Part shown: piece by piece, positions 1 to 64,000 of the stretch
How positions within the stretch are numbered: the stretch's first letter is position 1
Layout: every line of letters begins with the position of its first letter
From: Sneathiellales bacterium
Lineage (GTDB): Bacteria > Pseudomonadota > Alphaproteobacteria > JANQFL01
Length of the DNA stretch: 64,000 nt
NCBI GenBank assembly: GCA_028277845.1
Contig: JANQFL010000040.1
Coordinates: 1-64,000 of the forward strand
Direction: 5' to 3'
The notes under the pieces: generated by a model
Databases searched by the model: none
Told to the model about the DNA's origin: nothing
What the model saw: the letters and a program-made list of their open reading frames with translations, nothing else
Made by a program: the position numbers and the translations under genes

Positions 1-2
1 TC

Positions 3-152
3 GGCGGCATCATCATCGGCCTGGTGGAACAGTTCGCCGGTGTCTACCTGGATAGTAGCCTGCGCGAGTTGAGCGTCTACGGCTTCTTCTTCGTGCTGCT
101 CGCCCTGTTCCCCCGCGGCATCCTCGGCGGCGGTTTCGCCAAGCGGGTCTGA
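3..152 (+). CDS. livH: Branched-chain amino acid ABC transporter permease, C-terminal fragment (gene begins upstream of window)
   Basis: Frame 3 reads ...GGIIIGLVEQFAGVYLDSSLRELSVYGFFFVLLALFPRGILGGGFAKRV*, a typical LivH C-terminus. The stop lies 5 nt before the livM start. Confidence 0.7.
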   Translation, partial: GGIIIGLVEQFAGVYLDSSLRELSVYGFFFVLLALFPRGILGGGFAKRV

Positions 153-157
153 CGGCG

Positions 158-1234
158 ATGCACTACGACTTCAAAACCAGCTACAGCCAGGACGTCGGCC
201 TGTTCCCGCGGACCGAGAACCGGGTGTTCTTCGCCGCCCTGGCGGTCTTGCTGCTGGCGGCGCCGCTGGTGCTGTCCAACTTCTACATCACCGAGTTCAC
301 CGGCATCTTCATCTTCGCCATCATCGTCGTCGGTTACATGCTGGCGGCGGGCATGGCCGGTTTGATTTCGCTCGGCCACGCAGCCTTCGTCGGCATCGGC
401 GCCTACACCCACGCCCTGGCCGTCGAGGCCGGCTGGCCGTTCCTCATGGCCCTGGCCGCCGCGGCATCCGTCTCCGCCGTGTTCGGCTTCGTGCTGGCGG
501 TCCTGTCCCTGCGCCTGTCGGGGCTGTATCTCGGCGTCGCCACGCTGATCTTCGGTCTGGCCGTCGAACACGTGCTGACGGCCTGGGACGCGGTGACCGG
601 CGGCGCCGAAGGCCTGCTGGTGGGCTCGCCGGTGATCTTCGGGTTCGACCTGTCCGGCTACACGGCGTTCTACTATCTCAGCCTCGTGGCGCTCGCCTTC
701 GTCATCTGGATCGCCGCCAACCTGATGCGTTCGGCCACCGGCAAGGCGCTGATCGCCATCCGCGACAGCGAACCGGCGGCCCAGTCGCTCGGCGTCAACC
801 TGATCAAGCTCAAGGTGCTGGCCTTCACCCTGTCGGGCGCGGTGACCGGGTTCGGCGGCGCCTTTCTCGCCCACCGGGTCGGCTTCCTGACGCCCGAGGG
901 TTTCAACATCATGATGTCGCTGCAGATCGTGCTGGCCGCGGTCATCGGCGGGCTCGGCAGCATCGCCGGAGCGGTGATGGGGGCGGTGCTCATAGGCTTC
1001 ATCCCGGAAATCGTCAGCACGGTCAAGTCGGTGTTGCCGCAAAGCCTGGCCTACCAGCCCGGGCCGGACCTGCTGATCTACGGCGGCCTGCTGGCGGTGT
1101 TCGTCATGTTCGAACCCCTCGGCCTTTACGGGCGCTGGAAAAAACTCGAGGCCAAGCTGCGGACCTTCCCCATGGACCGCAAGGAAACCTTCGTGCGCAC
1201 CCGCACCTACATGAAGTCGGAGCGCGCCCGATGA
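158..1234 (+). CDS. livM: Branched-chain amino acid ABC transporter permease (LivM type)
   Basis: 358 aa, multi-TM, typical LivM sequence (NFYITEF...IFAIIVVGYML...). Stop overlaps livG start (ATGA). Confidence 0.85.
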   Translation: MHYDFKTSYSQDVGLFPRTENRVFFAALAVLLLAAPLVLSNFYITEFTGIFIFAIIVVGYMLAAGMAGLISLGHAAFVGIGAYTHALAVEAGWPFLMALAAAASVSAVFGFVLAVLSLRLSGLYLGVATLIFGLAVEHVLTAWDAVTGGAEGLLVGSPVIFGFDLSGYTAFYYLSLVALAFVIWIAANLMRSATGKALIAIRDSEPAAQSLGVNLIKLKVLAFTLSGAVTGFGGAFLAHRVGFLTPEGFNIMMSLQIVLAAVIGGLGSIAGAVMGAVLIGFIPEIVSTVKSVLPQSLAYQPGPDLLIYGGLLAVFVMFEPLGLYGRWKKLEAKLRTFPMDRKETFVRTRTYMKSERAR

Positions 1235-1998
1235 GCCTGCTGTCGACCCATAACCTGACCCGGCAGTTCGGCGGCGTCGCCGCCGTCAAGGGCGTCAGCA
1301 TGGCCGTCGAGCCCGGCGACATCTTCGCCATCATCGGCACCAACGGCGCCGGCAAGACGACGCTGATCAACGTCATCTCCGGCGTCTTCCCGCCGAGCTC
1401 CGGTACCGTCGGCTTCAAGGGCGCCGACATCACCGGCCTCGGCGCCGACCGGGTCGCCGGCCGGGGTCTGGCGCGCACGTTTCAGAACATCGAGCTGTTC
1501 GAGCATGCCAGCGTGCTCGACAATCTGCTGCTGGGCCGCTACCGGCACCGGCGCGCGACCCTGGCCGAGGAACTGCTGTTCCTGCCCCGCGCGCGCAAGG
1601 AGGCCCTGGCATTTCGTGAATCCGTCGAGGAAGTCATCGAGTATCTCGAACTGGAGCAATGGCGCGACAGCACGGTGTCGAACTTGCCCTACGGCATCCG
1701 TAAGCAGGTGGAACTGGGCCGGGCCCTGGCCTCGGCGCCGGAGCTGCTGATCCTCGATGAGCCGGCCTCGGGCCTGACGCCGGAGGAAACCGCCGATCTC
1801 GCCTACCTGATCCGCGACATGGCGCGCAACCGGGGCATGACCGTTGTCATGATCGAACACGACATGGGTCTGGTCGGCGGCGTCGCCGACCACGTCATGG
1901 CCATGAACAGCGGCGAGGTGATCGCCGAAGGCAGCGCCGCCCATGTGCAGTCCCACCCGGCGGTGCTGGACTGCTATCTCGGCACGCAGGCGGCGTAA
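1231..1998 (+). CDS. livG: Branched-chain amino acid ABC transporter ATP-binding protein
   Basis: Walker A GTNGAGKTT, ABC signature and the LivG-typical long linker. 255 aa. Confidence 0.85.
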   Translation: MSLLSTHNLTRQFGGVAAVKGVSMAVEPGDIFAIIGTNGAGKTTLINVISGVFPPSSGTVGFKGADITGLGADRVAGRGLARTFQNIELFEHASVLDNLLLGRYRHRRATLAEELLFLPRARKEALAFRESVEEVIEYLELEQWRDSTVSNLPYGIRKQVELGRALASAPELLILDEPASGLTPEETADLAYLIRDMARNRGMTVVMIEHDMGLVGGVADHVMAMNSGEVIAEGSAAHVQSHPAVLDCYLGTQAA

Positions 1999-2002
1999 CA
2001 AA

Positions 2003-2767
2003 ATGTCCGTACTCAGCGTTACCAACCTCGAAACCTTCTACGGCCCGGTGCCGGCCCTGCGCGGTGTCAGCGTCGACGTGGACGAAGGCAGCTTCACCTG
2101 CGTCCTCGGCGCCAACGGGGCGGGCAAGACGACGTTGCTGAACAGCATCGGCGGAGTCCTGGAACCGCGTTTCGGCCGCGTCATGTTCGACGGCCGCGAC
2201 ATCACCGGGCAGCCGCCCGACGAGGTGGCCGCCGGCGGCCTGGTGCTGTGCCCCGAGGGCCGCCAGGTGTTCCCGTTCCTCAGCGTGCGCGAGAACCTGC
2301 TGCTGGGCGCCTACCGCAAGGTTGCCCGGCCGGCGCGGGCGGACAATATCGACCGGGTGCTCGACTATTTCCCGCCGCTGGGCGCGCGTATCGACAAGCC
2401 GGCCGGCGTGTTGTCGGGCGGCGAACAGCAGATGCTGGCCATCGGCCGGGCCATCCTGGCGGAACCGCGATTGCTGTTGCTGGACGAACCGTCGCTCGGC
2501 CTCAGCCCCAAGGTGGTCGGCATGATCTACGCGGTCCTGGCCGACATCAACCGCTCGACCGGCCTGACCATCCTGCTGGTCGAACAGAACGCCGCCATCG
2601 CCCTGGACACCGCGTCGTTCGGCTATGTCATGGAACTGGGCCGTATCGTCATGGCCGGCGACTGCGCCGTGCTGAAGACCAAGGACGTCATCCAGGAAAG
2701 CTTCCTCGGCCACGCCGACATCGAACCGGAAATGAAGCGGTTCCGGAGGAAGAAACGATGGCGCTAG
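2003..2767 (+). CDS. livF: Branched-chain amino acid ABC transporter ATP-binding protein
   Basis: Start at ATG 2003 (MSVLSVTNLETFYG). Walker A GANGAGKTT, LSGGEQQMLAIGRA signature. The ORF-track start at 1943 is an upstream extension. Confidence 0.85.
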   Translation: MSVLSVTNLETFYGPVPALRGVSVDVDEGSFTCVLGANGAGKTTLLNSIGGVLEPRFGRVMFDGRDITGQPPDEVAAGGLVLCPEGRQVFPFLSVRENLLLGAYRKVARPARADNIDRVLDYFPPLGARIDKPAGVLSGGEQQMLAIGRAILAEPRLLLLDEPSLGLSPKVVGMIYAVLADINRSTGLTILLVEQNAAIALDTASFGYVMELGRIVMAGDCAVLKTKDVIQESFLGHADIEPEMKRFRRKKRWR

Positions 2768-4605
2768 AGACATCGGCCTTCTCCTCCATGGCGGCGCTGC
2801 TGCGCGACCGTGCGTCGCGCTGGGCGGCGCACCCGGCCATGCGCCACAAGCACCGCGGCATCTGGCACACCACCACCTGGCGGCAGTATTTCGAACGGGT
2901 CTGCCAGGCGGCGGCGGCGCTGCATGCCCTGGGCCTGGGGCCGGGCGTGACCAGCGCCATCCTGTCGGAAAACCGGCCCGAATGGCTGATCGCCGATTTC
3001 GGCGCCATCCTCTGCCGCGCCATGTCCAGTGGCATCTACACCACATCCTCGGCCAACCAGATCGATTACCACCTGGATCACAGCGGTTCCAAGATCCTAT
3101 TCGTCGAGGACGGCGAACAATATGAAAAGCTGGCCGACGTGGCGCCGGCCACCATCGCCGGCCTGTACCGCATCGTCGTCTTCGACATGGACGGCCTGGA
3201 CCACGTGGTCGACCCGCTGATTCAGAGCTGGGACGATTTCCTGGCCGAGGGCGCCGCTGTGCTGGAAAACGATCCCGGCCTGCCGGACCGGCTGATCGAC
3301 GCCATCGGCCCCGACGACATCGCCTTGCTGATCTACACCTCGGGCACTACCGGCGCACCCAAGGGGGCGATGATCAGCCACGACAACCTGGCCGCACAGG
3401 TCGAGGCATGGGCCATCACCTACGACATCGGACTCAACGACCGGTCGGTGTGTTTCCTGCCGCTCTGCCACGTGGCCGAGCGGCTGTTCTCGGTATTCAG
3501 TCCGCTGGCCAACGGCACCATCGTGCATTTCAGCGAAAGCGCCGCGGCCGTTGTTGAGAACATGCGCGAAATCAAGCCCACCCTGGTATTCGCGCCGCCG
3601 CGTTTCTACGAAAAGATCCACGCCGCCATCGACCTGGCCATGCGCGAGGCGCGGCCATCCAGCCAGGCCGCCTATGCCCGGGCCAGGCGCTGGGTCGGCG
3701 CGGCCATGGCGCCGCCGGGCAAGGTGGATACGGCGCCGCTTGGCATTGTGGCCCGGACCCGGCGCTGGATCGCCCGCCATGTCCTGCTGCGTAACGTGCT
3801 GCGCGCCATGGGCATGGGCAGCGTGCGCTACAGCATGACCGGCGCGGCGCCGGTGTCGGCCGAACTGGTGGACTGGTATCGCGGCCTCGGCGTCAATCTG
3901 TTCGAGCTTTACGGCATGACCGAAACCAGCGGTTCGCAAACCCGCTTGAACCCGCGGGGGCCGCACCGCGCCGCCGGATATCCGGTCGCCATCGGCGAAC
4001 TGAAAATCGGCCCCAACGACGAAGTGCTGGTGCGCGGCCGCCATGTGTTCCAGGGCTATCTCAACGATCCCGAGAACACGGCCAAGACCATCGAAGCCGA
4101 CGGCTGGCTCCATACCGGCGACCAGGGGCGGTTGGACGAACACGGTAATCTTTCGATTATCGGCCGCATCAAGGACGTGATGATCACCTCGGGCGGCAAG
4201 AACCTGACCCCGTCGAAGATCGAAACCCTGGTCAAGGTGTCGCCCTTCGTCACCGACGCGCTGCTGATCGGCGACGGCCGCCATTACGTCACCTGTCTGA
4301 TCATGATCGATTACGACATGGTGGCGCGCCACGCCCGCGATCACGGCATCGCCTTCACCGACTATCCCAGCCTGTGCCGTAAGCCGGAAATTTCCGACCT
4401 CATCGGGCGCGAGGTCGCCAACGCCAACGACAAGCTGAACCAGGTCGAGAAGATCAAGAAGTTCCGCATCATCGACGTCGAGCTGGACGCCGAGGACGAG
4501 GAACTGACGCCGACCATGAAGCTGCGGCGCGCGGCGATCGAAGCGAAATACAAGGACATGATCGAAGACATGTATCGAGAAGAAAAGGGAGGACGAGCAT
4601 CATGA
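2758..4605 (+). CDS. AMP-dependent synthetase/ligase (long-chain acyl-CoA synthetase-like)
   Basis: AMP-binding motif LIYTSGTTGAPKGAMISHDNL. Start ATG 2758 (MALETSAF) overlaps the livF stop by 10 nt. The 785-aa ORF in the track is a 5' read-through. Stop overlaps the next gene (ATGA at 4602). Confidence 0.8.
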   Translation: MALETSAFSSMAALLRDRASRWAAHPAMRHKHRGIWHTTTWRQYFERVCQAAAALHALGLGPGVTSAILSENRPEWLIADFGAILCRAMSSGIYTTSSANQIDYHLDHSGSKILFVEDGEQYEKLADVAPATIAGLYRIVVFDMDGLDHVVDPLIQSWDDFLAEGAAVLENDPGLPDRLIDAIGPDDIALLIYTSGTTGAPKGAMISHDNLAAQVEAWAITYDIGLNDRSVCFLPLCHVAERLFSVFSPLANGTIVHFSESAAAVVENMREIKPTLVFAPPRFYEKIHAAIDLAMREARPSSQAAYARARRWVGAAMAPPGKVDTAPLGIVARTRRWIARHVLLRNVLRAMGMGSVRYSMTGAAPVSAELVDWYRGLGVNLFELYGMTETSGSQTRLNPRGPHRAAGYPVAIGELKIGPNDEVLVRGRHVFQGYLNDPENTAKTIEADGWLHTGDQGRLDEHGNLSIIGRIKDVMITSGGKNLTPSKIETLVKVSPFVTDALLIGDGRHYVTCLIMIDYDMVARHARDHGIAFTDYPSLCRKPEISDLIGREVANANDKLNQVEKIKKFRIIDVELDAEDEELTPTMKLRRAAIEAKYKDMIEDMYREEKGGRAS

Positions 4606-5771
4606 AGACATTGACTAAACTGGCCCTGGCCGGCGCGTTGCTGGCCGCTACGACAACCGCCGCGCAATCCGGCAGCCGCGGCGTCAGCGACGGCGAAATC
4701 GTCATTGGCACGCACCTGGACCTGTCCGGTCCGGTGGCGGCGGCCATGCCGCCCTTGAAGGCGGGCATCGAAATGCGTCTCAAGGAAGTCAACGACGCCG
4801 GCGGTATTCACGGCCGCAAGGTCCGCCTGGTGATCGAGGACAACGGCTATCAGCCGGCCCAGGCGGTGCGTGCCGCCCAGAAGATGGTGCTGAAGGACGA
4901 AACCTTCGCCCTGTTCAGCCCGTTCGGCACCGGCACCTCGGCGGCTGGCTATTCGGTTGCCGCCAAGTCGGGCGTGCCGCATGTATTCCCGTGGAGCGGT
5001 GTCCCGGCGATCTTCCACAAGACCGGCGACGCCAAAAGCTTCACCTACGTGGTCGACTATGCCTGGGCGACGGCGGCCGGACTGAGTTGGTTCCTCAATG
5101 ACAAGGGCGCCAAGAAGATCGGCGTGCTTTACCAGGACGACGCCTTCGGCAAGCTGGTGATGGCCGGCGTCAACAAGGCCGTCGCGGACAACGGTGCCGA
5201 AGTGGTCGAAACCGCCGGCTACAAGCCGGGTGCGGTCGACTTCTCGGCCCAGGTGACCAAGCTGCGCGCCGCCGGCGTGGATCTGGTGGTGATGGCGACG
5301 GTGATTCGCGAAACCATCGGTGCCTACGTCACCATGCGCAAGATGGGCTGGGACGTCGACGTCATCACGTCCATTCCCGGCCGTTCGCAGATCATTCCGC
5401 TGCTGGCCAAGGGCGGCGTCAGCGGCCTTTACGGCATCGGCCAGTGGAACATTCCCCAGACCGGCAACGACTCGCCGGCCGCCCAGGCCTGGCTCAAGCG
5501 CTTTGCCGCCGCCTATCCGAAGATGCCCAGCGAGTCCGCCGCCGTGGCCTACATGATGACCGATTGGCTGGTGCAGGGCCTGACCGCTGCGGGCAAGGAC
5601 CTGACCGTGGACAGCTTCACCAAGGCCATGGCCGGCAGCACGTATGAAGACAAGATTTTCGGCAATCCGTCGCTCGGCTTTGCCAACGGCCACATCACGC
5701 CGCAGGTCGCCTCGGTGTGGCAGGTCGACGGCATGGTCTGGAAGAAGGTATCGCCGGACCTGACCGAATAG
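4602..5771 (+). CDS. ABC transporter substrate-binding protein, Leu/Ile/Val-binding (LivK-like) family
   Basis: 389 aa, N-terminal signal peptide (MKTLTKLALAGALLAATTTAAQS), type-I periplasmic binding fold motifs. Confidence 0.8.
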   Translation: MKTLTKLALAGALLAATTTAAQSGSRGVSDGEIVIGTHLDLSGPVAAAMPPLKAGIEMRLKEVNDAGGIHGRKVRLVIEDNGYQPAQAVRAAQKMVLKDETFALFSPFGTGTSAAGYSVAAKSGVPHVFPWSGVPAIFHKTGDAKSFTYVVDYAWATAAGLSWFLNDKGAKKIGVLYQDDAFGKLVMAGVNKAVADNGAEVVETAGYKPGAVDFSAQVTKLRAAGVDLVVMATVIRETIGAYVTMRKMGWDVDVITSIPGRSQIIPLLAKGGVSGLYGIGQWNIPQTGNDSPAAQAWLKRFAAAYPKMPSESAAVAYMMTDWLVQGLTAAGKDLTVDSFTKAMAGSTYEDKIFGNPSLGFANGHITPQVASVWQVDGMVWKKVSPDLTE

Positions 5772-5814
5772 GGGAGCGCCGCGCGCCCCGCCGATGAGTA
5801 TGAAGGAGGCCAAC

Positions 5815-7053
5815 ATGTCGAACACGGTTTACATCCTCGGCGGGGCGCAGAGCGACTTCGCCCGCAACTGGCACCGCGAAGGCCTGGGCATCGACGCCAT
5901 GATGGGCGAGGTGCTCATGCAGGGGCTGGAGCAGGCCCGGCTCGAACCTCATGACATCGACTGCGTGCATGTGGGCAACTTCACCGCCGAATTGTTCTGC
6001 CAGCAGGGCCAGTTGGGCGGCATGGTCGCCGGGTTGCACCCCGACCTGTCCGGCAAGCCGACCAGCCGGCACGAGGCGGCCTGCGCGTCCGGGTCCATCG
6101 CCATGCTGTCGGCGGCGGCGGAGATCGAGGCCGGTCGCTACGGCCTGGTCTGCGTGCTGGGCGTCGAATACATGCGCAACGTGCACGGCGACAAGGCGGC
6201 CGAATATCTCGGCGCCGCCGCCTGGGCCGGGCGCGAATGGACCGATGCCACCTACGTCTGGCCGGCGGCGTTTTCCGATTTGATCGATGCCTACGGCGAG
6301 AAGTACGGCCGGGTGGACTACGCCCACCTGGGTGAAATCGCCCGCATCAACTACGACAACGCCAGGCGCAACCCCTACGCCCAGACCCGCAAGTGGGACT
6401 TCAACGACAAGAGTTTCACAGAGGACGACGAGGCCAACCCGGTCATCGAGGGACGCATCCGCCGCAACGATTGCGGCCAGGTGACCGATGGCGCCGCCGT
6501 CGTGTTTCTGGCATCGGAAGACCGCGCGCGGGACTACGCCAAAGCCCGTGGCCTGGCGCTCTCCGATCTGGCCAAAATCGAAGGCTGGGGCCACCGCACC
6601 GCGCCCATGCTGTTCGAGGACAAGCTGAAGGAGAGCCGCAACTCCCGTTACGTCCTGCCCCAGGTGCAGAAGACCATCACGGAGTGTTTCACCCGGGCCG
6701 GCGTCGATAATGTCTTCCAACTGGACGCCATCGAAACCCACGACTGTTTCGCCATGACCGAATACGCCGCCATCGACTGTTTCGGCATCACCGAACCGGG
6801 CGAAAGCTGGAAGGCGGTCGAGGAAGGGGTCATCGCCGCCGATGGCAAATTGCCGATCAATCCCTCGGGCGGACTGATCGGTCTCGGCCACCCCGTCGGC
6901 GCCACCGGCGTGCGCATGATGCTGGACGGCTACCGCCAGGTCACCGGCCAGGCCGGCGACTGCCAGGTGGATGGTGCCCGGCGCGTCGGGTTGCTCAACA
7001 TCGGTGGCTCCACGACAACCATCGCGTCATTCGTCGTGGGCGCCGTAGCTTGA
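5815..7053 (+). CDS. Thiolase-family protein (acetyl-CoA acetyltransferase / SCP-x-like)
   Basis: Active-site Cys context EAACASGSIAM, C-terminal GHPVGATG. Start chosen at ATG 5815, 6 nt after GAAGGAGG. Confidence 0.7.
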   Translation: MSNTVYILGGAQSDFARNWHREGLGIDAMMGEVLMQGLEQARLEPHDIDCVHVGNFTAELFCQQGQLGGMVAGLHPDLSGKPTSRHEAACASGSIAMLSAAAEIEAGRYGLVCVLGVEYMRNVHGDKAAEYLGAAAWAGREWTDATYVWPAAFSDLIDAYGEKYGRVDYAHLGEIARINYDNARRNPYAQTRKWDFNDKSFTEDDEANPVIEGRIRRNDCGQVTDGAAVVFLASEDRARDYAKARGLALSDLAKIEGWGHRTAPMLFEDKLKESRNSRYVLPQVQKTITECFTRAGVDNVFQLDAIETHDCFAMTEYAAIDCFGITEPGESWKAVEEGVIAADGKLPINPSGGLIGLGHPVGATGVRMMLDGYRQVTGQAGDCQVDGARRVGLLNIGGSTTTIASFVVGAVA

Positions 7054-7066
7054 TGTAACTGTCGGT

Positions 7067-8845
7067 TCAGGCGCCCGGCTGCGGCCGCATGTCGTTCGGG
7101 TCGATGCCGGCCACCTCGACGGGCTTCTTCATGGCGTCGCGGCGGAACGGTTCGCCCAGTTCCTGGTTGAGCAGTACCTCGATGAAGGTGGTCACTCCCT
7201 GATCCTGGGCCGAGCAGGCCTCCCGCAATGCGGACGTCAGTTCCTCCTGGGTTTTGACCTGTACGCCCTTCAGGCCGCAGCCTTCCGCGACCTTGGCGTA
7301 GCTCAAACCGGGATTGAGTTCGGTGCCGACGAAATTGTTGTCGTACCACAGCGTCGTGTTGCGCTTTTCGGCGCCCCACTGGTAGTTGCGGAAGACCACC
7401 ATGGTGACGGCCGGCCAGTCCTCGCGGCCGCACGACGTCATTTCGTTCATGCTGATGCCGAAGGCGCCGTCGCCGGCGAACCCAACCACGGGGACGCCGG
7501 GACAGCCGATCTTGGCGCCCAGGATGGACGGGAACCCGTAACCGCAGGGCCCGAACAGGCCGGGCGCCAGGTATTTGCGGCCTTGCTCGAAGGTCGGGTA
7601 GGCGTTGCCGATGGCGCAGTTGTTGCCGATGTCGCTGGAGATGATGGCGTCCTTGGGCAGGCCGGCCTGAATGGCGCGCCAGGCCTGACGGGGCGACATG
7701 AGATCGGCGTCCCGTTCCCGCGAGTCGGCGTTCCAGGTGGTGCCGGGATCGTCGTCCTCGTGGTCCATGCTGCTCAGCGCCTGCAGCCAGGCGGACTTGG
7801 CCTGATGGATGGTGGCCTTGCGTTCCTCGCGGCCGGCGTCGCCGGCGTTCGGCGTCAGTTTGTCGAGGATCTGTTCGGCCACCAGTTTGGCGTCGCCGCA
7901 AATACCGACGGTGACCTTCTTGGCCAGGCCGATGCGGTCGGGGTTCATGTCGACCTGGATGATGGCGGCGTCCTTGGGCCAATAGTCGATGCCGTAGCCG
8001 GGCAGGGTGGAAAACGGGTTGAGCCGGGTGCCCAGCGCCAGCACCACGTCGGCCTTGGCGATCAGTTCCATCGCCGCCTTCGATCCGTTGTAGCCGAGCG
8101 GGCCGGCCGCCAGCGGGTGGCTGCCGGGGAAGCTGTCGTTGTGCTGATAGCCGCTGGCCACCGGTGCATCGAGCCGTTCGGCCAGCGCCTTGCACGCGCC
8201 GATGGCGTCGCCGATGACGACACCGGCACCCGACAGGATCACCGGGAACTTGGCGTCCGACAGCAGTTGCGCGGCCCGGGCGATGGCCTCCGCGCCGCCA
8301 CCCTGCCGTTCCAGCCGGACGATCTGCGGCAGCTCGATGTCGACCACCTGAGTCCAGTAATCGCGCGGCACGTTGATCTGGGCCGGCGCCGAACCGCGGA
8401 TGGATTTCTCGATCACCCGGTTGAGCACCTCGGCGATGCGCGACGGGTCGCGGACCTCTTCCTGGTAGCACACCATGTCGCGGAACAGGGCCATCTGCTC
8501 GACTTCCTGGAAACCGCCCTGGCCGATGGTCTTGTTGGCCGCCTGCGGCGTGACCAGCAGCATGGGCGTATGGTTCCAGTATGCGGTCTTGATCGCGGTG
8601 ACGAAATTGGTGATGCCGGGGCCGTTCTGGGCGATCGCCATGCCGATCTTGCCCGATGCGCGCGTGTAACCGTCGCAAATAATGCCGCCGTTGGTTTCGT
8701 GCGCCACGTCCCAGAACGTAATGCCGGCCTTGGGAAACAGATCGGAAATCGGCATGAAAGCCGATCCGATAATGCCGAATGCATGTTCGATGCCGTGCAT
8801 CTGCAAGACCTTCACGAAGGCTTCCTCGGTCGTCATCTGGGTCAT
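7067..8845 (-). CDS. xsc: Thiamine-diphosphate enzyme, sulfoacetaldehyde acetyltransferase (Xsc)-like
   Basis: 592 aa. N-terminus MTQMTTEEAFVKVLQMHGIEHAFGIIGSAFMPISDLFPKAGITFWDVAHE closely resembles Xsc proteins as recalled. TPP-binding GDGAFG motif. Start ATG 8845 after GGAGGAG. Confidence 0.55.
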   Translation of the reverse strand: MTQMTTEEAFVKVLQMHGIEHAFGIIGSAFMPISDLFPKAGITFWDVAHETNGGIICDGYTRASGKIGMAIAQNGPGITNFVTAIKTAYWNHTPMLLVTPQAANKTIGQGGFQEVEQMALFRDMVCYQEEVRDPSRIAEVLNRVIEKSIRGSAPAQINVPRDYWTQVVDIELPQIVRLERQGGGAEAIARAAQLLSDAKFPVILSGAGVVIGDAIGACKALAERLDAPVASGYQHNDSFPGSHPLAAGPLGYNGSKAAMELIAKADVVLALGTRLNPFSTLPGYGIDYWPKDAAIIQVDMNPDRIGLAKKVTVGICGDAKLVAEQILDKLTPNAGDAGREERKATIHQAKSAWLQALSSMDHEDDDPGTTWNADSRERDADLMSPRQAWRAIQAGLPKDAIISSDIGNNCAIGNAYPTFEQGRKYLAPGLFGPCGYGFPSILGAKIGCPGVPVVGFAGDGAFGISMNEMTSCGREDWPAVTMVVFRNYQWGAEKRNTTLWYDNNFVGTELNPGLSYAKVAEGCGLKGVQVKTQEELTSALREACSAQDQGVTTFIEVLLNQELGEPFRRDAMKKPVEVAGIDPNDMRPQPGA

Positions 8846-9116
8846 GGATTCTCCTCCATCGTCACTCGTACTGGCACCGGCAGCCGGTGCTGGCCGCGAT
8901 CCTCGGAATTGACAGATAAACAACCTCCCCGAACCGGCATAGGGCCAGATGGATCCAATCGTCTATGTCAGATTGGGGCCAATCGGCGGGGCGGGGTGAC
9001 ATCCCTTTTCGCACGGCCATGGCCGTGGATATTTGGCTCGGTGCATTGGTTGTGCCATGCTTGGGCAAGAGCGGATTCGACCTCGATGGAACAACAGGAG
9101 CCGAAGGGGCGCTCAT

Positions 9117-9956
9117 ATGCCGACGGAACGCATCAACAGTCACGACATGTACTACGAAGTGCACGGCCAGGGCGATCCGCTGCTGTGCATGACCGGTTGG
9201 GGCACGTTTTGCCACGGCAATCTGCATCAGTTGGCCCGTGGCCTGACCGACCGCTACACCTGCGTCATGTTCGACCACCGCGGATTGGGGGAGTCGGGCG
9301 ACGACTACAGCCAGACGCCGAGCATGCGCCTCTATGCCGAGGACGCCGCCGGGCTGCTCGATCATCTGGGCATGAGCAACGTGCACATCATGGGCCTGGT
9401 CGGCATGGGCGCCTGCATCGGCCAGGAAATGGCGATCGACCGGCCCGACCTGGTGCGCAGCATGGTCAACATGGGGGCCTGGGCCCATTGCGACGATTTT
9501 CTATATGATCAACTGGAAATGCTGCGCCACGTGCATCGCGCGCTGGGCTGGCAGGCGTTTCAGCAGCTCGTCGTCACTTTGTCGTTCCTGCCCGAATTCT
9601 ACAACGAACATAAATCCCGCCTGTTGGGCCCCGAGGGGCCGTGGAAGGAACTCTACGGCCGCTACGAGGCTCATTCGCGTCTGGTGACCGCCTGTTTGAG
9701 CCATGACACCCGCGACCGGCTGCACCTGATCAAGGCGCCGACACTCATCATCCACGCGGGGCAGGACATGGTGAACCCGCCGCGCACCACCTTGCCGCTG
9801 GAGGAGGGCATCCCGGGTGCCAGGGGTGTGATGATGGAAGACGTCGCCCACGTGGTGGCCGGGCGCGACCAGAAAAAACGGTTCTGCGACATCCTGCTCG
9901 GTTTCCTGGCCGAGGTCGACGCCATGGCCGATGGCGGGCAGGCGGCGGCCTCTTGA
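9117..9956 (+). CDS. Alpha/beta-fold hydrolase family protein
   Basis: HG..(20)..FDHRGLGES N-terminal pattern of the alpha/beta hydrolase fold. Start ATG 9117 after AGGAG. Nucleophile elbow appears atypical (GLVGMGA). Confidence 0.65.
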   Translation: MPTERINSHDMYYEVHGQGDPLLCMTGWGTFCHGNLHQLARGLTDRYTCVMFDHRGLGESGDDYSQTPSMRLYAEDAAGLLDHLGMSNVHIMGLVGMGACIGQEMAIDRPDLVRSMVNMGAWAHCDDFLYDQLEMLRHVHRALGWQAFQQLVVTLSFLPEFYNEHKSRLLGPEGPWKELYGRYEAHSRLVTACLSHDTRDRLHLIKAPTLIIHAGQDMVNPPRTTLPLEEGIPGARGVMMEDVAHVVAGRDQKKRFCDILLGFLAEVDAMADGGQAAAS

Positions 9957-10008
9957 AAGCGGACCGGTCGAAGGTATTTGGATGGACGATGCGTAACGGA
10001 GACGTGCG

Positions 10009-11244
10009 ATGACGGTACCGGCGGAAGAACGGGATGAACGCCTGCACGGGCCGCTGGTCGGCGTCCGGGTGATCGAGATGGGCCAGTTGCTGGCCGGCCC
10101 TTTCACGGGATCGCGGTTGGCCGATTTCGGCGCCGAGGTGATCAAGGTGGAGACGCCGGAAAAGGGCGACCCCATGCGCGAGTGGGGCCATCATCGTTAT
10201 GAAGGCAAGTGCCTGTGGTGGCCGGTCCTGGCCCGCAACAAGAAATCCGTTACGGCCAACCTGCGCGACGAACGCGGCCAGGACCTTGTGCGCAAGCTGG
10301 TCGCCCAATCGGATGTGCTGATCGAGAATTTCAAACCCGGCACGTTGGAGAAATGGGGCCTGGGCCCCGATGAACTGCACGCCATCAACCCGGGCCTGGT
10401 GATCGCCCGGATCTCGGGCTTCGGCCAGACCGGGCCGTATTCGGACCGGCCCGGCTTCGCCAGTGTCGGCGAGGCCATGGGCGGCCTGCGCCACATCAAC
10501 GGCTATCCCGACCAGCCGCCGCCGCGCACCGGTATTTCGCTGGGCGATACCCTGACCGGCATGTTCGCGGCGCAAGGCGTGGTCATGGCGCTCTATTGGC
10601 GGGACGGCGCCGGCAACGGCAAGGGTCAGGTGGTCGACGCCTCGATCATGGAATCGTGCTTCGCCATGATGGAAAGCTCGCTGCCCGAATACGACAAATT
10701 GGGCGTGGTGCGCGAACCCAGCGGCACCGGGCTGGCCAATGTGTCGCCGTCCAACATCTTCCCCACCAAGGACGGCAAATGGGTGGTCATCGCCGCCAAC
10801 ATCGATCCCATGTTCCGCCGCCTGTGCCAAGCCATGGACCAACCGGAGCTGGCCGACAATCCGCGCTATGTCGACCACAAGGCGCGGGGCGAAAACGCCG
10901 CCGAACTGGACGGCCGTATCGCCGAATGGACCAAGACCATGACGGCCGGCGAATTGGACGCACAACTCGACAAGCACGGCGTTGTCGTCGGTCCGATCTA
11001 TTCCATCGCCGATATCATGAACGATCCGCAATACCAGGCCCGCGACATGATCCGGCGCTATCAGGACGAAACCTTCGGCGAGCTGGCGGTGCCGGGCATC
11101 GTGCCCAGACTGACCGAGTCGGCCGGTGACGTGTCCTGGCTCGGGCCGCAGGACGTCGGGGCGCACAACGGCGAGATTTACGGGGGGCTGCTCGGCTTGT
11201 CCGAGACCGAACTGTCGGAGCTCAAACATGACGGCATCATCTGA
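10009..11244 (+). CDS. CoA-transferase family III (CaiB/BaiF) protein
   Basis: N-terminal GPLVGVRVIEMGQLLAGPF...KVE motif of family III CoA-transferases. 411 aa. Confidence 0.8.
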   Translation: MTVPAEERDERLHGPLVGVRVIEMGQLLAGPFTGSRLADFGAEVIKVETPEKGDPMREWGHHRYEGKCLWWPVLARNKKSVTANLRDERGQDLVRKLVAQSDVLIENFKPGTLEKWGLGPDELHAINPGLVIARISGFGQTGPYSDRPGFASVGEAMGGLRHINGYPDQPPPRTGISLGDTLTGMFAAQGVVMALYWRDGAGNGKGQVVDASIMESCFAMMESSLPEYDKLGVVREPSGTGLANVSPSNIFPTKDGKWVVIAANIDPMFRRLCQAMDQPELADNPRYVDHKARGENAAELDGRIAEWTKTMTAGELDAQLDKHGVVVGPIYSIADIMNDPQYQARDMIRRYQDETFGELAVPGIVPRLTESAGDVSWLGPQDVGAHNGEIYGGLLGLSETELSELKHDGII

Positions 11245-12160
11245 TCCGAACACATTCGTCGATATCTGCGAGGTCGGTCCTCGTGACGGCCTGCAAAGCG
11301 AGAAACGAATCTGGAGCGCCGGCGAGCGCGCCGAATTGATCGACCGGCTGGCCGCCACCGGTCTCGCACATATCGAGGCGGTCAGCTTCGTCAATCCCAA
11401 GCGGGTGCCGCAGATGGCCGATGCCGAAGCCGTGCTGCAAAAGGTCACGTGCCGCGACACGGCGACCCTGGCCGGCTTGGCCCTCAATCTGCGCGGCGTC
11501 GAACGGGCCGTGGACGCCGGCGTCGACGAAGTGCGCTATGTCGTCGTCGCTTCCGAGACCTTCAACCGGAAAAACCAGGGTGCCAGTATCGACGAGACGC
11601 TCGGTGCCTTCGAGGCCGTCGCCGCCCGGGTCGGCGACGCCGGTCTGAAACTGGCGGCGGTCATCGGCGCCTCGTTCGGCTGCCCCTTCGAAGGGGAGGT
11701 GCCGACGGAGCAGGTCGTTTCCATCGCCCGCCGCCTCGTGGCCGCCGGTGCCGGCGAAATCTACCTGGCCGACTCCATCGGCTGCGCCGTGCCCAATCAG
11801 GTCGCCGACCGCATCACCGCGGTCCGGGTGGCGATCGGGGCGGACGTTCCACTCGGCTGTCATTTCCACAACACCCGCAACACCGGCATCGCCAATGCGG
11901 CCGCGGCCGTCATGGCGGGCGTGCGCAAGCTGGATTCGTCGGTTGGCGGCATCGGCGGCTGCCCGTTCGCGCCGCGGGCCACCGGCAACATCTCGACCGA
12001 AGACGTCGGCTATCTGCTGCGCAACATGGGTTATGAGACCGGAATTGACCTCGATGCCTTGATCGCCGTTGCTGGCTGGACCGAAGGTTATTTCGACGCA
12101 CCGCTCCCGGGCCAGGTCATGAAGGCCGGCCTGTTCCCCGAGATCGCCGCCGCGCAATAG
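11228..12160 (+). CDS. Hydroxymethylglutaryl-CoA lyase-like (HMGL-like TIM barrel) protein
   Basis: VGPRDGLQSE...HFHNTRNTGIANAAAAV motifs of the HMGL-like family. Start ATG 11228 overlaps the CoA-transferase end. Confidence 0.7.
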   Translation: MTASSDPNTFVDICEVGPRDGLQSEKRIWSAGERAELIDRLAATGLAHIEAVSFVNPKRVPQMADAEAVLQKVTCRDTATLAGLALNLRGVERAVDAGVDEVRYVVVASETFNRKNQGASIDETLGAFEAVAARVGDAGLKLAAVIGASFGCPFEGEVPTEQVVSIARRLVAAGAGEIYLADSIGCAVPNQVADRITAVRVAIGADVPLGCHFHNTRNTGIANAAAAVMAGVRKLDSSVGGIGGCPFAPRATGNISTEDVGYLLRNMGYETGIDLDALIAVAGWTEGYFDAPLPGQVMKAGLFPEIAAAQ

Positions 12161-12400
12161 ACGTTCGCCGTTATCCTGGACGCACCGTGAACGGGATACC
12201 GTTCGCGGTGCCGCTCACAGTTTGGCCTGCGCCCGGTTCCGGTTCCATTCGCTGAACAGGACGTGGCACCGGACGTTCCGTCGCTTGCACGACAGGCGCC
12301 GCACGGCCGCTCTGCAGTTCGTCGAACTGCCGTTTGCTGTCGGCCAGCAAGTCGTCGAAGGGTGAGAAACGGCCGGATGCCATGACACGGTCTCCTGTAT

Positions 12401-13096
12401 TCAGTTGCCCTGGCTCCACCAGCGTTGGAAGCTCTTGTCGGATTCCGACAGGGCACTCACCTTGAGGGTATCGAGATAGTCCAGTACCTCCTGGCCCGGC
12501 ACCACGTCGGCGTATTTGGCGTCCATGTCGAACAGGTTGGCCTCGTGCGGGCCTTGCGCCCGGTCGCCGACGCCGTCCCGCACGACGATGGTGTTGTAGC
12601 CGTATTGCAGCGAATCGACCGCGGACGCGCGAACGCAGCCGCTGGTGGTGCAGCCGGTGATCACCACCGTATCGACACCCTGGGTCTTCAGATAGGTGTC
12701 CAGGTTAGTGCCGAAAAACGAACTCGCGTACTTTTTCGAAACGATGTAGTCGACGCTGCGCGGCGGGATCCGTTCATCGATCAAACACATATCCGATCCG
12801 CGGACCAATACGGCCAGCGACGGCACTTTTTTGATGAACACCCCGGCGTCGCGGAAATCCGGTTCGTATTCGATCGTGGTGAAGGCGACCGGCAATGCGT
12901 GATCATGAAACGCGTCCAGCAATTGCCGTGTGACCGCCAGTTCGGCGCTGAAATCGCCGCCCAGCGGCGACGACGGATCGGTGAATCCCTGAATGAAATC
13001 AACGATGAGCAGGGCCGGCCGCTCGCCGTATCCGGAGCGTTCGGCAAAGCCCTTGCTTTGATAACTCGCCAACGTGTCTTTTTGCCAATCGTTCAT
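12401..13096 (-). CDS. Isochorismatase-family cysteine hydrolase (N-carbamoylsarcosine amidase / biuret hydrolase-like)
   Basis: 231 aa. LLIVDFIQGF...VITGCTTSGCVRASAVD (catalytic Cys in GCxxxxCV context). Strong RBS GGGAGGA upstream. Confidence 0.75.
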   Translation of the reverse strand: MNDWQKDTLASYQSKGFAERSGYGERPALLIVDFIQGFTDPSSPLGGDFSAELAVTRQLLDAFHDHALPVAFTTIEYEPDFRDAGVFIKKVPSLAVLVRGSDMCLIDERIPPRSVDYIVSKKYASSFFGTNLDTYLKTQGVDTVVITGCTTSGCVRASAVDSLQYGYNTIVVRDGVGDRAQGPHEANLFDMDAKYADVVPGQEVLDYLDTLKVSALSESDKSFQRWWSQGN

Positions 13097-13285
13097 GGCG
13101 TGTCCTCCCGTGACCGGTGCATCTGATGGCGAACCTGACAGTAAGTATAGGCCGTGGGACGGATTCGTAAAATGCCGCGTGCCCCGTTGCCATGATCCCG
13201 ACTCGCGTGCAGACTAATGTGCAAAGCAACGACAACGCCGGAACAAGGCCAATCCCGGCGCCAAGAAAACAGGGAGGGTTCAGTC

Positions 13286-14344
13286 ATGAGCAGCGGTTCC
13301 CGTTATGGCCGTGCGCCCTACGGATCGGGCCAGGCACGCAATGTCACCGGCCCCCGGTACCAGCCCCGGCCATTGCTGTCGCCGTCACCGGCCGCCGCAT
13401 CGGTCGCGTCCCGCTCTCGCAGCACGGCCGGCGGCAAGAAGGAAATCCTGTGCGCCTTCGGCATCGACGTCGATGCCGTCGCCGGCTGGCTCGGATCTTA
13501 TGGCGGCGAGGATTCGCCCTGTGATATTTCCCGTGGCCTGTTCGCCGGCGAGGTCGGCACGCCGCGCCTGGTCGATCTGTTCGATCGGTTTCAGATTCCG
13601 ACCACCTGGTTCATCCCAGGCCACTCCATCGAAACCTTCCCGGAGCAAACCAGGATGGTGGTCGATGCCGGCCACGAGATCGGCATGCACGGCTATTCCC
13701 ACGAAAACCCCATCGCCATGACGCCCGAACAGGAAGAGGCGGTGCTGGACAAGTGCATCGACCTGATCGAGCGGGTTTCCGGCCGCAGCCCGACCGGTTA
13801 CGTGGCGCCGTGGTGGGAATTCAGCCCGGTGACCAACGAGCTTTTGCTCAGCAAGGGCATCAAGTACGACCACAGCCTGATGAACGACGACTTCCATCCG
13901 TTCTATGTCCGGGTCGGCGACAGCTGGACGCCGATCGATTACTCCAAACATCCGGACGAATGGATGAAACCGCTGGTGCGCGGCGTGGAAACCGACCTGA
14001 TCGACATTCCCGGCAGTTGGTATCTCGACGACCTGCCGCCGATGATGTTTATCAAGAGCGCGCCCAATTCCTTCGGCTTCGTCAATCCCCACGACATCGA
14101 GGAACTGTGGCGCGACCAGTTCGACTGGGTTTACCGGGAATACGACTACGCCGTCTTCACCATGACCATCCACCCCGACGTATCGGGCCGGCCGCAGGTC
14201 TTGTTGATGCTGGAACGGGTGTTCGAACATATCTCGAGCCACGCCGGCGTGCGCTTCTGCACCTTCGATGAAATCGCCGACGATTTCGCCCGCCGGCATC
14301 CGCGTGACAAGACGGCGCAGGGCGGCGCCGAGGCGGCGGACTAG
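13286..14344 (+). CDS. Polysaccharide deacetylase (NodB-homology) family hydrolase with a roughly 55-aa disordered N-terminal extension
   Basis: NodB motifs CAFGIDVDA and [12 protein letters not shown]-terminus [47 protein letters not shown] is low complexity. RBS AGGGAGG. Confidence 0.65.
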
Positions 14345-14348
14345 GCCC

Positions 14349-14669
14349 ATGTGCGGCTTGTGCGGCGTGCTCGGCGGACGCGGGCACTGGACCGAAACTT
14401 CGACCAACCCGGACGCCTTCGCCAGCCGCACCGCCGCTCATACCACCGGGCGTGAACGCCAGGCGCGCACCGTTCTGGTCAATCGGGTGCTGAAACACTA
14501 CGGCCTCGGTCTCAAGGACTGGTCGGGCAGTTCCTATGTCCTGCGCAGCAGCACCGGCAAGACCGCGCTGGTCGACAATCTGACCCAGATGTGGGCCCAG
14601 GCCGAGTCGCTGACCGGTCGCGACTGCGACCCGCTGGACGACGCGTTGCTCGCGGCGTTGCGGCGCTAG
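14349..14669 (+). CDS. Hypothetical small protein (106 aa) starting MCGLCGV...
   Basis: ATG 5 nt after the deacetylase stop. Ends 12 nt before the COG0523 gene. GC3-rich codon usage. No recognisable family. Confidence 0.35.
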   Translation: MCGLCGVLGGRGHWTETSTNPDAFASRTAAHTTGRERQARTVLVNRVLKHYGLGLKDWSGSSYVLRSSTGKTALVDNLTQMWAQAESLTGRDCDPLDDALLAALRR

Positions 14670-14681
14670 AAAGGCCCCGCC

Positions 14682-15728
14682 GTGGATTACGCCGGTCTCA
14701 TTCCTGTCAATGTCGTGACAGGCTTTCTCGGCAGCGGCAAGACGACGTTGTTGCGCCGGCTTCTGGCGGCGCCGTCGCTCAGCGACACCGCCGTCCTGGT
14801 CAACGAGTTCGGCGAGGTCGGTCTCGATCATCATCTGCTGCAGAACGTCACCGAAAGCGCCCTGTTGCTGGACAATGGCTGCGTCTGCTGCGCCATCCGC
14901 GGCGATTTGCAGGATTCGTTGCGGCAGCTGTTTTCCCAGCGCGACCGCGGCGAGGTGCCGCCGTTCCGGCGCGTGGTCATCGAAACCTCGGGCCTGGCCG
15001 ATCCGGTGCCGATCGCCTACACCGTGCTGTCCGAGCCGGTGCTGCAGCATCACTTTCGCCTGGGCGCCGTCGTTACCACGGTCGACGCCGTCAACGGCGC
15101 CGGGCAACTGGCGCGCTTCGAGGAATCGGTCAAACAGGTCGCCGTGGCCGACCGCATCGTCGTGACCAAGGCCGACCTCGCCGATGCGGAAACCGTCGCC
15201 GCGTTACGCCGGGCCATCCGGCGCCTCAACGGTGCCGCGCCGATCATCGATAGCGGCGACGGCGGCTGGTCGCCCGAGCAACTGATCGTTGACGATATCT
15301 ACGATGCCGACGGCAAGGCGCGGGAGGTGGGCCACTGGCTCGCTGCGCAGGGCGAGGGGGCGGGTGCTGAGCATGGCCATACCGACGGTGTCTCGTCCTT
15401 CGCCGTCGTCTTCGATCGACCGCTGGACTGGACCGCTTTCGGCGTCTGGATGACCATGCTGCTCAACCGGCACGGCGATAAGGTGTTGCGAATCAAGGGT
15501 TTGCTCAATGTCTCCGGGATCGCCGAACCGGTGCTGATCAACGGCGTGCAGCACATCGTGCATCCGCCCGTGCACATGGACGGCTGGCCCGACGGCGACA
15601 GGCGCAGCCGCATCGTCTTCATTGTCCGCGGGCTCGAGCAGGCACGCATCGAGGCGTCGCTGAATGTCTTCAACGACATGGTCAATTCGTCTGCGGAAGA
15701 GACGAGCGGGCTAATCCGAGCCGGATGA
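14682..15728 (+). CDS. COG0523 (CobW/HypB/UreG-type) G3E-family GTPase, putative metallochaperone
   Basis: P-loop GFLGSGKTTLL, diagnostic GCVCCA (CxCC) motif, C-terminal CobW-C-like domain. Confidence 0.8.
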   Translation: MDYAGLIPVNVVTGFLGSGKTTLLRRLLAAPSLSDTAVLVNEFGEVGLDHHLLQNVTESALLLDNGCVCCAIRGDLQDSLRQLFSQRDRGEVPPFRRVVIETSGLADPVPIAYTVLSEPVLQHHFRLGAVVTTVDAVNGAGQLARFEESVKQVAVADRIVVTKADLADAETVAALRRAIRRLNGAAPIIDSGDGGWSPEQLIVDDIYDADGKAREVGHWLAAQGEGAGAEHGHTDGVSSFAVVFDRPLDWTAFGVWMTMLLNRHGDKVLRIKGLLNVSGIAEPVLINGVQHIVHPPVHMDGWPDGDRRSRIVFIVRGLEQARIEASLNVFNDMVNSSAEETSGLIRAG

Positions 15729-16241
15729 GCCGGGGCTGACGCGGGGCGGCGGGCGGCGGGTCTGCCAGCCGTCGCGGAAGGCGCGCACCACGTGGTGCAG
15801 CAGGTAAAACAGCACCGCCAGGATGATCAGCAGCACGATGGCGAGCAGCTTTTCGCCGAACCCCGAGCCGATCATCGCCTCTTGGCCCATCAGGTGCAGG
15901 GCCAGCATGGCGACGGCCTGCAGCGTCGCGCCGGCGCAGAAAATAACGGCGATCAGGATCGATATCTGCAATGTATCGAACACCAGGGCGCCGACGTCCA
16001 GGTCCTTGACATGGCGGATCAGGTTGCGCCGGAAGGATTGCCAGTGGGACACCGCGTAGGCCAGCACCCCGACCACCGAGGCGAACCAGAAAATCACATT
16101 GGTGAAGTGGATATTGGGGATGCTGCCGACCAGGAATTTCTCGAACGGGGCGTAAAAATACAGGAAAATCAAAAAGATAATGATTGCGATCAGGATGATC
16201 CAGAATCGCGGCCGCCGCCCGGTGGTGGTTTCTTCTGCCAT
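15711..16241 (-). CDS. Small integral membrane protein (about 4 TM), uncharacterised family; paralog of 29807..30289
   Basis: 176 aa. LIFLYFYAPFE...IFW...HW...ATLQAV..L motif block shared with the second copy. Divergent from hyuA-1. Confidence 0.55.
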   Translation of the reverse strand: MAEETTTGRRPRFWIILIAIIIFLIFLYFYAPFEKFLVGSIPNIHFTNVIFWFASVVGVLAYAVSHWQSFRRNLIRHVKDLDVGALVFDTLQISILIAVIFCAGATLQAVAMLALHLMGQEAMIGSGFGEKLLAIVLLIILAVLFYLLHHVVRAFRDGWQTRRPPPRVSPGSSGSD

Positions 16242-16501
16242 GGCCGAAACACTCGCCTCGCGTTGCCAGGGCTGCTCTGCCGTCAGCCTGCGAAAAAGGA
16301 TGGTAGCTTAATTCCTTGCGCTGTCAAATCGCTGACGGCTCGAGCGGCGCGCGATGCAACGGCTGGTGCAGCGCATTTCGAACAACCCGTTCAAGTTTGT
16401 TGACCGGGCCCCCCGCATGGAGAATCATGTAAGGGTCCAAACGAATAAACCGGCCGAACCGACGACAAGTTTGGACACCGGCCGCGTACCGGGGAGGAAG
16501 A

Positions 16502-18571
16502 ATGTCAGGCCGTCTCGGCATTGACGTCGGAGGCACGTTTACGGACCTCCTGTTGTTCGACGGCAGCACGGGCGCCATGCACCTGCTGAAGACGCCGTCC
16601 ACGTCCGACGACCAGTCCATCGGCATTCACACCGGCATTCGCGACATGGTACGCCGGTCCGGCATCGCGCCCGGACAGATCGATGCGGTGCTGCACGGCA
16701 CCACCGTGCCGACCAACATCGTGCTCGAGGAAAAGGGCGCTAAGGTCGGCCTGCTGGTGACGGAAAACTTCGAGCAGGTGCTGCATCTCGCCCGCTCGCA
16801 GACGCCGGGGCCGCTGGCCGGCTGGATCATCATGGAAAAGCCGGATCCGCTGGCCGATCTGGAATTCACCCGCGGCGTGCGCGAGCGCATGTCGGCCCAC
16901 GGCGACGTCATCACCCCGCTCGACGAGACCAGCGTCACGGCCGCGATCCGCGACCTGCTCGATGCCGGCGTCGAATCGATCACCGTGTCGCTGCTGCATT
17001 CCTACGCCAATCCCGATCACGAGCGCCGCATCAAGGCGATGATCGTCGACATGGATGCCGACATCCCGGTGTCGCTGTCGTCCGACCTGCTGCCCGAGTT
17101 CCGCGAATACGAGCGCACGTTGGTCACCGTGATGAACGCCTATGTGCGCCCCAGCATGCGCCGCTATCTGACCGGCTTCGAGGACAAGCTGAAATCCCTC
17201 GAGGTGACGCCGCACGTCAACATCGTGCGCTCCGACGGCGGGCTGATGAGCGTGCCCAGGGCGTCCGATTCGCCGGTCCACACCATGCTGTCGGGGCCGG
17301 CCGGCGGCGTGTCGGGCGCGGCCTATCTGGCCGGCCTGGCCGGTTATCCCGACGCGCTCGGTTTCGACATGGGCGGCACGTCCACCGACGTCTCGCTGAT
17401 CCAGGACGGCAAACCGACCATTTCGCGCCAGACATCGCTCGGCTACTACCCGATCAAGGTGCCCTCGGTCGAAGTGCACAGCGTCGGCGCCGGCGGCGGC
17501 TCCGTCGCCCACGTGCCGATGACCGGCGCGCTCAGGGTCGGGCCGGAAAGCGCCGGTGCCATGCCGGGCCCGGCCTGCTACGGCCATGGCGGCACGGCGC
17601 CCACGGTGACCGACGCCAACGTGGTGCTCGGCCGCCTGCCGCCGCAGCTTTTGGGCGGCGATATGGTCCTCGACACGGCGGCGGCGGAGGAGGTGATCAC
17701 CACACTCGGCCGCAAGATCGGCCTCGACATGCACGCCGCCGCGGAAGGCATTCTCGACATCGTCAACGAAAACATGTTCGGCGCCCTGCGCCTGGTGTCG
17801 GTGCAGAAGGGATTGGACCCGCGCGACTTCGCCCTCGTCGCCTTCGGCGGCGCCGGGCCGCTGCACGCCAACGCCATGGCGATGCTGGCCGGCTGCTACC
17901 CGGTCATCGTGCCGCCCACGCCCGGCGTGCTGTCGGCGCTGGGCTTCCTCTATTCCGACATCAAGAACGAGTTTGCCCGCACCTTCGCCCGCACCCTCGA
18001 CGAAGCCACGCCCGAGCAGGTCGGTGGCATCCTCGAGGATTTGCGGCGCGACGCGCGCGCCTGGTTGGCCGAGGAAGGCCTGGCCGAGGACCGTCAGACG
18101 CTCGGCTTCCAGGCCGACGTGCGCTATTTCCGCCAGGGCTACGAGCTGTCGCTCGACATCGACCCGGCGGCCATGCGCAACGGCGGCATGGCGGATCTGG
18201 CCGCCCGCTTCGGCGCCGCCCACGAACAGCTTTACGGCTTCAAGCTCGACCAGCCCGTGGAACTGGTCAATCTGCGTGCGGTCGGCAGCGGCCGGGTCGA
18301 CAAGCAGGCGGTGCCGCGCTTCGAGCCGGAGGGCGCCGACGCCGCGACGGCCAAGGCCGGCCAGCACCAGGTCTATTTCAACGGCGCCTTCGTCAATACG
18401 GCGGTGTACGACCGGGCCAAGCTGCGGGCCGGCAACCGTCTCGTCGGCCCCGCCATCGTCACACAGACCGACACCACCACGGTCATCCATCCCGGCCATG
18501 TCGGCGAGGTCGACGCCTATCTGAATATCCTCATCCATCGCGAGGGCGAAGCCCTGGCGGAGCGGCGCTGA
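16502..18571 (+). CDS. hyuA: Hydantoinase/oxoprolinase family A subunit (HyuA / N-methylhydantoinase A-like)
   Basis: LGIDVGGTFTDLLLF start and full-length hydantoinase_A domain architecture. 689 aa. RBS GGGGAGGAAG. Confidence 0.85.
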   Translation: MSGRLGIDVGGTFTDLLLFDGSTGAMHLLKTPSTSDDQSIGIHTGIRDMVRRSGIAPGQIDAVLHGTTVPTNIVLEEKGAKVGLLVTENFEQVLHLARSQTPGPLAGWIIMEKPDPLADLEFTRGVRERMSAHGDVITPLDETSVTAAIRDLLDAGVESITVSLLHSYANPDHERRIKAMIVDMDADIPVSLSSDLLPEFREYERTLVTVMNAYVRPSMRRYLTGFEDKLKSLEVTPHVNIVRSDGGLMSVPRASDSPVHTMLSGPAGGVSGAAYLAGLAGYPDALGFDMGGTSTDVSLIQDGKPTISRQTSLGYYPIKVPSVEVHSVGAGGGSVAHVPMTGALRVGPESAGAMPGPACYGHGGTAPTVTDANVVLGRLPPQLLGGDMVLDTAAAEEVITTLGRKIGLDMHAAAEGILDIVNENMFGALRLVSVQKGLDPRDFALVAFGGAGPLHANAMAMLAGCYPVIVPPTPGVLSALGFLYSDIKNEFARTFARTLDEATPEQVGGILEDLRRDARAWLAEEGLAEDRQTLGFQADVRYFRQGYELSLDIDPAAMRNGGMADLAARFGAAHEQLYGFKLDQPVELVNLRAVGSGRVDKQAVPRFEPEGADAATAKAGQHQVYFNGAFVNTAVYDRAKLRAGNRLVGPAIVTQTDTTTVIHPGHVGEVDAYLNILIHREGEALAERR

Positions 18572-18573
18572 CC

Positions 18574-20868
18574 ATGTCGGAGACCACGACCAGAAAACCG
18601 CTGTCGCTCGACGACCTGCTGGCCGCCAATAAGGACCAGTTCGATCAGCTGTTCTCCCGGCAGATGACCCAGAAACCGCCGCCGGTAGTGCCGGTCAGGG
18701 AAGCGGTGCCCGAGCCCGCCGCCGTGACCGAGCCGTCCGAACCTGCGCCGGCGGAACCGGATGAAGCCGATCACGGCGTCGGCAACGTCAACGCCCACCT
18801 CAACCGGCTCTTCAGCATCGACTGGTCGTCCGAAGTTCTCGAACGCGCCATCGCCGACGACCGCGTGACCGTGCGCTGCCGGCTGACCGTCAGGGACGAG
18901 ACCATTGAAGTAGAAGGCTCGGCGCCCAATCGCGGCGATGCCGACGCGGCCCTGCAACGCGCGGTCGACGATGCGCTGCTGCGCGGCGCCGCGCGTGTGC
19001 TCGGCGAGGAACCGCCCGCCCGGCCCAAGAAGCCCTCGGAGCGCTGGAAGGAACGCGACGCGCCACCGCCGCCGGTGCGCCGTGTCGTCGACGAGCAAGA
19101 GCGGGCCGGCCTCGACATCGTCACCCTGGATCTGATCGAGAACGCGCTGCGCAACGCCCGCCACGAAATGGATGCGGTCTTGTTCCGGTCCGCCATGTCG
19201 CCGGTGATCCGCGAGCAGCACGACGAATTCCCCATGATCACCGATGCCGAGGGGCGTATGATCGTCGGCCAGTTCGGCTCGTACATCTCGGAAATGCTGC
19301 GCCAGCGGGACTTCGACCTGCGGCCGGGCGACGTCATTTTGCAGAGCGATCCCTACAAGTGCGGCGGCGCCATCAGCCACATCAACGACTGGATGGTGCT
19401 GGTGCCGGTGTTTCACCGCGGCGACCTGGTCGGTTTTACCTCCATGTTCGGCCACATGATGGACGTGGGCGGGCCGGTGCCCGGCAGCATGCCGACGGCG
19501 GCGACGTCGATCTTCGGCGAGGGCATGCGCATCCCGCCGATCAAGATCTACGAGGCCGGCCAGCTCAACCAGGGCGCTCTCGACCTGCTCATGAACAACA
19601 CCCGCACGCCGGAGATGAACTACTCCGATCTGATGGCGATCATCGCCGGCTGCAAGGCCGGCGAGAAGCGGGTGATCGAAATCTGCGAACGTTTCGGCGC
19701 GGCTTTGTACCGCCAGGCCTGCGCGGCCCTGCTCGAGCGCACCAACACCGCCATGCGCCAGCTCATCGTCCAGAACCTGCCCGAGGAACCGCAATCCTTC
19801 GAGGATTTCGTCGACGACGACGGCTGCGGCAACGGCCCGTTCGTCATGAAGCTGACCGTGTGGCGCGAAGGCGATCATGCCTATTTCGACTGGACCGGTA
19901 CCTCGGCCCAGGCGCCGGGGCCGGTCAACTTCTACCTGCACGAAGGCATGTTCAAGATGTTCATCGGCGTCTACATGATCATGGTCTTCGATCCCCAGAT
20001 CCTGTTCAACGACGGCTTCTACGACCTGATCCACGTCAACATGCCGAAGGGTTCGTTGATCCATCCGGAGTTTCCCGCCGCACTGGGCTGCCGCACCCAT
20101 GCGCTGGCCCGGCAATTCGACGTACTGGGCGGCGCGCTCGGCCGTCACACGCCGGAAACGGCGACCGCCGCCGGCTACGGCTCCAGCCCCTATTTCCTGT
20201 TTTCCGGCACCGACGAGGCCGGCCGGCCGTTTCAGTTGATGGAAATCCTCTACGGCGGCATTCCCGGCCGGCCCATCGGCGACGGCATGGACGGCCATTC
20301 CTGGTGGCCGCTGTTCGAGAACATTCCGACCGAGTACCTGGAAAGCTTCTATCCCATGGTGATCGAAAGCTATGCCAGCCTGGCCGATACCGGCGGCGCC
20401 GGCAAACACCGCGGCGGCAATGGGATCGAGAAGGTCTACCGGCTGCTGGAGGACGGTATGGTGTCGATCCACGACGACCGCCACCGCACCCAGCCATGGG
20501 GCATTCTCGGCGGCCAGCCCGGCGCCTGTTCGCGGAAATGGCTGCAACGCCGGGACGGCGAGCGCGAAGAGCTGCCTTCGAAGATCGACGGTATCCGGGT
20601 GCGCAAGGGTGATCGCATCGTTTTCCGCACCGCCGGCGGCGGCGGATGGGGCGACCCGTTGGAACGGGATGCCGGCCGCGTACGCAACGATGTCGCCCGG
20701 CGGCTGATGTCGATCGAGAAAGCGCGCGACGACTACGGCGTCGTGCTGATGGCCGATGGCCTGCAACTCGATGTTCGCGCCACGCGCGATTTACGCGCTA
20801 ATATGAAACACAGCAGAAGACCGCTGGAGTTGTTCGAGTACGGTGACCGGCCGGCTACGGCCACGTGA
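18574..20868 (+). CDS. hyuB: Hydantoinase/oxoprolinase family B subunit (HyuB-like) with a roughly 170-aa N-terminal extension
   Basis: Hydantoinase_B core begins near residue 175 (DIVTLDLIENALRNARHEMDAVLF...). ATG 2 nt after the hyuA stop. Extension has GC3-rich coding signal, Pro/Glu-rich. Confidence 0.8.
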   Translation: MSETTTRKPLSLDDLLAANKDQFDQLFSRQMTQKPPPVVPVREAVPEPAAVTEPSEPAPAEPDEADHGVGNVNAHLNRLFSIDWSSEVLERAIADDRVTVRCRLTVRDETIEVEGSAPNRGDADAALQRAVDDALLRGAARVLGEEPPARPKKPSERWKERDAPPPPVRRVVDEQERAGLDIVTLDLIENALRNARHEMDAVLFRSAMSPVIREQHDEFPMITDAEGRMIVGQFGSYISEMLRQRDFDLRPGDVILQSDPYKCGGAISHINDWMVLVPVFHRGDLVGFTSMFGHMMDVGGPVPGSMPTAATSIFGEGMRIPPIKIYEAGQLNQGALDLLMNNTRTPEMNYSDLMAIIAGCKAGEKRVIEICERFGAALYRQACAALLERTNTAMRQLIVQNLPEEPQSFEDFVDDDGCGNGPFVMKLTVWREGDHAYFDWTGTSAQAPGPVNFYLHEGMFKMFIGVYMIMVFDPQILFNDGFYDLIHVNMPKGSLIHPEFPAALGCRTHALARQFDVLGGALGRHTPETATAAGYGSSPYFLFSGTDEAGRPFQLMEILYGGIPGRPIGDGMDGHSWWPLFENIPTEYLESFYPMVIESYASLADTGGAGKHRGGNGIEKVYRLLEDGMVSIHDDRHRTQPWGILGGQPGACSRKWLQRRDGEREELPSKIDGIRVRKGDRIVFRTAGGGGWGDPLERDAGRVRNDVARRLMSIEKARDDYGVVLMADGLQLDVRATRDLRANMKHSRRPLELFEYGDRPATAT

Positions 20869-20945
20869 TGAGTGAAGACCAAGATCCCTGAACGTTCGGG
20901 ATCGTCAGAAACAGGGACGAACGACACAACACGGGTGTTTGGACA

Positions 20946-23762
20946 ATGTTGGAAATCTGGATCGGTGCGATATTCACGGCGATCGTCGTTATCGCCATTT
21001 TCTACATCATCTCAATCTGGGTGTACAAAAGGGCGCCCGCCAACATGGGATTTATCCGAACAGGTTTCCTCGGCACCAAGGTCTGTCTGGGCCGCGGCGC
21101 CATGGTGCTGCCCGTCTTCCACGAAGTCACCTGGATATCGCTTGAGACCATCAAGCTGATTGTCAGCCGCTCGCGCGAACAGGCCATCCTGACGTCCGAC
21201 AAGATCCGCATCGACGTGAACGCGGAGCTCTATTCCCACGTCGGCCGCACGGAAGACGACCTGCTCACCGCCAGCCGCAGCCTGGGTGAAAAGACGTTCG
21301 ACGCCGAGAACGTGCGCAAGCTGCTGGAAGCCAAGGTGGTCAGCGCGCTGCGCAGTTATGCCGCGACCAAGACGCTGAACGAACTGCACGAAAACCGCGA
21401 CGACTTCGCCCAGGTGGTCAAGGACAAGGTCATCGCCAGTTTCCAGGCCAACGGCCTGGTTCTGGAAGAAGTCACCATCGTGTCCCTCGAGCAGACCGGC
21501 AAGGAGTTCTTCAAGGCCGACAACGTGTTTGACGCCGAAGGTCTGAAGATCATCACCGAGATTACCTCCGACGCCCGCCGCAAGGTGCACGACACCGAGA
21601 AGCGCACCACCGTCGCCATCCGCCAGAAGGATCTGGATACGCAGCTCGAACTGCTGGAAATCGAACGCAAGGAAGCCTTCGCCCAGGCGTCGCAGGATAA
21701 GGACGTGGCCAACCAGCAGGCCCTGCAATTGGGCGAGAAGCAGATGTACATGCTCGATCAACGCAAGGCCGTTGAGGAGCGCGAACTGGCCAACGAGGTG
21801 GAACTGGAGCGCTTGCGCACGGAACGCGAGGTCGCCAAGACCGAGGAAAACAAAAAGCGCGAATCGTCCGACATCGAGCGGCAACTCGCCTTGGAGAAGG
21901 AGCAGCGCGACAAGGACATCGCCCTGATCGCCAAGGCCGAGGAAGAGGAACTGGCCAACATCCACCGTAATCTGGCGCTGGAGAAAGCCGAACGGGACCG
22001 CCACATCGAACTGATCGAAAAGGCCAAGCAGGAGGAACTGGCCGAAATCGCCCGCAACCTGGCCCGCGAGCAGGCCGAGAAGGACCGGGAAATCGAACTG
22101 ACCGAGAAGGAACGGGAACGGCAGAAGGCCGAAATCGCCCGCGCCACCGAAGTGTTGAAGGCCGAGGAAGCGGCCCGCGACGCCCGTCACGAAGCTTCGG
22201 AGGAAACCTCTCTGGCCATGCGTCAGCGTGCCCTGGACACCAAGCTGAAGGCGTTGGAGATCGACAAGAACGAAGCCTTCGCCGAGGTTCAGCAGGAAAA
22301 GGACGTGTCCGACGAGAAGGCGCGCATCCTCAGCGAACAGCAGCGCAACATCCTCGATCGCCGCTTGGAGGTCGAGCAGGAGGAAATCGCCAAGGAGCAG
22401 GCCGTCGAGCAGGCGCGCATCAAGAAGGACGCAGCGGTGATCGACGAGGCCAAGTCCCGCGAAGCGGCCGAAGTACGCCGTCAATTGGCGCGCGAGCAGG
22501 AGGAACGCGACCGCGAAATCGCCCTCGTGGCCAAGGCCGAGGAATTGGAGCGGGCCGAGATCCGCCGTCAATTGGCCCGCGAACAGGAAGAGCGGGACCG
22601 TGACATCGCCCTGGTCGCCAAGGAAGAGGAACTGCGCCAGGCCGAGGTGCGCCAGCAACTGACCATCGAATTGGAGGAAAAGGAGCGCGAAATCCGCATC
22701 ATCGCCAAGGAACAGGAGCGGGAAAAAGCGGACATCATGCGGTTCCTGTCCCGGGAGCTGGAGGAGCGCAACCGGGAAATCTCCCTGGTCAACAAGACCC
22801 GTGAACTGGAAGAGGTCGAAACCAAGCGGCTCAAGGTGACCGCCGACAAGGAAAAGGCCGAACACATGGCCGAGTCGGTGCGCAAGGTGGCCGATGCCGA
22901 GCGCGAGAAGGAAATCGAGCGCATCGCCGCCGAGAAGGCCGCCGAGGCCAAGCGTATCGAGGAAGAGGCCCAGGCCGCCATCGCCAGCATGCACATGGTC
23001 AGCCAGGCCGAGGCGCGCAAACAGTCGGCGGCCGAGGAATCCGACGCCACGCTGATCCGGGCCAAGGCCATGAGCGAGGCGCAGAAGATTTCCGCCGAGG
23101 GGATCGAGAAGGAAGCCGCCGCGCGCGGGCGGGCGGAAGCTGAGGTCGAGGCGCTCAGGGTCGAGAACACCCAGCGCATGCTGGAGGCCGAAGCCACCGG
23201 ACTGGAAGCCAAGGCCGACGCTCTCAAGAAGTACAACGAGGCGGCCACGTTCCTCGAGCTGTCGAAACTGCACATCGAAGCCGAACGCGACGTCCACATC
23301 GACCAGGCCAAGGCCATGGGCAACGCGTTGTCCGGTGCCCAGATCCGCATGTACGGCGGCGGCGACGGCACCGTCGACACCATCCGCGACATGTTCACCT
23401 CGGGCTTCTCGCTCGGCGAGGTGCTGGAAGGCGTGGCGCAATCCCTGCCGGAGGGCCTGCGCAGCCGTTTCGCCGCCAACGGTATCCGCGGCATCTTCGG
23501 CAAGCCCTATCGCAGCGGTCAGTTCAAGGAGATGACCGAGCAGTTGAGCCAATTGGTGCGCGACAATCTCGGCACCAGGAAGAAGCGCGAAGTGTCGTTC
23601 GCCAAGGCGCTCGCCTTGCTGGAAGACAAGTCCGGCGGCAACGAGGCCCAGACCCAGGCATTGAACCTGTTGAAGGACGCCAACGAGAACGGCGTCTTCG
23701 ACGAGGTGCCGTTCGAAACCGTCTGGTCGCTGCTGCAGGCCACCGCCAAGGCGGCCGACTGA
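20946..23762 (+). CDS. Flotillin-like SPFH/band-7 protein with a very long repeat-rich coiled-coil (938 aa)
   Basis: N-terminal TM helix plus SPFH domain, then at least 9 tandem 29-residue units of type AEIRRQLAREQEERDRDIALVAKEEELRQ. Flotillin-type C-terminus. Confidence 0.7.
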   Translation: MLEIWIGAIFTAIVVIAIFYIISIWVYKRAPANMGFIRTGFLGTKVCLGRGAMVLPVFHEVTWISLETIKLIVSRSREQAILTSDKIRIDVNAELYSHVGRTEDDLLTASRSLGEKTFDAENVRKLLEAKVVSALRSYAATKTLNELHENRDDFAQVVKDKVIASFQANGLVLEEVTIVSLEQTGKEFFKADNVFDAEGLKIITEITSDARRKVHDTEKRTTVAIRQKDLDTQLELLEIERKEAFAQASQDKDVANQQALQLGEKQMYMLDQRKAVEERELANEVELERLRTEREVAKTEENKKRESSDIERQLALEKEQRDKDIALIAKAEEEELANIHRNLALEKAERDRHIELIEKAKQEELAEIARNLAREQAEKDREIELTEKERERQKAEIARATEVLKAEEAARDARHEASEETSLAMRQRALDTKLKALEIDKNEAFAEVQQEKDVSDEKARILSEQQRNILDRRLEVEQEEIAKEQAVEQARIKKDAAVIDEAKSREAAEVRRQLAREQEERDREIALVAKAEELERAEIRRQLAREQEERDRDIALVAKEEELRQAEVRQQLTIELEEKEREIRIIAKEQEREKADIMRFLSRELEERNREISLVNKTRELEEVETKRLKVTADKEKAEHMAESVRKVADAEREKEIERIAAEKAAEAKRIEEEAQAAIASMHMVSQAEARKQSAAEESDATLIRAKAMSEAQKISAEGIEKEAAARGRAEAEVEALRVENTQRMLEAEATGLEAKADALKKYNEAATFLELSKLHIEAERDVHIDQAKAMGNALSGAQIRMYGGGDGTVDTIRDMFTSGFSLGEVLEGVAQSLPEGLRSRFAANGIRGIFGKPYRSGQFKEMTEQLSQLVRDNLGTRKKREVSFAKALALLEDKSGGNEAQTQALNLLKDANENGVFDEVPFETVWSLLQATAKAAD
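22467..22640 (+). repeat. Near-identical tandem 87-bp (29-codon) repeat pair inside the flotillin-like gene
   Basis: gccgaagtacgccgtcaattggcgcgcgagcaggaggaacgcgaccgcgaaatcgccctcgtggccaaggccgaggaattggagcgg is followed directly by a copy with few substitutions. Older diverged copies lie on both sides. Confidence 0.75.
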
Positions 23763-23800
23763 GCGGTCGGCGGCATGGCCGGGCGTAACGGGTAACGGAC

Positions 23801-24907
23801 ATGGCCGACTACGACGTCGTTCTGGACCACGTCCATAAGACCTATCCGGGCGGCGTCCGCGCGGTGATCGATTTCAACGCCGAAATCGAACGCGGCGAAT
23901 TCGTCGCCATGCTGGGCCCCTCCGGTTGCGGCAAGACGACCACGTTGCGCATGATCGGTGGCCTTGAGGAAGTCACCGAGGGCAAGATCTACATTGCCGG
24001 CCAGGACGTCACCGATCTGCCGCCGTCGCAGCGCGATACCTCGATGATGTTTCAGAGCTTCGCTCTGTTTCCCCACCGCAACGTGTTCCAGAACGTCGAA
24101 TTCAGCCTCAAGATGAAAGGCATCGACAAGGACGAGCGGGCGCGCCAGGTCTGGGAAATGGTCGAAATGGTGGGCTTGAAGGAACTGGCCATGCGCCGGC
24201 CGCACGATCTCAGCGGCGGCCAGCAGCAGCGCGTCGCCCTGGCGCGGGCTTTGATCAGCCGGCCGACCCTGCTGTTGCTTGACGAACCGCTGGGCGCGTT
24301 GGACTACAGCCTGCGCCAGGCCATGATGATCGAACTCAAGCGCATTCAGCGCGAACTGGGCATCACCTTCATCATGGTCACCCACTCGCAGCAGGAAGCC
24401 ATGGCCATGGCCGACAAGGTGGTGGTGATGAGCGATGCCCTGGTGCAGCAGATCGGCCCGTCACGGGAGATCGCCGAATCGCCGCGCACCCGCTTCGTCG
24501 CCGATTTCATCGGCAACAACAACCTGTTCACCGGCACCATCAAATCGCAAAGCGGCTCGATCGTCTTCGTCGAGGCCAAGGACAGGCTCTACTACGTGCG
24601 CGTGCCCGATTACATCAAGCGCGTGCCGGTCGGCGGGGAGGTGGATTTCTCCGTCCGCGCCGATCTCATGCATACCGGCGAACACCGCAACATGGCCAAC
24701 AGCGTCAAGGGCAGTTACGTCACGACCGAATATCTCGGCACCCTGGAAACCGATGTGTTCGAGATCGCGCCCGGCCATTACGTGCATGTCGAGCAGCACC
24801 GCAAACTGTCCGACCGGGTCTACCAGATGGGCGAGACGGAAACCATCTGCTGGAGCGCCGAGGCCGGCATCCTGCTCGAAAAGGCCGGCGCCCACCTGAC
24901 GCAATAA
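23801..24907 (+). CDS. ABC transporter ATP-binding protein, PotA/spermidine-putrescine type (with C-terminal TOBE-like region)
   Basis: Walker A GPSGCGKTT, LSGGQQQRVALARAL, 368 aa. Convergent with its presumed permease genes. Confidence 0.8.
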   Translation: MADYDVVLDHVHKTYPGGVRAVIDFNAEIERGEFVAMLGPSGCGKTTTLRMIGGLEEVTEGKIYIAGQDVTDLPPSQRDTSMMFQSFALFPHRNVFQNVEFSLKMKGIDKDERARQVWEMVEMVGLKELAMRRPHDLSGGQQQRVALARALISRPTLLLLDEPLGALDYSLRQAMMIELKRIQRELGITFIMVTHSQQEAMAMADKVVVMSDALVQQIGPSREIAESPRTRFVADFIGNNNLFTGTIKSQSGSIVFVEAKDRLYYVRVPDYIKRVPVGGEVDFSVRADLMHTGEHRNMANSVKGSYVTTEYLGTLETDVFEIAPGHYVHVEQHRKLSDRVYQMGETETICWSAEAGILLEKAGAHLTQ

Positions 24908-24916
24908 TCCGCTCCG

Positions 24917-25744
24917 TCAGTGCGAGCGGCGGTACAGGATGGTGTAGATCGCCAGGAACAGCCCGATCATGAACAGCGAGAACAGGGTGGAGATGGTCCC
25001 CAACGCGAACAGGGTCGGCCGGATGCGCTGGGTCATCGAGGCGTTGATGTCGAGCGGCAAGGTGTTGAACTCGCCCGACAGCAGTGTCGTGCGGGCAAAC
25101 TCGTCGTAGGAGAGCGTGAAACCGAACAGGCCGGCGGCGACGATGCCCGGCGTGATCAAGGGCAGCGTCACTTCCTTGAACACCGTCCATTCGTCGGCGC
25201 CCATGTCGCGGGCCGCCTCCTCCAGACTGGCGTCGAACCGGTTGAACACCGCCATCATCACCAGGAAGCCGAACGGCAGAGCCCAGACCACATGCACGGC
25301 AAGCGCCGAGGTGTACCAGGACGGCGACAGGCCGAGCTGGCGCATCAGCGTCGCCAGGCCCAGGCTGAGCAGGACGCCCGGCACCATCAGGCCGGCCAGG
25401 ATGGTGTAGAACAAGGCGTTGGAAAAACGGAACTTGTGGCGGAACGCCATCGCCAGCATGGTCGAAAACAGCGCCGTGATGACCATGACGATGAGGGCCA
25501 GAACGATGGAGCGGCCCATGGCGCCCTGCAGGTCGCCGACCGTCGACGGCTCCAGCAGTTTGTTCCACCAGTACAAACTCCAACCGCGCATCGGAAAGCT
25601 CGTGCCGCCGCGCCGGCCCTGGAACGACAGGATGAACATGGCGATCATCGGGCCGTAGATGAACAACAGGAACAGCACGTAGTAGATGCTGAACCCGGTC
25701 TTCACCCGCAGCTTGCGCCATCGTTCCGGGGTCCATCGCGCCAT
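24917..25744 (-). CDS. ABC transporter permease (PotC-like)
   Basis: 275 aa, 6 TM, binding-protein-dependent transport EAA-loop region. Confidence 0.8.
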   Translation of the reverse strand: MARWTPERWRKLRVKTGFSIYYVLFLLFIYGPMIAMFILSFQGRRGGTSFPMRGWSLYWWNKLLEPSTVGDLQGAMGRSIVLALIVMVITALFSTMLAMAFRHKFRFSNALFYTILAGLMVPGVLLSLGLATLMRQLGLSPSWYTSALAVHVVWALPFGFLVMMAVFNRFDASLEEAARDMGADEWTVFKEVTLPLITPGIVAAGLFGFTLSYDEFARTTLLSGEFNTLPLDINASMTQRIRPTLFALGTISTLFSLFMIGLFLAIYTILYRRSH

Positions 25745-25745
25745 C

Positions 25746-26726
25746 TCACAGTTCCTTGCGGATATCGACGATACGCAAAATGACGATGATGCCGATCACC
25801 ATGGCCACCATCAGCATGAGCGCGTTGACCGCGGCAAACGGATAATTGGCGATGCCGTAATAGTTGAGGATGACGGTGCCCGTCGTGCTGGTCTTGCCGC
25901 CGTAGACGACGACCGCGGTGGCAAACTCGCCCATGATCATGACGAAGATGAAGATCATGCCGATGGCGACACCGGGCAACGACAGCGGACCGATGATCTC
26001 GCGAAAGATCTGGAACGGCGTCGCCCCCATATCGATGGCGGCTTCGATGATGGCCTTGTCGATCTTGGCCAGCGAGAAAAAGATCGGCCCGATGCACAAC
26101 ACCACGTAGATCTGCACCAGCGCCATGGTGTAGCCGAATTCCGAATAGAACAGGAAGCTGACCGGCTTGTCGACGATCCCCATGCCGACCAGGGCCTGAT
26201 TGATCAGGCCGCGGCGGCCCAGCATGGGCAGCCAGGCCACCGCCCGGATCAGGTAGCTGGTCCAGAACGGCACCATGCACAGAAGGAACAGCGCCAGTTG
26301 CCACTTGAAGGCCTGCACCTGCATGGCCAGGAAATAGGCGATGGGATAGCCGACGATCAGGCACAACAGCATGACGACGAGCGTGAAGTAGATCGTCGAA
26401 CCCAATGTGCGGATAAAGATGCTGGGCAGCAGAAAGCGATCCGAACCCGGCTCGAAGAAGCCTTCGGTGAAGAAGTATTCGAAGTAGGACTTGAACGACA
26501 GTTCGGGAATCATGCCGTGCGGCGTCGATTTCCAGAAACTGAAGACGATGATCGAGACCAGCGGGACGACCAGGAACACGATCAGCCACAAAGTCGCGGG
26601 GGCAATCAGCCAGCCGGGGGAAAACCCTTCCTGAGGCCGCACCACCTTCGCCCGCACGACCGACTCGTCCGGCGTGGGCTGGCTGCCGATCAATCCTGGA
26701 TGATGGGTGCCGGTGACTTCAGTCAT
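25746..26726 (-). CDS. ABC transporter permease (PotB-like)
   Basis: 326 aa, multi-TM. 1-nt gap to the downstream permease. Confidence 0.8.
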   Translation of the reverse strand: MTEVTGTHHPGLIGSQPTPDESVVRAKVVRPQEGFSPGWLIAPATLWLIVFLVVPLVSIIVFSFWKSTPHGMIPELSFKSYFEYFFTEGFFEPGSDRFLLPSIFIRTLGSTIYFTLVVMLLCLIVGYPIAYFLAMQVQAFKWQLALFLLCMVPFWTSYLIRAVAWLPMLGRRGLINQALVGMGIVDKPVSFLFYSEFGYTMALVQIYVVLCIGPIFFSLAKIDKAIIEAAIDMGATPFQIFREIIGPLSLPGVAIGMIFIFVMIMGEFATAVVVYGGKTSTTGTVILNYYGIANYPFAAVNALMLMVAMVIGIIVILRIVDIRKEL

Positions 26727-26858
26727 GAAACGACGGACCTGCCATGTCCTGCGGCATGCAATACATCAACAACCGGGGCATCAACAATCGGGCCGGTACG
26801 GCAAACATCGTACCGGCCCGTGTTGCGTACGCGGTCCCCGAACACGAGACCACGAAAA

Positions 26859-28133
26859 CTACGCGCTGAGGAACTCGGTCCAGCGCTTCACCAGATAGTC
26901 GTTTTCCTTCATGATCGAGTTCCACACGGCGATCTTCTTGAAGCGTTTCTCGTAGGAACCGCCGTCGCGGACCGTGCCTTTCTCGACCAACGGATTGCCG
27001 AACGGGTCGGGCAGTTCCTTGGCAGCCGGCTTGCCCTCGTACCAGTAGTCCCACTCGTCCTGCGGCAGGTGCTTCTTCACTGGCTCGAACGCCGACATGT
27101 AGTAGCCCTGGCGGGCGACGAAGGCACCGGCCCAGCCGTCGAGCCACCAGTTGAGGTACTCGTAAGCCTGGTCGAGCTTCTTGCCCGTGGCCTTGGCCGA
27201 GATGGCCTTGGCACCGTGCCAACCGCGCATGCCTTCCTTGGGCGACGCATAGATGCACCGGACGCCTTCGGCGTTGACGGCGGTGACGGCCGGCGACCAC
27301 ATGCTTTGCAGAATGACTTCGCCCGACACCATCAGGTTGACCGACTGGCCGAAGGTTTCCCAGAAGGCGCGGAAATGGCCTTCCTTTTTCTTCTTGATCA
27401 GGAAGTCGACCAGGAAGTCGATTTCCTCTCTCGTCATGTCGCCCTTGTCGCCGAACTTCTTCAGGCCGAGCGCTTCGACACCCATGGCGGCATCCATGGC
27501 GCCGATCTGCGGCACGTTCAACAATGCGACGGCGCCCTTGAAGTCGGGATGGAACAGTTCGGCCCAGCTTTCGATATCCCGGCCGGTGTCGTCGGGTGCA
27601 TAGCCCAGGCTATCGGCGTTGTGGATGGTCGGCAGCGCCGAGATATAGCGTGACGGACCCTTGATCCGCTTGCCGTCCTTATCGACCCACATCTGGCGCA
27701 CCGGCGCGTCGCCGTCGCCGATCTGAGAACCTTCCGTCAGCATGCCGGTCTTGGTCAAATTGGAAACCAGATCCCAGTTTTTGATGCGCTGGGTGTCGAT
27801 GGGCTGGAACACGCCGGCCGGTACCATGGCATCGAACATGTCGAAGTAGCATTCGGACACTTCGTACTGGTCGTTCTGGTTCAGGGTCTTGCCGAACAAG
27901 GCACCATATCCGAGCGCCTGGCCACGGATCGGGATGCCCGTATCCTTCGACGCCTGCGCCTGGATTTCGTTGATGATGCTCACGCCCAGACCGATGGTCC
28001 GGATCGGATCGGCGGCACGCACGATGTTTGGGAAGCCGACGATCGAACCGGCGGCGATCGCACCGGCTCCGCCTACGAATTGCCGGCGCGAGATGTCTTT
28101 AATGAGCGACTTGCTTTTCTTCTTCTTGGCCAT
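26859..28133 (-). CDS. ABC transporter periplasmic substrate-binding protein (family 1, PotD/PotF-like) with Tat signal
   Basis: N-terminus MAKKKKSKSLIKDISRRQFVGGAGAIAAG (twin-arginine motif). 424 aa. Confidence 0.75.
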   Translation of the reverse strand: MAKKKKSKSLIKDISRRQFVGGAGAIAAGSIVGFPNIVRAADPIRTIGLGVSIINEIQAQASKDTGIPIRGQALGYGALFGKTLNQNDQYEVSECYFDMFDAMVPAGVFQPIDTQRIKNWDLVSNLTKTGMLTEGSQIGDGDAPVRQMWVDKDGKRIKGPSRYISALPTIHNADSLGYAPDDTGRDIESWAELFHPDFKGAVALLNVPQIGAMDAAMGVEALGLKKFGDKGDMTREEIDFLVDFLIKKKKEGHFRAFWETFGQSVNLMVSGEVILQSMWSPAVTAVNAEGVRCIYASPKEGMRGWHGAKAISAKATGKKLDQAYEYLNWWLDGWAGAFVARQGYYMSAFEPVKKHLPQDEWDYWYEGKPAAKELPDPFGNPLVEKGTVRDGGSYEKRFKKIAVWNSIMKENDYLVKRWTEFLSA

Positions 28134-28342
28134 CTAGATCCTCCCAAGGTTATGAACCGGATTGTTTGTTGGCCGAGATGTGTCCTCCACGAACTTACGC
28201 ACCTAACTTCACCGCGAGCGCATGCTCGTATTCGGATGAATCAGGGCCGATCGATGATTCTGTCGTCCACTCAGTATGTGAATGATATAGTAGACTAATT
28301 CGTTAGGAAACTGCCGATAGAGTAGTCGATGGGGAGGTAACC

Positions 28343-29794
28343 GTGAGCGTACTGATTAAGAACGGTCGCATTGTTACGGCAACCGACGATTATCATGCGG
28401 ACATTTTCGCCAGCGGAGAACGCGTCGATCTCATTGGCACAAACCTGGAAATTGATGCCGATCTGGTTGTCGACGCCGGCGGCAAGCTGGTCATCCCCGG
28501 CGGCATCGACCCGCACACGCACCTAGAACTTCCGTTCGGCGGTACAACCACATCCGATACGTTCGAAACCGGCACCCGCGCCGCGGCGTTCGGCGGTACA
28601 ACCAGCATCATTGATTTCGCGGTGCAGTTCAAAGGCGAGTCGACCCTGGAAGCGCTCGAGACATGGCACGAGAAGGCGGCCGGCAAAACGGCGATCGACT
28701 ACAGCTTTCACATGATCATCACCGACATGCCGGAAAGCCGCACACATGAAATGCGCCGGCTCTCGGAGGAAGGGGTCTCCAGCTACAAGCTGTTCATGGC
28801 CTATCCCGGTGCCATGCTGTCCGACGACGGCACCATATTCCGCGCCATGCGACAGGCCGGTGAGGACGGCACCCTGGTCTGCATGCACGCCGAGAACGGC
28901 ATCGTCATCGACGAACTGATCAAGATCGCCCTGGAGCAAGGGCACATCGAACCGAAATATCATGCCCTGACCCGGCCGACGCGATTGGAGGCGGAAGGCG
29001 TGCATCGGGCGCTGGCGATCGCCGAGGTCGCGCGCTCGCCCGTCTACATCGTGCACCTCAGCGCATACGATGCTTTGCAGGAACTGCGTATGGCGCAGGC
29101 CCGCGGCGTCATGGCTCATGCCGAAACCTGTCCGCAGTATCTGCTGCTCGACGTGTCCGCCTACGACGAGCCGGGTTTCGACGGCGCCAAATATGTGCTG
29201 ACGCCGCCGTTGCGCGAGAAATGGAACCAGGAGGAACTGTGGCGCGGTCTGCGGGGCAATGCCCTGAACGCCATCTCGACCGACCACTGTCCGTTCTGCC
29301 TCAAGGAACAGAAGGAACTGGGCAAATACGATTTCAGCAAGATCCCCAACGGCGGGCCGGGTATCGAGAACCGCATGAGCCTGATCTATCACTACGGCGT
29401 CAACGGCGGCTACATCGATCTCAACCGTTTCGTCGAACTGACGTCGACCGGACCGGCCAAGATTTTCGGCATGTTCCCGAAGAAGGGCACCATCGCCGTC
29501 GGGTCCGATGCCGATATCGTCATATTCGATCCGGAGCGGGAAGAGACGATCAGCTACTACAACGCCCACACCCACCACATGAATATCGACTACAACGCCT
29601 ATGAAGGCATGCCTGTCAAAGGCTTCACCGAAACCGTGTTCAGCCGTGGCCGCATGATCATCGACCGGGGCGAATATCTCGGCCGGCCGGGCGACGGGGA
29701 GTTCATCAAACGCGGGCCCTACGGCGGCATGTACACGCCGTCGCGCTCAGGCGAGATACCGTCGCAGGCACCGTCCACGCGCCGGGGCGGATAG
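28343..29794 (+). CDS. Dihydropyrimidinase / D-hydantoinase (cyclic amidohydrolase)
   Basis: GTG start after GGGGAGG. GGIDPHTHLELPF metal-binding motif. The expected carbamylatable Lys is not located in this read. 483 aa. Confidence 0.8.
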   Translation: MSVLIKNGRIVTATDDYHADIFASGERVDLIGTNLEIDADLVVDAGGKLVIPGGIDPHTHLELPFGGTTTSDTFETGTRAAAFGGTTSIIDFAVQFKGESTLEALETWHEKAAGKTAIDYSFHMIITDMPESRTHEMRRLSEEGVSSYKLFMAYPGAMLSDDGTIFRAMRQAGEDGTLVCMHAENGIVIDELIKIALEQGHIEPKYHALTRPTRLEAEGVHRALAIAEVARSPVYIVHLSAYDALQELRMAQARGVMAHAETCPQYLLLDVSAYDEPGFDGAKYVLTPPLREKWNQEELWRGLRGNALNAISTDHCPFCLKEQKELGKYDFSKIPNGGPGIENRMSLIYHYGVNGGYIDLNRFVELTSTGPAKIFGMFPKKGTIAVGSDADIVIFDPEREETISYYNAHTHHMNIDYNAYEGMPVKGFTETVFSRGRMIIDRGEYLGRPGDGEFIKRGPYGGMYTPSRSGEIPSQAPSTRRGG

Positions 29795-29806
29795 GGCGGA
29801 AAGACC

Positions 29807-30289
29807 TTATGTTGAAGCGGGCGCGGCCGCCTTGCCGCTGCGGATGATCTTCAGCAGCCAGAAGATAATGCAGAACAGGCCGGTCAGAATGACCAGGGCG
29901 ATGACGGCGGCCAATAGTTTGCCGAAGTCGGCGCCCAGGGTGTAACCGGGCTCGAGCAAATAGGCGCACAGCATCTGTACGGCCTGCAGCGTGGCGCTGG
30001 CGCTCAGCAAAATGGCGGTGAACGTCGAGCCGCGCAGCGAACTCAACACCATGGCCTCGACATTGTGCTGTTCCAGAATGTGCAGCCGGTAGGCGCGCCA
30101 GTGAAACACGCAGAAACCGACGATGCCGATGATCAGCCCGGCCCAGAAAATGGCGTTGTCGTAGCCCAGGCCGTAGACGACGAGGTTGAACAGGTCCTCG
30201 AACGGCTTGTAAAAATACAGGAAAATCAGAACGATAATGAAAACGATAAACCCGACGAGGGTCCAAAACCACTGCCACCCGGTCATCTT
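29807..30289 (-). CDS. Small integral membrane protein, paralog of 15711..16241
   Basis: Shares the LIFLYFYKPFE / IFW / HW / ATLQAVQML / DFGKLLA motif blocks. Start taken at ATG 30289 (MTGWQWFW). The track ORF extends to a TTG at 30352. Confidence 0.5.
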   Translation of the reverse strand, partial: KMTGWQWFWTLVGFIVFIIVLIFLYFYKPFEDLFNLVVYGLGYDNAIFWAGLIIGIVGFCVFHWRAYRLHILEQHNVEAMVLSSLRGSTFTAILLSASATLQAVQMLCAYLLEPGYTLGADFGKLLAAVIALVILTGLFCIIFWLLKIIRSGKAAAPAST

Positions 30290-30374
30290 CTCTGCGTCCC
30301 TCGTCGTTGTTGCAAGCCGGTTCCCTGTTCCGGCACGGAGACTTCGAGACAAAGTCTATCCTAGCCGCCAGCCG

Positions 30375-31811
30375 TCAGGCAACCGGCGGCGTTTTCGGTA
30401 AGTCCCCGGGCGTTTGCGTGTGCCATGAGGTTGCGGTTTCGTAGGCCGCCGCCGCTGCCAGCAGTTCCGGCTCCTCGAACCAGCGGCCGATCAACTGCAG
30501 TCCGACGGGCAGGCCTTCGCCGGTCAGTCCGCACGGCACACTGATGGCCGGCTGTCCGGTGAACGATGCCAACCGGCATGGCCGGCCCAGAACGGCGGCG
30601 GCATCGATGTCTTCTCCGTTCTGACGGTAACAGCCGGTGTCGATCAACGGCGCCGGTCCGGACGCCGTCGGTACGGCCAGGACATCGACCGACGTCATGA
30701 CGTCGGCCATGGCCTGCTTGATATCCGCCTGACGGCATTGCGCCAGTTGGTAATCGGCGGCGGCAATGTCCTTGCCCTGCAACAGCCGTGCCTCGACTTC
30801 GGGTCCCATGACGCCCGGATGCTCGGCCACCCGGTCGGCATGCACGGCATAGGCTTCGGATAGGGCCATCACCGTCCAGCTTTCCAGCGCGTCGTCGGCG
30901 AACGGGAGGGCGATGGGGCGCACCTCCGCGCCCAGCCCGGCGAGTTCATCGATGGCGGTGCGGATGGCGGCTTCGATATCGGGGTGCGGGCCGTCGAAAA
31001 AGAAATTGTCCGGCACGCCGATGATGCGGCCGCGCAGGCCGTCGCCGATGTGCTCGCTATAGTCTCGCACGCGGACGCCGTGCGTGGTCGGATCCGCGCC
31101 GTCTTCTCCGGCGATCGCCTGCAGCACCAGTGCCGCGTCCCGCACGGTCCGGGCCAGCGGGCCGCCGTGATCGAAACTGTCGCACAACGGGAAGATTCCC
31201 CGGCGGCTGACCAGGCCGTAGCTCTGCTTCAATCCGACCACGCCGCACAGCGCCGCCGGAATGCGGATCGAGCCGCCGGTGTCCGTGCCCAGTGCCGCCG
31301 GCACCAGCGACGCCGCGACGGCGCACCCGGACCCGGCGCTGGAGCCGCCGCAGCCGCGTTCCCGGTCCCACGGATTGCGGGCCGAGCCGAAATGCGGATT
31401 GATGCCCGTCGGGCCGTAGGCGAATTCGTTGAGGTTGAGCAATCCGACGACGATGGCGCCGGCGTCCTTCAATTTGCCGACGGTCGCGGCGTCCTGCGGG
31501 TCGGCCTCCTCGGTGAACAGTTTCGAACCGCAGGTGCGGCGCATGCCGGCGACGGCATAGAGGTCCTTCACCGCCACCGGCACGCCGTGCAACGGGCTCC
31601 GCCGGCGCCCGGCCCGGATCTCCGTCTCCGCCACACGGGCGGCGGCCAGGGCCTGGTCGGGATAGACCGAGAGGAAGGCGTTGAGGACCGGGTTCAGCGC
31701 CTCGATGCGGTCGAGCGTCGCCCGCATCACCTCGACCGGCGAGACCGCGTCGGTGTCCAGAAGGTCACTCAGTTCGGCAATGGTCAGGCGGGCGAGATCC
31801 GTCCCGCTCAC
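30375..31811 (-). CDS. Amidase-signature (AS) family amidase
   Basis: GGSSAGSGCAVAASLVPAALGTDTGGSIRIPAA signature. GTG start at 31811 overlaps the TGA of the upstream membrane-protein gene (GTGA). The 798-aa track ORF is a 5' read-through. Confidence 0.8.
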   Translation of the reverse strand: MSGTDLARLTIAELSDLLDTDAVSPVEVMRATLDRIEALNPVLNAFLSVYPDQALAAARVAETEIRAGRRRSPLHGVPVAVKDLYAVAGMRRTCGSKLFTEEADPQDAATVGKLKDAGAIVVGLLNLNEFAYGPTGINPHFGSARNPWDRERGCGGSSAGSGCAVAASLVPAALGTDTGGSIRIPAALCGVVGLKQSYGLVSRRGIFPLCDSFDHGGPLARTVRDAALVLQAIAGEDGADPTTHGVRVRDYSEHIGDGLRGRIIGVPDNFFFDGPHPDIEAAIRTAIDELAGLGAEVRPIALPFADDALESWTVMALSEAYAVHADRVAEHPGVMGPEVEARLLQGKDIAAADYQLAQCRQADIKQAMADVMTSVDVLAVPTASGPAPLIDTGCYRQNGEDIDAAAVLGRPCRLASFTGQPAISVPCGLTGEGLPVGLQLIGRWFEEPELLAAAAAYETATSWHTQTPGDLPKTPPVA

Positions 31812-32923
31812 GCCGCCGCCTCGGGGATCGCCGCGATCAGCAGGATGCCGTAGATGATGAGGAACAGGACATCCTTGGCCAGGGGGATGCCCTGGCTTTG
31901 CGATTCGCGGGTGATGATCAGGCTGATGACTTCGAGCACGAAAAAGACGACGGCGAGGCCGAAGAAGGGCCAGATGGTGCTCCACCAGGAAATAGCGGCC
32001 GGTACCTCGACGCCCTGCACCGTGCGCCAGATCAGCAGCAGGATGGGCAGGGCGATCAGGTAGGCGTAGGCGATCAGGAAGCGCAGCCGCGTCAGCTTGC
32101 GGTCGATAATCCAGAACAGCAACAGAAACGCGGTGACGTGGATGAAATCCCAGAACAGGGCCGCATAGGTGTCGCCGCCGCCCGACTGCAGCAGGTTGAG
32201 GTAGCCGATGACGTAGAGAAACACCAGCGCGTCGCAGAACAGCCACTCGCGCAGGCTCTCGCCCGGCGTTTTCACGTTCCAGGTGCGTGAGGCCTTGTCG
32301 AACAGCATGACCAGGGCGACGATCAGGCCCGCCGGGTAGATCAGGTTGCTGATCAGCACGTATTGCTGGGCGTTGGGCACGTACGACCAGTTGAGGATGA
32401 GAAAGGCCAGTCCGAGGCCGAGCAGGCCGATCAGCCGCACCGCCGACGGCGATTCGTAGCGCGCCACCGGGGCGGTTTCCGTCGGTTCCGCGGTTTCGGC
32501 CGGCGCCTCCTCGGCGATGGCGGCGGTCGTTGCGGCCGCCGCGGCGGCCAGGTCCCGGTTCAGCCGCGCCTGGCGCCAGAAGACGGTCAGCAGGAACACC
32601 AGCAGCCCGGCGGCGGCGATCAGGCCCATGACGATGATGAAGGTCAGCGAGCGGCCGTCGGTCTGCCATTCGGCCGGGGCGAGGCCGGGCAGCGTGCCCG
32701 GCGGGAACTGCCAGAACAGCAGCACGACGGCGATGACGATCACCGCGCCGGCCAGCAGGAACGCGTACCACTGGGGCGCGTATCCGTCCGCCGCCTGGCC
32801 GTCCGTCCCGGCCGCTTGCGGCCGCCGGGCGTAGCGCGAGATGAGGAAAATCAGGAACGACAGCACGCCGATCACGGCGATGGCGATCATGACTTCGAGA
32901 AAGGCGACGGATCGATTGTCCAA
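31808..32923 (-). CDS. Polytopic integral membrane protein of unknown function (371 aa), translationally coupled to the amidase
   Basis: About 9-10 hydrophobic segments. N-terminal LSFLIFLISRYARRP resembles the LIFLYFY segment of the small membrane paralogs. Ala/Thr/Glu-rich loop in the middle. Confidence 0.55.
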   Translation of the reverse strand: MDNRSVAFLEVMIAIAVIGVLSFLIFLISRYARRPQAAGTDGQAADGYAPQWYAFLLAGAVIVIAVVLLFWQFPPGTLPGLAPAEWQTDGRSLTFIIVMGLIAAAGLLVFLLTVFWRQARLNRDLAAAAAATTAAIAEEAPAETAEPTETAPVARYESPSAVRLIGLLGLGLAFLILNWSYVPNAQQYVLISNLIYPAGLIVALVMLFDKASRTWNVKTPGESLREWLFCDALVFLYVIGYLNLLQSGGGDTYAALFWDFIHVTAFLLLFWIIDRKLTRLRFLIAYAYLIALPILLLIWRTVQGVEVPAAISWWSTIWPFFGLAVVFFVLEVISLIITRESQSQGIPLAKDVLFLIIYGILLIAAIPEAAA

Positions 32924-33133
32924 AACGGTGCCTCGGTTCTTGCGGCGGCCTTTATTCCCTGCCCGGCAAGGCTAACATCGGTCAATCGGGCTGTCGATTC
33001 GCCGCGATGGGATGGAAGCATACATAACTGACACATTAGACGTTGACCGTGGGCGCCGATATCGGTGACCATTTGGCAACACAGGCGCCGAACCGGGACC
33101 ATCGAAACGGCGCCGGACAGGGGAGGAGGCACC

Positions 33134-33790
33134 GTGAGTGATCCGTCGGCTTCTGTTTACCAGGAACGCACCTATGGCGCGCACCAGATCGGCTACGGCC
33201 AGCGGCCCGGCATCATCGTCGTCGATTTCCAGAACGGTTTCACCGACCCGCAGTACCCGCTGGGCGGCGCGCCGCTGATCCGGCGCGCGGTCGACAACAC
33301 GGCCCGGCTGCTCGAAGTCGGCCGCCGCTGCAACGTGCCCGTCGCGACCTGCTACACCGCCTACAACTCGAAGAAGGACATGCCCTACTGGAAGGTGGCG
33401 GCGGTGATGGAAGACCTGGTCGAAGGCCATCCGTCGACCGAACTGGATCCCCGGCTCTACGATCCCGATTACGATGTCGCCATGCGCAAGAGCGGCGCGT
33501 CGATCTTCTTCCAGACCCCGGCGACGGCCTATCTCAACAAGGAAAACGTCGACACCGTCATCGTCACCGGCTGCGTCACCTCGGGCTGCGTCCGCGCCTC
33601 CATCGTCGACAGTTTCCAATGGGGCTTCCGCACCATCGTGCCCGAGGACTGCGTCGGCGACCAGGACGACCGGCCGCACCAGGACAATCTGCGCGACGTC
33701 AACCGCCGCTATGCCGACGTCACGGATTCGGCGGAAGTGATCGCGTGGATCGAATCCCTGCGCGGCCGCAATGCGCCGGAAGACGGCTAG
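33134..33790 (+). CDS. Isochorismatase-family cysteine hydrolase, second copy (N-carbamoylsarcosine amidase-like)
   Basis: GIIVVDFQNGF...VIVTGCVTSGCVRASIVD. GTG 33134 after GGGAGGAGG. Ends 6 nt before hyuA-2. Confidence 0.75.
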   Translation: MSDPSASVYQERTYGAHQIGYGQRPGIIVVDFQNGFTDPQYPLGGAPLIRRAVDNTARLLEVGRRCNVPVATCYTAYNSKKDMPYWKVAAVMEDLVEGHPSTELDPRLYDPDYDVAMRKSGASIFFQTPATAYLNKENVDTVIVTGCVTSGCVRASIVDSFQWGFRTIVPEDCVGDQDDRPHQDNLRDVNRRYADVTDSAEVIAWIESLRGRNAPEDG

Positions 33791-33796
33791 GCCGCC

Positions 33797-36250
<2,454 letters not shown>

Positions 36251-36265
36251 GGAAAGGCTGACACT

Positions 36266-38179
36266 ATGCCTGCCAACGTCGTGCAAACCAACAACCGGCC
36301 CTTCAGCAAGGTCGATATCGATCCCATCACCCTCGACATCATCGAGAACGCCCTGCGCAATGCCCGCAGCGAAATGGATGCGGTGCTGTTCCGCACCGCC
36401 ATGTCGCCCGGCATTCGCGAACAGCACGATGCCTTCCCCATGATCGCCAACCCCGAAGGCAAGATGGTGGTCGGCCAGTTCGGCTCGTTTTTCTGGGGCT
36501 TCCAGCAGGGTTATGACGGCGACATCGAGGAAGGCGACGTCTTCCTGACCAACGACCCCTATGTCTGCAACGGCGCCATCAGCCATCTCAACGACTGGCT
36601 GACCATGATGCCGATCTACATCGACGGCCGCCTGGTCGCCTGGGCCGCCATGTTCGGCCACATGACGGATATCGGCGGCAAGGTGCCGGGCAGCCTGCCG
36701 ACCGACGCCGCCCAGGTGTTCGAGGAAGGGGTGCAGATCCCGCCGGTCAAGATCATCCGCAAGGGCAAGCTGAACGAGGAAATCCTCGAGCTGATCCTGC
36801 GCAATTGCCGGCTGCCGGAATGGAACCGCTCCGACTTCAACGCCATCGTCGCCGCCCTGCGCCTGGCCGAACGCCGGGTGCTGGAAATGGCCGACCGCTT
36901 CGGCGTCGACACGCTGGTCAGCGCCATGCAGGACATGCTCGACCGCAACAAGCGGGCCATGGGTGAGATCCTCAAGATGGTGGTGCCGGAAACCAAGCAG
37001 TATTTCGAGGACTATATCGACGACGACGGCATGGGCATGGGCCCCTACAAGATCGCCTGTACCCTGTGGCGCGAGGGCGACGGCGTCATCTTCGATTTCG
37101 AAGGCACCGATCCGCAATCGATCAGTTCGGTGAATTTCCTGCTCAACGAGGAAATGTTCAAGATGTTCCTCGGCGCCTTCTTCATCAACCTGTTCGATCC
37201 GCAGATCCTGTTCAACGACGGCTTCTATGACCTGGTGGAGGTGCGCATTCCGCGCGGCACCATACTCAAACCGATCCGTCCGGCGGCGTTGAGCAGCCGC
37301 ACCCATCTGCTCGCCCGCATTTTCGACATCATGAGCGGCCTCTTGGGCCAGGGTTCGCCCGAGGCGCTGTGCGCCGCCGGCTTTTCCGACAGTCCCCACT
37401 TCATGTATTCGGGCTACGACAAGAACGGCGAGTGGTATCAGCTCTACCAGATCGGCTTCGGCGGCATCCCCGGCCGGCCCGCCGGCGACGGCCCCGACGG
37501 CCATTCCCTGTGGCCCGCCTTCACCAACGTACCCAACGAATTCCTCGAGGCCTATTTCCCGCTGCGCATCGTCAAGTATGAGACCATCGCCGATTCCGGC
37601 GGGCCCGGCCTGCACCGCGGCGGCAACGGCCTGTCCATGGGCTATCAGTTCCTCGAGCCGGGTGAAATTTCCATCCACGACGACCGCTGGCTGACCCACC
37701 CCTGGGGCGTCAACGGCGGCCTGCCCGGCGCGCGCAGCCACAAGCTCATGGTCCGGGCCGACGGCAGCGAGGAATGGATGCAGTCCAAGTGCGACCGGAT
37801 CAAGGTCGCTGCCGGCGATACGCTCTATTTCAACACCTGGGGGGGTGGCGGCTGGGGCGATCCGCTCGAGCGTGACGCGGCCAAGGTGGCGCTCGATGCC
37901 GAACGGGGCATCGTCACCGTTGAAGGCGCCAAGCGCTACGGCGTGGTGCTGGGATCCGATTTCTCGGTGGACCGGCGGGCAACGGAAGACCTGCGGCGCA
38001 GGATCGCGTCGGAACGCGGCACGACCGAGTTGTTCAACCGCGGCGGCACCGTTGAGGAATTGAAGGCGCGCTGCAAGGCCGACACCCATCTCGATCCCCC
38101 GACCACGCCGGTGTTCCAGAAATGGATGGGCCGGCGCGAGGACGGCGGGCGCGGCGAGTTGGCCGACGCCGCGGAATAG
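36266..38179 (+). CDS. hyuB: Hydantoinase/oxoprolinase family B subunit (HyuB-like)
   Basis: IDPITLDIIENALRNARSEMDAVLFRTAMSP start, full hydantoinase_B length (637 aa). RBS GAGGAAAGG. Confidence 0.85.
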   Translation: MPANVVQTNNRPFSKVDIDPITLDIIENALRNARSEMDAVLFRTAMSPGIREQHDAFPMIANPEGKMVVGQFGSFFWGFQQGYDGDIEEGDVFLTNDPYVCNGAISHLNDWLTMMPIYIDGRLVAWAAMFGHMTDIGGKVPGSLPTDAAQVFEEGVQIPPVKIIRKGKLNEEILELILRNCRLPEWNRSDFNAIVAALRLAERRVLEMADRFGVDTLVSAMQDMLDRNKRAMGEILKMVVPETKQYFEDYIDDDGMGMGPYKIACTLWREGDGVIFDFEGTDPQSISSVNFLLNEEMFKMFLGAFFINLFDPQILFNDGFYDLVEVRIPRGTILKPIRPAALSSRTHLLARIFDIMSGLLGQGSPEALCAAGFSDSPHFMYSGYDKNGEWYQLYQIGFGGIPGRPAGDGPDGHSLWPAFTNVPNEFLEAYFPLRIVKYETIADSGGPGLHRGGNGLSMGYQFLEPGEISIHDDRWLTHPWGVNGGLPGARSHKLMVRADGSEEWMQSKCDRIKVAAGDTLYFNTWGGGGWGDPLERDAAKVALDAERGIVTVEGAKRYGVVLGSDFSVDRRATEDLRRRIASERGTTELFNRGGTVEELKARCKADTHLDPPTTPVFQKWMGRREDGGRGELADAAE

Positions 38180-38187
38180 GAGAAAGT

Positions 38188-38967
38188 ATGCGCAGTTTCG
38201 GCGACGCCCATGTCGAGATGCTGGATCATGTGGCCGTCGTCGAAATCCGGCGGCCGCCGCACAATTATTTCGATCCGGCGCTGATCGGCGGGCTGGTCGA
38301 CGCGTTCCGGGCATTGCAGGATGACGTGTCCTGCCGGGCCATCGTTCTGGCGGCACAGGGCAAATCGTTTTGTGCCGGAGCCGATTTCAGCGGCAGCCTC
38401 GACCTGTTTGACGAAAACTCCGCGTACACCGGCAAGGATCTCTATCACCACGCGGCCCAATTGTTCGGCTGTTCAAAGCCGGTGGTCGGCGCGGTCCAGG
38501 GCAACGCCATCGGCGGCGGATTGGGCCTGGCCCTGGTGCCGGACTTTCGCGTCGTCAGCCCGGAGACGCGGTTCTCCGCCAACTTCGTCAAACTGGGCAT
38601 CCATCCCGGCTTCGGCCTGACCCACACACTGCCGCGTTTGATCGGCGGGCAAAAGGCCGCTCTGATGTTTCAAACCGGCCGGCGGATCGGAGGCGAACAG
38701 GCGGTGGCGTGGGGTCTCGCCGACATCCTGACCGGCGGGGACCGGCTAAGGGAGACGGCGCTGGAATTGGCCAACGAGATTGCGGAAAACGCGCCGTTGG
38801 CGGTTCAGTCCACCCGCGAAACGCTCAGGATCGGCCTGGTCGAAGCGGTAAAGAAACAAACCGAACGCGAATTCAGCGAACAGAGCCGGCTGGTCAAAAC
38901 CGAGGACCACCAGGAAGGCGTCCGGGCGGTCGCCGAGCGCCGGCCGGGGAATTTCGCCGCCCGTTGA
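38188..38967 (+). CDS. Enoyl-CoA hydratase/isomerase (crotonase) family protein
   Basis: FCAGADFSG oxyanion-hole motif. Start ATG 38188 after AGGAGAAAG. 259 aa. Confidence 0.8.
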   Translation: MRSFGDAHVEMLDHVAVVEIRRPPHNYFDPALIGGLVDAFRALQDDVSCRAIVLAAQGKSFCAGADFSGSLDLFDENSAYTGKDLYHHAAQLFGCSKPVVGAVQGNAIGGGLGLALVPDFRVVSPETRFSANFVKLGIHPGFGLTHTLPRLIGGQKAALMFQTGRRIGGEQAVAWGLADILTGGDRLRETALELANEIAENAPLAVQSTRETLRIGLVEAVKKQTEREFSEQSRLVKTEDHQEGVRAVAERRPGNFAAR

Positions 38968-38984
38968 TCCCGCCGAACGGCCGC

Positions 38985-39722
38985 TCAGGCCTTGGCGGCC
39001 ATGATCGCCTTGAGGTCGATGTCGAAGCGGTCGATCAAAATGCCGCAGATCTCGTCGTAGACCGCACCGACGCGGATGGTCTCGTAGCTCACCAAATCGA
39101 CGATGGAACTGCCGAGGCCCTTGTCGTTGTTGTAGGGCACCAGGCCGTAGTCGATGGTGATGTCGGCAACATCCCGCACCTGGTCTTCGATGTCCTCGAA
39201 GACGAACTTGCTGCCGGTGAGTGAGCGATTGGCGGAGGATCCGGCGACGGCGAAGCTGTTCTCCCGGGCCAGGCGGGCGATCTCGTCGTGCAGCGGACCG
39301 GCGTTCAGCAGCATGTCCATGGTGCCGGCCTTGGTGGCGTTTTTCAACGCGAAGGGCGGCAGGCTGGCGACGACCGGATGGTCGGCCTTGAACGGGGCGA
39401 CGATGGAGAACGGCAGGTCGTGCTCGATGATGATGGTGCGCACCACCTCACGGGCCCGGTCGTCCACCTCGATGGCCTCGTTGAAAAGCTGCCAGTCGCA
39501 GAAATTGCCGCACGGTTTTTCGAAGCTGCGTTCCTTGGCCTCGTAGATGCGGGCGATGGCTTCGTCGCTATGGCCGACGATGGCGTAGCCGACACTGACC
39601 GGGAAGATGGCGACGCCGCCGTCCCGCACGGTGTCGAACACGCGTTGGGCGTCTTCCTTGATGGCTTGACCCTCGAACATCGAATGGAACTCCCGATGGG
39701 TGGTTGTAGACCGCTCTGCCAT
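38985..39722 (-). CDS. YrdC/Sua5 (TsaC)-like domain protein (threonylcarbamoyl-AMP synthase fold), standalone
   Basis: VAIFPVSVGYAIVG / AKERSFEKP / SSANRSLTGS correspond to the YrdC motifs (YPTEAVFGVG / KQRPVDKG / SANLSG). 245 aa. Confidence 0.5.
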   Translation of the reverse strand: MAERSTTTHREFHSMFEGQAIKEDAQRVFDTVRDGGVAIFPVSVGYAIVGHSDEAIARIYEAKERSFEKPCGNFCDWQLFNEAIEVDDRAREVVRTIIIEHDLPFSIVAPFKADHPVVASLPPFALKNATKAGTMDMLLNAGPLHDEIARLARENSFAVAGSSANRSLTGSKFVFEDIEDQVRDVADITIDYGLVPYNNDKGLGSSIVDLVSYETIRVGAVYDEICGILIDRFDIDLKAIMAAKA

Positions 39723-39902
39723 CGAGGGTATCGAAATCTTGGTATCGGGTCAGTTTGAAAATCGGCGGGGTCGGCAGATCCTGGCGACGTACGCGGCAGA
39801 TGCCGGATTTCGCCATGACGGGACACAAAAGACGAACCCGGTCCGTTAGACCGGGTGGGTTCTCGGAATTGGTATGAATAAATTTTTCTGAATATCTTGT
39901 TG

Positions 39903-39920
39903 AAAGAATATTTATTCTTT
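39903..39920. promoter_or_regulatory. Perfect 8-2-8 palindrome AAAGAATA-tt-TATTCTTT in an AT-rich divergent promoter region (candidate operator)
   Basis: Read directly from the sequence. Lies between the divergent YrdC-like and RpiR genes in a roughly 120-bp AT-rich island. Confidence 0.4.
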
Positions 39921-39997
39921 TCAATTCTGAAAACATATGTTCATATCACTCGTGCTGGAAAAACACCGTCGCCACATACAGGTTTTTTGAGGTCCCG

Positions 39998-40888
39998 ATG
40001 AGCACAGGTGCCAAAGCCGCGGTTGCCCGTCCCGACACCTTCGACAGCCTCAAGGAACTGATCGCCAAGCGCTATCCGGACTTCCGCGGGCAAATGAAGC
40101 GGATCGCCGAATACGCCATCGAAAACCCCAACGAAATGGCCCTCAAAACCGTCGCCCAAATCGCCGACGACGTCGGTGTGCAGCCGTCCAGCATGGTACG
40201 GTTCGCCAAGGGTTTGGGCTATGAGGGGTTCTCCGACATTCAGTCCGTCTTCCGTACCCGCCTGATGAACGCCCCGGCCGGCCACGTGGAACGCATCCGC
40301 GGCCACCGGCGCGAACACAGGCTGACGGAACACGGGCTGACGGAACACGGGGACACGCCGGATGCGGTGCTGTCCGATTTCGTCGAGCGGGGCATCGAAT
40401 CCCTGGATATGCTGCGCAGCCAAACGGCGCCGGAGAAGATCGCCCGGGCCGTGCGGATCCTGGCCAACGCCAACGATATCTATCTCCTGGCCCAGCGCCG
40501 GGCCTTTCCGGTCGCCTTCTATCTCGGCTACGCCCTGGCGCGGCTCGAACAGCGCAGCATCCTGTTGGACGGTGTCGGCGGTTTGCTGGCCCAGCAGGCG
40601 TCACTGGCAACGCGGCAGGACGCCGTCGTCGCCGTCAGCTTCCGGCCCTACACGCCGACGGTCGTCGACATCGTCACCGAACGCAGCGAAAAGGGCGTGC
40701 CGATCATCTCCATTACCGACAGCGCGCTCAGCCCGCTGGTGCTGGAGAGCACGGTGTCCTTCGAGACGCCGGAGCTGGAAGACAGTGGATTCCGCACGTT
40801 GCTGGCACCCATGTGCCTGGCGCAGGCGCTCGTCGTCAGCCTGGGCCATCAATTGGCGGCGATCGAAAACGGCGGCGGCCAGCCATGA
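39998..40888 (+). CDS. MurR/RpiR-family transcriptional regulator (HTH + SIS domain; IolR-like)
   Basis: N-terminal HTH_6, C-terminal SIS. Contains in-frame LTEHG-LTEHG from a 15-bp tandem repeat at 40322..40351. Confidence 0.8.
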   Translation: MSTGAKAAVARPDTFDSLKELIAKRYPDFRGQMKRIAEYAIENPNEMALKTVAQIADDVGVQPSSMVRFAKGLGYEGFSDIQSVFRTRLMNAPAGHVERIRGHRREHRLTEHGLTEHGDTPDAVLSDFVERGIESLDMLRSQTAPEKIARAVRILANANDIYLLAQRRAFPVAFYLGYALARLEQRSILLDGVGGLLAQQASLATRQDAVVAVSFRPYTPTVVDIVTERSEKGVPIISITDSALSPLVLESTVSFETPELEDSGFRTLLAPMCLAQALVVSLGHQLAAIENGGGQP

Positions 40889-41363
40889 ACACGCGTTCTC
40901 TCGATGTCATATGTCTGGGGCGATCATCGGTCGATCTTTACGGCGAGCAGGTCGGCCGCCGCTTGGAGGACGTCCGGATATTCGCCAGATATGTCGGCGG
41001 CCGCCCGACCAACATCGCCGTCGCCGAACGTGTTTCCGCCGGCTGCATCGCCTCGTCGAAGGCACTGCTGGTCACCGGCACGCATTTTCCAAGCCGGGTG
41101 TGGAGGCGGTCGGCCGGGCGGTGCAACTGGGCAGATTGAGAAAACTTTATGTGGCGTGCCTGGCGATGGACCACGGTTTGCTGACCGAAGTGATCCCGCC
41201 GGAGACCGTGCCGCAGGATCCGTCCACCGTGCCGCAGGATCCGTCCACCGTGACGCGGTCGCCGTCGGCCATCTACGAATCCGGGGTATTTCCCGACTGG
41301 TGGAAGCTGCCGCCGGCGGAAATCGCCGCCCAACGGGCGTCAATTGCAACTATTAATAGTTAA
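40885..41363 (+). pseudogene. Decayed PfkB-family kinase (5-dehydro-2-deoxygluconokinase IolC-like) remnant
   Basis: First frame encodes MNTRSLDVICLGRSSVDLYGEQVG...RYVGGRPTNIAVA (IolC-type N-terminus) and then loses homology and terminates at 41139. Remaining sequence is readable only in other frames. Contains a 21-bp x2 tandem duplication at 41208..41249. ATGA overlap with the rpiR stop. Confidence 0.45.
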
Positions 41364-41404
41364 TATAATATATATTATCCCGTTATATTTGTATTGGTCT
41401 GCAC

Positions 41405-41608
41405 ATGCCGATCGAGGACCTGGTGGAGCGGTTCGGATCCGCCCATGGCGAGGCGTGGTGCAAGGGGTTTGCCGTCGGCCGGACCATATTCTGGGATGCC
41501 GCCGAGACGTGGTTTTCCGGTGTCGTCGACGACGAAGAGGCTGTGCGGCAGTTCGGTGACGTGTTTACCCGGCTGTCACAGACCTGGCCGGCCGCCGAGG
41601 CGACATAA
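41405..41608 (+). CDS. Small ORF (67 aa), possibly another remnant of the decayed gene; function unknown
   Basis: MPIEDLVERFGSAHGEAWCKGFAVGRTIFWDA... Flanked by AT-rich tracts. Weak support. Confidence 0.25.
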   Translation: MPIEDLVERFGSAHGEAWCKGFAVGRTIFWDAAETWFSGVVDDEEAVRQFGDVFTRLSQTWPAAEAT

Positions 41609-41776
41609 CCTGTCCCGGTCCGAGGCCATCACGACCCGCCGGCCCGCCGGCCGCCCATAATCCGACTCCACAAAACTCCATGGCGCCGACCGAACGGCGA
41701 TTCGTGCCGGCTTCGCGTATTGACAACGCCGCCGGCCGGAGTCAGTATGTGCAAATAATAAAACATTGTTTTATAT

Positions 41777-42112
41777 ATGAGACAAGCGATGACGGACGAG
41801 TGGCACGACGTAGGCGCGGACAGCGACGTTTCGGACGAAGACGCCTTTTCCGCGAAGGTGGGCGACACCGAGATCGGCATCTATCGGATCGACGGCACGC
41901 TGTATGCGCTGGAGGACGTGTGCCCCCACGCCTACGCCCTGCTGTCGCAGGGCTTCGTCGACGGCGATCAGGTGGAATGCCCGCTGCACGAGGCCGTCTT
42001 CCACATTCCCTCGGGCAAATGCCTGAAGGAGCCCGCCGACCGGGATCTCAAGACCTACGAAGTCAAAGCCGAGAACGGGCGTCTGTTGGTCCGTGCCTCG
42101 AACGCAGGCTGA
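41777..42112 (+). CDS. Rieske [2Fe-2S] ferredoxin component of an oxygenase system
   Basis: CPH...(17)...CPLH motifs, about 107-111 aa. Alternative start at ATG 41789. Confidence 0.8.
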   Translation: MRQAMTDEWHDVGADSDVSDEDAFSAKVGDTEIGIYRIDGTLYALEDVCPHAYALLSQGFVDGDQVECPLHEAVFHIPSGKCLKEPADRDLKTYEVKAENGRLLVRASNAG

Positions 42113-42125
42113 AGGAGCGACGGCC

Positions 42126-42422
42126 ATGACCCACAACGTGCATCTGAAGCCTTGGAACAAACCCAAACCCAACGAGGTGGCCGGCAAGGGCAATATCGAA
42201 GTGCCGGGCCAGGTGGAAAACATCGTCTGGCAGACCCGGGCCGCGCCGCCGACGGAATATGAAACCCGTCTCGGCGATGCCCTGGAAGTCGCGTTCGACG
42301 AAGGCATCGAGGATCTGGATGGCCTGGTGGCCAAGCTGAACGAAATCGGCGTACAGACCCAGGACGGACAGGCCTGGACCGTGGACGCGTTCACCGCCGA
42401 AATGGCGCGGCTCGGTTACTGA
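42126..42422 (+). CDS. Hypothetical protein (99 aa), conserved-looking, unknown function
   Basis: ATG 13 nt after the ferredoxin stop, with AGGAGCGACGG upstream. GC3-rich. MTHNVHLKPWNKPKPNEV... Confidence 0.4.
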   Translation: MTHNVHLKPWNKPKPNEVAGKGNIEVPGQVENIVWQTRAAPPTEYETRLGDALEVAFDEGIEDLDGLVAKLNEIGVQTQDGQAWTVDAFTAEMARLGY

Positions 42423-42437
42423 GAGACGGACCGCGCC

Positions 42438-43238
42438 GTGCAGCAGCCCCGGATCGAATACAAGGACATCACCAAGCGTTTTATGCAGAACGGCGGTGGC
42501 GAGGGCAGCGCCATCGTCGCCGTCGAGGACGTAACCCTGTCCATCAAGGACAAGGAAGTGGTGTCGCTCATCGGCCCGAGCGGCTGCGGCAAGAGCACGC
42601 TGCTCAATATGGGGTCGGGCCTGTATCCGCCCAGTGAAGGCGAGGTCAAGGTCGACGGCGAACGGGTCAGCGGCCCCAACGACCATGTCGCCTTCATGCT
42701 GCAGAAGGATTTGCTGCTGCCGTGGCGCACCATCCGCCAGAACGTGGAACTGGGACAGGAGATCAAGGGCACGCCCGGCAAGCAGCGCCGGGAGCGGGCC
42801 CGCGAACTGCTGGAGAAATGCCACCTCGGCCAGTTCGCCGATCACTATCCCCATCAACTGTCGGGCGGCATGCGCCAGCGCGCGGCCCTGGCCCGGACTC
42901 TGGCGGTCGATCCCACGGTGCTGCTGATGGACGAGCCGTTTTCAGCCCTGGACGCCCAGACCAAGATGATCCTGCAGCAGGACCTGGCGGAAACCCTGGA
43001 ACGGGAAGGCAAGACGGCGCTGTTCATCACCCACGACCTGGCCGAATCGGTGGCCCTGTCGGACCGCATTCTGGTCATGAGCCAGCGGCCGGGCACCATC
43101 ATCAGCGAAATCGTCGTCGACATCCCCGGCCGGGGCAATCCCATGGAGCGGCGCCACCAGCGCAAGGTGGCCGACTATGTCGGCGAATTGATGGAACTGC
43201 TGCACGTCGGCGATCAGGCCGCCGGAGACGAGATTTAG
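42438..43238 (+). CDS. ABC transporter ATP-binding protein, NitT/TauT (nitrate/sulfonate/taurine) family
   Basis: GTG start. Walker [25 protein letters not shown]. SsuB/TauB-like size (266 aa). Confidence 0.8.
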   Translation: MQQPRIEYKDITKRFMQNGGGEGSAIVAVEDVTLSIKDKEVVSLIGPSGCGKSTLLNMGSGLYPPSEGEVKVDGERVSGPNDHVAFMLQKDLLLPWRTIRQNVELGQEIKGTPGKQRRERARELLEKCHLGQFADHYPHQLSGGMRQRAALARTLAVDPTVLLMDEPFSALDAQTKMILQQDLAETLEREGKTALFITHDLAESVALSDRILVMSQRPGTIISEIVVDIPGRGNPMERRHQRKVADYVGELMELLHVGDQAAGDEI

Positions 43239-43285
43239 ACCCAGGTACGACAGCCAAGACAATCACAACAACACGGGAGGATCCC

Positions 43286-44278
43286 ATGTTCAGACGCAGA
43301 CATCTTTTGAAGACCGTTGCCGCCGCCACTGCCATGGCGACCCTGGCCTGGGCCGCGGCGCCCGAACGCGCGGCCGCGGCCGACGACGTCACCTATCTGC
43401 TGCCGGCTCCGGCATTCCTGCCCGCCTTCGGTCCGTGGATGCTGGCCAAGGCGCGCGGCTACTATGCCGATGAGGGCTTGAATGTCACGTTCCAGTCGGC
43501 CAAGGGCGGCGTCGACGTGGCCAAGCAGGTCGGCGCCGGCAATGCCGTCGTCGGCGGCGCCATCGGCGATACGCCGATCATCGTCCGCGCCAACGGCATC
43601 CCCGTGAAGGCCGTCGCCGTGCTGGGCGGCAAGTCGCTGATGCAGTTGGTCGCCCACCAGAGCACCGGCATCAAGGGCCCGGGCGACCTGAAGGGCAAGA
43701 CCGTCACCACCATGTCCTACCAGGACACCACGTATTATGCCCTGCTCGGCATGCTGGCCTCTGCCGGTTTGAGCAAGAACGACGTCAACGCCCAGGCCGC
43801 CGGCCCGGCCGGCACCTGGAAACTGTTCATCGCCGGCGAGGCCGACGCCATGGCCGCGGTGCCCGACTGGATCGGTATCGCCATGGGCGCCGGCAAGAAA
43901 CTGACCATCATTCCCGCCGACGATCATTTCCGCTCCATGGCCCAGGCCATTCTGGCCTCCGACGACACCATCAAGAACAATCCGGAACTGGTCGGCAAGC
44001 TGGTGCGGGCGACGCTGCGCGGCATGAAGGACATCATGGCCGACCCGGCCGCCGCGGCGAAGGACTATGTCGCCGCCGTACCGCAGCACAAGGGCAAGGA
44101 GAAAGCCATGGAAGGCGTCTTCCGGCTCTACAACAAGTACGTCTATCCCGGCCAGAAGACGGTCGGCGAGATGGACGAAGGCCGGCTGAATGAGCTGCAG
44201 GCGTTTTACGTCAAACAAGGGATCGTCCGGCGGGCGACGCCGCTCGACGACCTGTACACCAACCAGTTCGTCAACTGA
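43286..44278 (+). CDS. ABC transporter substrate-binding protein, NMT1/SsuA/TauA-like, Tat signal
   Basis: MFRRRHLLKTVAAATAMATLAWAA twin-arginine signal. 330 aa. RBS GGGAGG. Confidence 0.75.
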   Translation: MFRRRHLLKTVAAATAMATLAWAAAPERAAAADDVTYLLPAPAFLPAFGPWMLAKARGYYADEGLNVTFQSAKGGVDVAKQVGAGNAVVGGAIGDTPIIVRANGIPVKAVAVLGGKSLMQLVAHQSTGIKGPGDLKGKTVTTMSYQDTTYYALLGMLASAGLSKNDVNAQAAGPAGTWKLFIAGEADAMAAVPDWIGIAMGAGKKLTIIPADDHFRSMAQAILASDDTIKNNPELVGKLVRATLRGMKDIMADPAAAAKDYVAAVPQHKGKEKAMEGVFRLYNKYVYPGQKTVGEMDEGRLNELQAFYVKQGIVRRATPLDDLYTNQFVN

Positions 44279-44308
44279 GCGCAACCAGGCCGGACACGGG
44301 AGGATGAT

Positions 44309-45103
44309 GTGAACGGATCCAGTGGCATGAGCCTGCGCAACGGCGTGATCTCCAGCGCCGTGTTGCTGGTCGTCATTCTGGCCGCCTGGGAATGGGGTCC
44401 CGCCGCCATGGGCGTGCCGGCCTACATCATTCCACCCGTGTCCGACGTGGTGCGCGAATTCATGATCATGCAGGAAACCGAGAAACTGCTGATGCATTCC
44501 AGCATCACGGCGGCCGAAGTGGTGGCCGGCTTCGTTCTCGGATCCCTGCTGGGCATGGTCGTCGGCTACATCCTCGGCATGTCGCCGGCGACCGAGCTGG
44601 TGCTGTCGCCCTATATTCTGGCGTTGCAGATCGCGCCCAAGGTGGCGTTCGCGCCCCTGTTCGTCATGTGGTTCGGCTACACGGTCTACCCCAAGGTGCT
44701 GGTCGCCATCCTGATCGTATTCTTCCCGGTCATGGTCAATGTGCTGACGGCGATCCGCACCGTGGACCCCGACCTCAAGAACCTGGCGCGTTCGTTCCGT
44801 GCCAGCCGCTGGACCATTTTCCGCAAGATCGAGTTCCCCGCCGCCATGCCGCCGCTGTTTTCCGGCCTGCGCATCGGTGCGACGCTGGCGGTCATCGGCG
44901 TGGTCGTGGGCGAGATGGTCGGTGGCAATGCCGGCCTCGGTTACTTGCTGGTGTTCGGCGAGGGATCGGGCAACACCGCCATGGTGTTCGTCTCGATCAT
45001 CCTGCTGACCCTGATCGGCATCGCCGCCTATCTGGCGGTCATCTTCGCCGAGCGCAAAGTGCTTCACTACCTGCCCAAGGACAATGCCGCGCACTCGGTG
45101 TGA
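44309..45103 (+). CDS. ABC transporter permease, NitT/TauT family (SsuC-like)
   Basis: GTG start 5 nt after GGGAGG. 6 TM. EAA-like loop (RSFRASRWTIFRKIEFPAAMP). Confidence 0.8.
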   Translation: MNGSSGMSLRNGVISSAVLLVVILAAWEWGPAAMGVPAYIIPPVSDVVREFMIMQETEKLLMHSSITAAEVVAGFVLGSLLGMVVGYILGMSPATELVLSPYILALQIAPKVAFAPLFVMWFGYTVYPKVLVAILIVFFPVMVNVLTAIRTVDPDLKNLARSFRASRWTIFRKIEFPAAMPPLFSGLRIGATLAVIGVVVGEMVGGNAGLGYLLVFGEGSGNTAMVFVSIILLTLIGIAAYLAVIFAERKVLHYLPKDNAAHSV

Positions 45104-45111
45104 CGCCGGCA

Positions 45112-46155
45112 ATGGAGGACATCATGGCAACCTCGGAAATGGACACGTTGATCGAAGACCGCATCAACAAGGGGCTGAAGAACTACTGGTATCCGGTCCT
45201 GCCCAGTTGGGGCGTGCACGACGCGCCGGTCGGCATCACCCGCCTGTCCGAGAACATCGTGCTGTGGCGCGACGAGGACGGCAAGATCAACGCCATCGAG
45301 GACCGCTGCCCCCATCGCGGCGCCCGCCTGTCGCTGGGCTGGAACCTGGGTGACCGGGTCGCCTGCTGGTACCACGGCGTCGAGGTCGACAAGACCGGCA
45401 CGGTGCGCGACGTGCCCGCCGTCGATAGTTGCCCGCTGGAAGGTCAGGCCTGCCTGCGCGCCTACCCGGCGGAGGAACGGCAAGGCGCCATCTTTCTCTA
45501 TTTCGGCGACGATCCGCAGGCCGAGCCCTGCGACCTGGAACTGCCCGAGGAACTGTCGAGCGACGACTACAGTTCGTTCCTGTGTACGGCGGTGTGGAAG
45601 TGTAACTACCGCTACGCCGTCGATAATGTCATGGACCCCATGCACGGCGCCTATCTGCATGCGGTGTCCCATTCCATGGCGTCGGGCGACAAGACCGCCG
45701 AGATGAAGGCGCGCAAGACCGACACCGGTTTCGTGTTCGAAAAGACAACCCAGGCCGGCGTCAACTTCGACTGGGTCGAGTTCGGCGAGAGCGGCGCCAT
45801 GTGGCTGCGCCTGTCGATCCCCTACCAGAAGAAATACGGTCCCGGCGGCCCGTTCTACATCATCGGCTTCGCCACGCCCATGGACGAGGAGCACACGCGG
45901 GTCTTCTTCTGGCGCGTGCGCAAGGTTCAGGGCTGGCAACGGGACGTCTGGCGCTTTCTTTACCGTGACCGGCTCGAAGGGCTGCACTGGAACGTGCTGG
46001 AGCAGGACCGCATCGTGCTCGAGCAGATGTCGCCCAATGCCCGCGACCATGAGTTTCTGTATCAGCACGACGTTGGCCTCAGCCGCCTGCGCCGTATCCT
46101 GAAGAACAAGGCGCGCGAGCAGGTCGAGGCGCAACTGACCCAGGCAGCCGAGTAG
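45112..46155 (+). CDS. Rieske non-heme iron oxygenase, alpha (catalytic) subunit, phthalate-family type (no beta subunit present)
   Basis: Rieske CPHRGARLS...CWYHG. Mononuclear Fe His motif DPMHGAYLH. Alternative start ATG 45124 (GGAGGA upstream). Confidence 0.8.
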   Translation: MEDIMATSEMDTLIEDRINKGLKNYWYPVLPSWGVHDAPVGITRLSENIVLWRDEDGKINAIEDRCPHRGARLSLGWNLGDRVACWYHGVEVDKTGTVRDVPAVDSCPLEGQACLRAYPAEERQGAIFLYFGDDPQAEPCDLELPEELSSDDYSSFLCTAVWKCNYRYAVDNVMDPMHGAYLHAVSHSMASGDKTAEMKARKTDTGFVFEKTTQAGVNFDWVEFGESGAMWLRLSIPYQKKYGPGGPFYIIGFATPMDEEHTRVFFWRVRKVQGWQRDVWRFLYRDRLEGLHWNVLEQDRIVLEQMSPNARDHEFLYQHDVGLSRLRRILKNKAREQVEAQLTQAAE

Positions 46156-46166
46156 GCGGCAGGGCG

Positions 46167-46931
46167 ATGACGGCTTCGGTTCCATTGAACGGCAGACGCA
46201 TTCTCGTGACCGGCGCGGCGCGCGGGTTGGGGGCGGCGTTCGCCGGTGCCGCGGCCGCGGCCGGCGCCAAGGTGGCGCTGGCCGATATTCTCGAGGACCG
46301 TGGCCGTGAAACCACTGCGGCGATCCGCAATGCCGGCGGTGACGCGGTATTTGTACCGCTCGACCTGGCCGATCCGGCCTCAATCGAGCGCTGTGCCGGC
46401 GCGGCGACCGAGGCAATGGGCGGGCTGGATGGGGTGGTGAACAACGGTGCCATCGCCACCGGCATCGGTGGCAAGACCATGGACGAGATCGACATCGAAA
46501 CCTGGGACCGGGTGATGACGGTGAACATTCGTGGCACCTGGCTCATGACCAAGGCCGCCATCGGCGCGTTGAAGGAGTCGGGTAAGGGGCGGGTCGTCAA
46601 TGTCGCCTCCGACACCGCCCTTTGGGGTGCGCCCAAGCTGATGCACTACGTCGCCAGCAAGGGCGCGGTCATGGCCATGACGCGGGCGATGGCGCGCGAA
46701 CTGGGCAATAACGGTATTGCCGTCAATGCCGTTGCGCCCGGCCTGACCCTGGTCGAGGCCACCGAATACGTGCCCGAGGACCGTCACCGTCACTATGTGG
46801 ACGGCCGGGCCATCAACCGGGCGCAGGAGCCGGACGACGTGGTCGGTCCGGTGTTGTTTCTACTGTCCGACGGGGCCGGTTTCACCACGGGACAGGTGCT
46901 GCCGGTCAACGGCGGCTTCGTTTTCAACTGA
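46167..46931 (+). CDS. SDR-family oxidoreductase
   Basis: TGAARGLG cofactor motif, Y-x3-K (YVASKGAV). 254 aa. Confidence 0.8.
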   Translation: MTASVPLNGRRILVTGAARGLGAAFAGAAAAAGAKVALADILEDRGRETTAAIRNAGGDAVFVPLDLADPASIERCAGAATEAMGGLDGVVNNGAIATGIGGKTMDEIDIETWDRVMTVNIRGTWLMTKAAIGALKESGKGRVVNVASDTALWGAPKLMHYVASKGAVMAMTRAMARELGNNGIAVNAVAPGLTLVEATEYVPEDRHRHYVDGRAINRAQEPDDVVGPVLFLLSDGAGFTTGQVLPVNGGFVFN

Positions 46932-46950
46932 GCATGCAGGGAGAGCACAT

Positions 46951-47508
46951 ATGAGTGCAGCGCCGCAACCGATCGACGACCAATACGAGGACCTGCCGAC
47001 TTGGAGCAAGCCGGAGGGGACATCGCTGGCCGACTGGGTGGAAAGCCGTATCGCCCGCTTCGACACCCGCCGGTATGACTGGGACGCCCTGAAGTTCCAG
47101 GCCGACTACGATCCGAAGTACAAACGCGCCCAGATGCGGTATCTCGGTACCGGCGCCGCCGGCGTGACGTCCGACAGCAACACGGTGCCGTCGGAACACT
47201 TCACCTTCTCGACCATGGTGTTGCCGGCGGGATGCGAAGGCCCCATGCACGTGCACGACGATGTGGAGGAAGTGTTCTTCATGCTGCGCGGCCGCATCAA
47301 GCTCTTCGTGGAGATGGACGGTGAGACCGTGGAAACCGTTCTCAACGAACGGGACCTGGTGTCGGTGCCGCCGAAGCTCTACCGCGGACTGCTCAATATC
47401 GGCCAGGAAGAGGCACTGATGTGCGTCATGCTGGGCACGCCCAAGCCGAAGATCCCGACCTACCCGCCGGATCATCCGCTGGCCGGCATCAAGCGGCCGA
47501 AGAAGTAG
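46951..47508 (+). CDS. Cupin-domain protein
   Basis: PMHVHDDVEEVFFMLRGRIKL cupin motif. Start ATG 46951 after GGGAGAG. 185 aa. Confidence 0.55.
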   Translation: MSAAPQPIDDQYEDLPTWSKPEGTSLADWVESRIARFDTRRYDWDALKFQADYDPKYKRAQMRYLGTGAAGVTSDSNTVPSEHFTFSTMVLPAGCEGPMHVHDDVEEVFFMLRGRIKLFVEMDGETVETVLNERDLVSVPPKLYRGLLNIGQEEALMCVMLGTPKPKIPTYPPDHPLAGIKRPKK

Positions 47509-47537
47509 GCGGGCAATTCGGAGACGGACGTGCATTC

Positions 47538-48371
47538 ATGGACCCGACGGCACAGGACCTGCTCGCGGCCTACCCCGAGGACAGCATCACCGCGGGCGGC
47601 CGCCGCATCAGCTATCGCCAGGCCGGCTCCGGCCGGCCGGTGGTGCTGCTGCACGGCATCGGTTCGGGGTCCGGGTCCTGGGTCCGGCTGCTGCCGATCC
47701 TGGAAGGGCGAAACCGGCTCGTCGCCTGGAACGCGCCGGGTTACGGAACGTCCGAACGCCTCGAACCGTCGCACCCCGAGGCGACGGACTATGCCGCCGC
47801 CTTGGCGGACTTCATCACCGCGCTCGACATCCAGCGGCCCGTTCTGGTCGGCCACTCGTTGGGGGCGCTGATGGCGGCGGCGTACACGATTCGGCACGTG
47901 GAGACGATATCCGGCTTGGTGCTGGGGAGTCCGGCGCAGGGACATGGACACCTGGCGCCCGACGAGCGCGAAAACCGGCTCGCCAGCCGGCTCTACGCCA
48001 TGGCCAAGTACGGTCCCGAAGGCAACGCCGACCGGCGGGCGAACAAGCTGCTGTCGGAGAAAGCCGACCGGATATCCCGCGACCTCGTGCACTGGAACAT
48101 GGCGCGGCTCAATCCCGATGGCTACGCCCAGGCCGCCCGTATGCTGTCGACCGGAACATTGATCGACGATGTGGCGCAGATCGAAACAGACATTCTCGTC
48201 GTCTGCGGATCGGAAGACGCCATCACGCCACCCGATGGGGCCTCCGGAGTCGCCGAAGCCGCGCCGAAGAGTGCATTTCGTCTCATGGACGGTGCCGGGC
48301 ATGCCTGTTATGTCGAGCAGCCGCATGAATTCGCCCGTTTGTTGGGCGGCTATCTGGAAGACCGCTTATGA
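47538..48371 (+). CDS. Alpha/beta hydrolase (meta-cleavage-product hydrolase-like)
   Basis: VVLLHGIGSGSGSW and nucleophile elbow GHSLGA. 277 aa. Stop overlaps iclR start (ATGA). Confidence 0.7.
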   Translation: MDPTAQDLLAAYPEDSITAGGRRISYRQAGSGRPVVLLHGIGSGSGSWVRLLPILEGRNRLVAWNAPGYGTSERLEPSHPEATDYAAALADFITALDIQRPVLVGHSLGALMAAAYTIRHVETISGLVLGSPAQGHGHLAPDERENRLASRLYAMAKYGPEGNADRRANKLLSEKADRISRDLVHWNMARLNPDGYAQAARMLSTGTLIDDVAQIETDILVVCGSEDAITPPDGASGVAEAAPKSAFRLMDGAGHACYVEQPHEFARLLGGYLEDRL

Positions 48372-49186
48372 GTAACGATTTGGACAGCGGGCAGGAACGG
48401 TATCTGGTTCCCGGGTTGGTTCGGGGCATCCGGATACTGCGGTTGTTCCGCAGCGACCGGCCGGTGATTTCCGCACCCGAAATGGCGCAGGAGCTGAACA
48501 TCCCCCGGTCCACCGTGTTCCGCCTGGCCCAGACCCTGGAGTTTCTCGGCTTGCTCGAGAAGGTGGAGCACGGCCAGTCCTACCGCCTCGGTGTCAGCCT
48601 GCTTTCCCTGGGTTTCGAGTTCCTCGCGTCGCTGGACATCGCCGAATTGGGCCGGCCCATCGCCGATGCATTGGCGGACCGCACCGGACTGTCGAGCCAC
48701 GTGGTCATTCGCGACGGCACGGACGTGGTGGTCGTGTACAAGGCGGCCGGCCGTTCGGCGTTTACCGGCGCTCTGACTCCCGGCGCCCGTCTTCCCGCCC
48801 ATGCGACCGTTTTGGGACGGGTAATTTTGGCGGACATGCCGGATGGCGAATTGGATGCGCTTTACGGCGGCAAGGCGCTGGAGGCGTCGAGCGACAAGAC
48901 ACCGGTTCGCTTGGACGATCTGAAAAAGCTTCTGGCGGAAGACCGGACACGTGGCTATGCCGTCAGCGATTCGTTCTTCGAGCAGGGCATTTCCGCCATT
49001 GCCGCACCGGTGCGCGACCATACCGGCCGCGCGATCGGCGCCATCAATACGACCATTCTCGGCGCCGCCGACGCCCGGGAAGACCTGGACGCTCTCATCG
49101 TTCAGGTCTGCGACTCCGCCGATCAGCTTTCACGGTCGTTGAATTTCCGGCCCGACGGCATGGGAGCGCAGCGCCGTGCCGTATGA
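48368..49186 (+). CDS. IclR-family transcriptional regulator
   Basis: N-terminal wHTH (ISAPEMAQELNIPRSTVFRLAQTLE) plus C-terminal IclR effector domain. 272 aa. Confidence 0.8.
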   Translation: MSNDLDSGQERYLVPGLVRGIRILRLFRSDRPVISAPEMAQELNIPRSTVFRLAQTLEFLGLLEKVEHGQSYRLGVSLLSLGFEFLASLDIAELGRPIADALADRTGLSSHVVIRDGTDVVVVYKAAGRSAFTGALTPGARLPAHATVLGRVILADMPDGELDALYGGKALEASSDKTPVRLDDLKKLLAEDRTRGYAVSDSFFEQGISAIAAPVRDHTGRAIGAINTTILGAADAREDLDALIVQVCDSADQLSRSLNFRPDGMGAQRRAV

Positions 49187-49973
49187 CCTGACCGACTTCC
49201 GTGCCGTGGTCACCGGCGGGTCGTCGGGAATCGGCCTGGCGACGGCACGACTTCTGCTGACGTGTGGCGCCCGGGTGGCGATCTGCGGCCGGGACGAAAC
49301 CCGCCTGGAAAACGCCCACCGGTCGCTTGTGGAACTAGGTGGTTCCGACCGGTTGATGTCGGTGTCCTGCAATGTGCTGGAGCAAGAGGGGATCGATCGA
49401 TTCGTCGGCCAGGTCGAGGATCGCTTCGGTGGTCTCGACATTCTCGTCAACAACGCCGGGCAGGGGCGCATGTCGACATTCGCCGATACCGCCGACCAGG
49501 ACTGGCGCGATGAACTCGACCTCAAGTTCTTCGGCGTGATTCGTCCGACCCGCGGCTTTCTGCCGTTGCTGCAGAAATCCCACGCCGGCGCCATCGTCTG
49601 CGTCAATTCCCTGCTGGCCTTGCAGCCCGAACCGCACATGGTGGCGACATCGGCGGCGCGGGCCGGACTGCTGAGCCTGGTGCATTCTCTGGCAATCGAA
49701 TTCGCGCCCATGAACATCCGGGTCAATTCCATCCTGCTCGGCCTTGTGGACTCGGGCCAGTGGCGCCGGCGTTTCGAAAACCGTGACGACCCGTCCCTGG
49801 ATTGGGAAGCCTGGTGTGACCAACTGGCATCTCAGAAAGCCATTCCACTCCGCCGGCTTGGCCGGCCCGAAGAAGCCGCCGAAGCGATCGTTTTCCTGGC
49901 CTCGCCCGCCAGTGCCTATACGACCGGTTCGTCCATCGATGTCTCGGGAGGTCTCGCACGTCATGTCGCTTGA
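49176..49973 (+). CDS. SDR-family oxidoreductase
   Basis: TGGSSGIGLA, NNAG. The catalytic Tyr-x3-Lys is not located in this read. 265 aa. 11-nt overlap with iclR. Confidence 0.8.
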   Translation: MPYDLTDFRAVVTGGSSGIGLATARLLLTCGARVAICGRDETRLENAHRSLVELGGSDRLMSVSCNVLEQEGIDRFVGQVEDRFGGLDILVNNAGQGRMSTFADTADQDWRDELDLKFFGVIRPTRGFLPLLQKSHAGAIVCVNSLLALQPEPHMVATSAARAGLLSLVHSLAIEFAPMNIRVNSILLGLVDSGQWRRRFENRDDPSLDWEAWCDQLASQKAIPLRRLGRPEEAAEAIVFLASPASAYTTGSSIDVSGGLARHVA

Positions 49974-51609
49974 ACGCACCGTCGGTGACGCCGTCGCCGA
50001 ATTTCTGGAGGTCAATGACGTCCCCGTCACGTTCGGCGTCATATCCATTCACAACATGCCGATCCTCGATGCGATTGCACAACGCGGCAACCTAAGGTTC
50101 GTGCCGGCCCGCGGCGAGGCGGGCGCGGTGAACATGGCTGACGCGGCGACCCGGGCCTCCGGCAGGCCGTGTGTCGCCTTCACCAGCACGGGTACGGCGG
50201 CCGGTAACGCAGCCGGCGCCATGGTCGAGGCGCAAACGGCCGGCACGCCCATGTTGCACATCACCGGACAGATCGAACGGCCTTATCTCGACCGCAACCA
50301 CGGCTACATCCATGAGGCCCGCGATCAGATGGGCATGCTCAACGCGGTGTCCAAGGCCGCGTACCGGGCCGACGTACCCGAGGACGTGGTATCTACGTTG
50401 CAGAATGCCCTGACCGCCGCCCTGACGGCACCGACCGGACCGGTCAGCGTGGAAATCCCCATCGATGTCCAGAAGGCCAAGCTGGGCAACGGCGCAATGC
50501 CGGCGCCATCGATGGCGGACGAAGTGCAGACCGATCTGCTTGCGATCGACGAACTGGCGGACCGGGCGGCGTCGGCCCGCCGTCCGGTCCTGTGGCTCGG
50601 CAGCGGTGCTCTCAAGGCCGGCGATGCCGTCAAACGGCTGCTCGGCATGGGCGTCGCCGTGGTGACCACCACCAACGGACGCGGCGTGGTGCCCGAGGAT
50701 CATCCGTTGTGCCTGGGCGCCTTCACGTCCGCGGCCCCGGTCGAGACATTGTTCGCGTCGTGCGATTTGATGCTGGTGGCTGGGTCGCGCCTGCGCGGCA
50801 ACGAAACCCTGAAGTATTCCCTGTCCCTGCCGTCGCCCCGGTACCGCATCGACGTCGATCCGGACGCGTTCGGCCATCCCTACGACATGGACGGCAATAT
50901 CGTCGGTGATGTCGCTGTCTCGTTGAACCGTTTGGCCGACCGTCTCGAGGGGCGCTTGCAGACCGATCCGGCGTTTGCCGCTGACGTGGCGGCGGCGCGC
51001 TCATCCGCGGAAGCCGCGTTGCGGCAGGATCTCGGTGTCTACGCCACGTTATTCGACGCGCTCCGGCAGACCATGGGCGATCGCTTCACCTGGGTGCGTG
51101 ACGTGACGATTTCCAACAGCATGTGGGGCAATAAGCTGCCGCCCATCGCGAACCCACGCCAGGCGGTGCATGCCGTCGGCGGCGGGATCGGCCAGGGCCT
51201 GGCCATGGCCGTCGGCGCGGCCTTGGCCGGCACGGGCCGCAAGACGGTGTGTCTATCCGGCGACGGCGGCTTCCAGCTCAACATCGGCGAGTTGGCGACG
51301 GCGGCGCAGGAACAGGCCGACCTGTTGGTCCTGCTGATGAACAGCAGCGGCTATCAGGTCATCCGCAATATCCAGGATGTCGAATATGGTGGCCGACATC
51401 CTTATGTCGACCTGTTGACGCCGGATTTTGCCCAGGTTTGCGGGGCCGTTGGCGTGCGCCACGTCAAGGTCTCGGAGCTGTCGGATGCCGAGGATATCCT
51501 GGCCAAGGCGATGGCGCACACCGGTACGGTGGTCGTGGAAATCGACATGGCCGCGTGCGGCGATTTCGCCCGGCCGTTCGCCGGGCCGCCGGTACGCAAG
51601 GCCGGCTGA
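49963..51609 (+). CDS. Thiamine-diphosphate-dependent enzyme (acetolactate synthase / benzoylformate decarboxylase-like)
   Basis: TPP N-terminal, central and C-terminal domains. GDGGFQ motif. Start ATG 49963 overlaps the SDR stop. Confidence 0.75.
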   Translation: MSLERTVGDAVAEFLEVNDVPVTFGVISIHNMPILDAIAQRGNLRFVPARGEAGAVNMADAATRASGRPCVAFTSTGTAAGNAAGAMVEAQTAGTPMLHITGQIERPYLDRNHGYIHEARDQMGMLNAVSKAAYRADVPEDVVSTLQNALTAALTAPTGPVSVEIPIDVQKAKLGNGAMPAPSMADEVQTDLLAIDELADRAASARRPVLWLGSGALKAGDAVKRLLGMGVAVVTTTNGRGVVPEDHPLCLGAFTSAAPVETLFASCDLMLVAGSRLRGNETLKYSLSLPSPRYRIDVDPDAFGHPYDMDGNIVGDVAVSLNRLADRLEGRLQTDPAFAADVAAARSSAEAALRQDLGVYATLFDALRQTMGDRFTWVRDVTISNSMWGNKLPPIANPRQAVHAVGGGIGQGLAMAVGAALAGTGRKTVCLSGDGGFQLNIGELATAAQEQADLLVLLMNSSGYQVIRNIQDVEYGGRHPYVDLLTPDFAQVCGAVGVRHVKVSELSDAEDILAKAMAHTGTVVVEIDMAACGDFARPFAGPPVRKAG

Positions 51610-51613
51610 CGCC

Positions 51614-52414
51614 ATGCCTCTTTCGGTCCTGATGATCGGCTACGGCACCATCGCCCGGTATGTATCGGCAGCGGTTGCGGGACGGCCGGATATCGCCATC
51701 ACCTCAGTCCTGGCCCGGCCCGGGCGCGAAAATGCGGCTTCCGACGTCTTCGGAAGCGATGTGGACATCGTGACATCCGTTGCCGACGTCACGGCTTCGG
51801 TCGACGTGGCGCTGGAATGCGCCGGCCATGAAGGCCTGCGGCAACACGGATCTGCCGTGCTGGACCAGGGAACGGACCTGATCGTCGCTTCGGTCGGCGG
51901 CTTGACCGATGACGGGCTGGCATCCGACCTGGAAGCCGCGGCGAAGCGGGGTAAGGCACAGATCGAAGTCCTTTCGGGTGCGGTTGGCGCACTCGATGCC
52001 CTGGCGTCGGCGCGGCAGGGTGGCCTGGAGACGGTGACCTACCAGGGACGCAAGCCGCCGGCCGGCTGGAAGGGCAGCCCGGCGGAGGAGGCGTGCGACC
52101 TGGATCGCCTTGCCGAACCCTTCGTGCATTTCGAAGGCTCGGCACGGGACGCGGCATCGCGTTACCCGAAAAACGCCAATGTGGCCGCGGCCGTCGCCCT
52201 GGCCGGTGTCGGCCTGGATGCGACACGCGTCAGGCTGATCGCGGATCCCAAGGCGCCCGGCAATGAACACGAAATCGCGGCGGAAGGCGCGTTCGGCCGT
52301 TTTCAATTCAACATCGTCGGCAATCCGCTGCCCGGCAATCCGCGCTCCTCTTCGTTGACCGCCATGAGCGCCGTGCGGGCCCTGGACAACCGCGTCTCGG
52401 CCATGAGGATCTAG
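51614..52414 (+). CDS. Aspartate dehydrogenase (NadX)-like NAD(P)-binding domain protein
   Basis: MIGYGTIARYV Rossmann start. Length and layout of the Asp-DH family. 266 aa. Confidence 0.5.
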   Translation: MPLSVLMIGYGTIARYVSAAVAGRPDIAITSVLARPGRENAASDVFGSDVDIVTSVADVTASVDVALECAGHEGLRQHGSAVLDQGTDLIVASVGGLTDDGLASDLEAAAKRGKAQIEVLSGAVGALDALASARQGGLETVTYQGRKPPAGWKGSPAEEACDLDRLAEPFVHFEGSARDAASRYPKNANVAAAVALAGVGLDATRVRLIADPKAPGNEHEIAAEGAFGRFQFNIVGNPLPGNPRSSSLTAMSAVRALDNRVSAMRI

Positions 52415-52416
52415 CC

Positions 52417-53889
52417 GTGTCTGACGGGACGTTGGATATCCTGGTTGGCGGTGCCTGGCGTCCGGGCAATGGCGCACGGTATGCGACGACGTTTCCCGCC
52501 GACGGCAGCAGCAACGCGGAACTGCACGCCGCCGATGCCGCGGACGTGGACGATGCGGTCGAGGCCGCCGACCGGGCCTGGCGGGCAACCGGCTGGCGCG
52601 ATCCGATGCCGCACGACCGGGCGCGCGTTCTGTACCGTATCGCCGACCTGATCCGCGACCGTCATGAGGAACTGGCCCAGTTGCAGATGCGCGACAACGG
52701 CAAGCCGATCACTGAAACCCGTGCCCTCGTCGCGAGCGCCGCCAACACGTTCCAGTTCATGGGCGCCGCATGCGAGACCATGGAGGAGGAGATCACGCCG
52801 CCGCGCGGCGATTACGTGACCATGAGCACGTGGGAGCCCATGGGCGTCGTCGCCGCCATCACACCGTGGAATTCGCCCATTGCCAGCGAAGCGCAGAAAC
52901 TGGCGCCGGCCCTGGCCGCCGGCAACGCCGTCATCGTCAAGCCCGCCGAAGTGACGCCGTTGCTGGCCCTGGAACTGGGCCGGATTTGCGAACAGGCCGG
53001 CGTGCCTTCGGGGATCGTCAGCGTTTTGCCGGGCAAGGGATCGGTAGTGGGCGACGCGCTGGTGCGCCATCCCAAGGTGCGCAAGGTGTCGTTCACCGGC
53101 GGCACCGCGACGGGCAAATCCATCGCCGCCATCGCTGCCGAGAAGATGATGCCGGTAACCCTGGAACTGGGCGGCAAGTCGCCCACCGTGGTCTTCGACG
53201 ACACCGACCTGGACCACGCCGTCAATGGCGTGCTGTTCGGCATCTTTTCCTCGTCCGGTGAAAGCTGCATCGCCGGATCGCGCCTGTTCGTGCAGTCGGA
53301 CATCGCCGACGCCTTCATCGAACGCCTGGTGTCCAAGACGGAGTCCCTGCGTATCGGCGATCCGCGTGACGAGGTCACCCAGATGGGTCCGTTGATTTCC
53401 CACGCACACCAGGGTGTCGTCGAAGGCTATGTGCGCATGGGCGTCGACGAAGGTGGACAGGTGCTGGCCGGCGGCGCTCGGCCCGAGGGCGGCGTATTCG
53501 AGGCCGGCCCCTACTACCGGCCCACCATCATCGGCGGTTTGGCCAACGACGCCCGCATGTGCCAGGAAGAAATCTTCGGACCGGTTCTCGCGGTGTTGCG
53601 GTTCGACGACGAAGAGGACCTGCTGGCGCAGGCGAACGATTCGGTCTTCGGATTGGCCGCGGGCCTTTGGACGCAGGACTACAAACGGGCCTGGCGCGTG
53701 GCGCGGCGCCTGGATACCGGCACGGTGTGGATCAATACCTACAAACAGTTCTCCATCACGACGCCGTTCACCGCCCGCAAGGCCAGCGGTATCGGCCGCG
53801 ACAAGGGCCGCATGGCCATCCGCGAGTACATGAATCAGAAAAGCCTCTATTGGGGCCTGAACGATGCCCCCATTCCATGGGCCGGCTAA
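52417..53889 (+). CDS. NAD(P)-dependent aldehyde dehydrogenase
   Basis: ELGGKSP (catalytic Glu motif) and SGESCIAGSR (catalytic Cys). 490 aa. GTG start 2 nt after the previous stop. Confidence 0.85.
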   Translation: MSDGTLDILVGGAWRPGNGARYATTFPADGSSNAELHAADAADVDDAVEAADRAWRATGWRDPMPHDRARVLYRIADLIRDRHEELAQLQMRDNGKPITETRALVASAANTFQFMGAACETMEEEITPPRGDYVTMSTWEPMGVVAAITPWNSPIASEAQKLAPALAAGNAVIVKPAEVTPLLALELGRICEQAGVPSGIVSVLPGKGSVVGDALVRHPKVRKVSFTGGTATGKSIAAIAAEKMMPVTLELGGKSPTVVFDDTDLDHAVNGVLFGIFSSSGESCIAGSRLFVQSDIADAFIERLVSKTESLRIGDPRDEVTQMGPLISHAHQGVVEGYVRMGVDEGGQVLAGGARPEGGVFEAGPYYRPTIIGGLANDARMCQEEIFGPVLAVLRFDDEEDLLAQANDSVFGLAAGLWTQDYKRAWRVARRLDTGTVWINTYKQFSITTPFTARKASGIGRDKGRMAIREYMNQKSLYWGLNDAPIPWAG

Positions 53890-53905
53890 GACGGGAGCGA
53901 AACGC

Positions 53906-54835
53906 ATGACCATCACAGGGATCGACGGCATCACCTACGGCGTGGAGGACATGGACGCCTGCACCCGCTTTCTGGCCGATTGGGGTCTGACCGAGGTGTC
54001 CCGCGCCGCCGACCGGGTCGGTTGCGAAACCCTGGACGGCACCGAAGTCTGGGCCGTCGACGGCGCCGCGTCCGACCTGCCGCCGGCGGTCGAGGACGGC
54101 CCGACCCTGCGCCGGGTCACATGGGGCGTTTCCGACCAGGCGGCCCTGGGCGCTTTGCGCGCCGCGCTGCACGACACCACGGCTGTCCAGGATACGGATG
54201 ACGGGTTTAGCTGCGAGGATCCCAACGGCATCACCCTGTCGTTCCGGGTCAGCCGGCGCCGGTCCGTGTCGATCACAGGCGCGCCGGTGAACACGGTCGA
54301 CCAGACGCCCCGGGTCGACCGGCGAGCGCCGGTCTACGACCGCGCCGAGCCGGTCAAGGTGGGCCATGTGGTGTTCTTCGTCGCCGACGTGGCCGAGGCC
54401 GTGGCATTCTATACCGGACACCTCGGGTTCCATGTGTCCGACTGTTATCCCGGTGTCGGGTATTTCCTGCGCTGCCGGGAGGAAGGCGGCCACCACGACC
54501 TGTTCCTGCTGCAGACGCCCGACCGCAAGCGCGGCCTCAATCACGTCGCCTTCACGGTGCGCGACCTGGAGGAAGTGTTCGGCGGCGGCATCCACATGAA
54601 CGCCCGCGGCTGGCGGACCCAGATCGGCCCGGGCCGCCATCCCATTTCGTCGGCCTATTTCTGGTACGTGCACAATCCCTGCGGCGCGCTGGCCGAGTAC
54701 TACACCAACGAGGACTACTGCACCGCCGCCTGGCAACCCAAGGAATGGGAACGCGGCAATGACAATTTCGCCGAATGGGCCATCGCCGGGGGTATCGATC
54801 CGGAGACCAGGCGCCAGGTCCGCAAGACGGATTGA
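53906..54835 (+). CDS. Two-domain vicinal-oxygen-chelate (VOC) extradiol ring-cleavage dioxygenase-like protein
   Basis: Two glyoxalase/extradiol modules (HVVFFVAD..., LNHVAFTVRD...). 309 aa. Confidence 0.65.
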   Translation: MTITGIDGITYGVEDMDACTRFLADWGLTEVSRAADRVGCETLDGTEVWAVDGAASDLPPAVEDGPTLRRVTWGVSDQAALGALRAALHDTTAVQDTDDGFSCEDPNGITLSFRVSRRRSVSITGAPVNTVDQTPRVDRRAPVYDRAEPVKVGHVVFFVADVAEAVAFYTGHLGFHVSDCYPGVGYFLRCREEGGHHDLFLLQTPDRKRGLNHVAFTVRDLEEVFGGGIHMNARGWRTQIGPGRHPISSAYFWYVHNPCGALAEYYTNEDYCTAAWQPKEWERGNDNFAEWAIAGGIDPETRRQVRKTD

Positions 54836-54846
54836 CGGGCACGGCG

Positions 54847-56043
54847 ATGGACGACGTCGTCATCATCGGCGCGGGGCAGGCCGGGGGGTGGGTCGCCAAA
54901 ACCCTGCGTGCCCAGGGGTTCGATGGCCGCATCACCTTGATCGGCGCCGAAGCCCATGCGCCCTACGAGCGGCCGCCTCTGTCGAAAGCGGTGTTGCTGG
55001 GCGAGGCGGACCCGGGCACCACGGCGCTGTTTTCCGAATCCGATTTCGCCGCGCTCGAACTGTCGTTCCTGCCGGGGACCCGGGCCGAGGCCATCGACCG
55101 CGCGGTCCGCGCCGTGACGACGGACGACGGACAAACGGTTGGCTATGACAAACTGGTCATCGCCACCGGCGGCACGGCGCGGCCGCTGCCGGTACCCGGC
55201 GCGGCCCAGCACGCGCTTTATCTGCGCAGCCGCGACGACGCGGTGGTCCTGCACGAGCGGCTGGTGCGGGCCAAGAACGTCGCCATCGTGGGCGGCGGCT
55301 GGATCGGGCTGGAGGTCGCGGCCGCGGCGACCAAGTTGGGCGCCGCCGTCACGGTCTACGAAGCGGCGGAGCGGCTGTGCGGCCGTGCGGTGCCGCCGGA
55401 GGTTTCCGATTATCTGTTCGATCTGCACACCCGCCATGGCGTGACGGTGCACCTGAATGCGGCGGTCGAACGTATCGATGCCGGCACCGTGACCGTGGAC
55501 GGGGCGACGCAGCCGGTTGATCTGGTGATGGCCGGAATCGGCTTGGTGCCCGATACGGCCCTGGCCGCGGCCGCCGGGTTGGCGGTCGACAACGGCATCC
55601 TGGTGGACGGGGACGGGCGCACGTCGGACCCCGACATCCATGCCGTCGGCGACGTGGCGAACCGGGACAGCCCGGTGCTGGGCCGGCGTGTGCGGCTCGA
55701 ATCCTGGGGCAATGCCCAGGATCAGGGTGTCGCCGTCGCCAAGCATCTCCTGGGGATCGATCCCGGCGAGGAGGGTGTGCCGTGGTTCTGGTCCGACCAG
55801 TACGACGTCAATATGCAGATCCTCGGCCTGCCCGAGGCGTGGGGATCGCCGGTGCGGCGGCCCGGCGACGGGCCGGACCGGTTCTCCCTGTTTTATCTCG
55901 ACGGTGCGCGCCTGACGGCCGTCGTCGCCGCCAACAACGCCATGGATATCAAGATCGCCAAGCGCCTGATGGCCGCGGACAAGGCCGTCGATCCGCATAT
56001 GCTGGCCGATCCGGCGGCCAATCTCCGCGATCTTCTGCGTTAG
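54847..56043 (+). CDS. FAD-dependent ferredoxin-NAD(P)+ reductase component (pyridine nucleotide-disulfide oxidoreductase family)
   Basis: VVIIGAGQAGG and VAIVGGGWIGLE dinucleotide-binding motifs. 398 aa. Confidence 0.8.
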   Translation: MDDVVIIGAGQAGGWVAKTLRAQGFDGRITLIGAEAHAPYERPPLSKAVLLGEADPGTTALFSESDFAALELSFLPGTRAEAIDRAVRAVTTDDGQTVGYDKLVIATGGTARPLPVPGAAQHALYLRSRDDAVVLHERLVRAKNVAIVGGGWIGLEVAAAATKLGAAVTVYEAAERLCGRAVPPEVSDYLFDLHTRHGVTVHLNAAVERIDAGTVTVDGATQPVDLVMAGIGLVPDTALAAAAGLAVDNGILVDGDGRTSDPDIHAVGDVANRDSPVLGRRVRLESWGNAQDQGVAVAKHLLGIDPGEEGVPWFWSDQYDVNMQILGLPEAWGSPVRRPGDGPDRFSLFYLDGARLTAVVAANNAMDIKIAKRLMAADKAVDPHMLADPAANLRDLLR

Positions 56044-56052
56044 AAGGCTGTC

Positions 56053-57615
56053 CTACCAGGGCGCCGGAGCGTCCCGGCGCGGGCTGAAACCGGCGGGCAG
56101 GCAGGGCCGGGCGTCGGCGTTGAAGTCCGCCGTGGGCATGAAGCGCGGGTTTTTCCGCGCCTGGGTGACGTGTTCGAAGCCGGCGGCGATGGCGAACAGG
56201 TCCGGCTCGCCGAACGCCCGGCCCATGAACGACACGTTGACCGGCAGCCCGTACAGGAACCCGGCGGGCACGGAGATGTTGGGATAGCCCGCCACGGCCG
56301 CAGGCGCGGCGCTGGTGCCGCGCCGGTTGTCGCCGTTGACCCAGTCGATCGGCCAGGGCAGGCCGCCCGTCGCCGCCATGACCGCGTCCAGCCGGTGTTC
56401 GGCGATGACCGTGTCGAGGCCGTCCTCGCCGGCCAGCCGCAGGCTGGTGGCGCGCGCCTCGCGATAGGCCGCGTCGTCGAGCCCCGGCATCTCGGCGGCC
56501 TTCTCGAGAATGTCCTGGGGAAAGTAGGGCATGACCCGGTCGGCGTGGCGCCGGTTGAAGGCGATCAGATCCCGCAGCGAGCGGACCGGCGTATCGCCGC
56601 CGCGCGCGGCCAGATAGGCATCCATGCCGGCTTTGAACTCGTGCAGCAGCACGGTGTATTCGTGCGGCCGGATATCCTCCACCCGCACCAGCTCGATCTT
56701 GACGATCTCGGCGCCGGCGTCGCGGATGGCGGCCAGCGCGTCCGACAGGATCCCGTCGACGCGCTCGTCGAAGCCGCAGTAATTGACGGCGAAGCCGATG
56801 CGCTTGCCCCTCAAACCGTCCGGATCGGCGCAGGGGCGGTAATCGGCCGGACGGTGCGTGTCGGCGTCGCGGGTGGCCGGATCCGCCGGGTCGGTGCCGG
56901 CGATCGCCGACAACAGGACAGCCGCATCGGCGACCGTGCGGGCCATGGGCCCGGCCGTATCCTGGCTGCTGGATATGGGCACGATGCCGCTGCGGCTGAC
57001 CAATCCGACCGTCGGTTTCAACCCGACGGCCGCGTTCATGGCGGCGGGATTGACGATGGAGCCCGACGTCTCGGTGCCGACGGCGAGCGGGCAATAGCCC
57101 GCCGACACGGCGACGCCCGATCCGGAACTGGACCCGCCCGGCGTGCGGTCGAGGGCGAAGGGGTTGCGGGTCTGGCCGCCCAGGCTGCTCCAGCCGCTCG
57201 ACGAGCGCACGGAACGGAAGTTGGCCCATTCGCTCAAATTGGTCTTGCCCAGCAGCACGGCGCCGGCGGCGCGCAACTTGGCGACGACGGCCGAATCGGC
57301 CGCGGCATGGGTGCCGTCCAGGGCCAGCGACCCGGCGGTCGTCGCCATGCGGTCGCCGGTATCGAGATTGTCCTTCACCATGACCGGGATACCGTGCAGC
57401 GGCCCGCGGATGTGACCGGCGGCCCGCTCGCGGTCGCGTTCGGCGGCGATGTCCAGGGCGTCCGGGTTGCGGGTCAGCACGGCGTTGGTCCGGTCGTCGT
57501 GACGGCCGATCCGGTCCAGCAGCGCCTGCGCCAGGTCGACGGACGTCAGCGTACCCTGTTCGAGGGCCCCGGAGAGCTCCGCGACTCCGGCCCACTCCAG
57601 CGCATCCATGCTCAT
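56053..57615 (-). CDS. Amidase-signature (AS) family amidase
   Basis: [33 protein letters not shown] signature. ATGA overlap with the dppC-like stop. 520 aa. Confidence 0.8.
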
Positions 57616-58520
57616 GCCTTGTCCTGGGTTTCGCGCACGTCGAGGAAATCCCTGAGCGCGTCGCCGACGAAATTGATACTAAGGACGACCAGCATGATGG
57701 CCAAGCCCGGGAAAACGCCGATCCACCAGGCGCGGGAGATGAAGCTGCGGCCTTCCGACAACATCAATCCCCAGGTCGGCGTATCGGCTTCCACGCCGAG
57801 ACCGAGGAACGACAGCGTGGCCTCGCCGAGTATGGCGTAGGAGACGCTGACCGTCGCCTGGACGATGATCGGCGCGGCGGCGTTCGGCAGGATATGACGC
57901 CACATGATGCGGAAATCGGACACCCCGACCGTGCGGGCGGCGGCGACGTATTGCTCCTCCTTGATCGACAGCACCATGCCGCGGGCGACCCGGGCGAAAT
58001 CGTCGATATAGGCCAGCGCCAAGGCGGCAATGATATTGGCGAGGCCGGTGCCGAACACGGCCACCAGGTAGACGGCGATCAGGATGTTGGGAAACGCCCA
58101 CTGCAGGTCGATGTAACGCATGATCACGTTGTCGAGCCAGCCGCCGAAATATCCGGCGAGAATGCCCAGCGTCAGCCCGGCGATCAACGACAGCACGACC
58201 GTCGAAACGCCGACGAAGATGGATATCTGTGCGCCCTGAATGATGCGGGAGAGGAGGTCCCGCCCGAGATCATCCGTGCCCAGTGGATGCGCCAGGCTGG
58301 GCGCCGCCATGAAATCGTATTCCATGTCGTTGGGGTCGTAGGGCGTGATCAGGGGCGCGAAAATGGCCGCCAAAACAAAGACGGTCAGCACGACGACGCC
58401 GACCATGGCCTTCTTGTCCTGCCATAGGGCGTTGAGGAACCGTTTCTTGGCGCTCATCCGGCGCGGCGGGACATCCTGCTGGCTGACGACATCGACGGGA
58501 CTGGCGGAAACTTCGGTCAT
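57612..58520 (-). CDS. Peptide/nickel-type ABC transporter permease (DppC/OppC-like)
   Basis: 302 aa, 6 TM, conserved permease loop. Confidence 0.8.
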   Translation of the reverse strand: MTEVSASPVDVVSQQDVPPRRMSAKKRFLNALWQDKKAMVGVVVLTVFVLAAIFAPLITPYDPNDMEYDFMAAPSLAHPLGTDDLGRDLLSRIIQGAQISIFVGVSTVVLSLIAGLTLGILAGYFGGWLDNVIMRYIDLQWAFPNILIAVYLVAVFGTGLANIIAALALAYIDDFARVARGMVLSIKEEQYVAAARTVGVSDFRIMWRHILPNAAAPIIVQATVSVSYAILGEATLSFLGLGVEADTPTWGLMLSEGRSFISRAWWIGVFPGLAIMLVVLSINFVGDALRDFLDVRETQDKA

Positions 58521-58536
58521 GTGCGGCCTGTCCCGT

Positions 58537-59478
58537 TCAATAGCGGATGCGCGGATCGATGATGGTGTAGAGCATATCGACCAGCAGATTGACGAACACG
58601 AAGATGGCCGAGACCACCAGTATGGTGCCCTGCACCACGGCGTAGTCCCGGTTGAGAATGCCCTGGATCAGCAGGCGTCCCAGCCCCTTGATGACGAACA
58701 CGTTCTCGACCACCACGGAGGCCGTCATCAGCAGGGCGAAGGCGATGCCCATGACCGTCACGACAGGAATCAGCGCATTGGGAAAGGCATGAAACAGAAT
58801 GAGAAACGGTTCCTTGAGGCCCTTGGAGCGCGCGACCTGCATGTAGTCGGCCTTCAGGACCTCAAGCATCGAGGAGCGGATCATCCGGGCGACGATGGCC
58901 GAAAAGGCGGTGCCGGCGGCGATGGCGGGCAGGATCAGGTGCTGCAGCCAGGGCCAGAAACCTTCCGACAACGGCGCGTAGCCGATGGCCGGCAGCCAGT
59001 GCAGGTTCGCGGCGAAGACGATGATGAGAATGATCGCCAGCCAGAAGTCCGGCATGCTGAGCCCGAGAAAGGCGAACACGGTCACCGAATGGTCGAGCTT
59101 GCTGTTCTTGCGCGTCGCCGCGATCAACCCGGCCGGGATGGCGATGACGATGGCGACGACAAACGACAGCAGAGCGAGCGAAATCGTACGCGGCAGTGCC
59201 TCGACGATCAGGCGGCTGACTTCGAGCCGGCTGCCGTAAATCGATGTGCCGAAATCACCCTGCAAGACCGCCCAGAACCACTTGACGTACTGAACGTAAA
59301 CGGGTTGATCGAGGCCGAACTTGGCCTTGAGCTGTTCGGCCATCTCCGGCGACGAATCGAAGAGCATGGCGGCGATGGGATCGCCGGGCACGATTCGCAG
59401 CATGAAGAAGACCAGCGTGGCGACGGCCCACATGACCACCAGGGCGCCGATCGAACGATGTATGAGGAACCGCAGCAT
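58537..59478 (-). CDS. Peptide/nickel-type ABC transporter permease (DppB/OppB-like)
   Basis: 313 aa. MLRFLIHRSIGALVVMWAVATLVF typical DppB N-terminus. Confidence 0.8.
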   Translation of the reverse strand: MLRFLIHRSIGALVVMWAVATLVFFMLRIVPGDPIAAMLFDSSPEMAEQLKAKFGLDQPVYVQYVKWFWAVLQGDFGTSIYGSRLEVSRLIVEALPRTISLALLSFVVAIVIAIPAGLIAATRKNSKLDHSVTVFAFLGLSMPDFWLAIILIIVFAANLHWLPAIGYAPLSEGFWPWLQHLILPAIAAGTAFSAIVARMIRSSMLEVLKADYMQVARSKGLKEPFLILFHAFPNALIPVVTVMGIAFALLMTASVVVENVFVIKGLGRLLIQGILNRDYAVVQGTILVVSAIFVFVNLLVDMLYTIIDPRIRY

Positions 59479-59548
59479 GGGTTGGCAGCACCGATAAAAG
59501 TGAGGGGCGGGCGGAAATTCGACGCCCGCCCCGATGTTCCCGACGTCA

Positions 59549-61336
59549 CTAGGAGGATAGAGTCACCCGATCCAGGTCGACGAGACCCGGAATACGGCTG
59601 ACAGCCGGGAAGTTCACTTTCTTGCTACGCACCTGGATATCGGCCGGGTGGAACAGGAAGGCCGACGCCACTTTATCGGACGTCAGCTTGTTGGCCTCCT
59701 GTACCAGCCTCTTGCGCTCGTCCAGGCTCGGTGCGACACGCTGATCGTTGGTCAGCTTGTCGACGTTTTTCTCGGAAAAGAAACCGAATGCCATCTTGGA
59801 CTTGTCGCGCGTGCGGCCATTGAACTTGGACGTGGTCTGCATCCAGTCGACCAGGCCGTCATCGGGATCGAAGTCACCGCCGCTGCCCAGGCGGCACATA
59901 TCCCAGCGCATGGAGTTGAAATCGTCGATCAGAACCGGGAAGTCCTTGGTGTCGATGCTGATCTTGATGTTCAGATTGCGCTTGAGGATGTTGGTGATGA
60001 CCTGGACCTCGCGCCGTTGCGACGGCGTGGTCAGGATTTTCACTTCCGGGAATCCGTCCCCGTTCGGATAACCGGCATCGGCCAGCAACTGGCGGGCTTC
60101 CTGGACATTGAAGCGCTGTTCGCTGCTGTCGGCCAGTTTATCGTCGAAGAAGAAGCCCATGGCCGGATTGATGGTGCCATAGGCGGGCCGCCCGCGTCCG
60201 AACTGGGCCTGCTTGAGATAGCGGTTGCGGTCCAGTGCCTTGGCGATCGCCAGGCGAACCTTGAAACCTTTCTCTTTTTTCAGTTCCGAAACCGGCTTGT
60301 TGAAATCCTTGACCATGAACGGTTCGCGGTGCGGGTTCATCCACACCGACTGGAAACCCGGTGCCGCAACTTCGTCCACCACCAGGTTGGGATTGGCCAG
60401 GAACCGGTCGACCAGTTCCGGCGCCACCGGATTGCCGCCGATCAGATGAATGTCGCCCGCTTCCATGGCGGCCGCCAAGGGCTCGGCGTCGATAATCGGC
60501 TTGATCACAACACGGTCGAGCTTGGGGCGGTCGGGGTCGTAATAGTCGGCGAATTTCTCCAGAACGACGCCCTGGCCAAGCTCGCGGGGCAATACCTTGA
60601 ACGGTCCTGTGCCGACCGGGGTCAGGCCATACTGAGAATCACCCATGGCTTCGATGGCGCCACGGCTGACGATGGCCATGGCACGGCCGCTGGAACGCTC
60701 GAGCGACTTGACCAGGAACGAGGCCTGCGGCGCCTTCAGTGTAAACCGTACTTCGTGATCATTGAGCTTGTCGACCGACGCGACGTTGGCGACGACGCGT
60801 CCGTGGATCGATTTGTCCGGGTTGATGGCGCGGTTGTAGGTGTAGATCACATCGTCGGCTGTGAACCTGTCGCCGTTGTGGAATGTCACGCCTTGGCGCA
60901 GCTTGAACGTATAGACCTTGCCTTCGTCGGAAATGGTCCAACTTTCGGCCAAATCGCCGCGCGCCACCAAATCGGCGTCGATGTGGGTCAGACCACTCAT
61001 GATGTTCGACGATATCTGGAACAGCAGCACCTGGTTGATCTGGTGCGGGTCCAGAGTCGTCAGTTCGCCGACGCCGGCCCAGCCGCAGTTCAGCGTGCCG
61101 CCTGCCGCGTGGGCCTCACGAATGCCGCCGGTGCCGGGAATGAGATGGTAAGCCGTGAGCGTTCCGGCGGCGGCCATGAGGCGCAGAACGGACCGGCGGC
61201 TCAGGCTTGGGCCGCTCATCTCGTCGGCGCTCAGGCCGAACATCGGATCCTTGGGGTCGAAGTCGTAAGCGTCCTTCAGGTCCGATTGGATGCGGGCTTC
61301 ATCGGGCCCGAAGAGTTTTCTGGTGTCATCTTTCAT
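59549..61336 (-). CDS. ABC transporter substrate-binding protein, family 5 (DppA/OppA-like), Tat signal
   Basis: SRRSVLRLMAAAGTLTA twin-arginine motif. Probable true start at ATG 61243 (MFGLSADEMSGPSLSRRSV...), which gives a normal-length Tat signal. Confidence 0.75.
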   Translation of the reverse strand: MKDDTRKLFGPDEARIQSDLKDAYDFDPKDPMFGLSADEMSGPSLSRRSVLRLMAAAGTLTAYHLIPGTGGIREAHAAGGTLNCGWAGVGELTTLDPHQINQVLLFQISSNIMSGLTHIDADLVARGDLAESWTISDEGKVYTFKLRQGVTFHNGDRFTADDVIYTYNRAINPDKSIHGRVVANVASVDKLNDHEVRFTLKAPQASFLVKSLERSSGRAMAIVSRGAIEAMGDSQYGLTPVGTGPFKVLPRELGQGVVLEKFADYYDPDRPKLDRVVIKPIIDAEPLAAAMEAGDIHLIGGNPVAPELVDRFLANPNLVVDEVAAPGFQSVWMNPHREPFMVKDFNKPVSELKKEKGFKVRLAIAKALDRNRYLKQAQFGRGRPAYGTINPAMGFFFDDKLADSSEQRFNVQEARQLLADAGYPNGDGFPEVKILTTPSQRREVQVITNILKRNLNIKISIDTKDFPVLIDDFNSMRWDMCRLGSGGDFDPDDGLVDWMQTTSKFNGRTRDKSKMAFGFFSEKNVDKLTNDQRVAPSLDERKRLVQEANKLTSDKVASAFLFHPADIQVRSKKVNFPAVSRIPGLVDLDRVTLSS

Positions 61337-61397
61337 AACGCTCTCCTTCTTCCTTATCGTTGATTGAACGGTTGGGTTTCTCCGGGTCGGCCAAACT

Positions 61398-62396
61398 CTA
61401 CGCGGCCGCCTGTGTTGGTCCGGTGTGGGGACAGGCGGCCCGGCGGTCGGGGCCGACCGTCTCCATCGCCGGGGTGAGGTCGCTACAGCTGGGCATCGCC
61501 TTCGGACAGCGTGGGTGGAACGCGCAGCCGCCGGGCGGGTTCATGGGGCTCGGCACCTCGCCCTTGATGGGTTCGAACTGACGGTCCTTTTCGACGGCGG
61601 GATCGGGGACCGGCACGGCTTCCAGCAAGGCCTGGGTGTAGGGGTGCTTCGGATCGGCGAACAGGCTTTCGCTTTCGCCGATCTCGACGATCTTGCCGAG
61701 ATACATGACGGCGACGCGATGGCAAATGTGGCGCACGACGCTGAGATCGTGGGCAATGAACAGATAGGTCAGTCCCAATTCCTCGCGCAGGTCCTCGAGC
61801 AGGCGAATGATCTGCGCCTGGATGGAAACATCCAGTGCGGACACCGCCTCGTCGCACACCAGAAAGTCCGGCCTGAGCGCCAAGGCCCGAGCGATGCCGA
61901 CGCGTTGCCGCTGGCCACCGCTCATTTCATGGGGATAGCGGTCCTGCACCCGGCCCGGCAGGCCGCAAAGCGAAAGCAAGTCACGTACCCGGCCGGGTAT
62001 TTCATCCCGTGCGCAAGCTTTGTGCACCAGGAACGGCTCACCGACGATTTCCTCCACGGTCATGCGGGGGTTCAGGGAGCTGTAAGGGTCCTGAAACACC
62101 GCCTGTACCCGGCGGCGGTATGCCTTGACTTCGGTAGACGGCAGATGGGCGACTTCGTCTCCATCAAAACGGATGGACCCGCCCGTGGGTTCTTCGAGTT
62201 TCAGGATACAGCGGCCGATCGTCGTCTTGCCGCAACCGGATTCGCCGACCAGTCCGAAGGTTTCGCCCTTCTCGATGTGGAAGTCGACGCCGTCCACGGC
62301 ACGGACCGCACCGACCTGGCGGCGGAAAACCATGCCCGCTGTCACGGGAAAATGCATCTGCAGATTATCAACCTGAAGAAGGGGACCGCTGCTCAT
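61398..62396 (-). CDS. Peptide ABC transporter ATP-binding protein (DppF/OppF-like)
   Basis: Walker A GESGCGKTT, C-terminal oligopeptide-ABC extension. 332 aa. Confidence 0.8.
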   Translation of the reverse strand: MSSGPLLQVDNLQMHFPVTAGMVFRRQVGAVRAVDGVDFHIEKGETFGLVGESGCGKTTIGRCILKLEEPTGGSIRFDGDEVAHLPSTEVKAYRRRVQAVFQDPYSSLNPRMTVEEIVGEPFLVHKACARDEIPGRVRDLLSLCGLPGRVQDRYPHEMSGGQRQRVGIARALALRPDFLVCDEAVSALDVSIQAQIIRLLEDLREELGLTYLFIAHDLSVVRHICHRVAVMYLGKIVEIGESESLFADPKHPYTQALLEAVPVPDPAVEKDRQFEPIKGEVPSPMNPPGGCAFHPRCPKAMPSCSDLTPAMETVGPDRRAACPHTGPTQAAA

Positions 62397-63385
62397 GCCG
62401 CCACCCCGCGGGAGAGGGCGTCCGTATTCCAGCAGGCGGATTCATGTCCACGGTGCAGGACCTGCATTTCCGGTGCGGCTATCGCGCATTGGTCGGTCGC
62501 ATATTTGCAGCGCGGCCGAAATGCGCAGCCTTCCGGCATTTGGATGAGATCCGGAGGGTTGCCCGGAATGGGCAGGATCGGATCTTCACGCGACCGATCC
62601 ATGCGGGGCACCGACTCCAACAGCCCGGCCGTGTAGGGATGGCGCGGCTGCTGATAGATGTCGCCCGCTTCGCCTTTCTCCACGATCCGCCCGGCATACA
62701 TGACATTGACCCGATGGGCGTAACGGGCCACGACCCCCAGGTTATGGGTAATGATGACCAGGGCCACGCCCAGCCGCTGGCACAAATCCTCCATCAGTGT
62801 CAGGATTTGCGCCTGAATGGTGACGTCCAGGGCCGTGGTCGGTTCATCGGCGATAATCAGCTCGGGTTCGCAGCTGAGCGCCATGGCGATCATCACCCGC
62901 TGGCGCATGCCGCCCGACAAAAGGTGCGGATACTGCTTCATGCGCCGCGCCGGTTCCGATATGCCGACCATCCGCAAAAGTTCGATGGCTTTCTCGCGCG
63001 CCTGCCGTTTGCCGTAGCCGAGATTGGCCACCATTGCCTCGGTCATTTGCCGGCCGATGGTGATCACCGGGTTCAGGGAGGTCATGGGTTCCTGGAAGAT
63101 CATTGCGATCCGCCGTCCCCGGACTTTCCGCAAGCTATCGTCGTCGAGCGTCAGCAGATCCTGACCGTCAAACAGGATACGTCCCTTTGGGATATTGCCG
63201 GGTGGGCGCGGCACCAATCCAAGAACCGCGCGTGCACTGACGGATTTGCCGCTACCGGACTCGCCGACCACCGCGACCACCTCACCGGGCGATACGCTGT
63301 AGCTTATGCCGTCGACCGCGCGTACCAGCCCCTCGGGCGTCTTGAATTCAACGTGCAAGTCTTCGACGGACAGGAGTTCGGACAC
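62393..63385 (-). CDS. Peptide ABC transporter ATP-binding protein (DppD/OppD-like)
   Basis: Walker [25 protein letters not shown]. 330 aa. ATGA overlap with the downstream ATPase gene. Confidence 0.8.
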
Positions 63386-63576
63386 GTGCCGTATGCCCCG
63401 ACGTTAAATGTCAGACGATTCGAAACGTAAGCACATCAGGGCAGCCATCGTATTTGTCCTCCGCAGTTATTGGCCGGAATCGGTGGCGTGAAAGTCAAAC
63501 GACTCCGGTCCGCTTCATGATCGAGCGGTAAATTGTGCCGATTCGCACTCTTGGATTGACAAGTGGTTCGGACGGT

Positions 63577-63596
63577 TATCATTATCGATATTGATA
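63577..63596. promoter_or_regulatory. 20-bp near-palindrome TATCATTATCGATATTGATA (2 mismatches) in the divergent dppD-like/gntR promoter region
   Basis: Read from the sequence. Centred on ATCGAT. Lies in the 400-bp intergenic region upstream of the GntR-family gene. Confidence 0.35.
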
Positions 63597-63784
63597 CTTG
63601 CGCCGTTCCTGCACGCTGTCAACCGTAGAGAGTCCGGAAGCGATACTTGTGAACGCCGGAGGGATATCCGGCGATGGCTTGAACGCCTTCACCTCACGGT
63701 GTGAATGAGCTAGTAGGGGCCGGAAGAAAGAAGACCGCACAGTTCGATGGCGGTCAGGAACCATGAGGAGGCGAGTCCAGACAG

Positions 63785-64000
63785 ATGCCGGCGCTGGAGA
63801 AATATCTGCAGGGGGACAAAGGCTATGGCCTGAAGATCCGCAAGGGCAACGCGGTCTATCATCTCCTGAAAACGGCGATCATTTTACGCGATCTCAAGCC
63901 GGGCGAATCCATCGGCGAACAAGCGATCGCGGCCCGCATGGGCTGTTCGCAGGGAACGGTGCGCGAGGCGCTGTTGCGACTGCAGGAAGACGGCTTGGTC
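63785..64000 (+). CDS. GntR-family transcriptional regulator, N-terminal part (continues beyond window)
   Basis: MPALEKYLQGDKGYGLKIRKGNAVYHLLKTAIILRDLKPGESIGEQAIAARMGCSQGTVREALLRLQEDGLV is a GntR-type wHTH. Confidence 0.65.
   Translation, partial: MPALEKYLQGDKGYGLKIRKGNAVYHLLKTAIILRDLKPGESIGEQAIAARMGCSQGTVREALLRLQEDGLV

Follow-up and report, generated by a model that had tools for sequence, protein, structure and literature searches.

Few bacterial SPFH proteins have defined clients, FtsH for HflK/C being one example, and the roles of most are unclear. HflK/C encloses FtsH, and stomatin regulates channels; for flotillin, we know of no enzyme cargo. Human flotillin-1/2 (PDB 9bq2) forms a cage 22 nm high with a wall helix of 186 residues, and the solved wall is a non-heptad, charge-zippered, right-handed barrel (PMC11260169). 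Beside SPFH genes, an operon partner of the NfeD/YqiJ type is common but not universal (PMC13086221).

The protein described here is encoded at 20946..23762 (+) of the window, by which we mean the whole 64,000-nt stretch of DNA that was analysed. A first-pass annotation of this DNA had described it as a 938-aa, flotillin-like SPFH protein of unusual length, and both parts of that description were borne out. The ORF is real, running from ATG through 938 codons to a stop, and its product matched the Pfam HMM for Band_7/SPFH (PF01145) at aa 47–181 (E 9e-14; 52 bits, with the cut-off at 23.6) and aligned over aa 5–411 with E. coli YqiK (553 aa) at 35% identity (417 columns, E 1e-62). Source annotations of homologs read 'uncharacterized membrane protein YqiK' or 'SPFH domain-containing protein'. 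Judged by its sequence, the protein is a YqiK-type flotillin of abnormal length. It scored 34.5 bits against the FloT equivalog NF058507, below the cut-off of 700, and its 938 aa and internal duplication set it apart from a single-module flotillin of ~500–700 aa. A sequence search of the PDB resulted in only a marginal match to flotillin-2 Band 7 (E 0.16).

The translation begins with a hydrophobic helix at aa 3–27 (EIWIGAIFTAIVVIAIFYIISIWVY; 20952..21026, +) followed by KR. This segment is kept in 69 related loci and appears as helix 2–29 in the predicted model; by the positive-inside rule, the membrane anchor is predicted to be oriented N-out, C-in. The SPFH region (aa 31–215; 21036..21590, +) is the best-conserved part of the protein, with a mean identity to homologs of 81%. 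It is followed by helical module A (aa 215–414; 21588..22187, +), helical module B (aa 415–640; 22188..22865, +) and a distal long helix (aa 624–795; 22815..23330, +), the last delimited by the model and by its alignment to the distal helix of YqiK. In the predicted model, aa 222–795 form a single unbroken helix of 574 residues; the full-length model is a monomer of low confidence (mean pLDDT 62, pTM 0.26) and is uninformative on a cage. Alignment and regional identity (mean 79%) define a conserved segment at aa 796–858 (SGAQIRMYGGG...LPEGLR...GIRGIFG; 23331..23519, +), which is a candidate roof or oligomerisation element by analogy with the flotillin C-terminus (PMC11260169). The C-terminal helical domain (aa 859–938; 23520..23759, +) is without counterpart in YqiK and is the least conserved region (51%). 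It is modelled with a pLDDT of ~82–88; a Foldseek search of the PDB with a separate model of aa 745–938 gave no match at E <1, and a Pfam search of the C-terminal domain at E up to 10 returned only noise and no family.

The extra length of the protein had been attributed to tandem 29-residue units, at least nine in number, with a period that is not that of a heptad. The period is confirmed, as the strongest self-offset in the protein is 29 aa and Tandem Repeats Finder (TRF) located 87-bp arrays at 21916–22110 and 22476–22717. The number is not: a profile built from the units identified seven, of 25–38 bits each, in two separate arrays ~112 aa apart. Array A comprises three units (28, 37, and 26 bits) at aa 309–395 (21870..22130, +), and array B comprises four (28–38 bits) at aa 508–623 (22467..22814, +); one degenerate remnant follows each array and is visible by eye only. 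The arrays do contribute to the length, but a module duplication and the last ~130 aa add to it as well. Both arrays sit within a ~200-aa duplicated module, in which aa 215–399 and 415–599 are gapless duplicates (46% identical, E 7e-57) and both copies align to YqiK 233–~420. Since the C-terminal end of YqiK falls opposite ~aa 807 of the giant protein, the last ~130 aa are additional.

Two adjacent units of array B, at 22467–22553 and 22554–22640, had been considered almost identical in DNA and the array recently expanding or contracting. Although these units (B1 and B2) are the most similar pair, their DNA is only 78% identical (19 of 87 positions differ; protein 83%), which rules out a recent duplication and leaves recent expansion or contraction in this genome unsupported. 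Copy number does vary between lineages, however. Among 120 homologs, three units are the commonest arrangement of array A, and the length of the array B region equals 170 + n × 29 aa (n = −2..+3) in 119, corresponding to 2–7 units in exact 29-residue steps, with at least 19 independent changes on the homolog tree. Unit B2 of this lineage is about equally similar to the B1 and to the B2 of other species, so an old gene conversion is possible but unproven.

Proteins of this type form a tight, discrete clade with 56–78% identity and a modal length of 938 aa. In a protein library clustered at 50% identity, the family is a single full-length representative; its next relatives share no more than 40% identity with it and span 420–745 aa, with a median length of ~620 aa for ordinary relatives and a maximum of 745 aa. 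Clustering at 90% identity gave at least 120 giant-type clusters from marine and other metagenomes. The 29-residue unit is found neither in E. coli YqiK nor in nearly all ordinary relatives. The closest ordinary flotillins, of 600–700 aa, have an NfeD-like gene (TM + OB-fold) directly upstream and are without HyuAB. Neither the window nor any of 86 related loci gave a credible tblastn match to YqiJ or YbbJ, and the NfeD partner kept by ordinary relatives is, at BLAST-level sensitivity, lost in the giant clade.

The genomic context of the SPFH gene was examined in the window and in these 86 related loci, many of which are akin and so do not amount to 86 independent observations. Their sources are MAGs of alpha-, beta-, and gammaproteobacteria together with many metagenome contigs, at a G+C content of 49 to 70%. 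In the window, the SPFH gene lies downstream of hyuA-1 (16502..18571, +), encoding a 689-aa hydantoinase/oxoprolinase A-type subunit that matches the Pfam families Hydant_A_N, Hydantoinase_A, and Hydant_A_C and resembles caprolactamase-alpha with a score below the cut-off, and of hyuB-1 (18574..20868, +), encoding a 764-aa hydantoinase B-type subunit whose catalytic domain (aa 181–695) is preceded by a 180-aa N-terminal extension. Downstream, starting 38 nt beyond the SPFH gene, is the gene for a 368-aa PotA-like ABC-transporter ATPase (23801..24907, +). The first-pass annotation had placed hyuB-1 on the same strand at a distance of 77 nt from the SPFH gene, with which the coordinates agree, and had proposed a tie to the hydantoinase-like genes, which the related loci strengthen: the immediate upstream neighbour of the SPFH gene is HyuB in 71 of 71 loci, HyuA is upstream in 50 of 50, and the HyuB–SPFH spacer measures 40–108 nt in 66 of 69. 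Against such a tie it had set the case in which orthologs have the same length and are never linked to hyu genes; the first half, on length, holds, 938 aa being the modal value, but 'never linked' is decisively false.

The GATCCC-N9-GGGATC hairpin that had been pointed out in the 77-nt spacer is indeed present at 20883..20903 (+), but no meaning could be attached to it. It has no T-run, folding of the spacer is no more stable than that of shuffled sequence (z = 0.35), and its sequence is not kept among 69 related spacers; a role as terminator was accordingly rejected. From hyuA to potA on the + strand, no terminator-like site was detected outside coding sequence, and promoter-like sites occur only in the divergent region upstream of hyuA. 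Because the spacers are short and neither a terminator signal nor a promoter-like site intervenes, hyuA, hyuB, the SPFH gene, and the ATPase gene likely constitute an operon.

Divergent from hyuA-1 is orf176 (15711..16241, −), encoding a 176-aa membrane protein with four TM segments that is kept in 43 of 44 loci; a paralog of orf176 is present at 29807..30352 (−). A CobW-type GTPase (14682..15728, +) was found in 32 of 38 loci and is a frequent, not invariant, member of the block, and a polysaccharide-deacetylase-family protein (13217..14344, +) in 25 of 36, a count partly limited by flank length. Even at E up to 10, the Pfam matches of orf176, the extension of HyuA-2, and the N-terminus of the deacetylase were no more than noise. 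The idea that orf176 is an analogue of YqiJ/NfeD was discarded, as it has no similarity to YqiJ. A role in anti-phage defence was likewise set aside: the SPFH protein, orf176, and HyuB had no PADLOC match, and the matches of the ATPase reflect generic ABC similarity.

The N-terminal extension of HyuB-1 carries a conserved peptide at aa 10–27 (LSLDDLLAANKDQFDQLF; 18601..18654, +), followed by a Pro-rich linker, which is a candidate docking or targeting peptide. The first-pass annotation had spoken of a peptide-tagged hydantoinase-like complex, and the tag proved to be conserved: the consensus SLDDLLxANKxQFDxLF and a flexible linker are present on 60 of 60 full-length SPFH-linked HyuBs, even on four whose catalytic part is only ~41–43% identical. 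A database search with a 44-column profile of the peptide matched only 29 short, truncated HyuB N-termini. Related N-terminal peptides occur in the same cluster on HyuA-2 and on a 70-aa ORF, the likeness being weak (E 0.22, or no detection with the HyuB-tag profile). Searched against Pfam at E up to 10, the HyuB extension yielded nothing above noise, and a likeness of the small HyuB domain to Rad52 found no support.

The conserved position of the SPFH gene between a peptide-tagged HyuB and an ATPase suggests that its product probably serves that enzyme system as a dedicated scaffold or cage. Taking homology, architecture, gene order, and the conserved peptide together, we hold with a little better than even confidence that the giant SPFH protein is a membrane scaffold dedicated to a conserved catabolic module, most likely as a cytoplasm-facing, membrane-anchored cage. 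If so, the SPFH gene would be co-transcribed with hyuA-hyuB upstream and with the gene for the ABC-transporter ATPase downstream. The N-terminal helix would anchor the protein in the inner membrane with the SPFH domain on the cytoplasmic face, and the charged, non-heptad helix of ~574 residues would pack laterally with its neighbours in the fashion of a flotillin wall, having presumably been lengthened by duplication of the ~200-aa wall module and by added 29-residue units. As 29 residues correspond to ~8 helical turns (~4.35 nm), the gain or loss of whole units would alter the length and not the face of the helix. A wall of 574 residues would be three times that of flotillin and may not close into the known cone geometry. 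The HyuAB-type ATP-dependent enzyme would be held at or inside the assembly by the HyuB N-terminal peptide and its flexible linker, and would thereby be placed beside the ABC importer. The operon, the topology, the cage, contact of the peptide with the scaffold, and a metabolic benefit are inferred elements of this scheme; the partner of the peptide could instead be the conserved orf176.

The same gene order might also mean that the SPFH protein mainly serves the ABC transporter, corralling or regulating the importer, with HyuAB linked only as the consumer of the imported substrate. HflK/C and stomatin would be precedents, and solved SPFH cages enclose membrane proteins. The PotA-like ATPase is encoded directly downstream of the SPFH gene in 73 of 75 loci (72–80% identity), and marine-type loci, including the window, carry two permeases and a binding protein downstream on the opposite strand. 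However, two loci (L007 and L008) retain HyuA-HyuB-SPFH with the ATPase 7.6 kb away or missing from the 10-kb flank, and in the one soil-type locus examined (L060) the ATPase is an orphan, without a permease or binding-protein gene. This explanation also leaves the HyuB N-terminal peptide unaccounted for, and is compatible with, rather than exclusive of, a scaffold for the enzyme; as the main function of the protein, we consider service to the transporter unlikely.

The composition of the long helix bears on another alternative, in which it acts as an ER/K-type single-alpha-helix spacer or ruler with steps of 4.35 nm, keeping the conserved C-terminal part a fixed distance away from the membrane, so that the protein may be a tether and not a compartment. 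Residues 222–795 are 45% charged (E+R+K+D; E alone 21%) in a predicted helix without a break, and length varies in exact 29-residue quanta, all of which would suit a ruler. Each unit nonetheless bears a recurring hydrophobic cluster (I..QLA and IALVA), and the hydrophobic periodicity follows harmonics of 29, one of them at 3.63 residues per turn, which speaks for lateral packing. In the solved structure of flotillin, moreover, the wall is just as charged and non-heptad (PMC11260169). A Foldseek search gave flotillin 9bq2 as the best match (E 1.7e-10), followed by prohibitin, stomatin, HflK/C, major vault protein, erlin, and QmcA; all of these best matches are SPFH cage subunits, and each solved SPFH relative among the top fold matches is a closed oligomer. 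We consider such a ruler quite improbable. An absence of any specific coupling, with a general microdomain flotillin carried in a horizontally mobile catabolic island and its gene order inherited rather than selected, is very improbable: the block of deacetylase, CobW, membrane protein, HyuAB, SPFH, and ATPase is shared across classes at high identity, as if it moved together like a mobile cassette, but HyuB–SPFH adjacency and the HyuB peptide stay constant despite changing flanks, an OMPdecase insertion between HyuA and HyuB, and a swapped HyuAB paralog, linkage is retained where HyuAB at the SPFH-linked position diverges to ~40% identity, the SPFH protein is strongly constrained (56–78% identity; SPFH domain 81%), and the NfeD partner of ordinary relatives is lost.

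The scaffold explanation can be taken further, to a tall, membrane-capped SPFH cage standing over the ABC importer as an enzyme compartment, with HyuAB recruited by its peptide and a size set in quanta of 29 residues (~4.35 nm). Within that confinement, imported substrate would reach its ATP-dependent hydrolase, and recruitment may extend to other tagged proteins of the cluster. We regard this extended form as speculative and doubtful. If it were true, such an SPFH-based cage with cargo would join encapsulins and microcompartments as a third kind of protein compartment in bacteria, and HyuAB would be the first defined soluble-enzyme client of a flotillin. The giant SPFH protein and the peptide-tagged HyuB make a directly testable client–scaffold pair, and the natural length series of array B (2 to 7 units) is a probe of helix length against SPFH assembly geometry. 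A literature search returned no paper joining SPFH or flotillin with hydantoinase, and one for SPFH with targeting peptide and cargo returned nothing relevant.

Compared with known systems, the giant protein resembles YqiK and FloT in combining an N-terminal membrane helix with an SPFH domain and a long stretch of charged helix. It differs from YqiK in its length (938 against 553 aa), its duplicated post-SPFH module, and its extra C-terminal region of ~130 aa; the 29-residue arrays are specific to the giant clade in comparison with YqiK and ordinary relatives, and its gene is set between HyuAB and an ABC ATPase, with no NfeD/YqiJ-type partner found. With the human flotillin cage it has in common charged non-heptad helices and a conserved C-terminal segment, but its predicted helix is 574 residues long, against 186 for the flotillin wall helix, and human flotillin is lipid-anchored and hetero-oligomeric, whereas the giant protein has a transmembrane helix and a single gene. 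As with HflK/C–FtsH and QmcA–YbbJ (fold matches 7wi3, 9cz2, and 8z5g), the gene of an SPFH protein is linked to a particular partner; there the clients and partners are membrane proteins (FtsH protease, NfeD), here the invariant neighbours encode an ABC ATPase and a hydantoinase-type enzyme that is soluble and ATP-dependent. HflK/C is exposed to the periplasm, whereas the giant protein is predicted to face the cytoplasm. The Pfam scan of the neighbouring genes examined gave no encapsulin or BMC domain, and the likeness to encapsulins and BMCs is one of form only, a short conserved terminal peptide on an enzyme subunit followed by a disordered linker. The fold matches also include major vault protein, with its SPFH-like shoulder. 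Encapsulin shells have the HK97 fold and BMC shells the BMC fold, whereas the candidate shell here would be built of SPFH protein and open to the membrane on one side.

The open reading frame at 20946..23762 (+) is real and encodes a 938-aa protein. At its N-terminus a hydrophobic helix (aa 3-27) precedes KR, and Pfam assigns aa 47-181 to Band_7/SPFH (E 9e-14). Residues 5-411 align with E. coli YqiK (553 aa) at 35% identity (E 1e-62), and the FloT equivalog model scores the protein at 34.5 bits against a cut-off of 700. Because it combines an SPFH domain and YqiK homology with a FloT score far below the cut-off, the protein was categorized as flotillin-type but not as an ordinary FloT or YqiK. 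The best 120 matches at 90% clustering are all 879-1023 aa long, and share 58-100% identity with the SPFH protein, none carrying an annotation more specific than 'YqiK' or 'SPFH domain-containing protein'. In a 50%-clustered library, this giant family is reduced to one full-length representative plus fragments, and the next proteins beyond it do not exceed 40% identity and measure 420-745 aa. Sequence comparison thus places the giant SPFH proteins in a discrete clade under strong constraint. Named records include Alphaproteobacteria, Rhodospirillaceae, Amylibacter, Burkholderiaceae/Burkholderiales, and one gammaproteobacterial MAG, and the G+C content of the SPFH loci ranges from 49 to 70%. 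An 846-aa open frame antisense to the gene (21012..23552, -) was considered no gene but a side effect of the repeat coding sequence, which is G+C-rich and GAG/GCC-rich.

The first-pass annotation had attributed the extra length to at least nine tandem 29-residue units. Self-comparison of the protein does give 29 residues as the strongest offset, and TRF identified 87-bp arrays at 21916-22110 and 22476-22717. Searching with a profile of the units recovered only seven (25-38 bits each), in two separated arrays, with three units at aa 309-395 (array A) and four at aa 508-623 (array B); one degenerate remnant after each array was seen by eye only, and nine was therefore an over-count. The arrays lie within a larger duplication, as aa 215-399 and 415-599 align without gaps at 46% identity (E 7e-57), with one and the same stretch of YqiK matching each copy. 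The end of YqiK falls opposite about residue 807, and the last ~130 residues are also extra. Three elements thus make up the additional length, namely the duplication of a ~200-aa module, the unit arrays that it contains, and the extension at the C-terminus, so that the units account for only part of it. The units at 22467-22553 and 22554-22640, previously described as almost identical, are the most similar pair in the arrays, at 78% DNA and 83% protein identity, and the duplication behind them is not recent. A representative search gave 118 sequences of 480 aa or longer, five of them giant-clade members or fragments; the unit profile had no match in 110 of these or in E. coli YqiK. The 29-residue unit appears to be specific to the giant clade.

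Among the homologs, the stretch corresponding to reference residues 480-650 is 112, 141, 170, 199, 228, or 257 aa long in 119 of 120 sequences, following 170 + n x 29 aa. Array A mostly has three units and array B two to seven, and a difference of one unit is already seen in P0002 (910 aa), the database's closest homolog. A neighbour-joining tree of the 120 homologs, computed on the sequence outside the repeats, requires at least 19 changes in unit number. Given these steps, the array varies in length between lineages, always by whole units. This genome gives no sign of ongoing change.

For the genomic context, the neighbours in the window were searched by tblastn against 86 related loci, gathered from genome scans, metagenome scans, and contig look-ups, and each gene was counted only among loci with enough flanking sequence. 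HyuB is directly upstream of the SPFH gene on the same strand in 71/71 loci (HyuB-1, 18574..20868, +), and HyuA lies upstream in 50/50 (HyuA-1, 16502..18571, +), which bears out the proposed tie to the hyu genes. A PotA-like ABC ATPase gene follows directly downstream in 73/75 loci (potA, 23801..24907, +), and a four-TM protein, orf176 (15711..16241, -), is divergent from hyuA in 43/44. Genes for a CobW GTPase (32/38) and a polysaccharide-deacetylase-family protein (25/36) lie further upstream. The spacer between HyuB and the SPFH gene measures 40-108 nt in 66 of 69 loci. Promoter-like sites in the 15.5-25.2 kb part of the window occur only in the divergent orf176/hyuA region, and no terminator-like site was found on the + strand outside coding sequence from hyuA to potA. 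The GATCCC-N9-GGGATC hairpin noted in this spacer (20883..20903) exists, but it has no T-run, is as stable as shuffled sequence (z = 0.35), and is not conserved.

The HyuAB-SPFH linkage outlasts changes around it. In two loci (L007 and L008), an OMPdecase gene lies between HyuA and HyuB and the ATPase is displaced. In L060 the ATPase is followed by unrelated genes. In L002, L082, L086, and L087, the HyuA/HyuB at the conserved position share only 38-43% identity with HyuAB-1, the SPFH protein being 53-73% and the ATPase 70-77% identical, and the HyuB tag, a conserved N-terminal peptide, is retained; judging from the sequences, a paralog that either retained the tag or gained it looks to have displaced HyuAB here. 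The two loci with the OMP-decarboxylase-family gene (L007 7445..10000 and L008 7527..10000) are on large contigs of 4.7 and 7.0 Mb and have SPFH proteins of 1023 and 965 aa; the HyuB-SPFH spacers there are 308-390 nt long with an extreme degree of structure (MFE -134 and -174 kcal/mol), pointing to an inserted repeat element. In the L060 region 10501..18484, the ATPase is an orphan with no permease or binding protein nearby, and the next genes, on the other strand, encode NiFe-hydrogenase-like and Fe-S proteins.

Of the ordinary flotillins, the three closest that were looked up, 600-632 aa in length, have no HyuAB beside them and carry a gene for an NfeD-like TM and OB-fold protein directly upstream. 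No NfeD or YqiJ homolog was detectable in the window or the 86 related loci. The proteins encoded upstream (L091 4100..4969, L092 4108..4773, and L093 4225..4932) have TM segments, a linker that is acidic or His-rich, and an OB-like segment at the C-terminus (…VRDxxGxxHRV…); they are NfeD/YqiJ-like by architecture, with no Pfam match on record.

HyuB-1 (764 aa) has a 180-residue N-terminal extension ahead of its catalytic domain, in which a Pro-rich linker joins the peptide LSLDDLLAANKDQFDQLF (aa 10-27) to a ~75-aa domain and a second linker follows. The tag, of the type SLDDLLxANKxQFDxLF, is present in 60/60 full-length SPFH-linked HyuBs; since these include four whose catalytic part is only ~41-43% identical, the tag is better conserved than the enzyme that carries it. 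The ~75-aa segment (aa ~66-145; aa 1-181 are encoded by 18574..19116, +) looks folded and has no match in Pfam. In many HyuB homologs the tag is followed by a second short motif, GLvGxSHRPxTxxDLxSASL, in place of which HyuB-1 has a Pro-rich stretch.

Related N-terminal peptides with a Pro/Ala-rich linker were found in HyuA-2 (33797..36250), also in L002 and L006, and in a 70-aa ORF (12171..12383, -), also in L006. A loose tag pattern searched in six frames of the window matches only HyuB-1, HyuA-2, and this ORF. The HyuB-tag profile is weak on the latter two (E 0.22 and undetected, respectively), and their putative kinship to the tag is a lead only. HyuA-2 (817 aa, +) begins with WFDSQLDDMKNEFDRL and a ~120-aa Pro/Ala-rich linker, its first domain starting at aa 138, and its partner HyuB-2 (36266..38179, +; 637 aa) has no N-terminal extension; each hydantoinase pair thus seems to bear one tag, on different subunits. 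The 70-aa ORF, directly after an isochorismatase gene (12401..13096, -), starts with the tag-like PFDDLLADSKRQFDEL, after which come a Pro-rich linker and a short tail; L006 has a 68-aa counterpart at the corresponding position (1497..1703, -). Its product may serve the isochorismatase-family enzyme as an adaptor bearing the tag.

orf176 has a ~180-aa four-TM paralog in the window (29807..30352, -; 35% identity, E 7e-29), and eleven related loci also have a second copy, 4.7-7.0 kb downstream of the SPFH gene; the pair belongs to no known family, and the two proteins are possible membrane receptors for the tagged enzymes. An amidase ORF (30375..32771, -) carries a 345-aa Arg/Pro/Ala-rich stretch N-terminal to its Amidase domain, most likely an over-extended start in high-G+C DNA and no true extension.

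An AlphaFold2 monomer model of the SPFH protein, from a 47-sequence alignment, has low confidence (pLDDT 62) and consists of the SPFH fold, a single unbroken helix spanning aa 222-795, and small helices at the C-terminus (pLDDT around 80). The C-terminal domain matched no Pfam family and no PDB fold. The top Foldseek match in the PDB is the human flotillin cage 9bq2 (E 1.7e-10), followed by prohibitin, stomatin, HflK/C, major vault protein, erlin, and QmcA-YbbJ; save for a few isolated SPFH-domain entries, the matches are cage subunits.

The SPFH protein best fits a specialised flotillin scaffolding a membrane-associated catabolic module, which would comprise HyuAB, the ABC ATPase, and the small membrane protein. 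The scaffold is probably a cytoplasm-facing cage and the HyuB peptide likely a docking element. The Hyu subunits resemble caprolactamase, with scores below cut-offs; nearby isochorismatase-family and amidohydrolase genes may point to the N-methylhydantoin branch of creatinine breakdown. A rival reading, in which the ABC transporter is the true client, draws on the usual place of the ATPase next to the SPFH gene, but in L007 and L008 the ATPase is displaced and HyuAB stays. Another takes the long helix, 45% charged, for a single-alpha-helix ruler; its hydrophobic periodicity falls at harmonics of 29 (14.5, 3.63, and 2.9 residues), and the Foldseek matches are to cages. The HyuB peptide could instead bind orf176, the near-constant divergent neighbour of hyuA, with docking on the SPFH scaffold preferred. 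Mere hitchhiking of the SPFH gene in a mobile island is an unlikely further reading, given how the HyuAB linkage persists while neighbouring genes change.

The wall of the solved flotillin cage is a single-layer, right-handed, non-heptad barrel 22 nm high, in which charge pairs join helices of 186 residues (PMC11260169), whereas the predicted helix of the SPFH protein runs from 222 to 795. At 3.63 residues per turn, 29 residues make eight turns, or about 4.35 nm, from which we infer that whole-unit changes would hold the helix face in register. A literature search found no paper pairing SPFH or flotillin with hydantoinase and no peptide-targeted cargo described for a bacterial SPFH protein. 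If the reading of a cage with cargo is true, this would be a new kind of compartment. The protein itself belongs to a known superfamily, in which it stands out by its architecture, by repeat variation in fixed quanta, by having lost the NfeD partner, and by a putative operon whose enzyme genes are invariant.

Follow-up and report, generated by a model that had tools for sequence, protein, structure and literature searches.

What compound does this 16-gene operon break down? The operon lies at positions 41789-56043 (+ strand) of the window, that is, of the whole 64,000-nucleotide stretch of DNA that was analyzed. Its 16 co-directional genes all have the coordinates given in the initial annotation, and every family named there was borne out by Pfam and NCBIfam. 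We also agree that the genes, all read in the same direction, make up a single catabolic operon whose Rieske oxygenase has all three components and which includes an extradiol dioxygenase. We propose that the operon allows kynurenic acid (4-hydroxyquinoline-2-carboxylate), or a closely similar compound such as xanthurenate, to be taken up and completely catabolized, and we give this about an even chance of being correct. We infer it from the parsimony of the chemistry and from context, not from homology to the enzymes of the classical pathway.

Operon structure and regulation

The gaps between genes had been put at 30 nt or less. Most are at most 29 nt, or are overlaps of 4-11 nt, but if the best start codons are used, then two gaps are 47-48 nt: between the importer's ATPase and binding protein and, with the ATG at 44327 taken as the start, between the binding protein and the permease. 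The largest intergenic gap in the operon is 48 nt. Terminator-like sites within the operon are at chance level (9 seen versus 8.4 expected), and no Rfam elements were found within it. The arrangement of genes is not due to chance, as 64 or more other species share this set of genes.

A putative sigma-70 promoter (TTGACA, 17-nt spacer, CAGTAT) can be read from the sequence at 41720..41748 (+). It is absent from the list of a simple scan because its -10 hexamer is weak. Between this promoter and the first gene is a perfect 17-bp palindrome, ATAAAACATTGTTTTAT (41758..41774), whose AAACAnTGTTT core is unique within the 64-kb window. In four orthologous loci (L009, L069, L044, and L059), a similar site precedes the ferredoxin gene by 46-184 nt, and in L013 one precedes the first gene of the cluster; most other lineages have not conserved the palindrome. 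It is a candidate operator, perhaps for the IclR-family protein encoded at 48368..49186 (+; PF09339 and PF01614), which may regulate the operon. This regulator is similar to PcaR, PcaU, and PobR (160 against TIGR02431, cut-off 284.75).

A conserved catabolic cluster

Hundreds of bacterial species carry the catabolic gene cluster of which this operon is a copy (the cupin alone is found in over 584), and we found no substrate assigned to this cluster in the searchable literature. Our comparison set was 64 cupin-anchored orthologous loci from GTDB species. These were screened for the operon's 16 genes and for recurrent neighbor families, and a few were examined gene by gene. The conserved unit comprises an HTH_62 protein, the Rieske oxygenase, a classical short-chain dehydrogenase (SDR1), and a VOC extradiol dioxygenase, together with a cupin, an alpha/beta hydrolase, an atypical SDR (SDR2), a TPP-dependent enzyme, an aspartate dehydrogenase, and an aldehyde dehydrogenase (ALDH). 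The cupin, hydrolase, SDR2, and TPP enzyme are each present in 64/64 loci and the aspartate dehydrogenase in 63/64; the VOC protein and ALDH are each in 56/64, the oxygenase in 55/64, and SDR1 in 51/64. The joint inheritance of nine catalytic functions in Alpha-, Beta-, and Gammaproteobacteria indicates a single pathway. No role had been seen for the TPP enzyme or the aspartate dehydrogenase; both are part of the invariant core, and they give the best indication of the substrate.

The whole cluster is present in Acinetobacter baumannii, and the cluster is also found in the Burkholderia cepacia complex, Cupriavidus, and Ralstonia. A compact variant (the L005 group) has only HTH_62, the oxygenase, cupin, hydrolase, SDR2, TPP enzyme, and aspartate dehydrogenase within 20 kb; we counted this variant against the kynurenate reading.

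Another explanation is that two unrelated modules travel together, one for the hydroxylation and cleavage of an aromatic compound and one (the cupin, hydrolase, SDR2, TPP enzyme, aspartate dehydrogenase, and ALDH) for a non-aromatic substrate. An MFS gene separates the two blocks in Zobellella and Acinetobacter, and conservation across loci is broader for the lower block than for the upper. Also, P. aeruginosa presumably has a cluster (PA3504-PA3514) without the oxygenase and dioxygenase, which we counted in favor of separate modules; if so, the lower module may have its own substrate. However, the blocks are interleaved in the window and in Burkholderia, Cupriavidus, Ralstonia, and Thiothrix; the oxygenase is within 10 kb of the cupin in 55 of the 64 loci; and each cluster has one IclR gene and one transporter. 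We consider separate modules quite improbable.

The importer

A NitT/TauT-like ABC importer is encoded by genes for an ATPase (42438..43238, +; PF00005), a periplasmic binding protein with the NMT1/SsuA fold (43286..44278, +; PF09084, 134.7 bits), and an SsuC/SaoP-like permease (44327..45103, +, alternative GTG start at 44309; PF00528). As had been suggested, these genes are indeed an insertion: they separate the HTH_62 gene from the oxygenase gene, and in 50 of 55 orthologous loci, the HTH_62 gene is directly upstream of the oxygenase gene. The importer is a lineage-specific insert that is present in just 12-15 of the 64 loci, and the others have MFS, TRAP (DctP), or TTT (TctC) transporters in its place.

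The importer had been read as compatible with the uptake and oxygenolytic attack of an aromatic sulfonate (of the toluenesulfonate or sulfobenzoate type), or else of a nitro- or hydroxy-aromatic, with an SDR and the ALDH acting on a methyl or alcohol side chain. Its components do belong to the SsuABC-like superfamily, and an alpha-only phthalate-family oxygenase does occur together with SDRs and an ALDH. But because the importer is rare and is replaced by carboxylate-type transporters, an aromatic sulfonate is unlikely and a carboxylate is favored. All of the importer's components are below the Ssu and Tau equivalog cut-offs: the top NCBIfam matches are SaoA and the taurine ATPase for the ATPase, and SaoP and SsuC match the permease; the binding protein scores 92.7 against TIGR01728 (cut-off 163.5), and its top PDB match is 4nmy (E = 9e-11). 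There are no sulfite-handling genes in the flanks of the window, and the invariant cupin, SDR2, TPP enzyme, and aspartate dehydrogenase would be unaccounted for. Side-chain oxidation of this kind is also not the best fit for the dehydrogenases: SDR1 is found beside the oxygenase and the dioxygenase, the catalytic Tyr and Lys are missing from SDR2, and the ALDH pairs with the TPP enzyme. We regard this reading as very unlikely.

Proposed route from kynurenate to a substituted picolinate

Kynurenic acid is a metabolite of tryptophan, and the biochemistry of its degradation by the "quinoline pathway" was described from pseudomonads in the 1960s. Dagley and Johnson (1963) reportedly found a stoichiometry of 2-oxoglutarate, oxaloacetate, and NH3. 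The classical intermediates include 7,8-dihydroxykynurenate; 5-(3'-carboxy-3'-oxopropyl)-4,6-dihydroxypicolinate and its oxopropenyl form; and 5-(2'-carboxyethyl)-4,6-dihydroxypicolinate. The end products reported from pseudomonads are glutamate and alanine (review PMC11354673), which fits, as 2-oxoglutarate and aspartate would yield them. We found no genes for this pathway in the searchable literature, and we infer that the nine catalytic functions of the cluster map one-to-one onto it.

The acid would be imported by the ABC permease and ATPase with the binding protein, which has a Tat signal (MFRRRHLLK, with an RRRHLLK motif). It would then be converted to the 7,8-cis-dihydrodiol by an FAD-dependent ferredoxin-NAD(+) reductase of the glutathione-reductase type (54847..56043, +; PF07992 and PF14759), a Rieske-type [2Fe-2S] ferredoxin (41789..42112, +, alternative start 41777; PF00355, 75.8 bits), and the alpha-only oxygenase (45124..46155, +; Rieske and VanA_C domains), which we propose is a kynurenate 7,8-dioxygenase. 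Orthologs of the oxygenase with 65-89% identity are widespread, and the motifs CPHRG...CxYHG and DNxxDPMHGxxLH are kept across 72 orthologs. Grouping with CntA/GbcA, which had been raised as part of the grounds for rejecting the initial interpretation, was not seen (E = 2e-4 to CntA).

The oxygenase's conserved partner (42126..42422, +) had been described as an unknown protein of 99 amino acids; it has 98 and belongs to the HTH_62 family (PF20552, 96.7 bits). In the AlphaFold2 model, residues 1-43, although conserved, are predicted to be unstructured, and residues 44-97 to form a three-helix bundle; we looked for a PDB neighbor of this model and found none. HTH_62 is an unexplained partner with no role in our scheme, which counts against the scheme.

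SDR1 (46167..46931, +) is the proposed dihydrodiol dehydrogenase and would form 7,8-dihydroxykynurenate. Its classical triad (S148, Y161, and K165) is kept by every one of 67 orthologs, and in Acinetobacter and Zobellella, its gene adjoins those of the oxygenase and the VOC protein. The two-domain VOC protein (53906..54835, +; PF00903), a proposed 7,8-dihydroxykynurenate 8,8a-dioxygenase, would then cut the 8,8a bond to give 5-(3-carboxy-3-oxopropenyl)-4,6-dihydroxypicolinate. Judging from its sequence, it carries the Fe ligands of extradiol enzymes; the motifs GHvVFF, HH, NHVAF, and EYy are kept across 63 orthologs, and PDB matches include 3b59 (3e-16) and homoprotocatechuate dioxygenase (6e-14).

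The C=C bond of the side chain would be reduced by SDR2 (49176..49973, +; NF005468, 422.8, above the cut-off of 266). In 75/75 orthologs, T...R (T158-x3-R162) replaces Y...K, so this is no ordinary alcohol dehydrogenase. SDR2 matches PDB 3LF1 ("Q9HYA2") at 331 bits and also matches an enoyl reductase structure. The TPP enzyme (49963..51609, +; NF005470, 788, above the cut-off of 495) would decarboxylate the 2-oxoacid side chain to an aldehyde. The closest characterized family is the 5-guanidino-2-oxopentanoate decarboxylase subfamily (288 bits, versus 230 for acetolactate synthase), whose enzyme truly decarboxylates a 2-oxoacid and has an ALDH as its partner. Here, the NAD(P)-dependent ALDH (52417..53889, +; PF00171, 555 bits, with no equivalog cut-off reached) would oxidize the formylethyl group to carboxyethyl, yielding 5-(2-carboxyethyl)-4,6-dihydroxypicolinate.

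Proposed ring opening and the identity of the substrate

The steps past this intermediate, by the cupin, hydrolase, and aspartate dehydrogenase, are our own chemical proposal. The metal cupin (46951..47508, +) may be a dioxygenase that opens the beta-dicarbonyl-like pyridine ring. Its invariant residues include H100, H102, and E106 and a large number of Arg, which would be expected for a dicarboxylate substrate. The top Foldseek matches mix oxidative enzymes (MncA, Ni-quercetinase, 5-nitrosalicylate dioxygenase, and oxalate oxidase/decarboxylase are included) with non-oxidative cupins. The hydrolase (47538..48371, +) would release 2-oxoglutarate and iminoaspartate (aminofumarate) from the ring-cleavage product. 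Aspartate dehydrogenase (51614..52414, +; NF009828, 337, above the cut-off of 177) would convert iminoaspartate to L-aspartate, or provide a link to oxaloacetate and ammonia. The His of its NEHE motif, which we take to be catalytic, aligns with the equivalent His in the aspartate dehydrogenase structures 2dc1 and 1j5p.

The hydrolase had been called a meta-cleavage type. It is a Ser-Asp-His alpha/beta hydrolase, with HG...GHSLG...D...GH conserved among orthologs, but it is below every meta-cleavage equivalog cut-off (BphD, 54 versus 462; HsaD, 84 versus 400). Its top NCBIfam matches are PcaDC (107.9 bits, cut-off 390) and the enol-lactonase PcaD (96.1, cut-off 255.85). If it were a C-C hydrolase that frees aspartate or a related acid, then the substrate could be an aromatic acid with a carbocyclic ring and a side chain of the amino-acid or propionate type, similar to phenylalanine or a phenylpropanoid. 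The best solved relatives of the hydrolase do include CarC (6e-18) and HsaD and BphD (around 1e-16); the top NCBIfam matches, all below cut-off, are HcaC and AndAb for the ferredoxin and HcaD and AndAa for the reductase; and the regulator is of the PcaR/PobR type. However, neither the operon nor the loci examined gene by gene contain a 2-hydroxypentadienoate hydratase, aldolase, or acetaldehyde dehydrogenase, and nothing would be left for the cupin, SDR2, TPP enzyme, and ALDH to do. We think that a carbocyclic substrate is unlikely.

A different N-heteroaromatic carboxylate that resembles kynurenate or is funneled to it, with the same pathway logic, is a possibility to which we give some weight. 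Candidates include xanthurenate, 6-hydroxykynurenate, quinaldate after Mo-dependent 4-hydroxylation, and a quinoxaline or pyridine carboxylate. Mo hydroxylases of the xanthine oxidase family adjoin the cluster in L023, L025, L054, and L087, and a split TPP pair similar to LumK/LumL adjoins it in L085-L087; FAD monooxygenases adjoin it in 18 loci; and some loci have oxygenase paralogs of only 48-54% identity. These suggest that the substrate varies around a common core. On the other hand, the aspartate dehydrogenase in 63/64 loci requires the ring fragment N-C(COOH)-C-C(O), which is specific to 4-oxygenated 2-carboxy pyridines and quinolines, so the candidates are few and overlap with the kynurenate reading.

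Genomic context also bears on kynurenate itself. Among the inspected neighbor families seen in 3 or more loci, none were tryptophan- or kynurenine-converting, but this is a weak negative, as about 20 of the roughly 110 families (the most frequent or best placed) were inspected or scanned with Pfam. In support of kynurenate, the alternative transporters are carboxylate-type and the regulator is PcaR/PobR-like. The adjoining Mo hydroxylases and LumK/LumL-like proteins also support it, as these are hallmarks of N-heteroaromatic catabolism (PMC12746152). Finally, A. baumannii, which has the full cluster, is reported to grow on kynurenic acid (PMC10732645), which also supports the kynurenate reading.

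A conserved catabolic operon

The cluster is a real operon. Its 16 ORFs (41777-56043) are co-directional on the + strand, with intergenic gaps of at most 48 nt and overlaps at three junctions. (Gene coordinates are for the best-supported starts.) Terminator-like sites across the operon region are as numerous as expected by chance, and no Rfam family matched within 39500-57000. There is a plausible promoter at 41720-41748 (TTGACA-17-CAGTAT), and a perfect 17-bp palindrome, ATAAAACATTGTTTTAT, lies 3' of it at 41758-41774, across the predicted transcription start. The core of this palindrome occurs once in the 64-kb window. In Zobellella, Thiothrix, a Rhodospirillaceae MAG, and some Acinetobacter it recurs 5' of the cluster, whereas most Burkholderiales lack it; it is kept in a subset of lineages only.

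Every gene family that was named in the initial annotation was confirmed with Pfam and NCBIfam. Overall, this Rieske/extradiol catabolic operon is unusual in its lower pathway, and the partner protein of its oxygenase is unexplained. The cluster is very widespread, and the searchable literature assigns it no function. The oxygenase has 3,587 homologs at E ≤ 1e-10, of which the top 120 are 56-89% identical to it, and their names are all generic. When we used the cupin to scan one genome for each GTDB species, we found it in at least 584 species. The cluster is also present in the Burkholderia cepacia complex, Cupriavidus, Ralstonia, Klebsiella, and Caballeronia, and a complete cluster adjoins pgaABCD in Acinetobacter baumannii.

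To compare gene content, we fetched the best 80 of the at least 584 cupin loci and counted genes in the 64 loci that have full 10-kb flanks. Four genes were present in all 64 of these loci: the cupin, the hydrolase, the TPP enzyme, and SDR2 (an atypical short-chain dehydrogenase). The aspartate dehydrogenase (AspDH) was present in 63 of 64. The two-domain extradiol dioxygenase (VOC), the aldehyde dehydrogenase (ALDH), and the IclR regulator (48368-49186, + strand) were each found in 56 loci, the oxygenase in 55, the HTH_62 gene in 53, and the classical dehydrogenase beside the oxygenase (SDR1) in 51. The FAD reductase (32/64), the Rieske ferredoxin (25/64), and the importer genes (12-15/64) were more variable. 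The upper and lower genes could in principle be two modules that lie together by coincidence, but their gene orders are interleaved and they co-occur at 55 of the 64 loci, which contradicts this explanation.

The oxygenase and its partner proteins

By sequence, the oxygenase (45124-46155, + strand) is a Rieske non-heme iron enzyme of the alpha-only (phthalate/VanA_C) family. It matches PF00355 (77.6 bits) and PF19112 (52.3 bits). Its Rieske motif (CPHRG...CwYHG) is kept in 72 orthologs, its Fe(II) motif (DNvmDPMHGxyLH) is conserved, a VanA_C domain is present, and we found no ORF for a beta (small) subunit within the operon. It is distant from all solved relatives, the closest of which is CarAa, the carbazole 1,9a-dioxygenase (E = 2.5e-22, mainly over the Rieske domain). 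Structures of CntA match at E = 2e-4 to 4e-4 only, so the oxygenase does not group firmly with CntA/GbcA, a grouping that the initial annotation had named as one that would refute it. No NCBIfam family was reached; the only match was to SdmA, at 83 bits versus a cut-off of 600. The Rieske plus VanA_C architecture is shared with CarAa, 7fhr (phthalate dioxygenase-like), DdmC (dicamba demethylase), NdmA/B, OxoO, and KshA. In all of these the Fe-S and Fe(II) ligands are kept and the beta subunit is missing. The oxygenase in the window differs in having a dedicated HTH_62 partner gene, and we know of no such partner for any characterised Rieske system.

As electron-transfer partners for the oxygenase, the operon contains a Rieske ferredoxin (41789-42112, + strand) and a GR-type FAD reductase (54847-56043, + strand). 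In 15 loci, such as those from Cupriavidus and Ralstonia, a PDR-type (phthalate-dioxygenase-reductase) protein replaces both of them. The electron-transfer chain of this oxygenase is interchangeable between lineages.

The protein that was initially described as unknown (42126-42422, + strand) belongs to a named family, HTH_62 (PF20552). This gene is immediately 5' of the oxygenase gene in 50 of 55 loci, even if the cluster is rearranged or has another reductase. Its N-terminal 43 residues are conserved yet predicted to be unstructured, which suggests that they fold onto a partner. The C-terminal part is a three-helix domain. The structural model had no significant neighbour in the PDB, and we found nothing relevant about HTH_62 or PF20552 in the searchable literature. 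Instead of binding DNA, the protein could serve the Rieske oxygenase as an accessory subunit or chaperone that has so far gone unrecognised.

The importer varies across lineages

Between HTH_62 and the oxygenase are genes for an ATPase (42438-43238; PF00005), a binding protein (43286-44278; PF09084, 134.7 bits), and a permease (44327-45103; PF00528), all on the + strand. The initial annotation viewed this importer as inserted, which is literally right: HTH_62 and the oxygenase are usually adjacent, and the exceptions include the loci with inserted ABC genes. In Thiothrix (locus L069), the gene order is exactly that of the window, with the ABC genes between HTH_62 and the oxygenase. In Burkholderia gladioli, the 13 non-transport genes keep the order of the window but no ABC genes are present, and Zobellella has an MFS gene in their place. 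Other loci have MFS transporters (35 loci), TRAP (DctPQM), TTT (TctC), and porins. Thus, the NitT/TauT importer is a lineage-specific choice within the cluster.

The importer had also been taken as a clue that the substrate might be an aromatic sulfonate or a nitro-aromatic. The gene content does resemble TsaMBCD and PsbAC, which also combine an alpha-only Rieske oxygenase with an SDR and an ALDH, but judging from gene content our cluster differs from those systems: there is no conserved sulfonate transporter, there are no sulfite-handling genes, and there are extra invariant genes. The NMT1/SsuA-fold binding protein, SsuC-like permease, and SsuB-like ATPase indicate membership in the NitT/TauT superfamily only, and all scores are below the sulfonate and taurine equivalog cut-offs (SsuA_fam, 92.7 versus 163.5; taurine SBP, 48.9 versus 304; SsuC, 112 versus 347; TauB, 199 versus 357). 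These sub-threshold scores and the variability of the importer, with MFS, DctP, or TctC proteins elsewhere, contradict a sulfonate or nitro-aromatic substrate. Across lineages, the transporter families point to an organic carboxylate instead. So, the initial annotation had the anatomy of the operon right, but not the logic for the substrate; the family of a transporter inside a catabolic operon can mislead about the substrate. A thiamine-precursor importer, as the NMT1/THI5 fold might suggest, was unsupported: there is no TPP riboswitch or other Rfam match in 39500-57000.

A proposed pathway for kynurenate degradation

We propose that the cluster's most likely function is the catabolism of kynurenate (4-hydroxyquinaldate), and we give this proposal an even chance of being correct. 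The assignment rests on chemical parsimony and on context, because the enzymes of this pathway have no known sequence. The classical pathway is known as biochemistry without sequences. In the cluster, the TPP enzyme, ALDH, and AspDH form an invariant trio that accompanies the Rieske, diol dehydrogenase, and extradiol module, the reductase-like SDR2, and the cupin with the hydrolase. Compared by enzyme class, this combination of genes matches every step of the classical kynurenic acid pathway. Both the number and the order of reaction types in the "quinoline" pathway of Pseudomonas agree with the genes. It begins with an NADH/O2 dihydroxylation, an NAD-dependent dehydrogenation, an extradiol cleavage, and reduction of the side chain; a decarboxylation and the oxidation of an aldehyde follow, and C5 and C4-N units are released.

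The kynurenic acid pathway of Pseudomonas (EC 1.14.99.2, 1.3.1.18, 1.13.11.10, and later steps) was reportedly worked out by Hayaishi, Taniuchi, Kuno, and Horibata in 1961-63, and to our knowledge no genes have been assigned to these activities since. Dagley and Johnson are said to have identified 2-oxoglutarate, oxaloacetate, and NH3 as products in 1963. We could confirm several intermediates by name: 7,8-dihydroxykynurenate; 5-(3'-carboxy-3'-oxopropenyl)-4,6-dihydroxypicolinate; its oxopropyl form; and 5-(2'-carboxyethyl)-4,6-dihydroxypicolinate. In the searchable literature, which leaves subscription papers uncovered so that an earlier publication is possible, we found no description of genes for kynurenate degradation. 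A 2024 review cites 1961 work only, and it gives glutamate and alanine as end products (PMC11354673, citing Horibata et al. 1961).

In the upper module, the Rieske dioxygenase would be followed by SDR1 as the diol dehydrogenase and by VOC as the extradiol dioxygenase. SDR1 (46167-46931, + strand) has a classical SDR centre, with S148, Y161, and K165 invariant in 67 of 67 orthologs. Across 63 orthologs, VOC (53906-54835, + strand; PF00903) keeps the motifs GHvVFF, HH, NHVAF, and EYy, and these include the His-His-Glu ligands and the catalytic His of type I extradiol dioxygenases. VOC was below the cut-offs for the characterised subfamilies (HpaD, 74 versus 321 bits; catechol 2,3-dioxygenase, 64 versus 320; BphC, 49 versus 366).

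After cleavage at the ring fusion, the recorded intermediates require reduction of a C=C bond, decarboxylation of a 2-oxoacid, and oxidation of an aldehyde, which would be the roles of SDR2, the TPP enzyme, and ALDH, respectively. SDR2 (49176-49973, + strand; NF005468) has T158-x3-R162 in 75 of 75 orthologs instead of the catalytic Tyr-x3-Lys; in an alignment with sorbose reductase, Thr replaces Tyr and Arg replaces Lys. Because of this substitution, SDR2 does not qualify as an ordinary dehydrogenase of alcohols or ketones. Its matches include the structure of an enoyl-CoA reductase, and we suggest that SDR2 would reduce the C=C bond of the side chain. SDR2 also resembles an SDR from Pseudomonas aeruginosa PAO1, "short chain oxidoreductase Q9HYA2": it matches PDB entry 3LF1 over its full length (331 bits), and the T-x3-R centre is common to both. 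3LF1/3LF2 is a structural-genomics entry for this close ortholog of SDR2, which has no assigned function.

The TPP enzyme (49963-51609, + strand) has its own equivalog, NF005470, to which no function is assigned. The best-scoring characterised family is 5-guanidino-2-oxopentanoate decarboxylase (the AruI subfamily; 288 bits versus a cut-off of 500), and acetolactate synthases score lower. In the arginine transaminase pathway, AruI works with the aldehyde dehydrogenase KauB. Together they shorten a 2-oxoacid to the next lower carboxylate, as we propose here: the TPP enzyme would decarboxylate the 2-oxoacid and ALDH (52417-53889, + strand) would oxidize the aldehyde to 5-(2'-carboxyethyl)-4,6-dihydroxypicolinate.

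The last three steps are our own chemical proposal. The remaining ring, a 4,6-dihydroxypicolinate whose C5 bears a propionate, is a cyclic beta-dicarbonyl, and a Dke1/quercetinase-like cupin would cleave it oxidatively at C4-C5. The hydrolase would then split the resulting 2-oxoglutaryl amide to 2-oxoglutarate and aminofumarate/iminoaspartate, and iminoaspartate would be the substrate or product of AspDH. This scheme agrees with glutamate and alanine as the reported end products, and also with the products attributed to Dagley and Johnson. HTH_62 has no role in it.

In the cupin (46951-47508, + strand), H100, H102, and E106 are invariant, as are many arginines, and an Arg is in place of the motif-2 His. 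Its AF2 model (pLDDT 75) resembles MncA, Ni-quercetinase, 5-nitrosalicylate dioxygenase, and oxalate oxidase/decarboxylase. The fold matches are generic and are mostly to metal-dependent enzymes, but they also include sugar isomerases and epimerases, so the reaction is not readable from the fold, as oxidative and non-oxidative cupins are mixed among the matches. The hydrolase (47538-48371, + strand) has a Ser-Asp-His triad, and its nearest structures include CarC, HsaD, and BphD. Its scores against the meta-cleavage equivalogs are far below their cut-offs, and models for PcaD-type lactonases score higher. The hydrolase is about equally far from meta-cleavage hydrolases and from enol-lactonases or esterases. 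AspDH (51614-52414, + strand) scores 337 against NF009828 (cut-off 177), and the His of its NEHE motif aligns with that of the solved AspDH structures 2dc1 and 1j5p. By these sequence features it belongs to the L-aspartate dehydrogenase (NadX/AspDH) family, and activity on aspartate/iminoaspartate is predicted.

A rival explanation is a meta-cleavage route for a phenylpropanoid or for an amino-acid-type compound. The structural matches of the hydrolase fit such a route, but four invariant genes would be left without a role, and the hydratase and aldolase are missing from the operon and from the loci examined gene by gene. More broadly, the cluster lacks the isomerase and the hydratase-aldolase that are usual in pathways for bicyclic aromatics. 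Naphthalene-type pathways (nah/pah) are alike in their dioxygenase, diol dehydrogenase, and extradiol cleavage by the ring fusion, which yields a -CH=CH-CO-COOH side chain. They remove this side chain with an isomerase and a hydratase-aldolase, whereas in our cluster a reductase-like SDR, a TPP enzyme, and an ALDH take their place.

The main alternative to kynurenate, which overlaps with it, is that the substrate is a closely related N-heteroaromatic acid. Mo hydroxylases of the xanthine-oxidase family adjoin the cluster in at least three lineages, and a split TPP "heterocycle decarboxylase" pair similar to LumK/LumL adjoins it in three loci from other species (L085-L087). These neighbours link the cluster to the catabolism of N-heteroaromatics, which also favours kynurenate. 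Further in favour of kynurenate, A. baumannii, which has the complete cluster, is reported to grow on kynurenic acid (PMC10732645). A weakness is that none of the neighbour families that we inspected, a minority of the roughly 110 that recur at three or more loci, were tryptophan- or kynurenine-converting enzymes. The "kynurenine cluster" of A. baumannii (PMC9162365) is based on KynU and is unrelated to this one.

Another weakness of the kynurenate assignment is that some loci have a compact variant of the cluster, with no SDR1, VOC, or ALDH within 20 kb. This variant has seven genes (HTH_62, the oxygenase, the cupin, the hydrolase, SDR2, the TPP enzyme, and AspDH) and is found in alphaproteobacterial MAGs (loci L005, L012, L015, L023, L025, and L054, at positions of about 8.6-14.6 kb). 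By eye, it adjoins genes that look like hopanoid biosynthesis (squalene-hopene cyclase, HpnD-like, and HpnH-like).

A more ambitious reading is that the cluster is the genetic basis of kynurenic acid degradation and that three of its elements have not been described before: a cupin dioxygenase opening the 4,6-dihydroxypicolinate ring, a catabolic AspDH that acts on the released iminoaspartate, and HTH_62, a new family of small proteins, as an obligate partner of a Rieske oxygenase. We consider this joint reading, with all three elements, to be tentative and somewhat more likely to be wrong than right. If the kynurenate assignment is right, then it provides candidate genes for the orphan kynurenate enzymes that can be tested in tractable organisms, a reason for "aspartate dehydrogenases" outside of NAD synthesis in many proteobacteria, and a function for the SDR with an atypical centre (3LF1). 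It would also reveal the pathogens and environmental bacteria that are able to remove kynurenate. Host tryptophan catabolism yields kynurenic acid as a major end product, and this compound acts as a ligand of GPR35, AhR, and NMDA receptors. The opportunistic pathogens that carry the cluster (A. baumannii, Klebsiella, and the Burkholderia cepacia complex) could then consume this immunomodulatory and neuroactive host metabolite.

Related clusters and flanking genes

P. aeruginosa PAO1 contains what we take to be a related cluster, PA3504-PA3514. It presumably encodes an ALDH, an AspDH (PA3505, which we believe to be active in vitro), a TPP enzyme, an SDR, an IclR regulator, a hydrolase, a hypothetical protein, another SDR, and an ABC importer, in what we take to be the gene order of the window. 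This region would have the lower genes with the ABC importer but no Rieske oxygenase, ferredoxin, reductase, or VOC dioxygenase, which is a further weakness of the kynurenate assignment. In the searchable literature, we found no function for PA3504-PA3507 or for the aspartate dehydrogenase PA3505.

The Lum pathway for riboflavin/lumichrome in Nocardioides simplex (PMC12746152) is also directed at N-heteroaromatics and likewise combines a TPP enzyme with Rieske and extradiol dioxygenases. We rejected it as the identity of the cluster because the enzyme set differs: the Lum pathway relies on a P450 and several amidases, its Rieske oxygenase is of the alpha/beta type, its TPP enzyme has two subunits, and it has no AspDH and no cupin. 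LumK/L-like and LumJ-like genes do adjoin the cluster in L085-L087. In these loci (L085:697-2639, L086:3862-5796, L087:1328-7792), the genes adjacent to the cluster variant and divergent from it encode the split TPP pair (about 170 and 205 amino acids), a class II aldolase, a 769-amino-acid Mo hydroxylase of the xanthine-oxidase family, a DHDPS-like protein, and a second Rieske protein. These neighbours may form a funnel pathway for another N-heterocycle.

Halomonas-type loci (L014, L016, L036, L041, L052, L055, L062, L078, L083, and others) have an FAD_binding_3 monooxygenase, TRAP genes, and a sulfatase-like gene 5' of VOC, the cupin, and onward. In the 10-kb flanks of these loci, we saw no Rieske oxygenase.

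On the 3' side of the operon, an amidase and an Opp/Dpp-type peptide ABC transporter are convergent with it (56053-62441). Only 9 nt separate the amidase stop codon from the operon's end, and they hold no terminator-like site. On the 5' side are a divergent Sua5-like gene, an RpiR regulator, and a decayed iolC/DUF2090 remnant. The remnant of the iolC-like kinase (40888-41610, between the RpiR gene and the operon) is in pieces in three frames. It holds a 21-bp tandem duplication (VPQDPST twice, at about 41208-41250) and a very AT-rich insert of about 60 bp (41342-41400). Further upstream are a hydantoinase/oxoprolinase A and B pair (33791-38179) and a 957-amino-acid ORF (20892-23762) that coincides with an unusually strong AT skew (0.33 in 22001-24000) and has low second-position GC.
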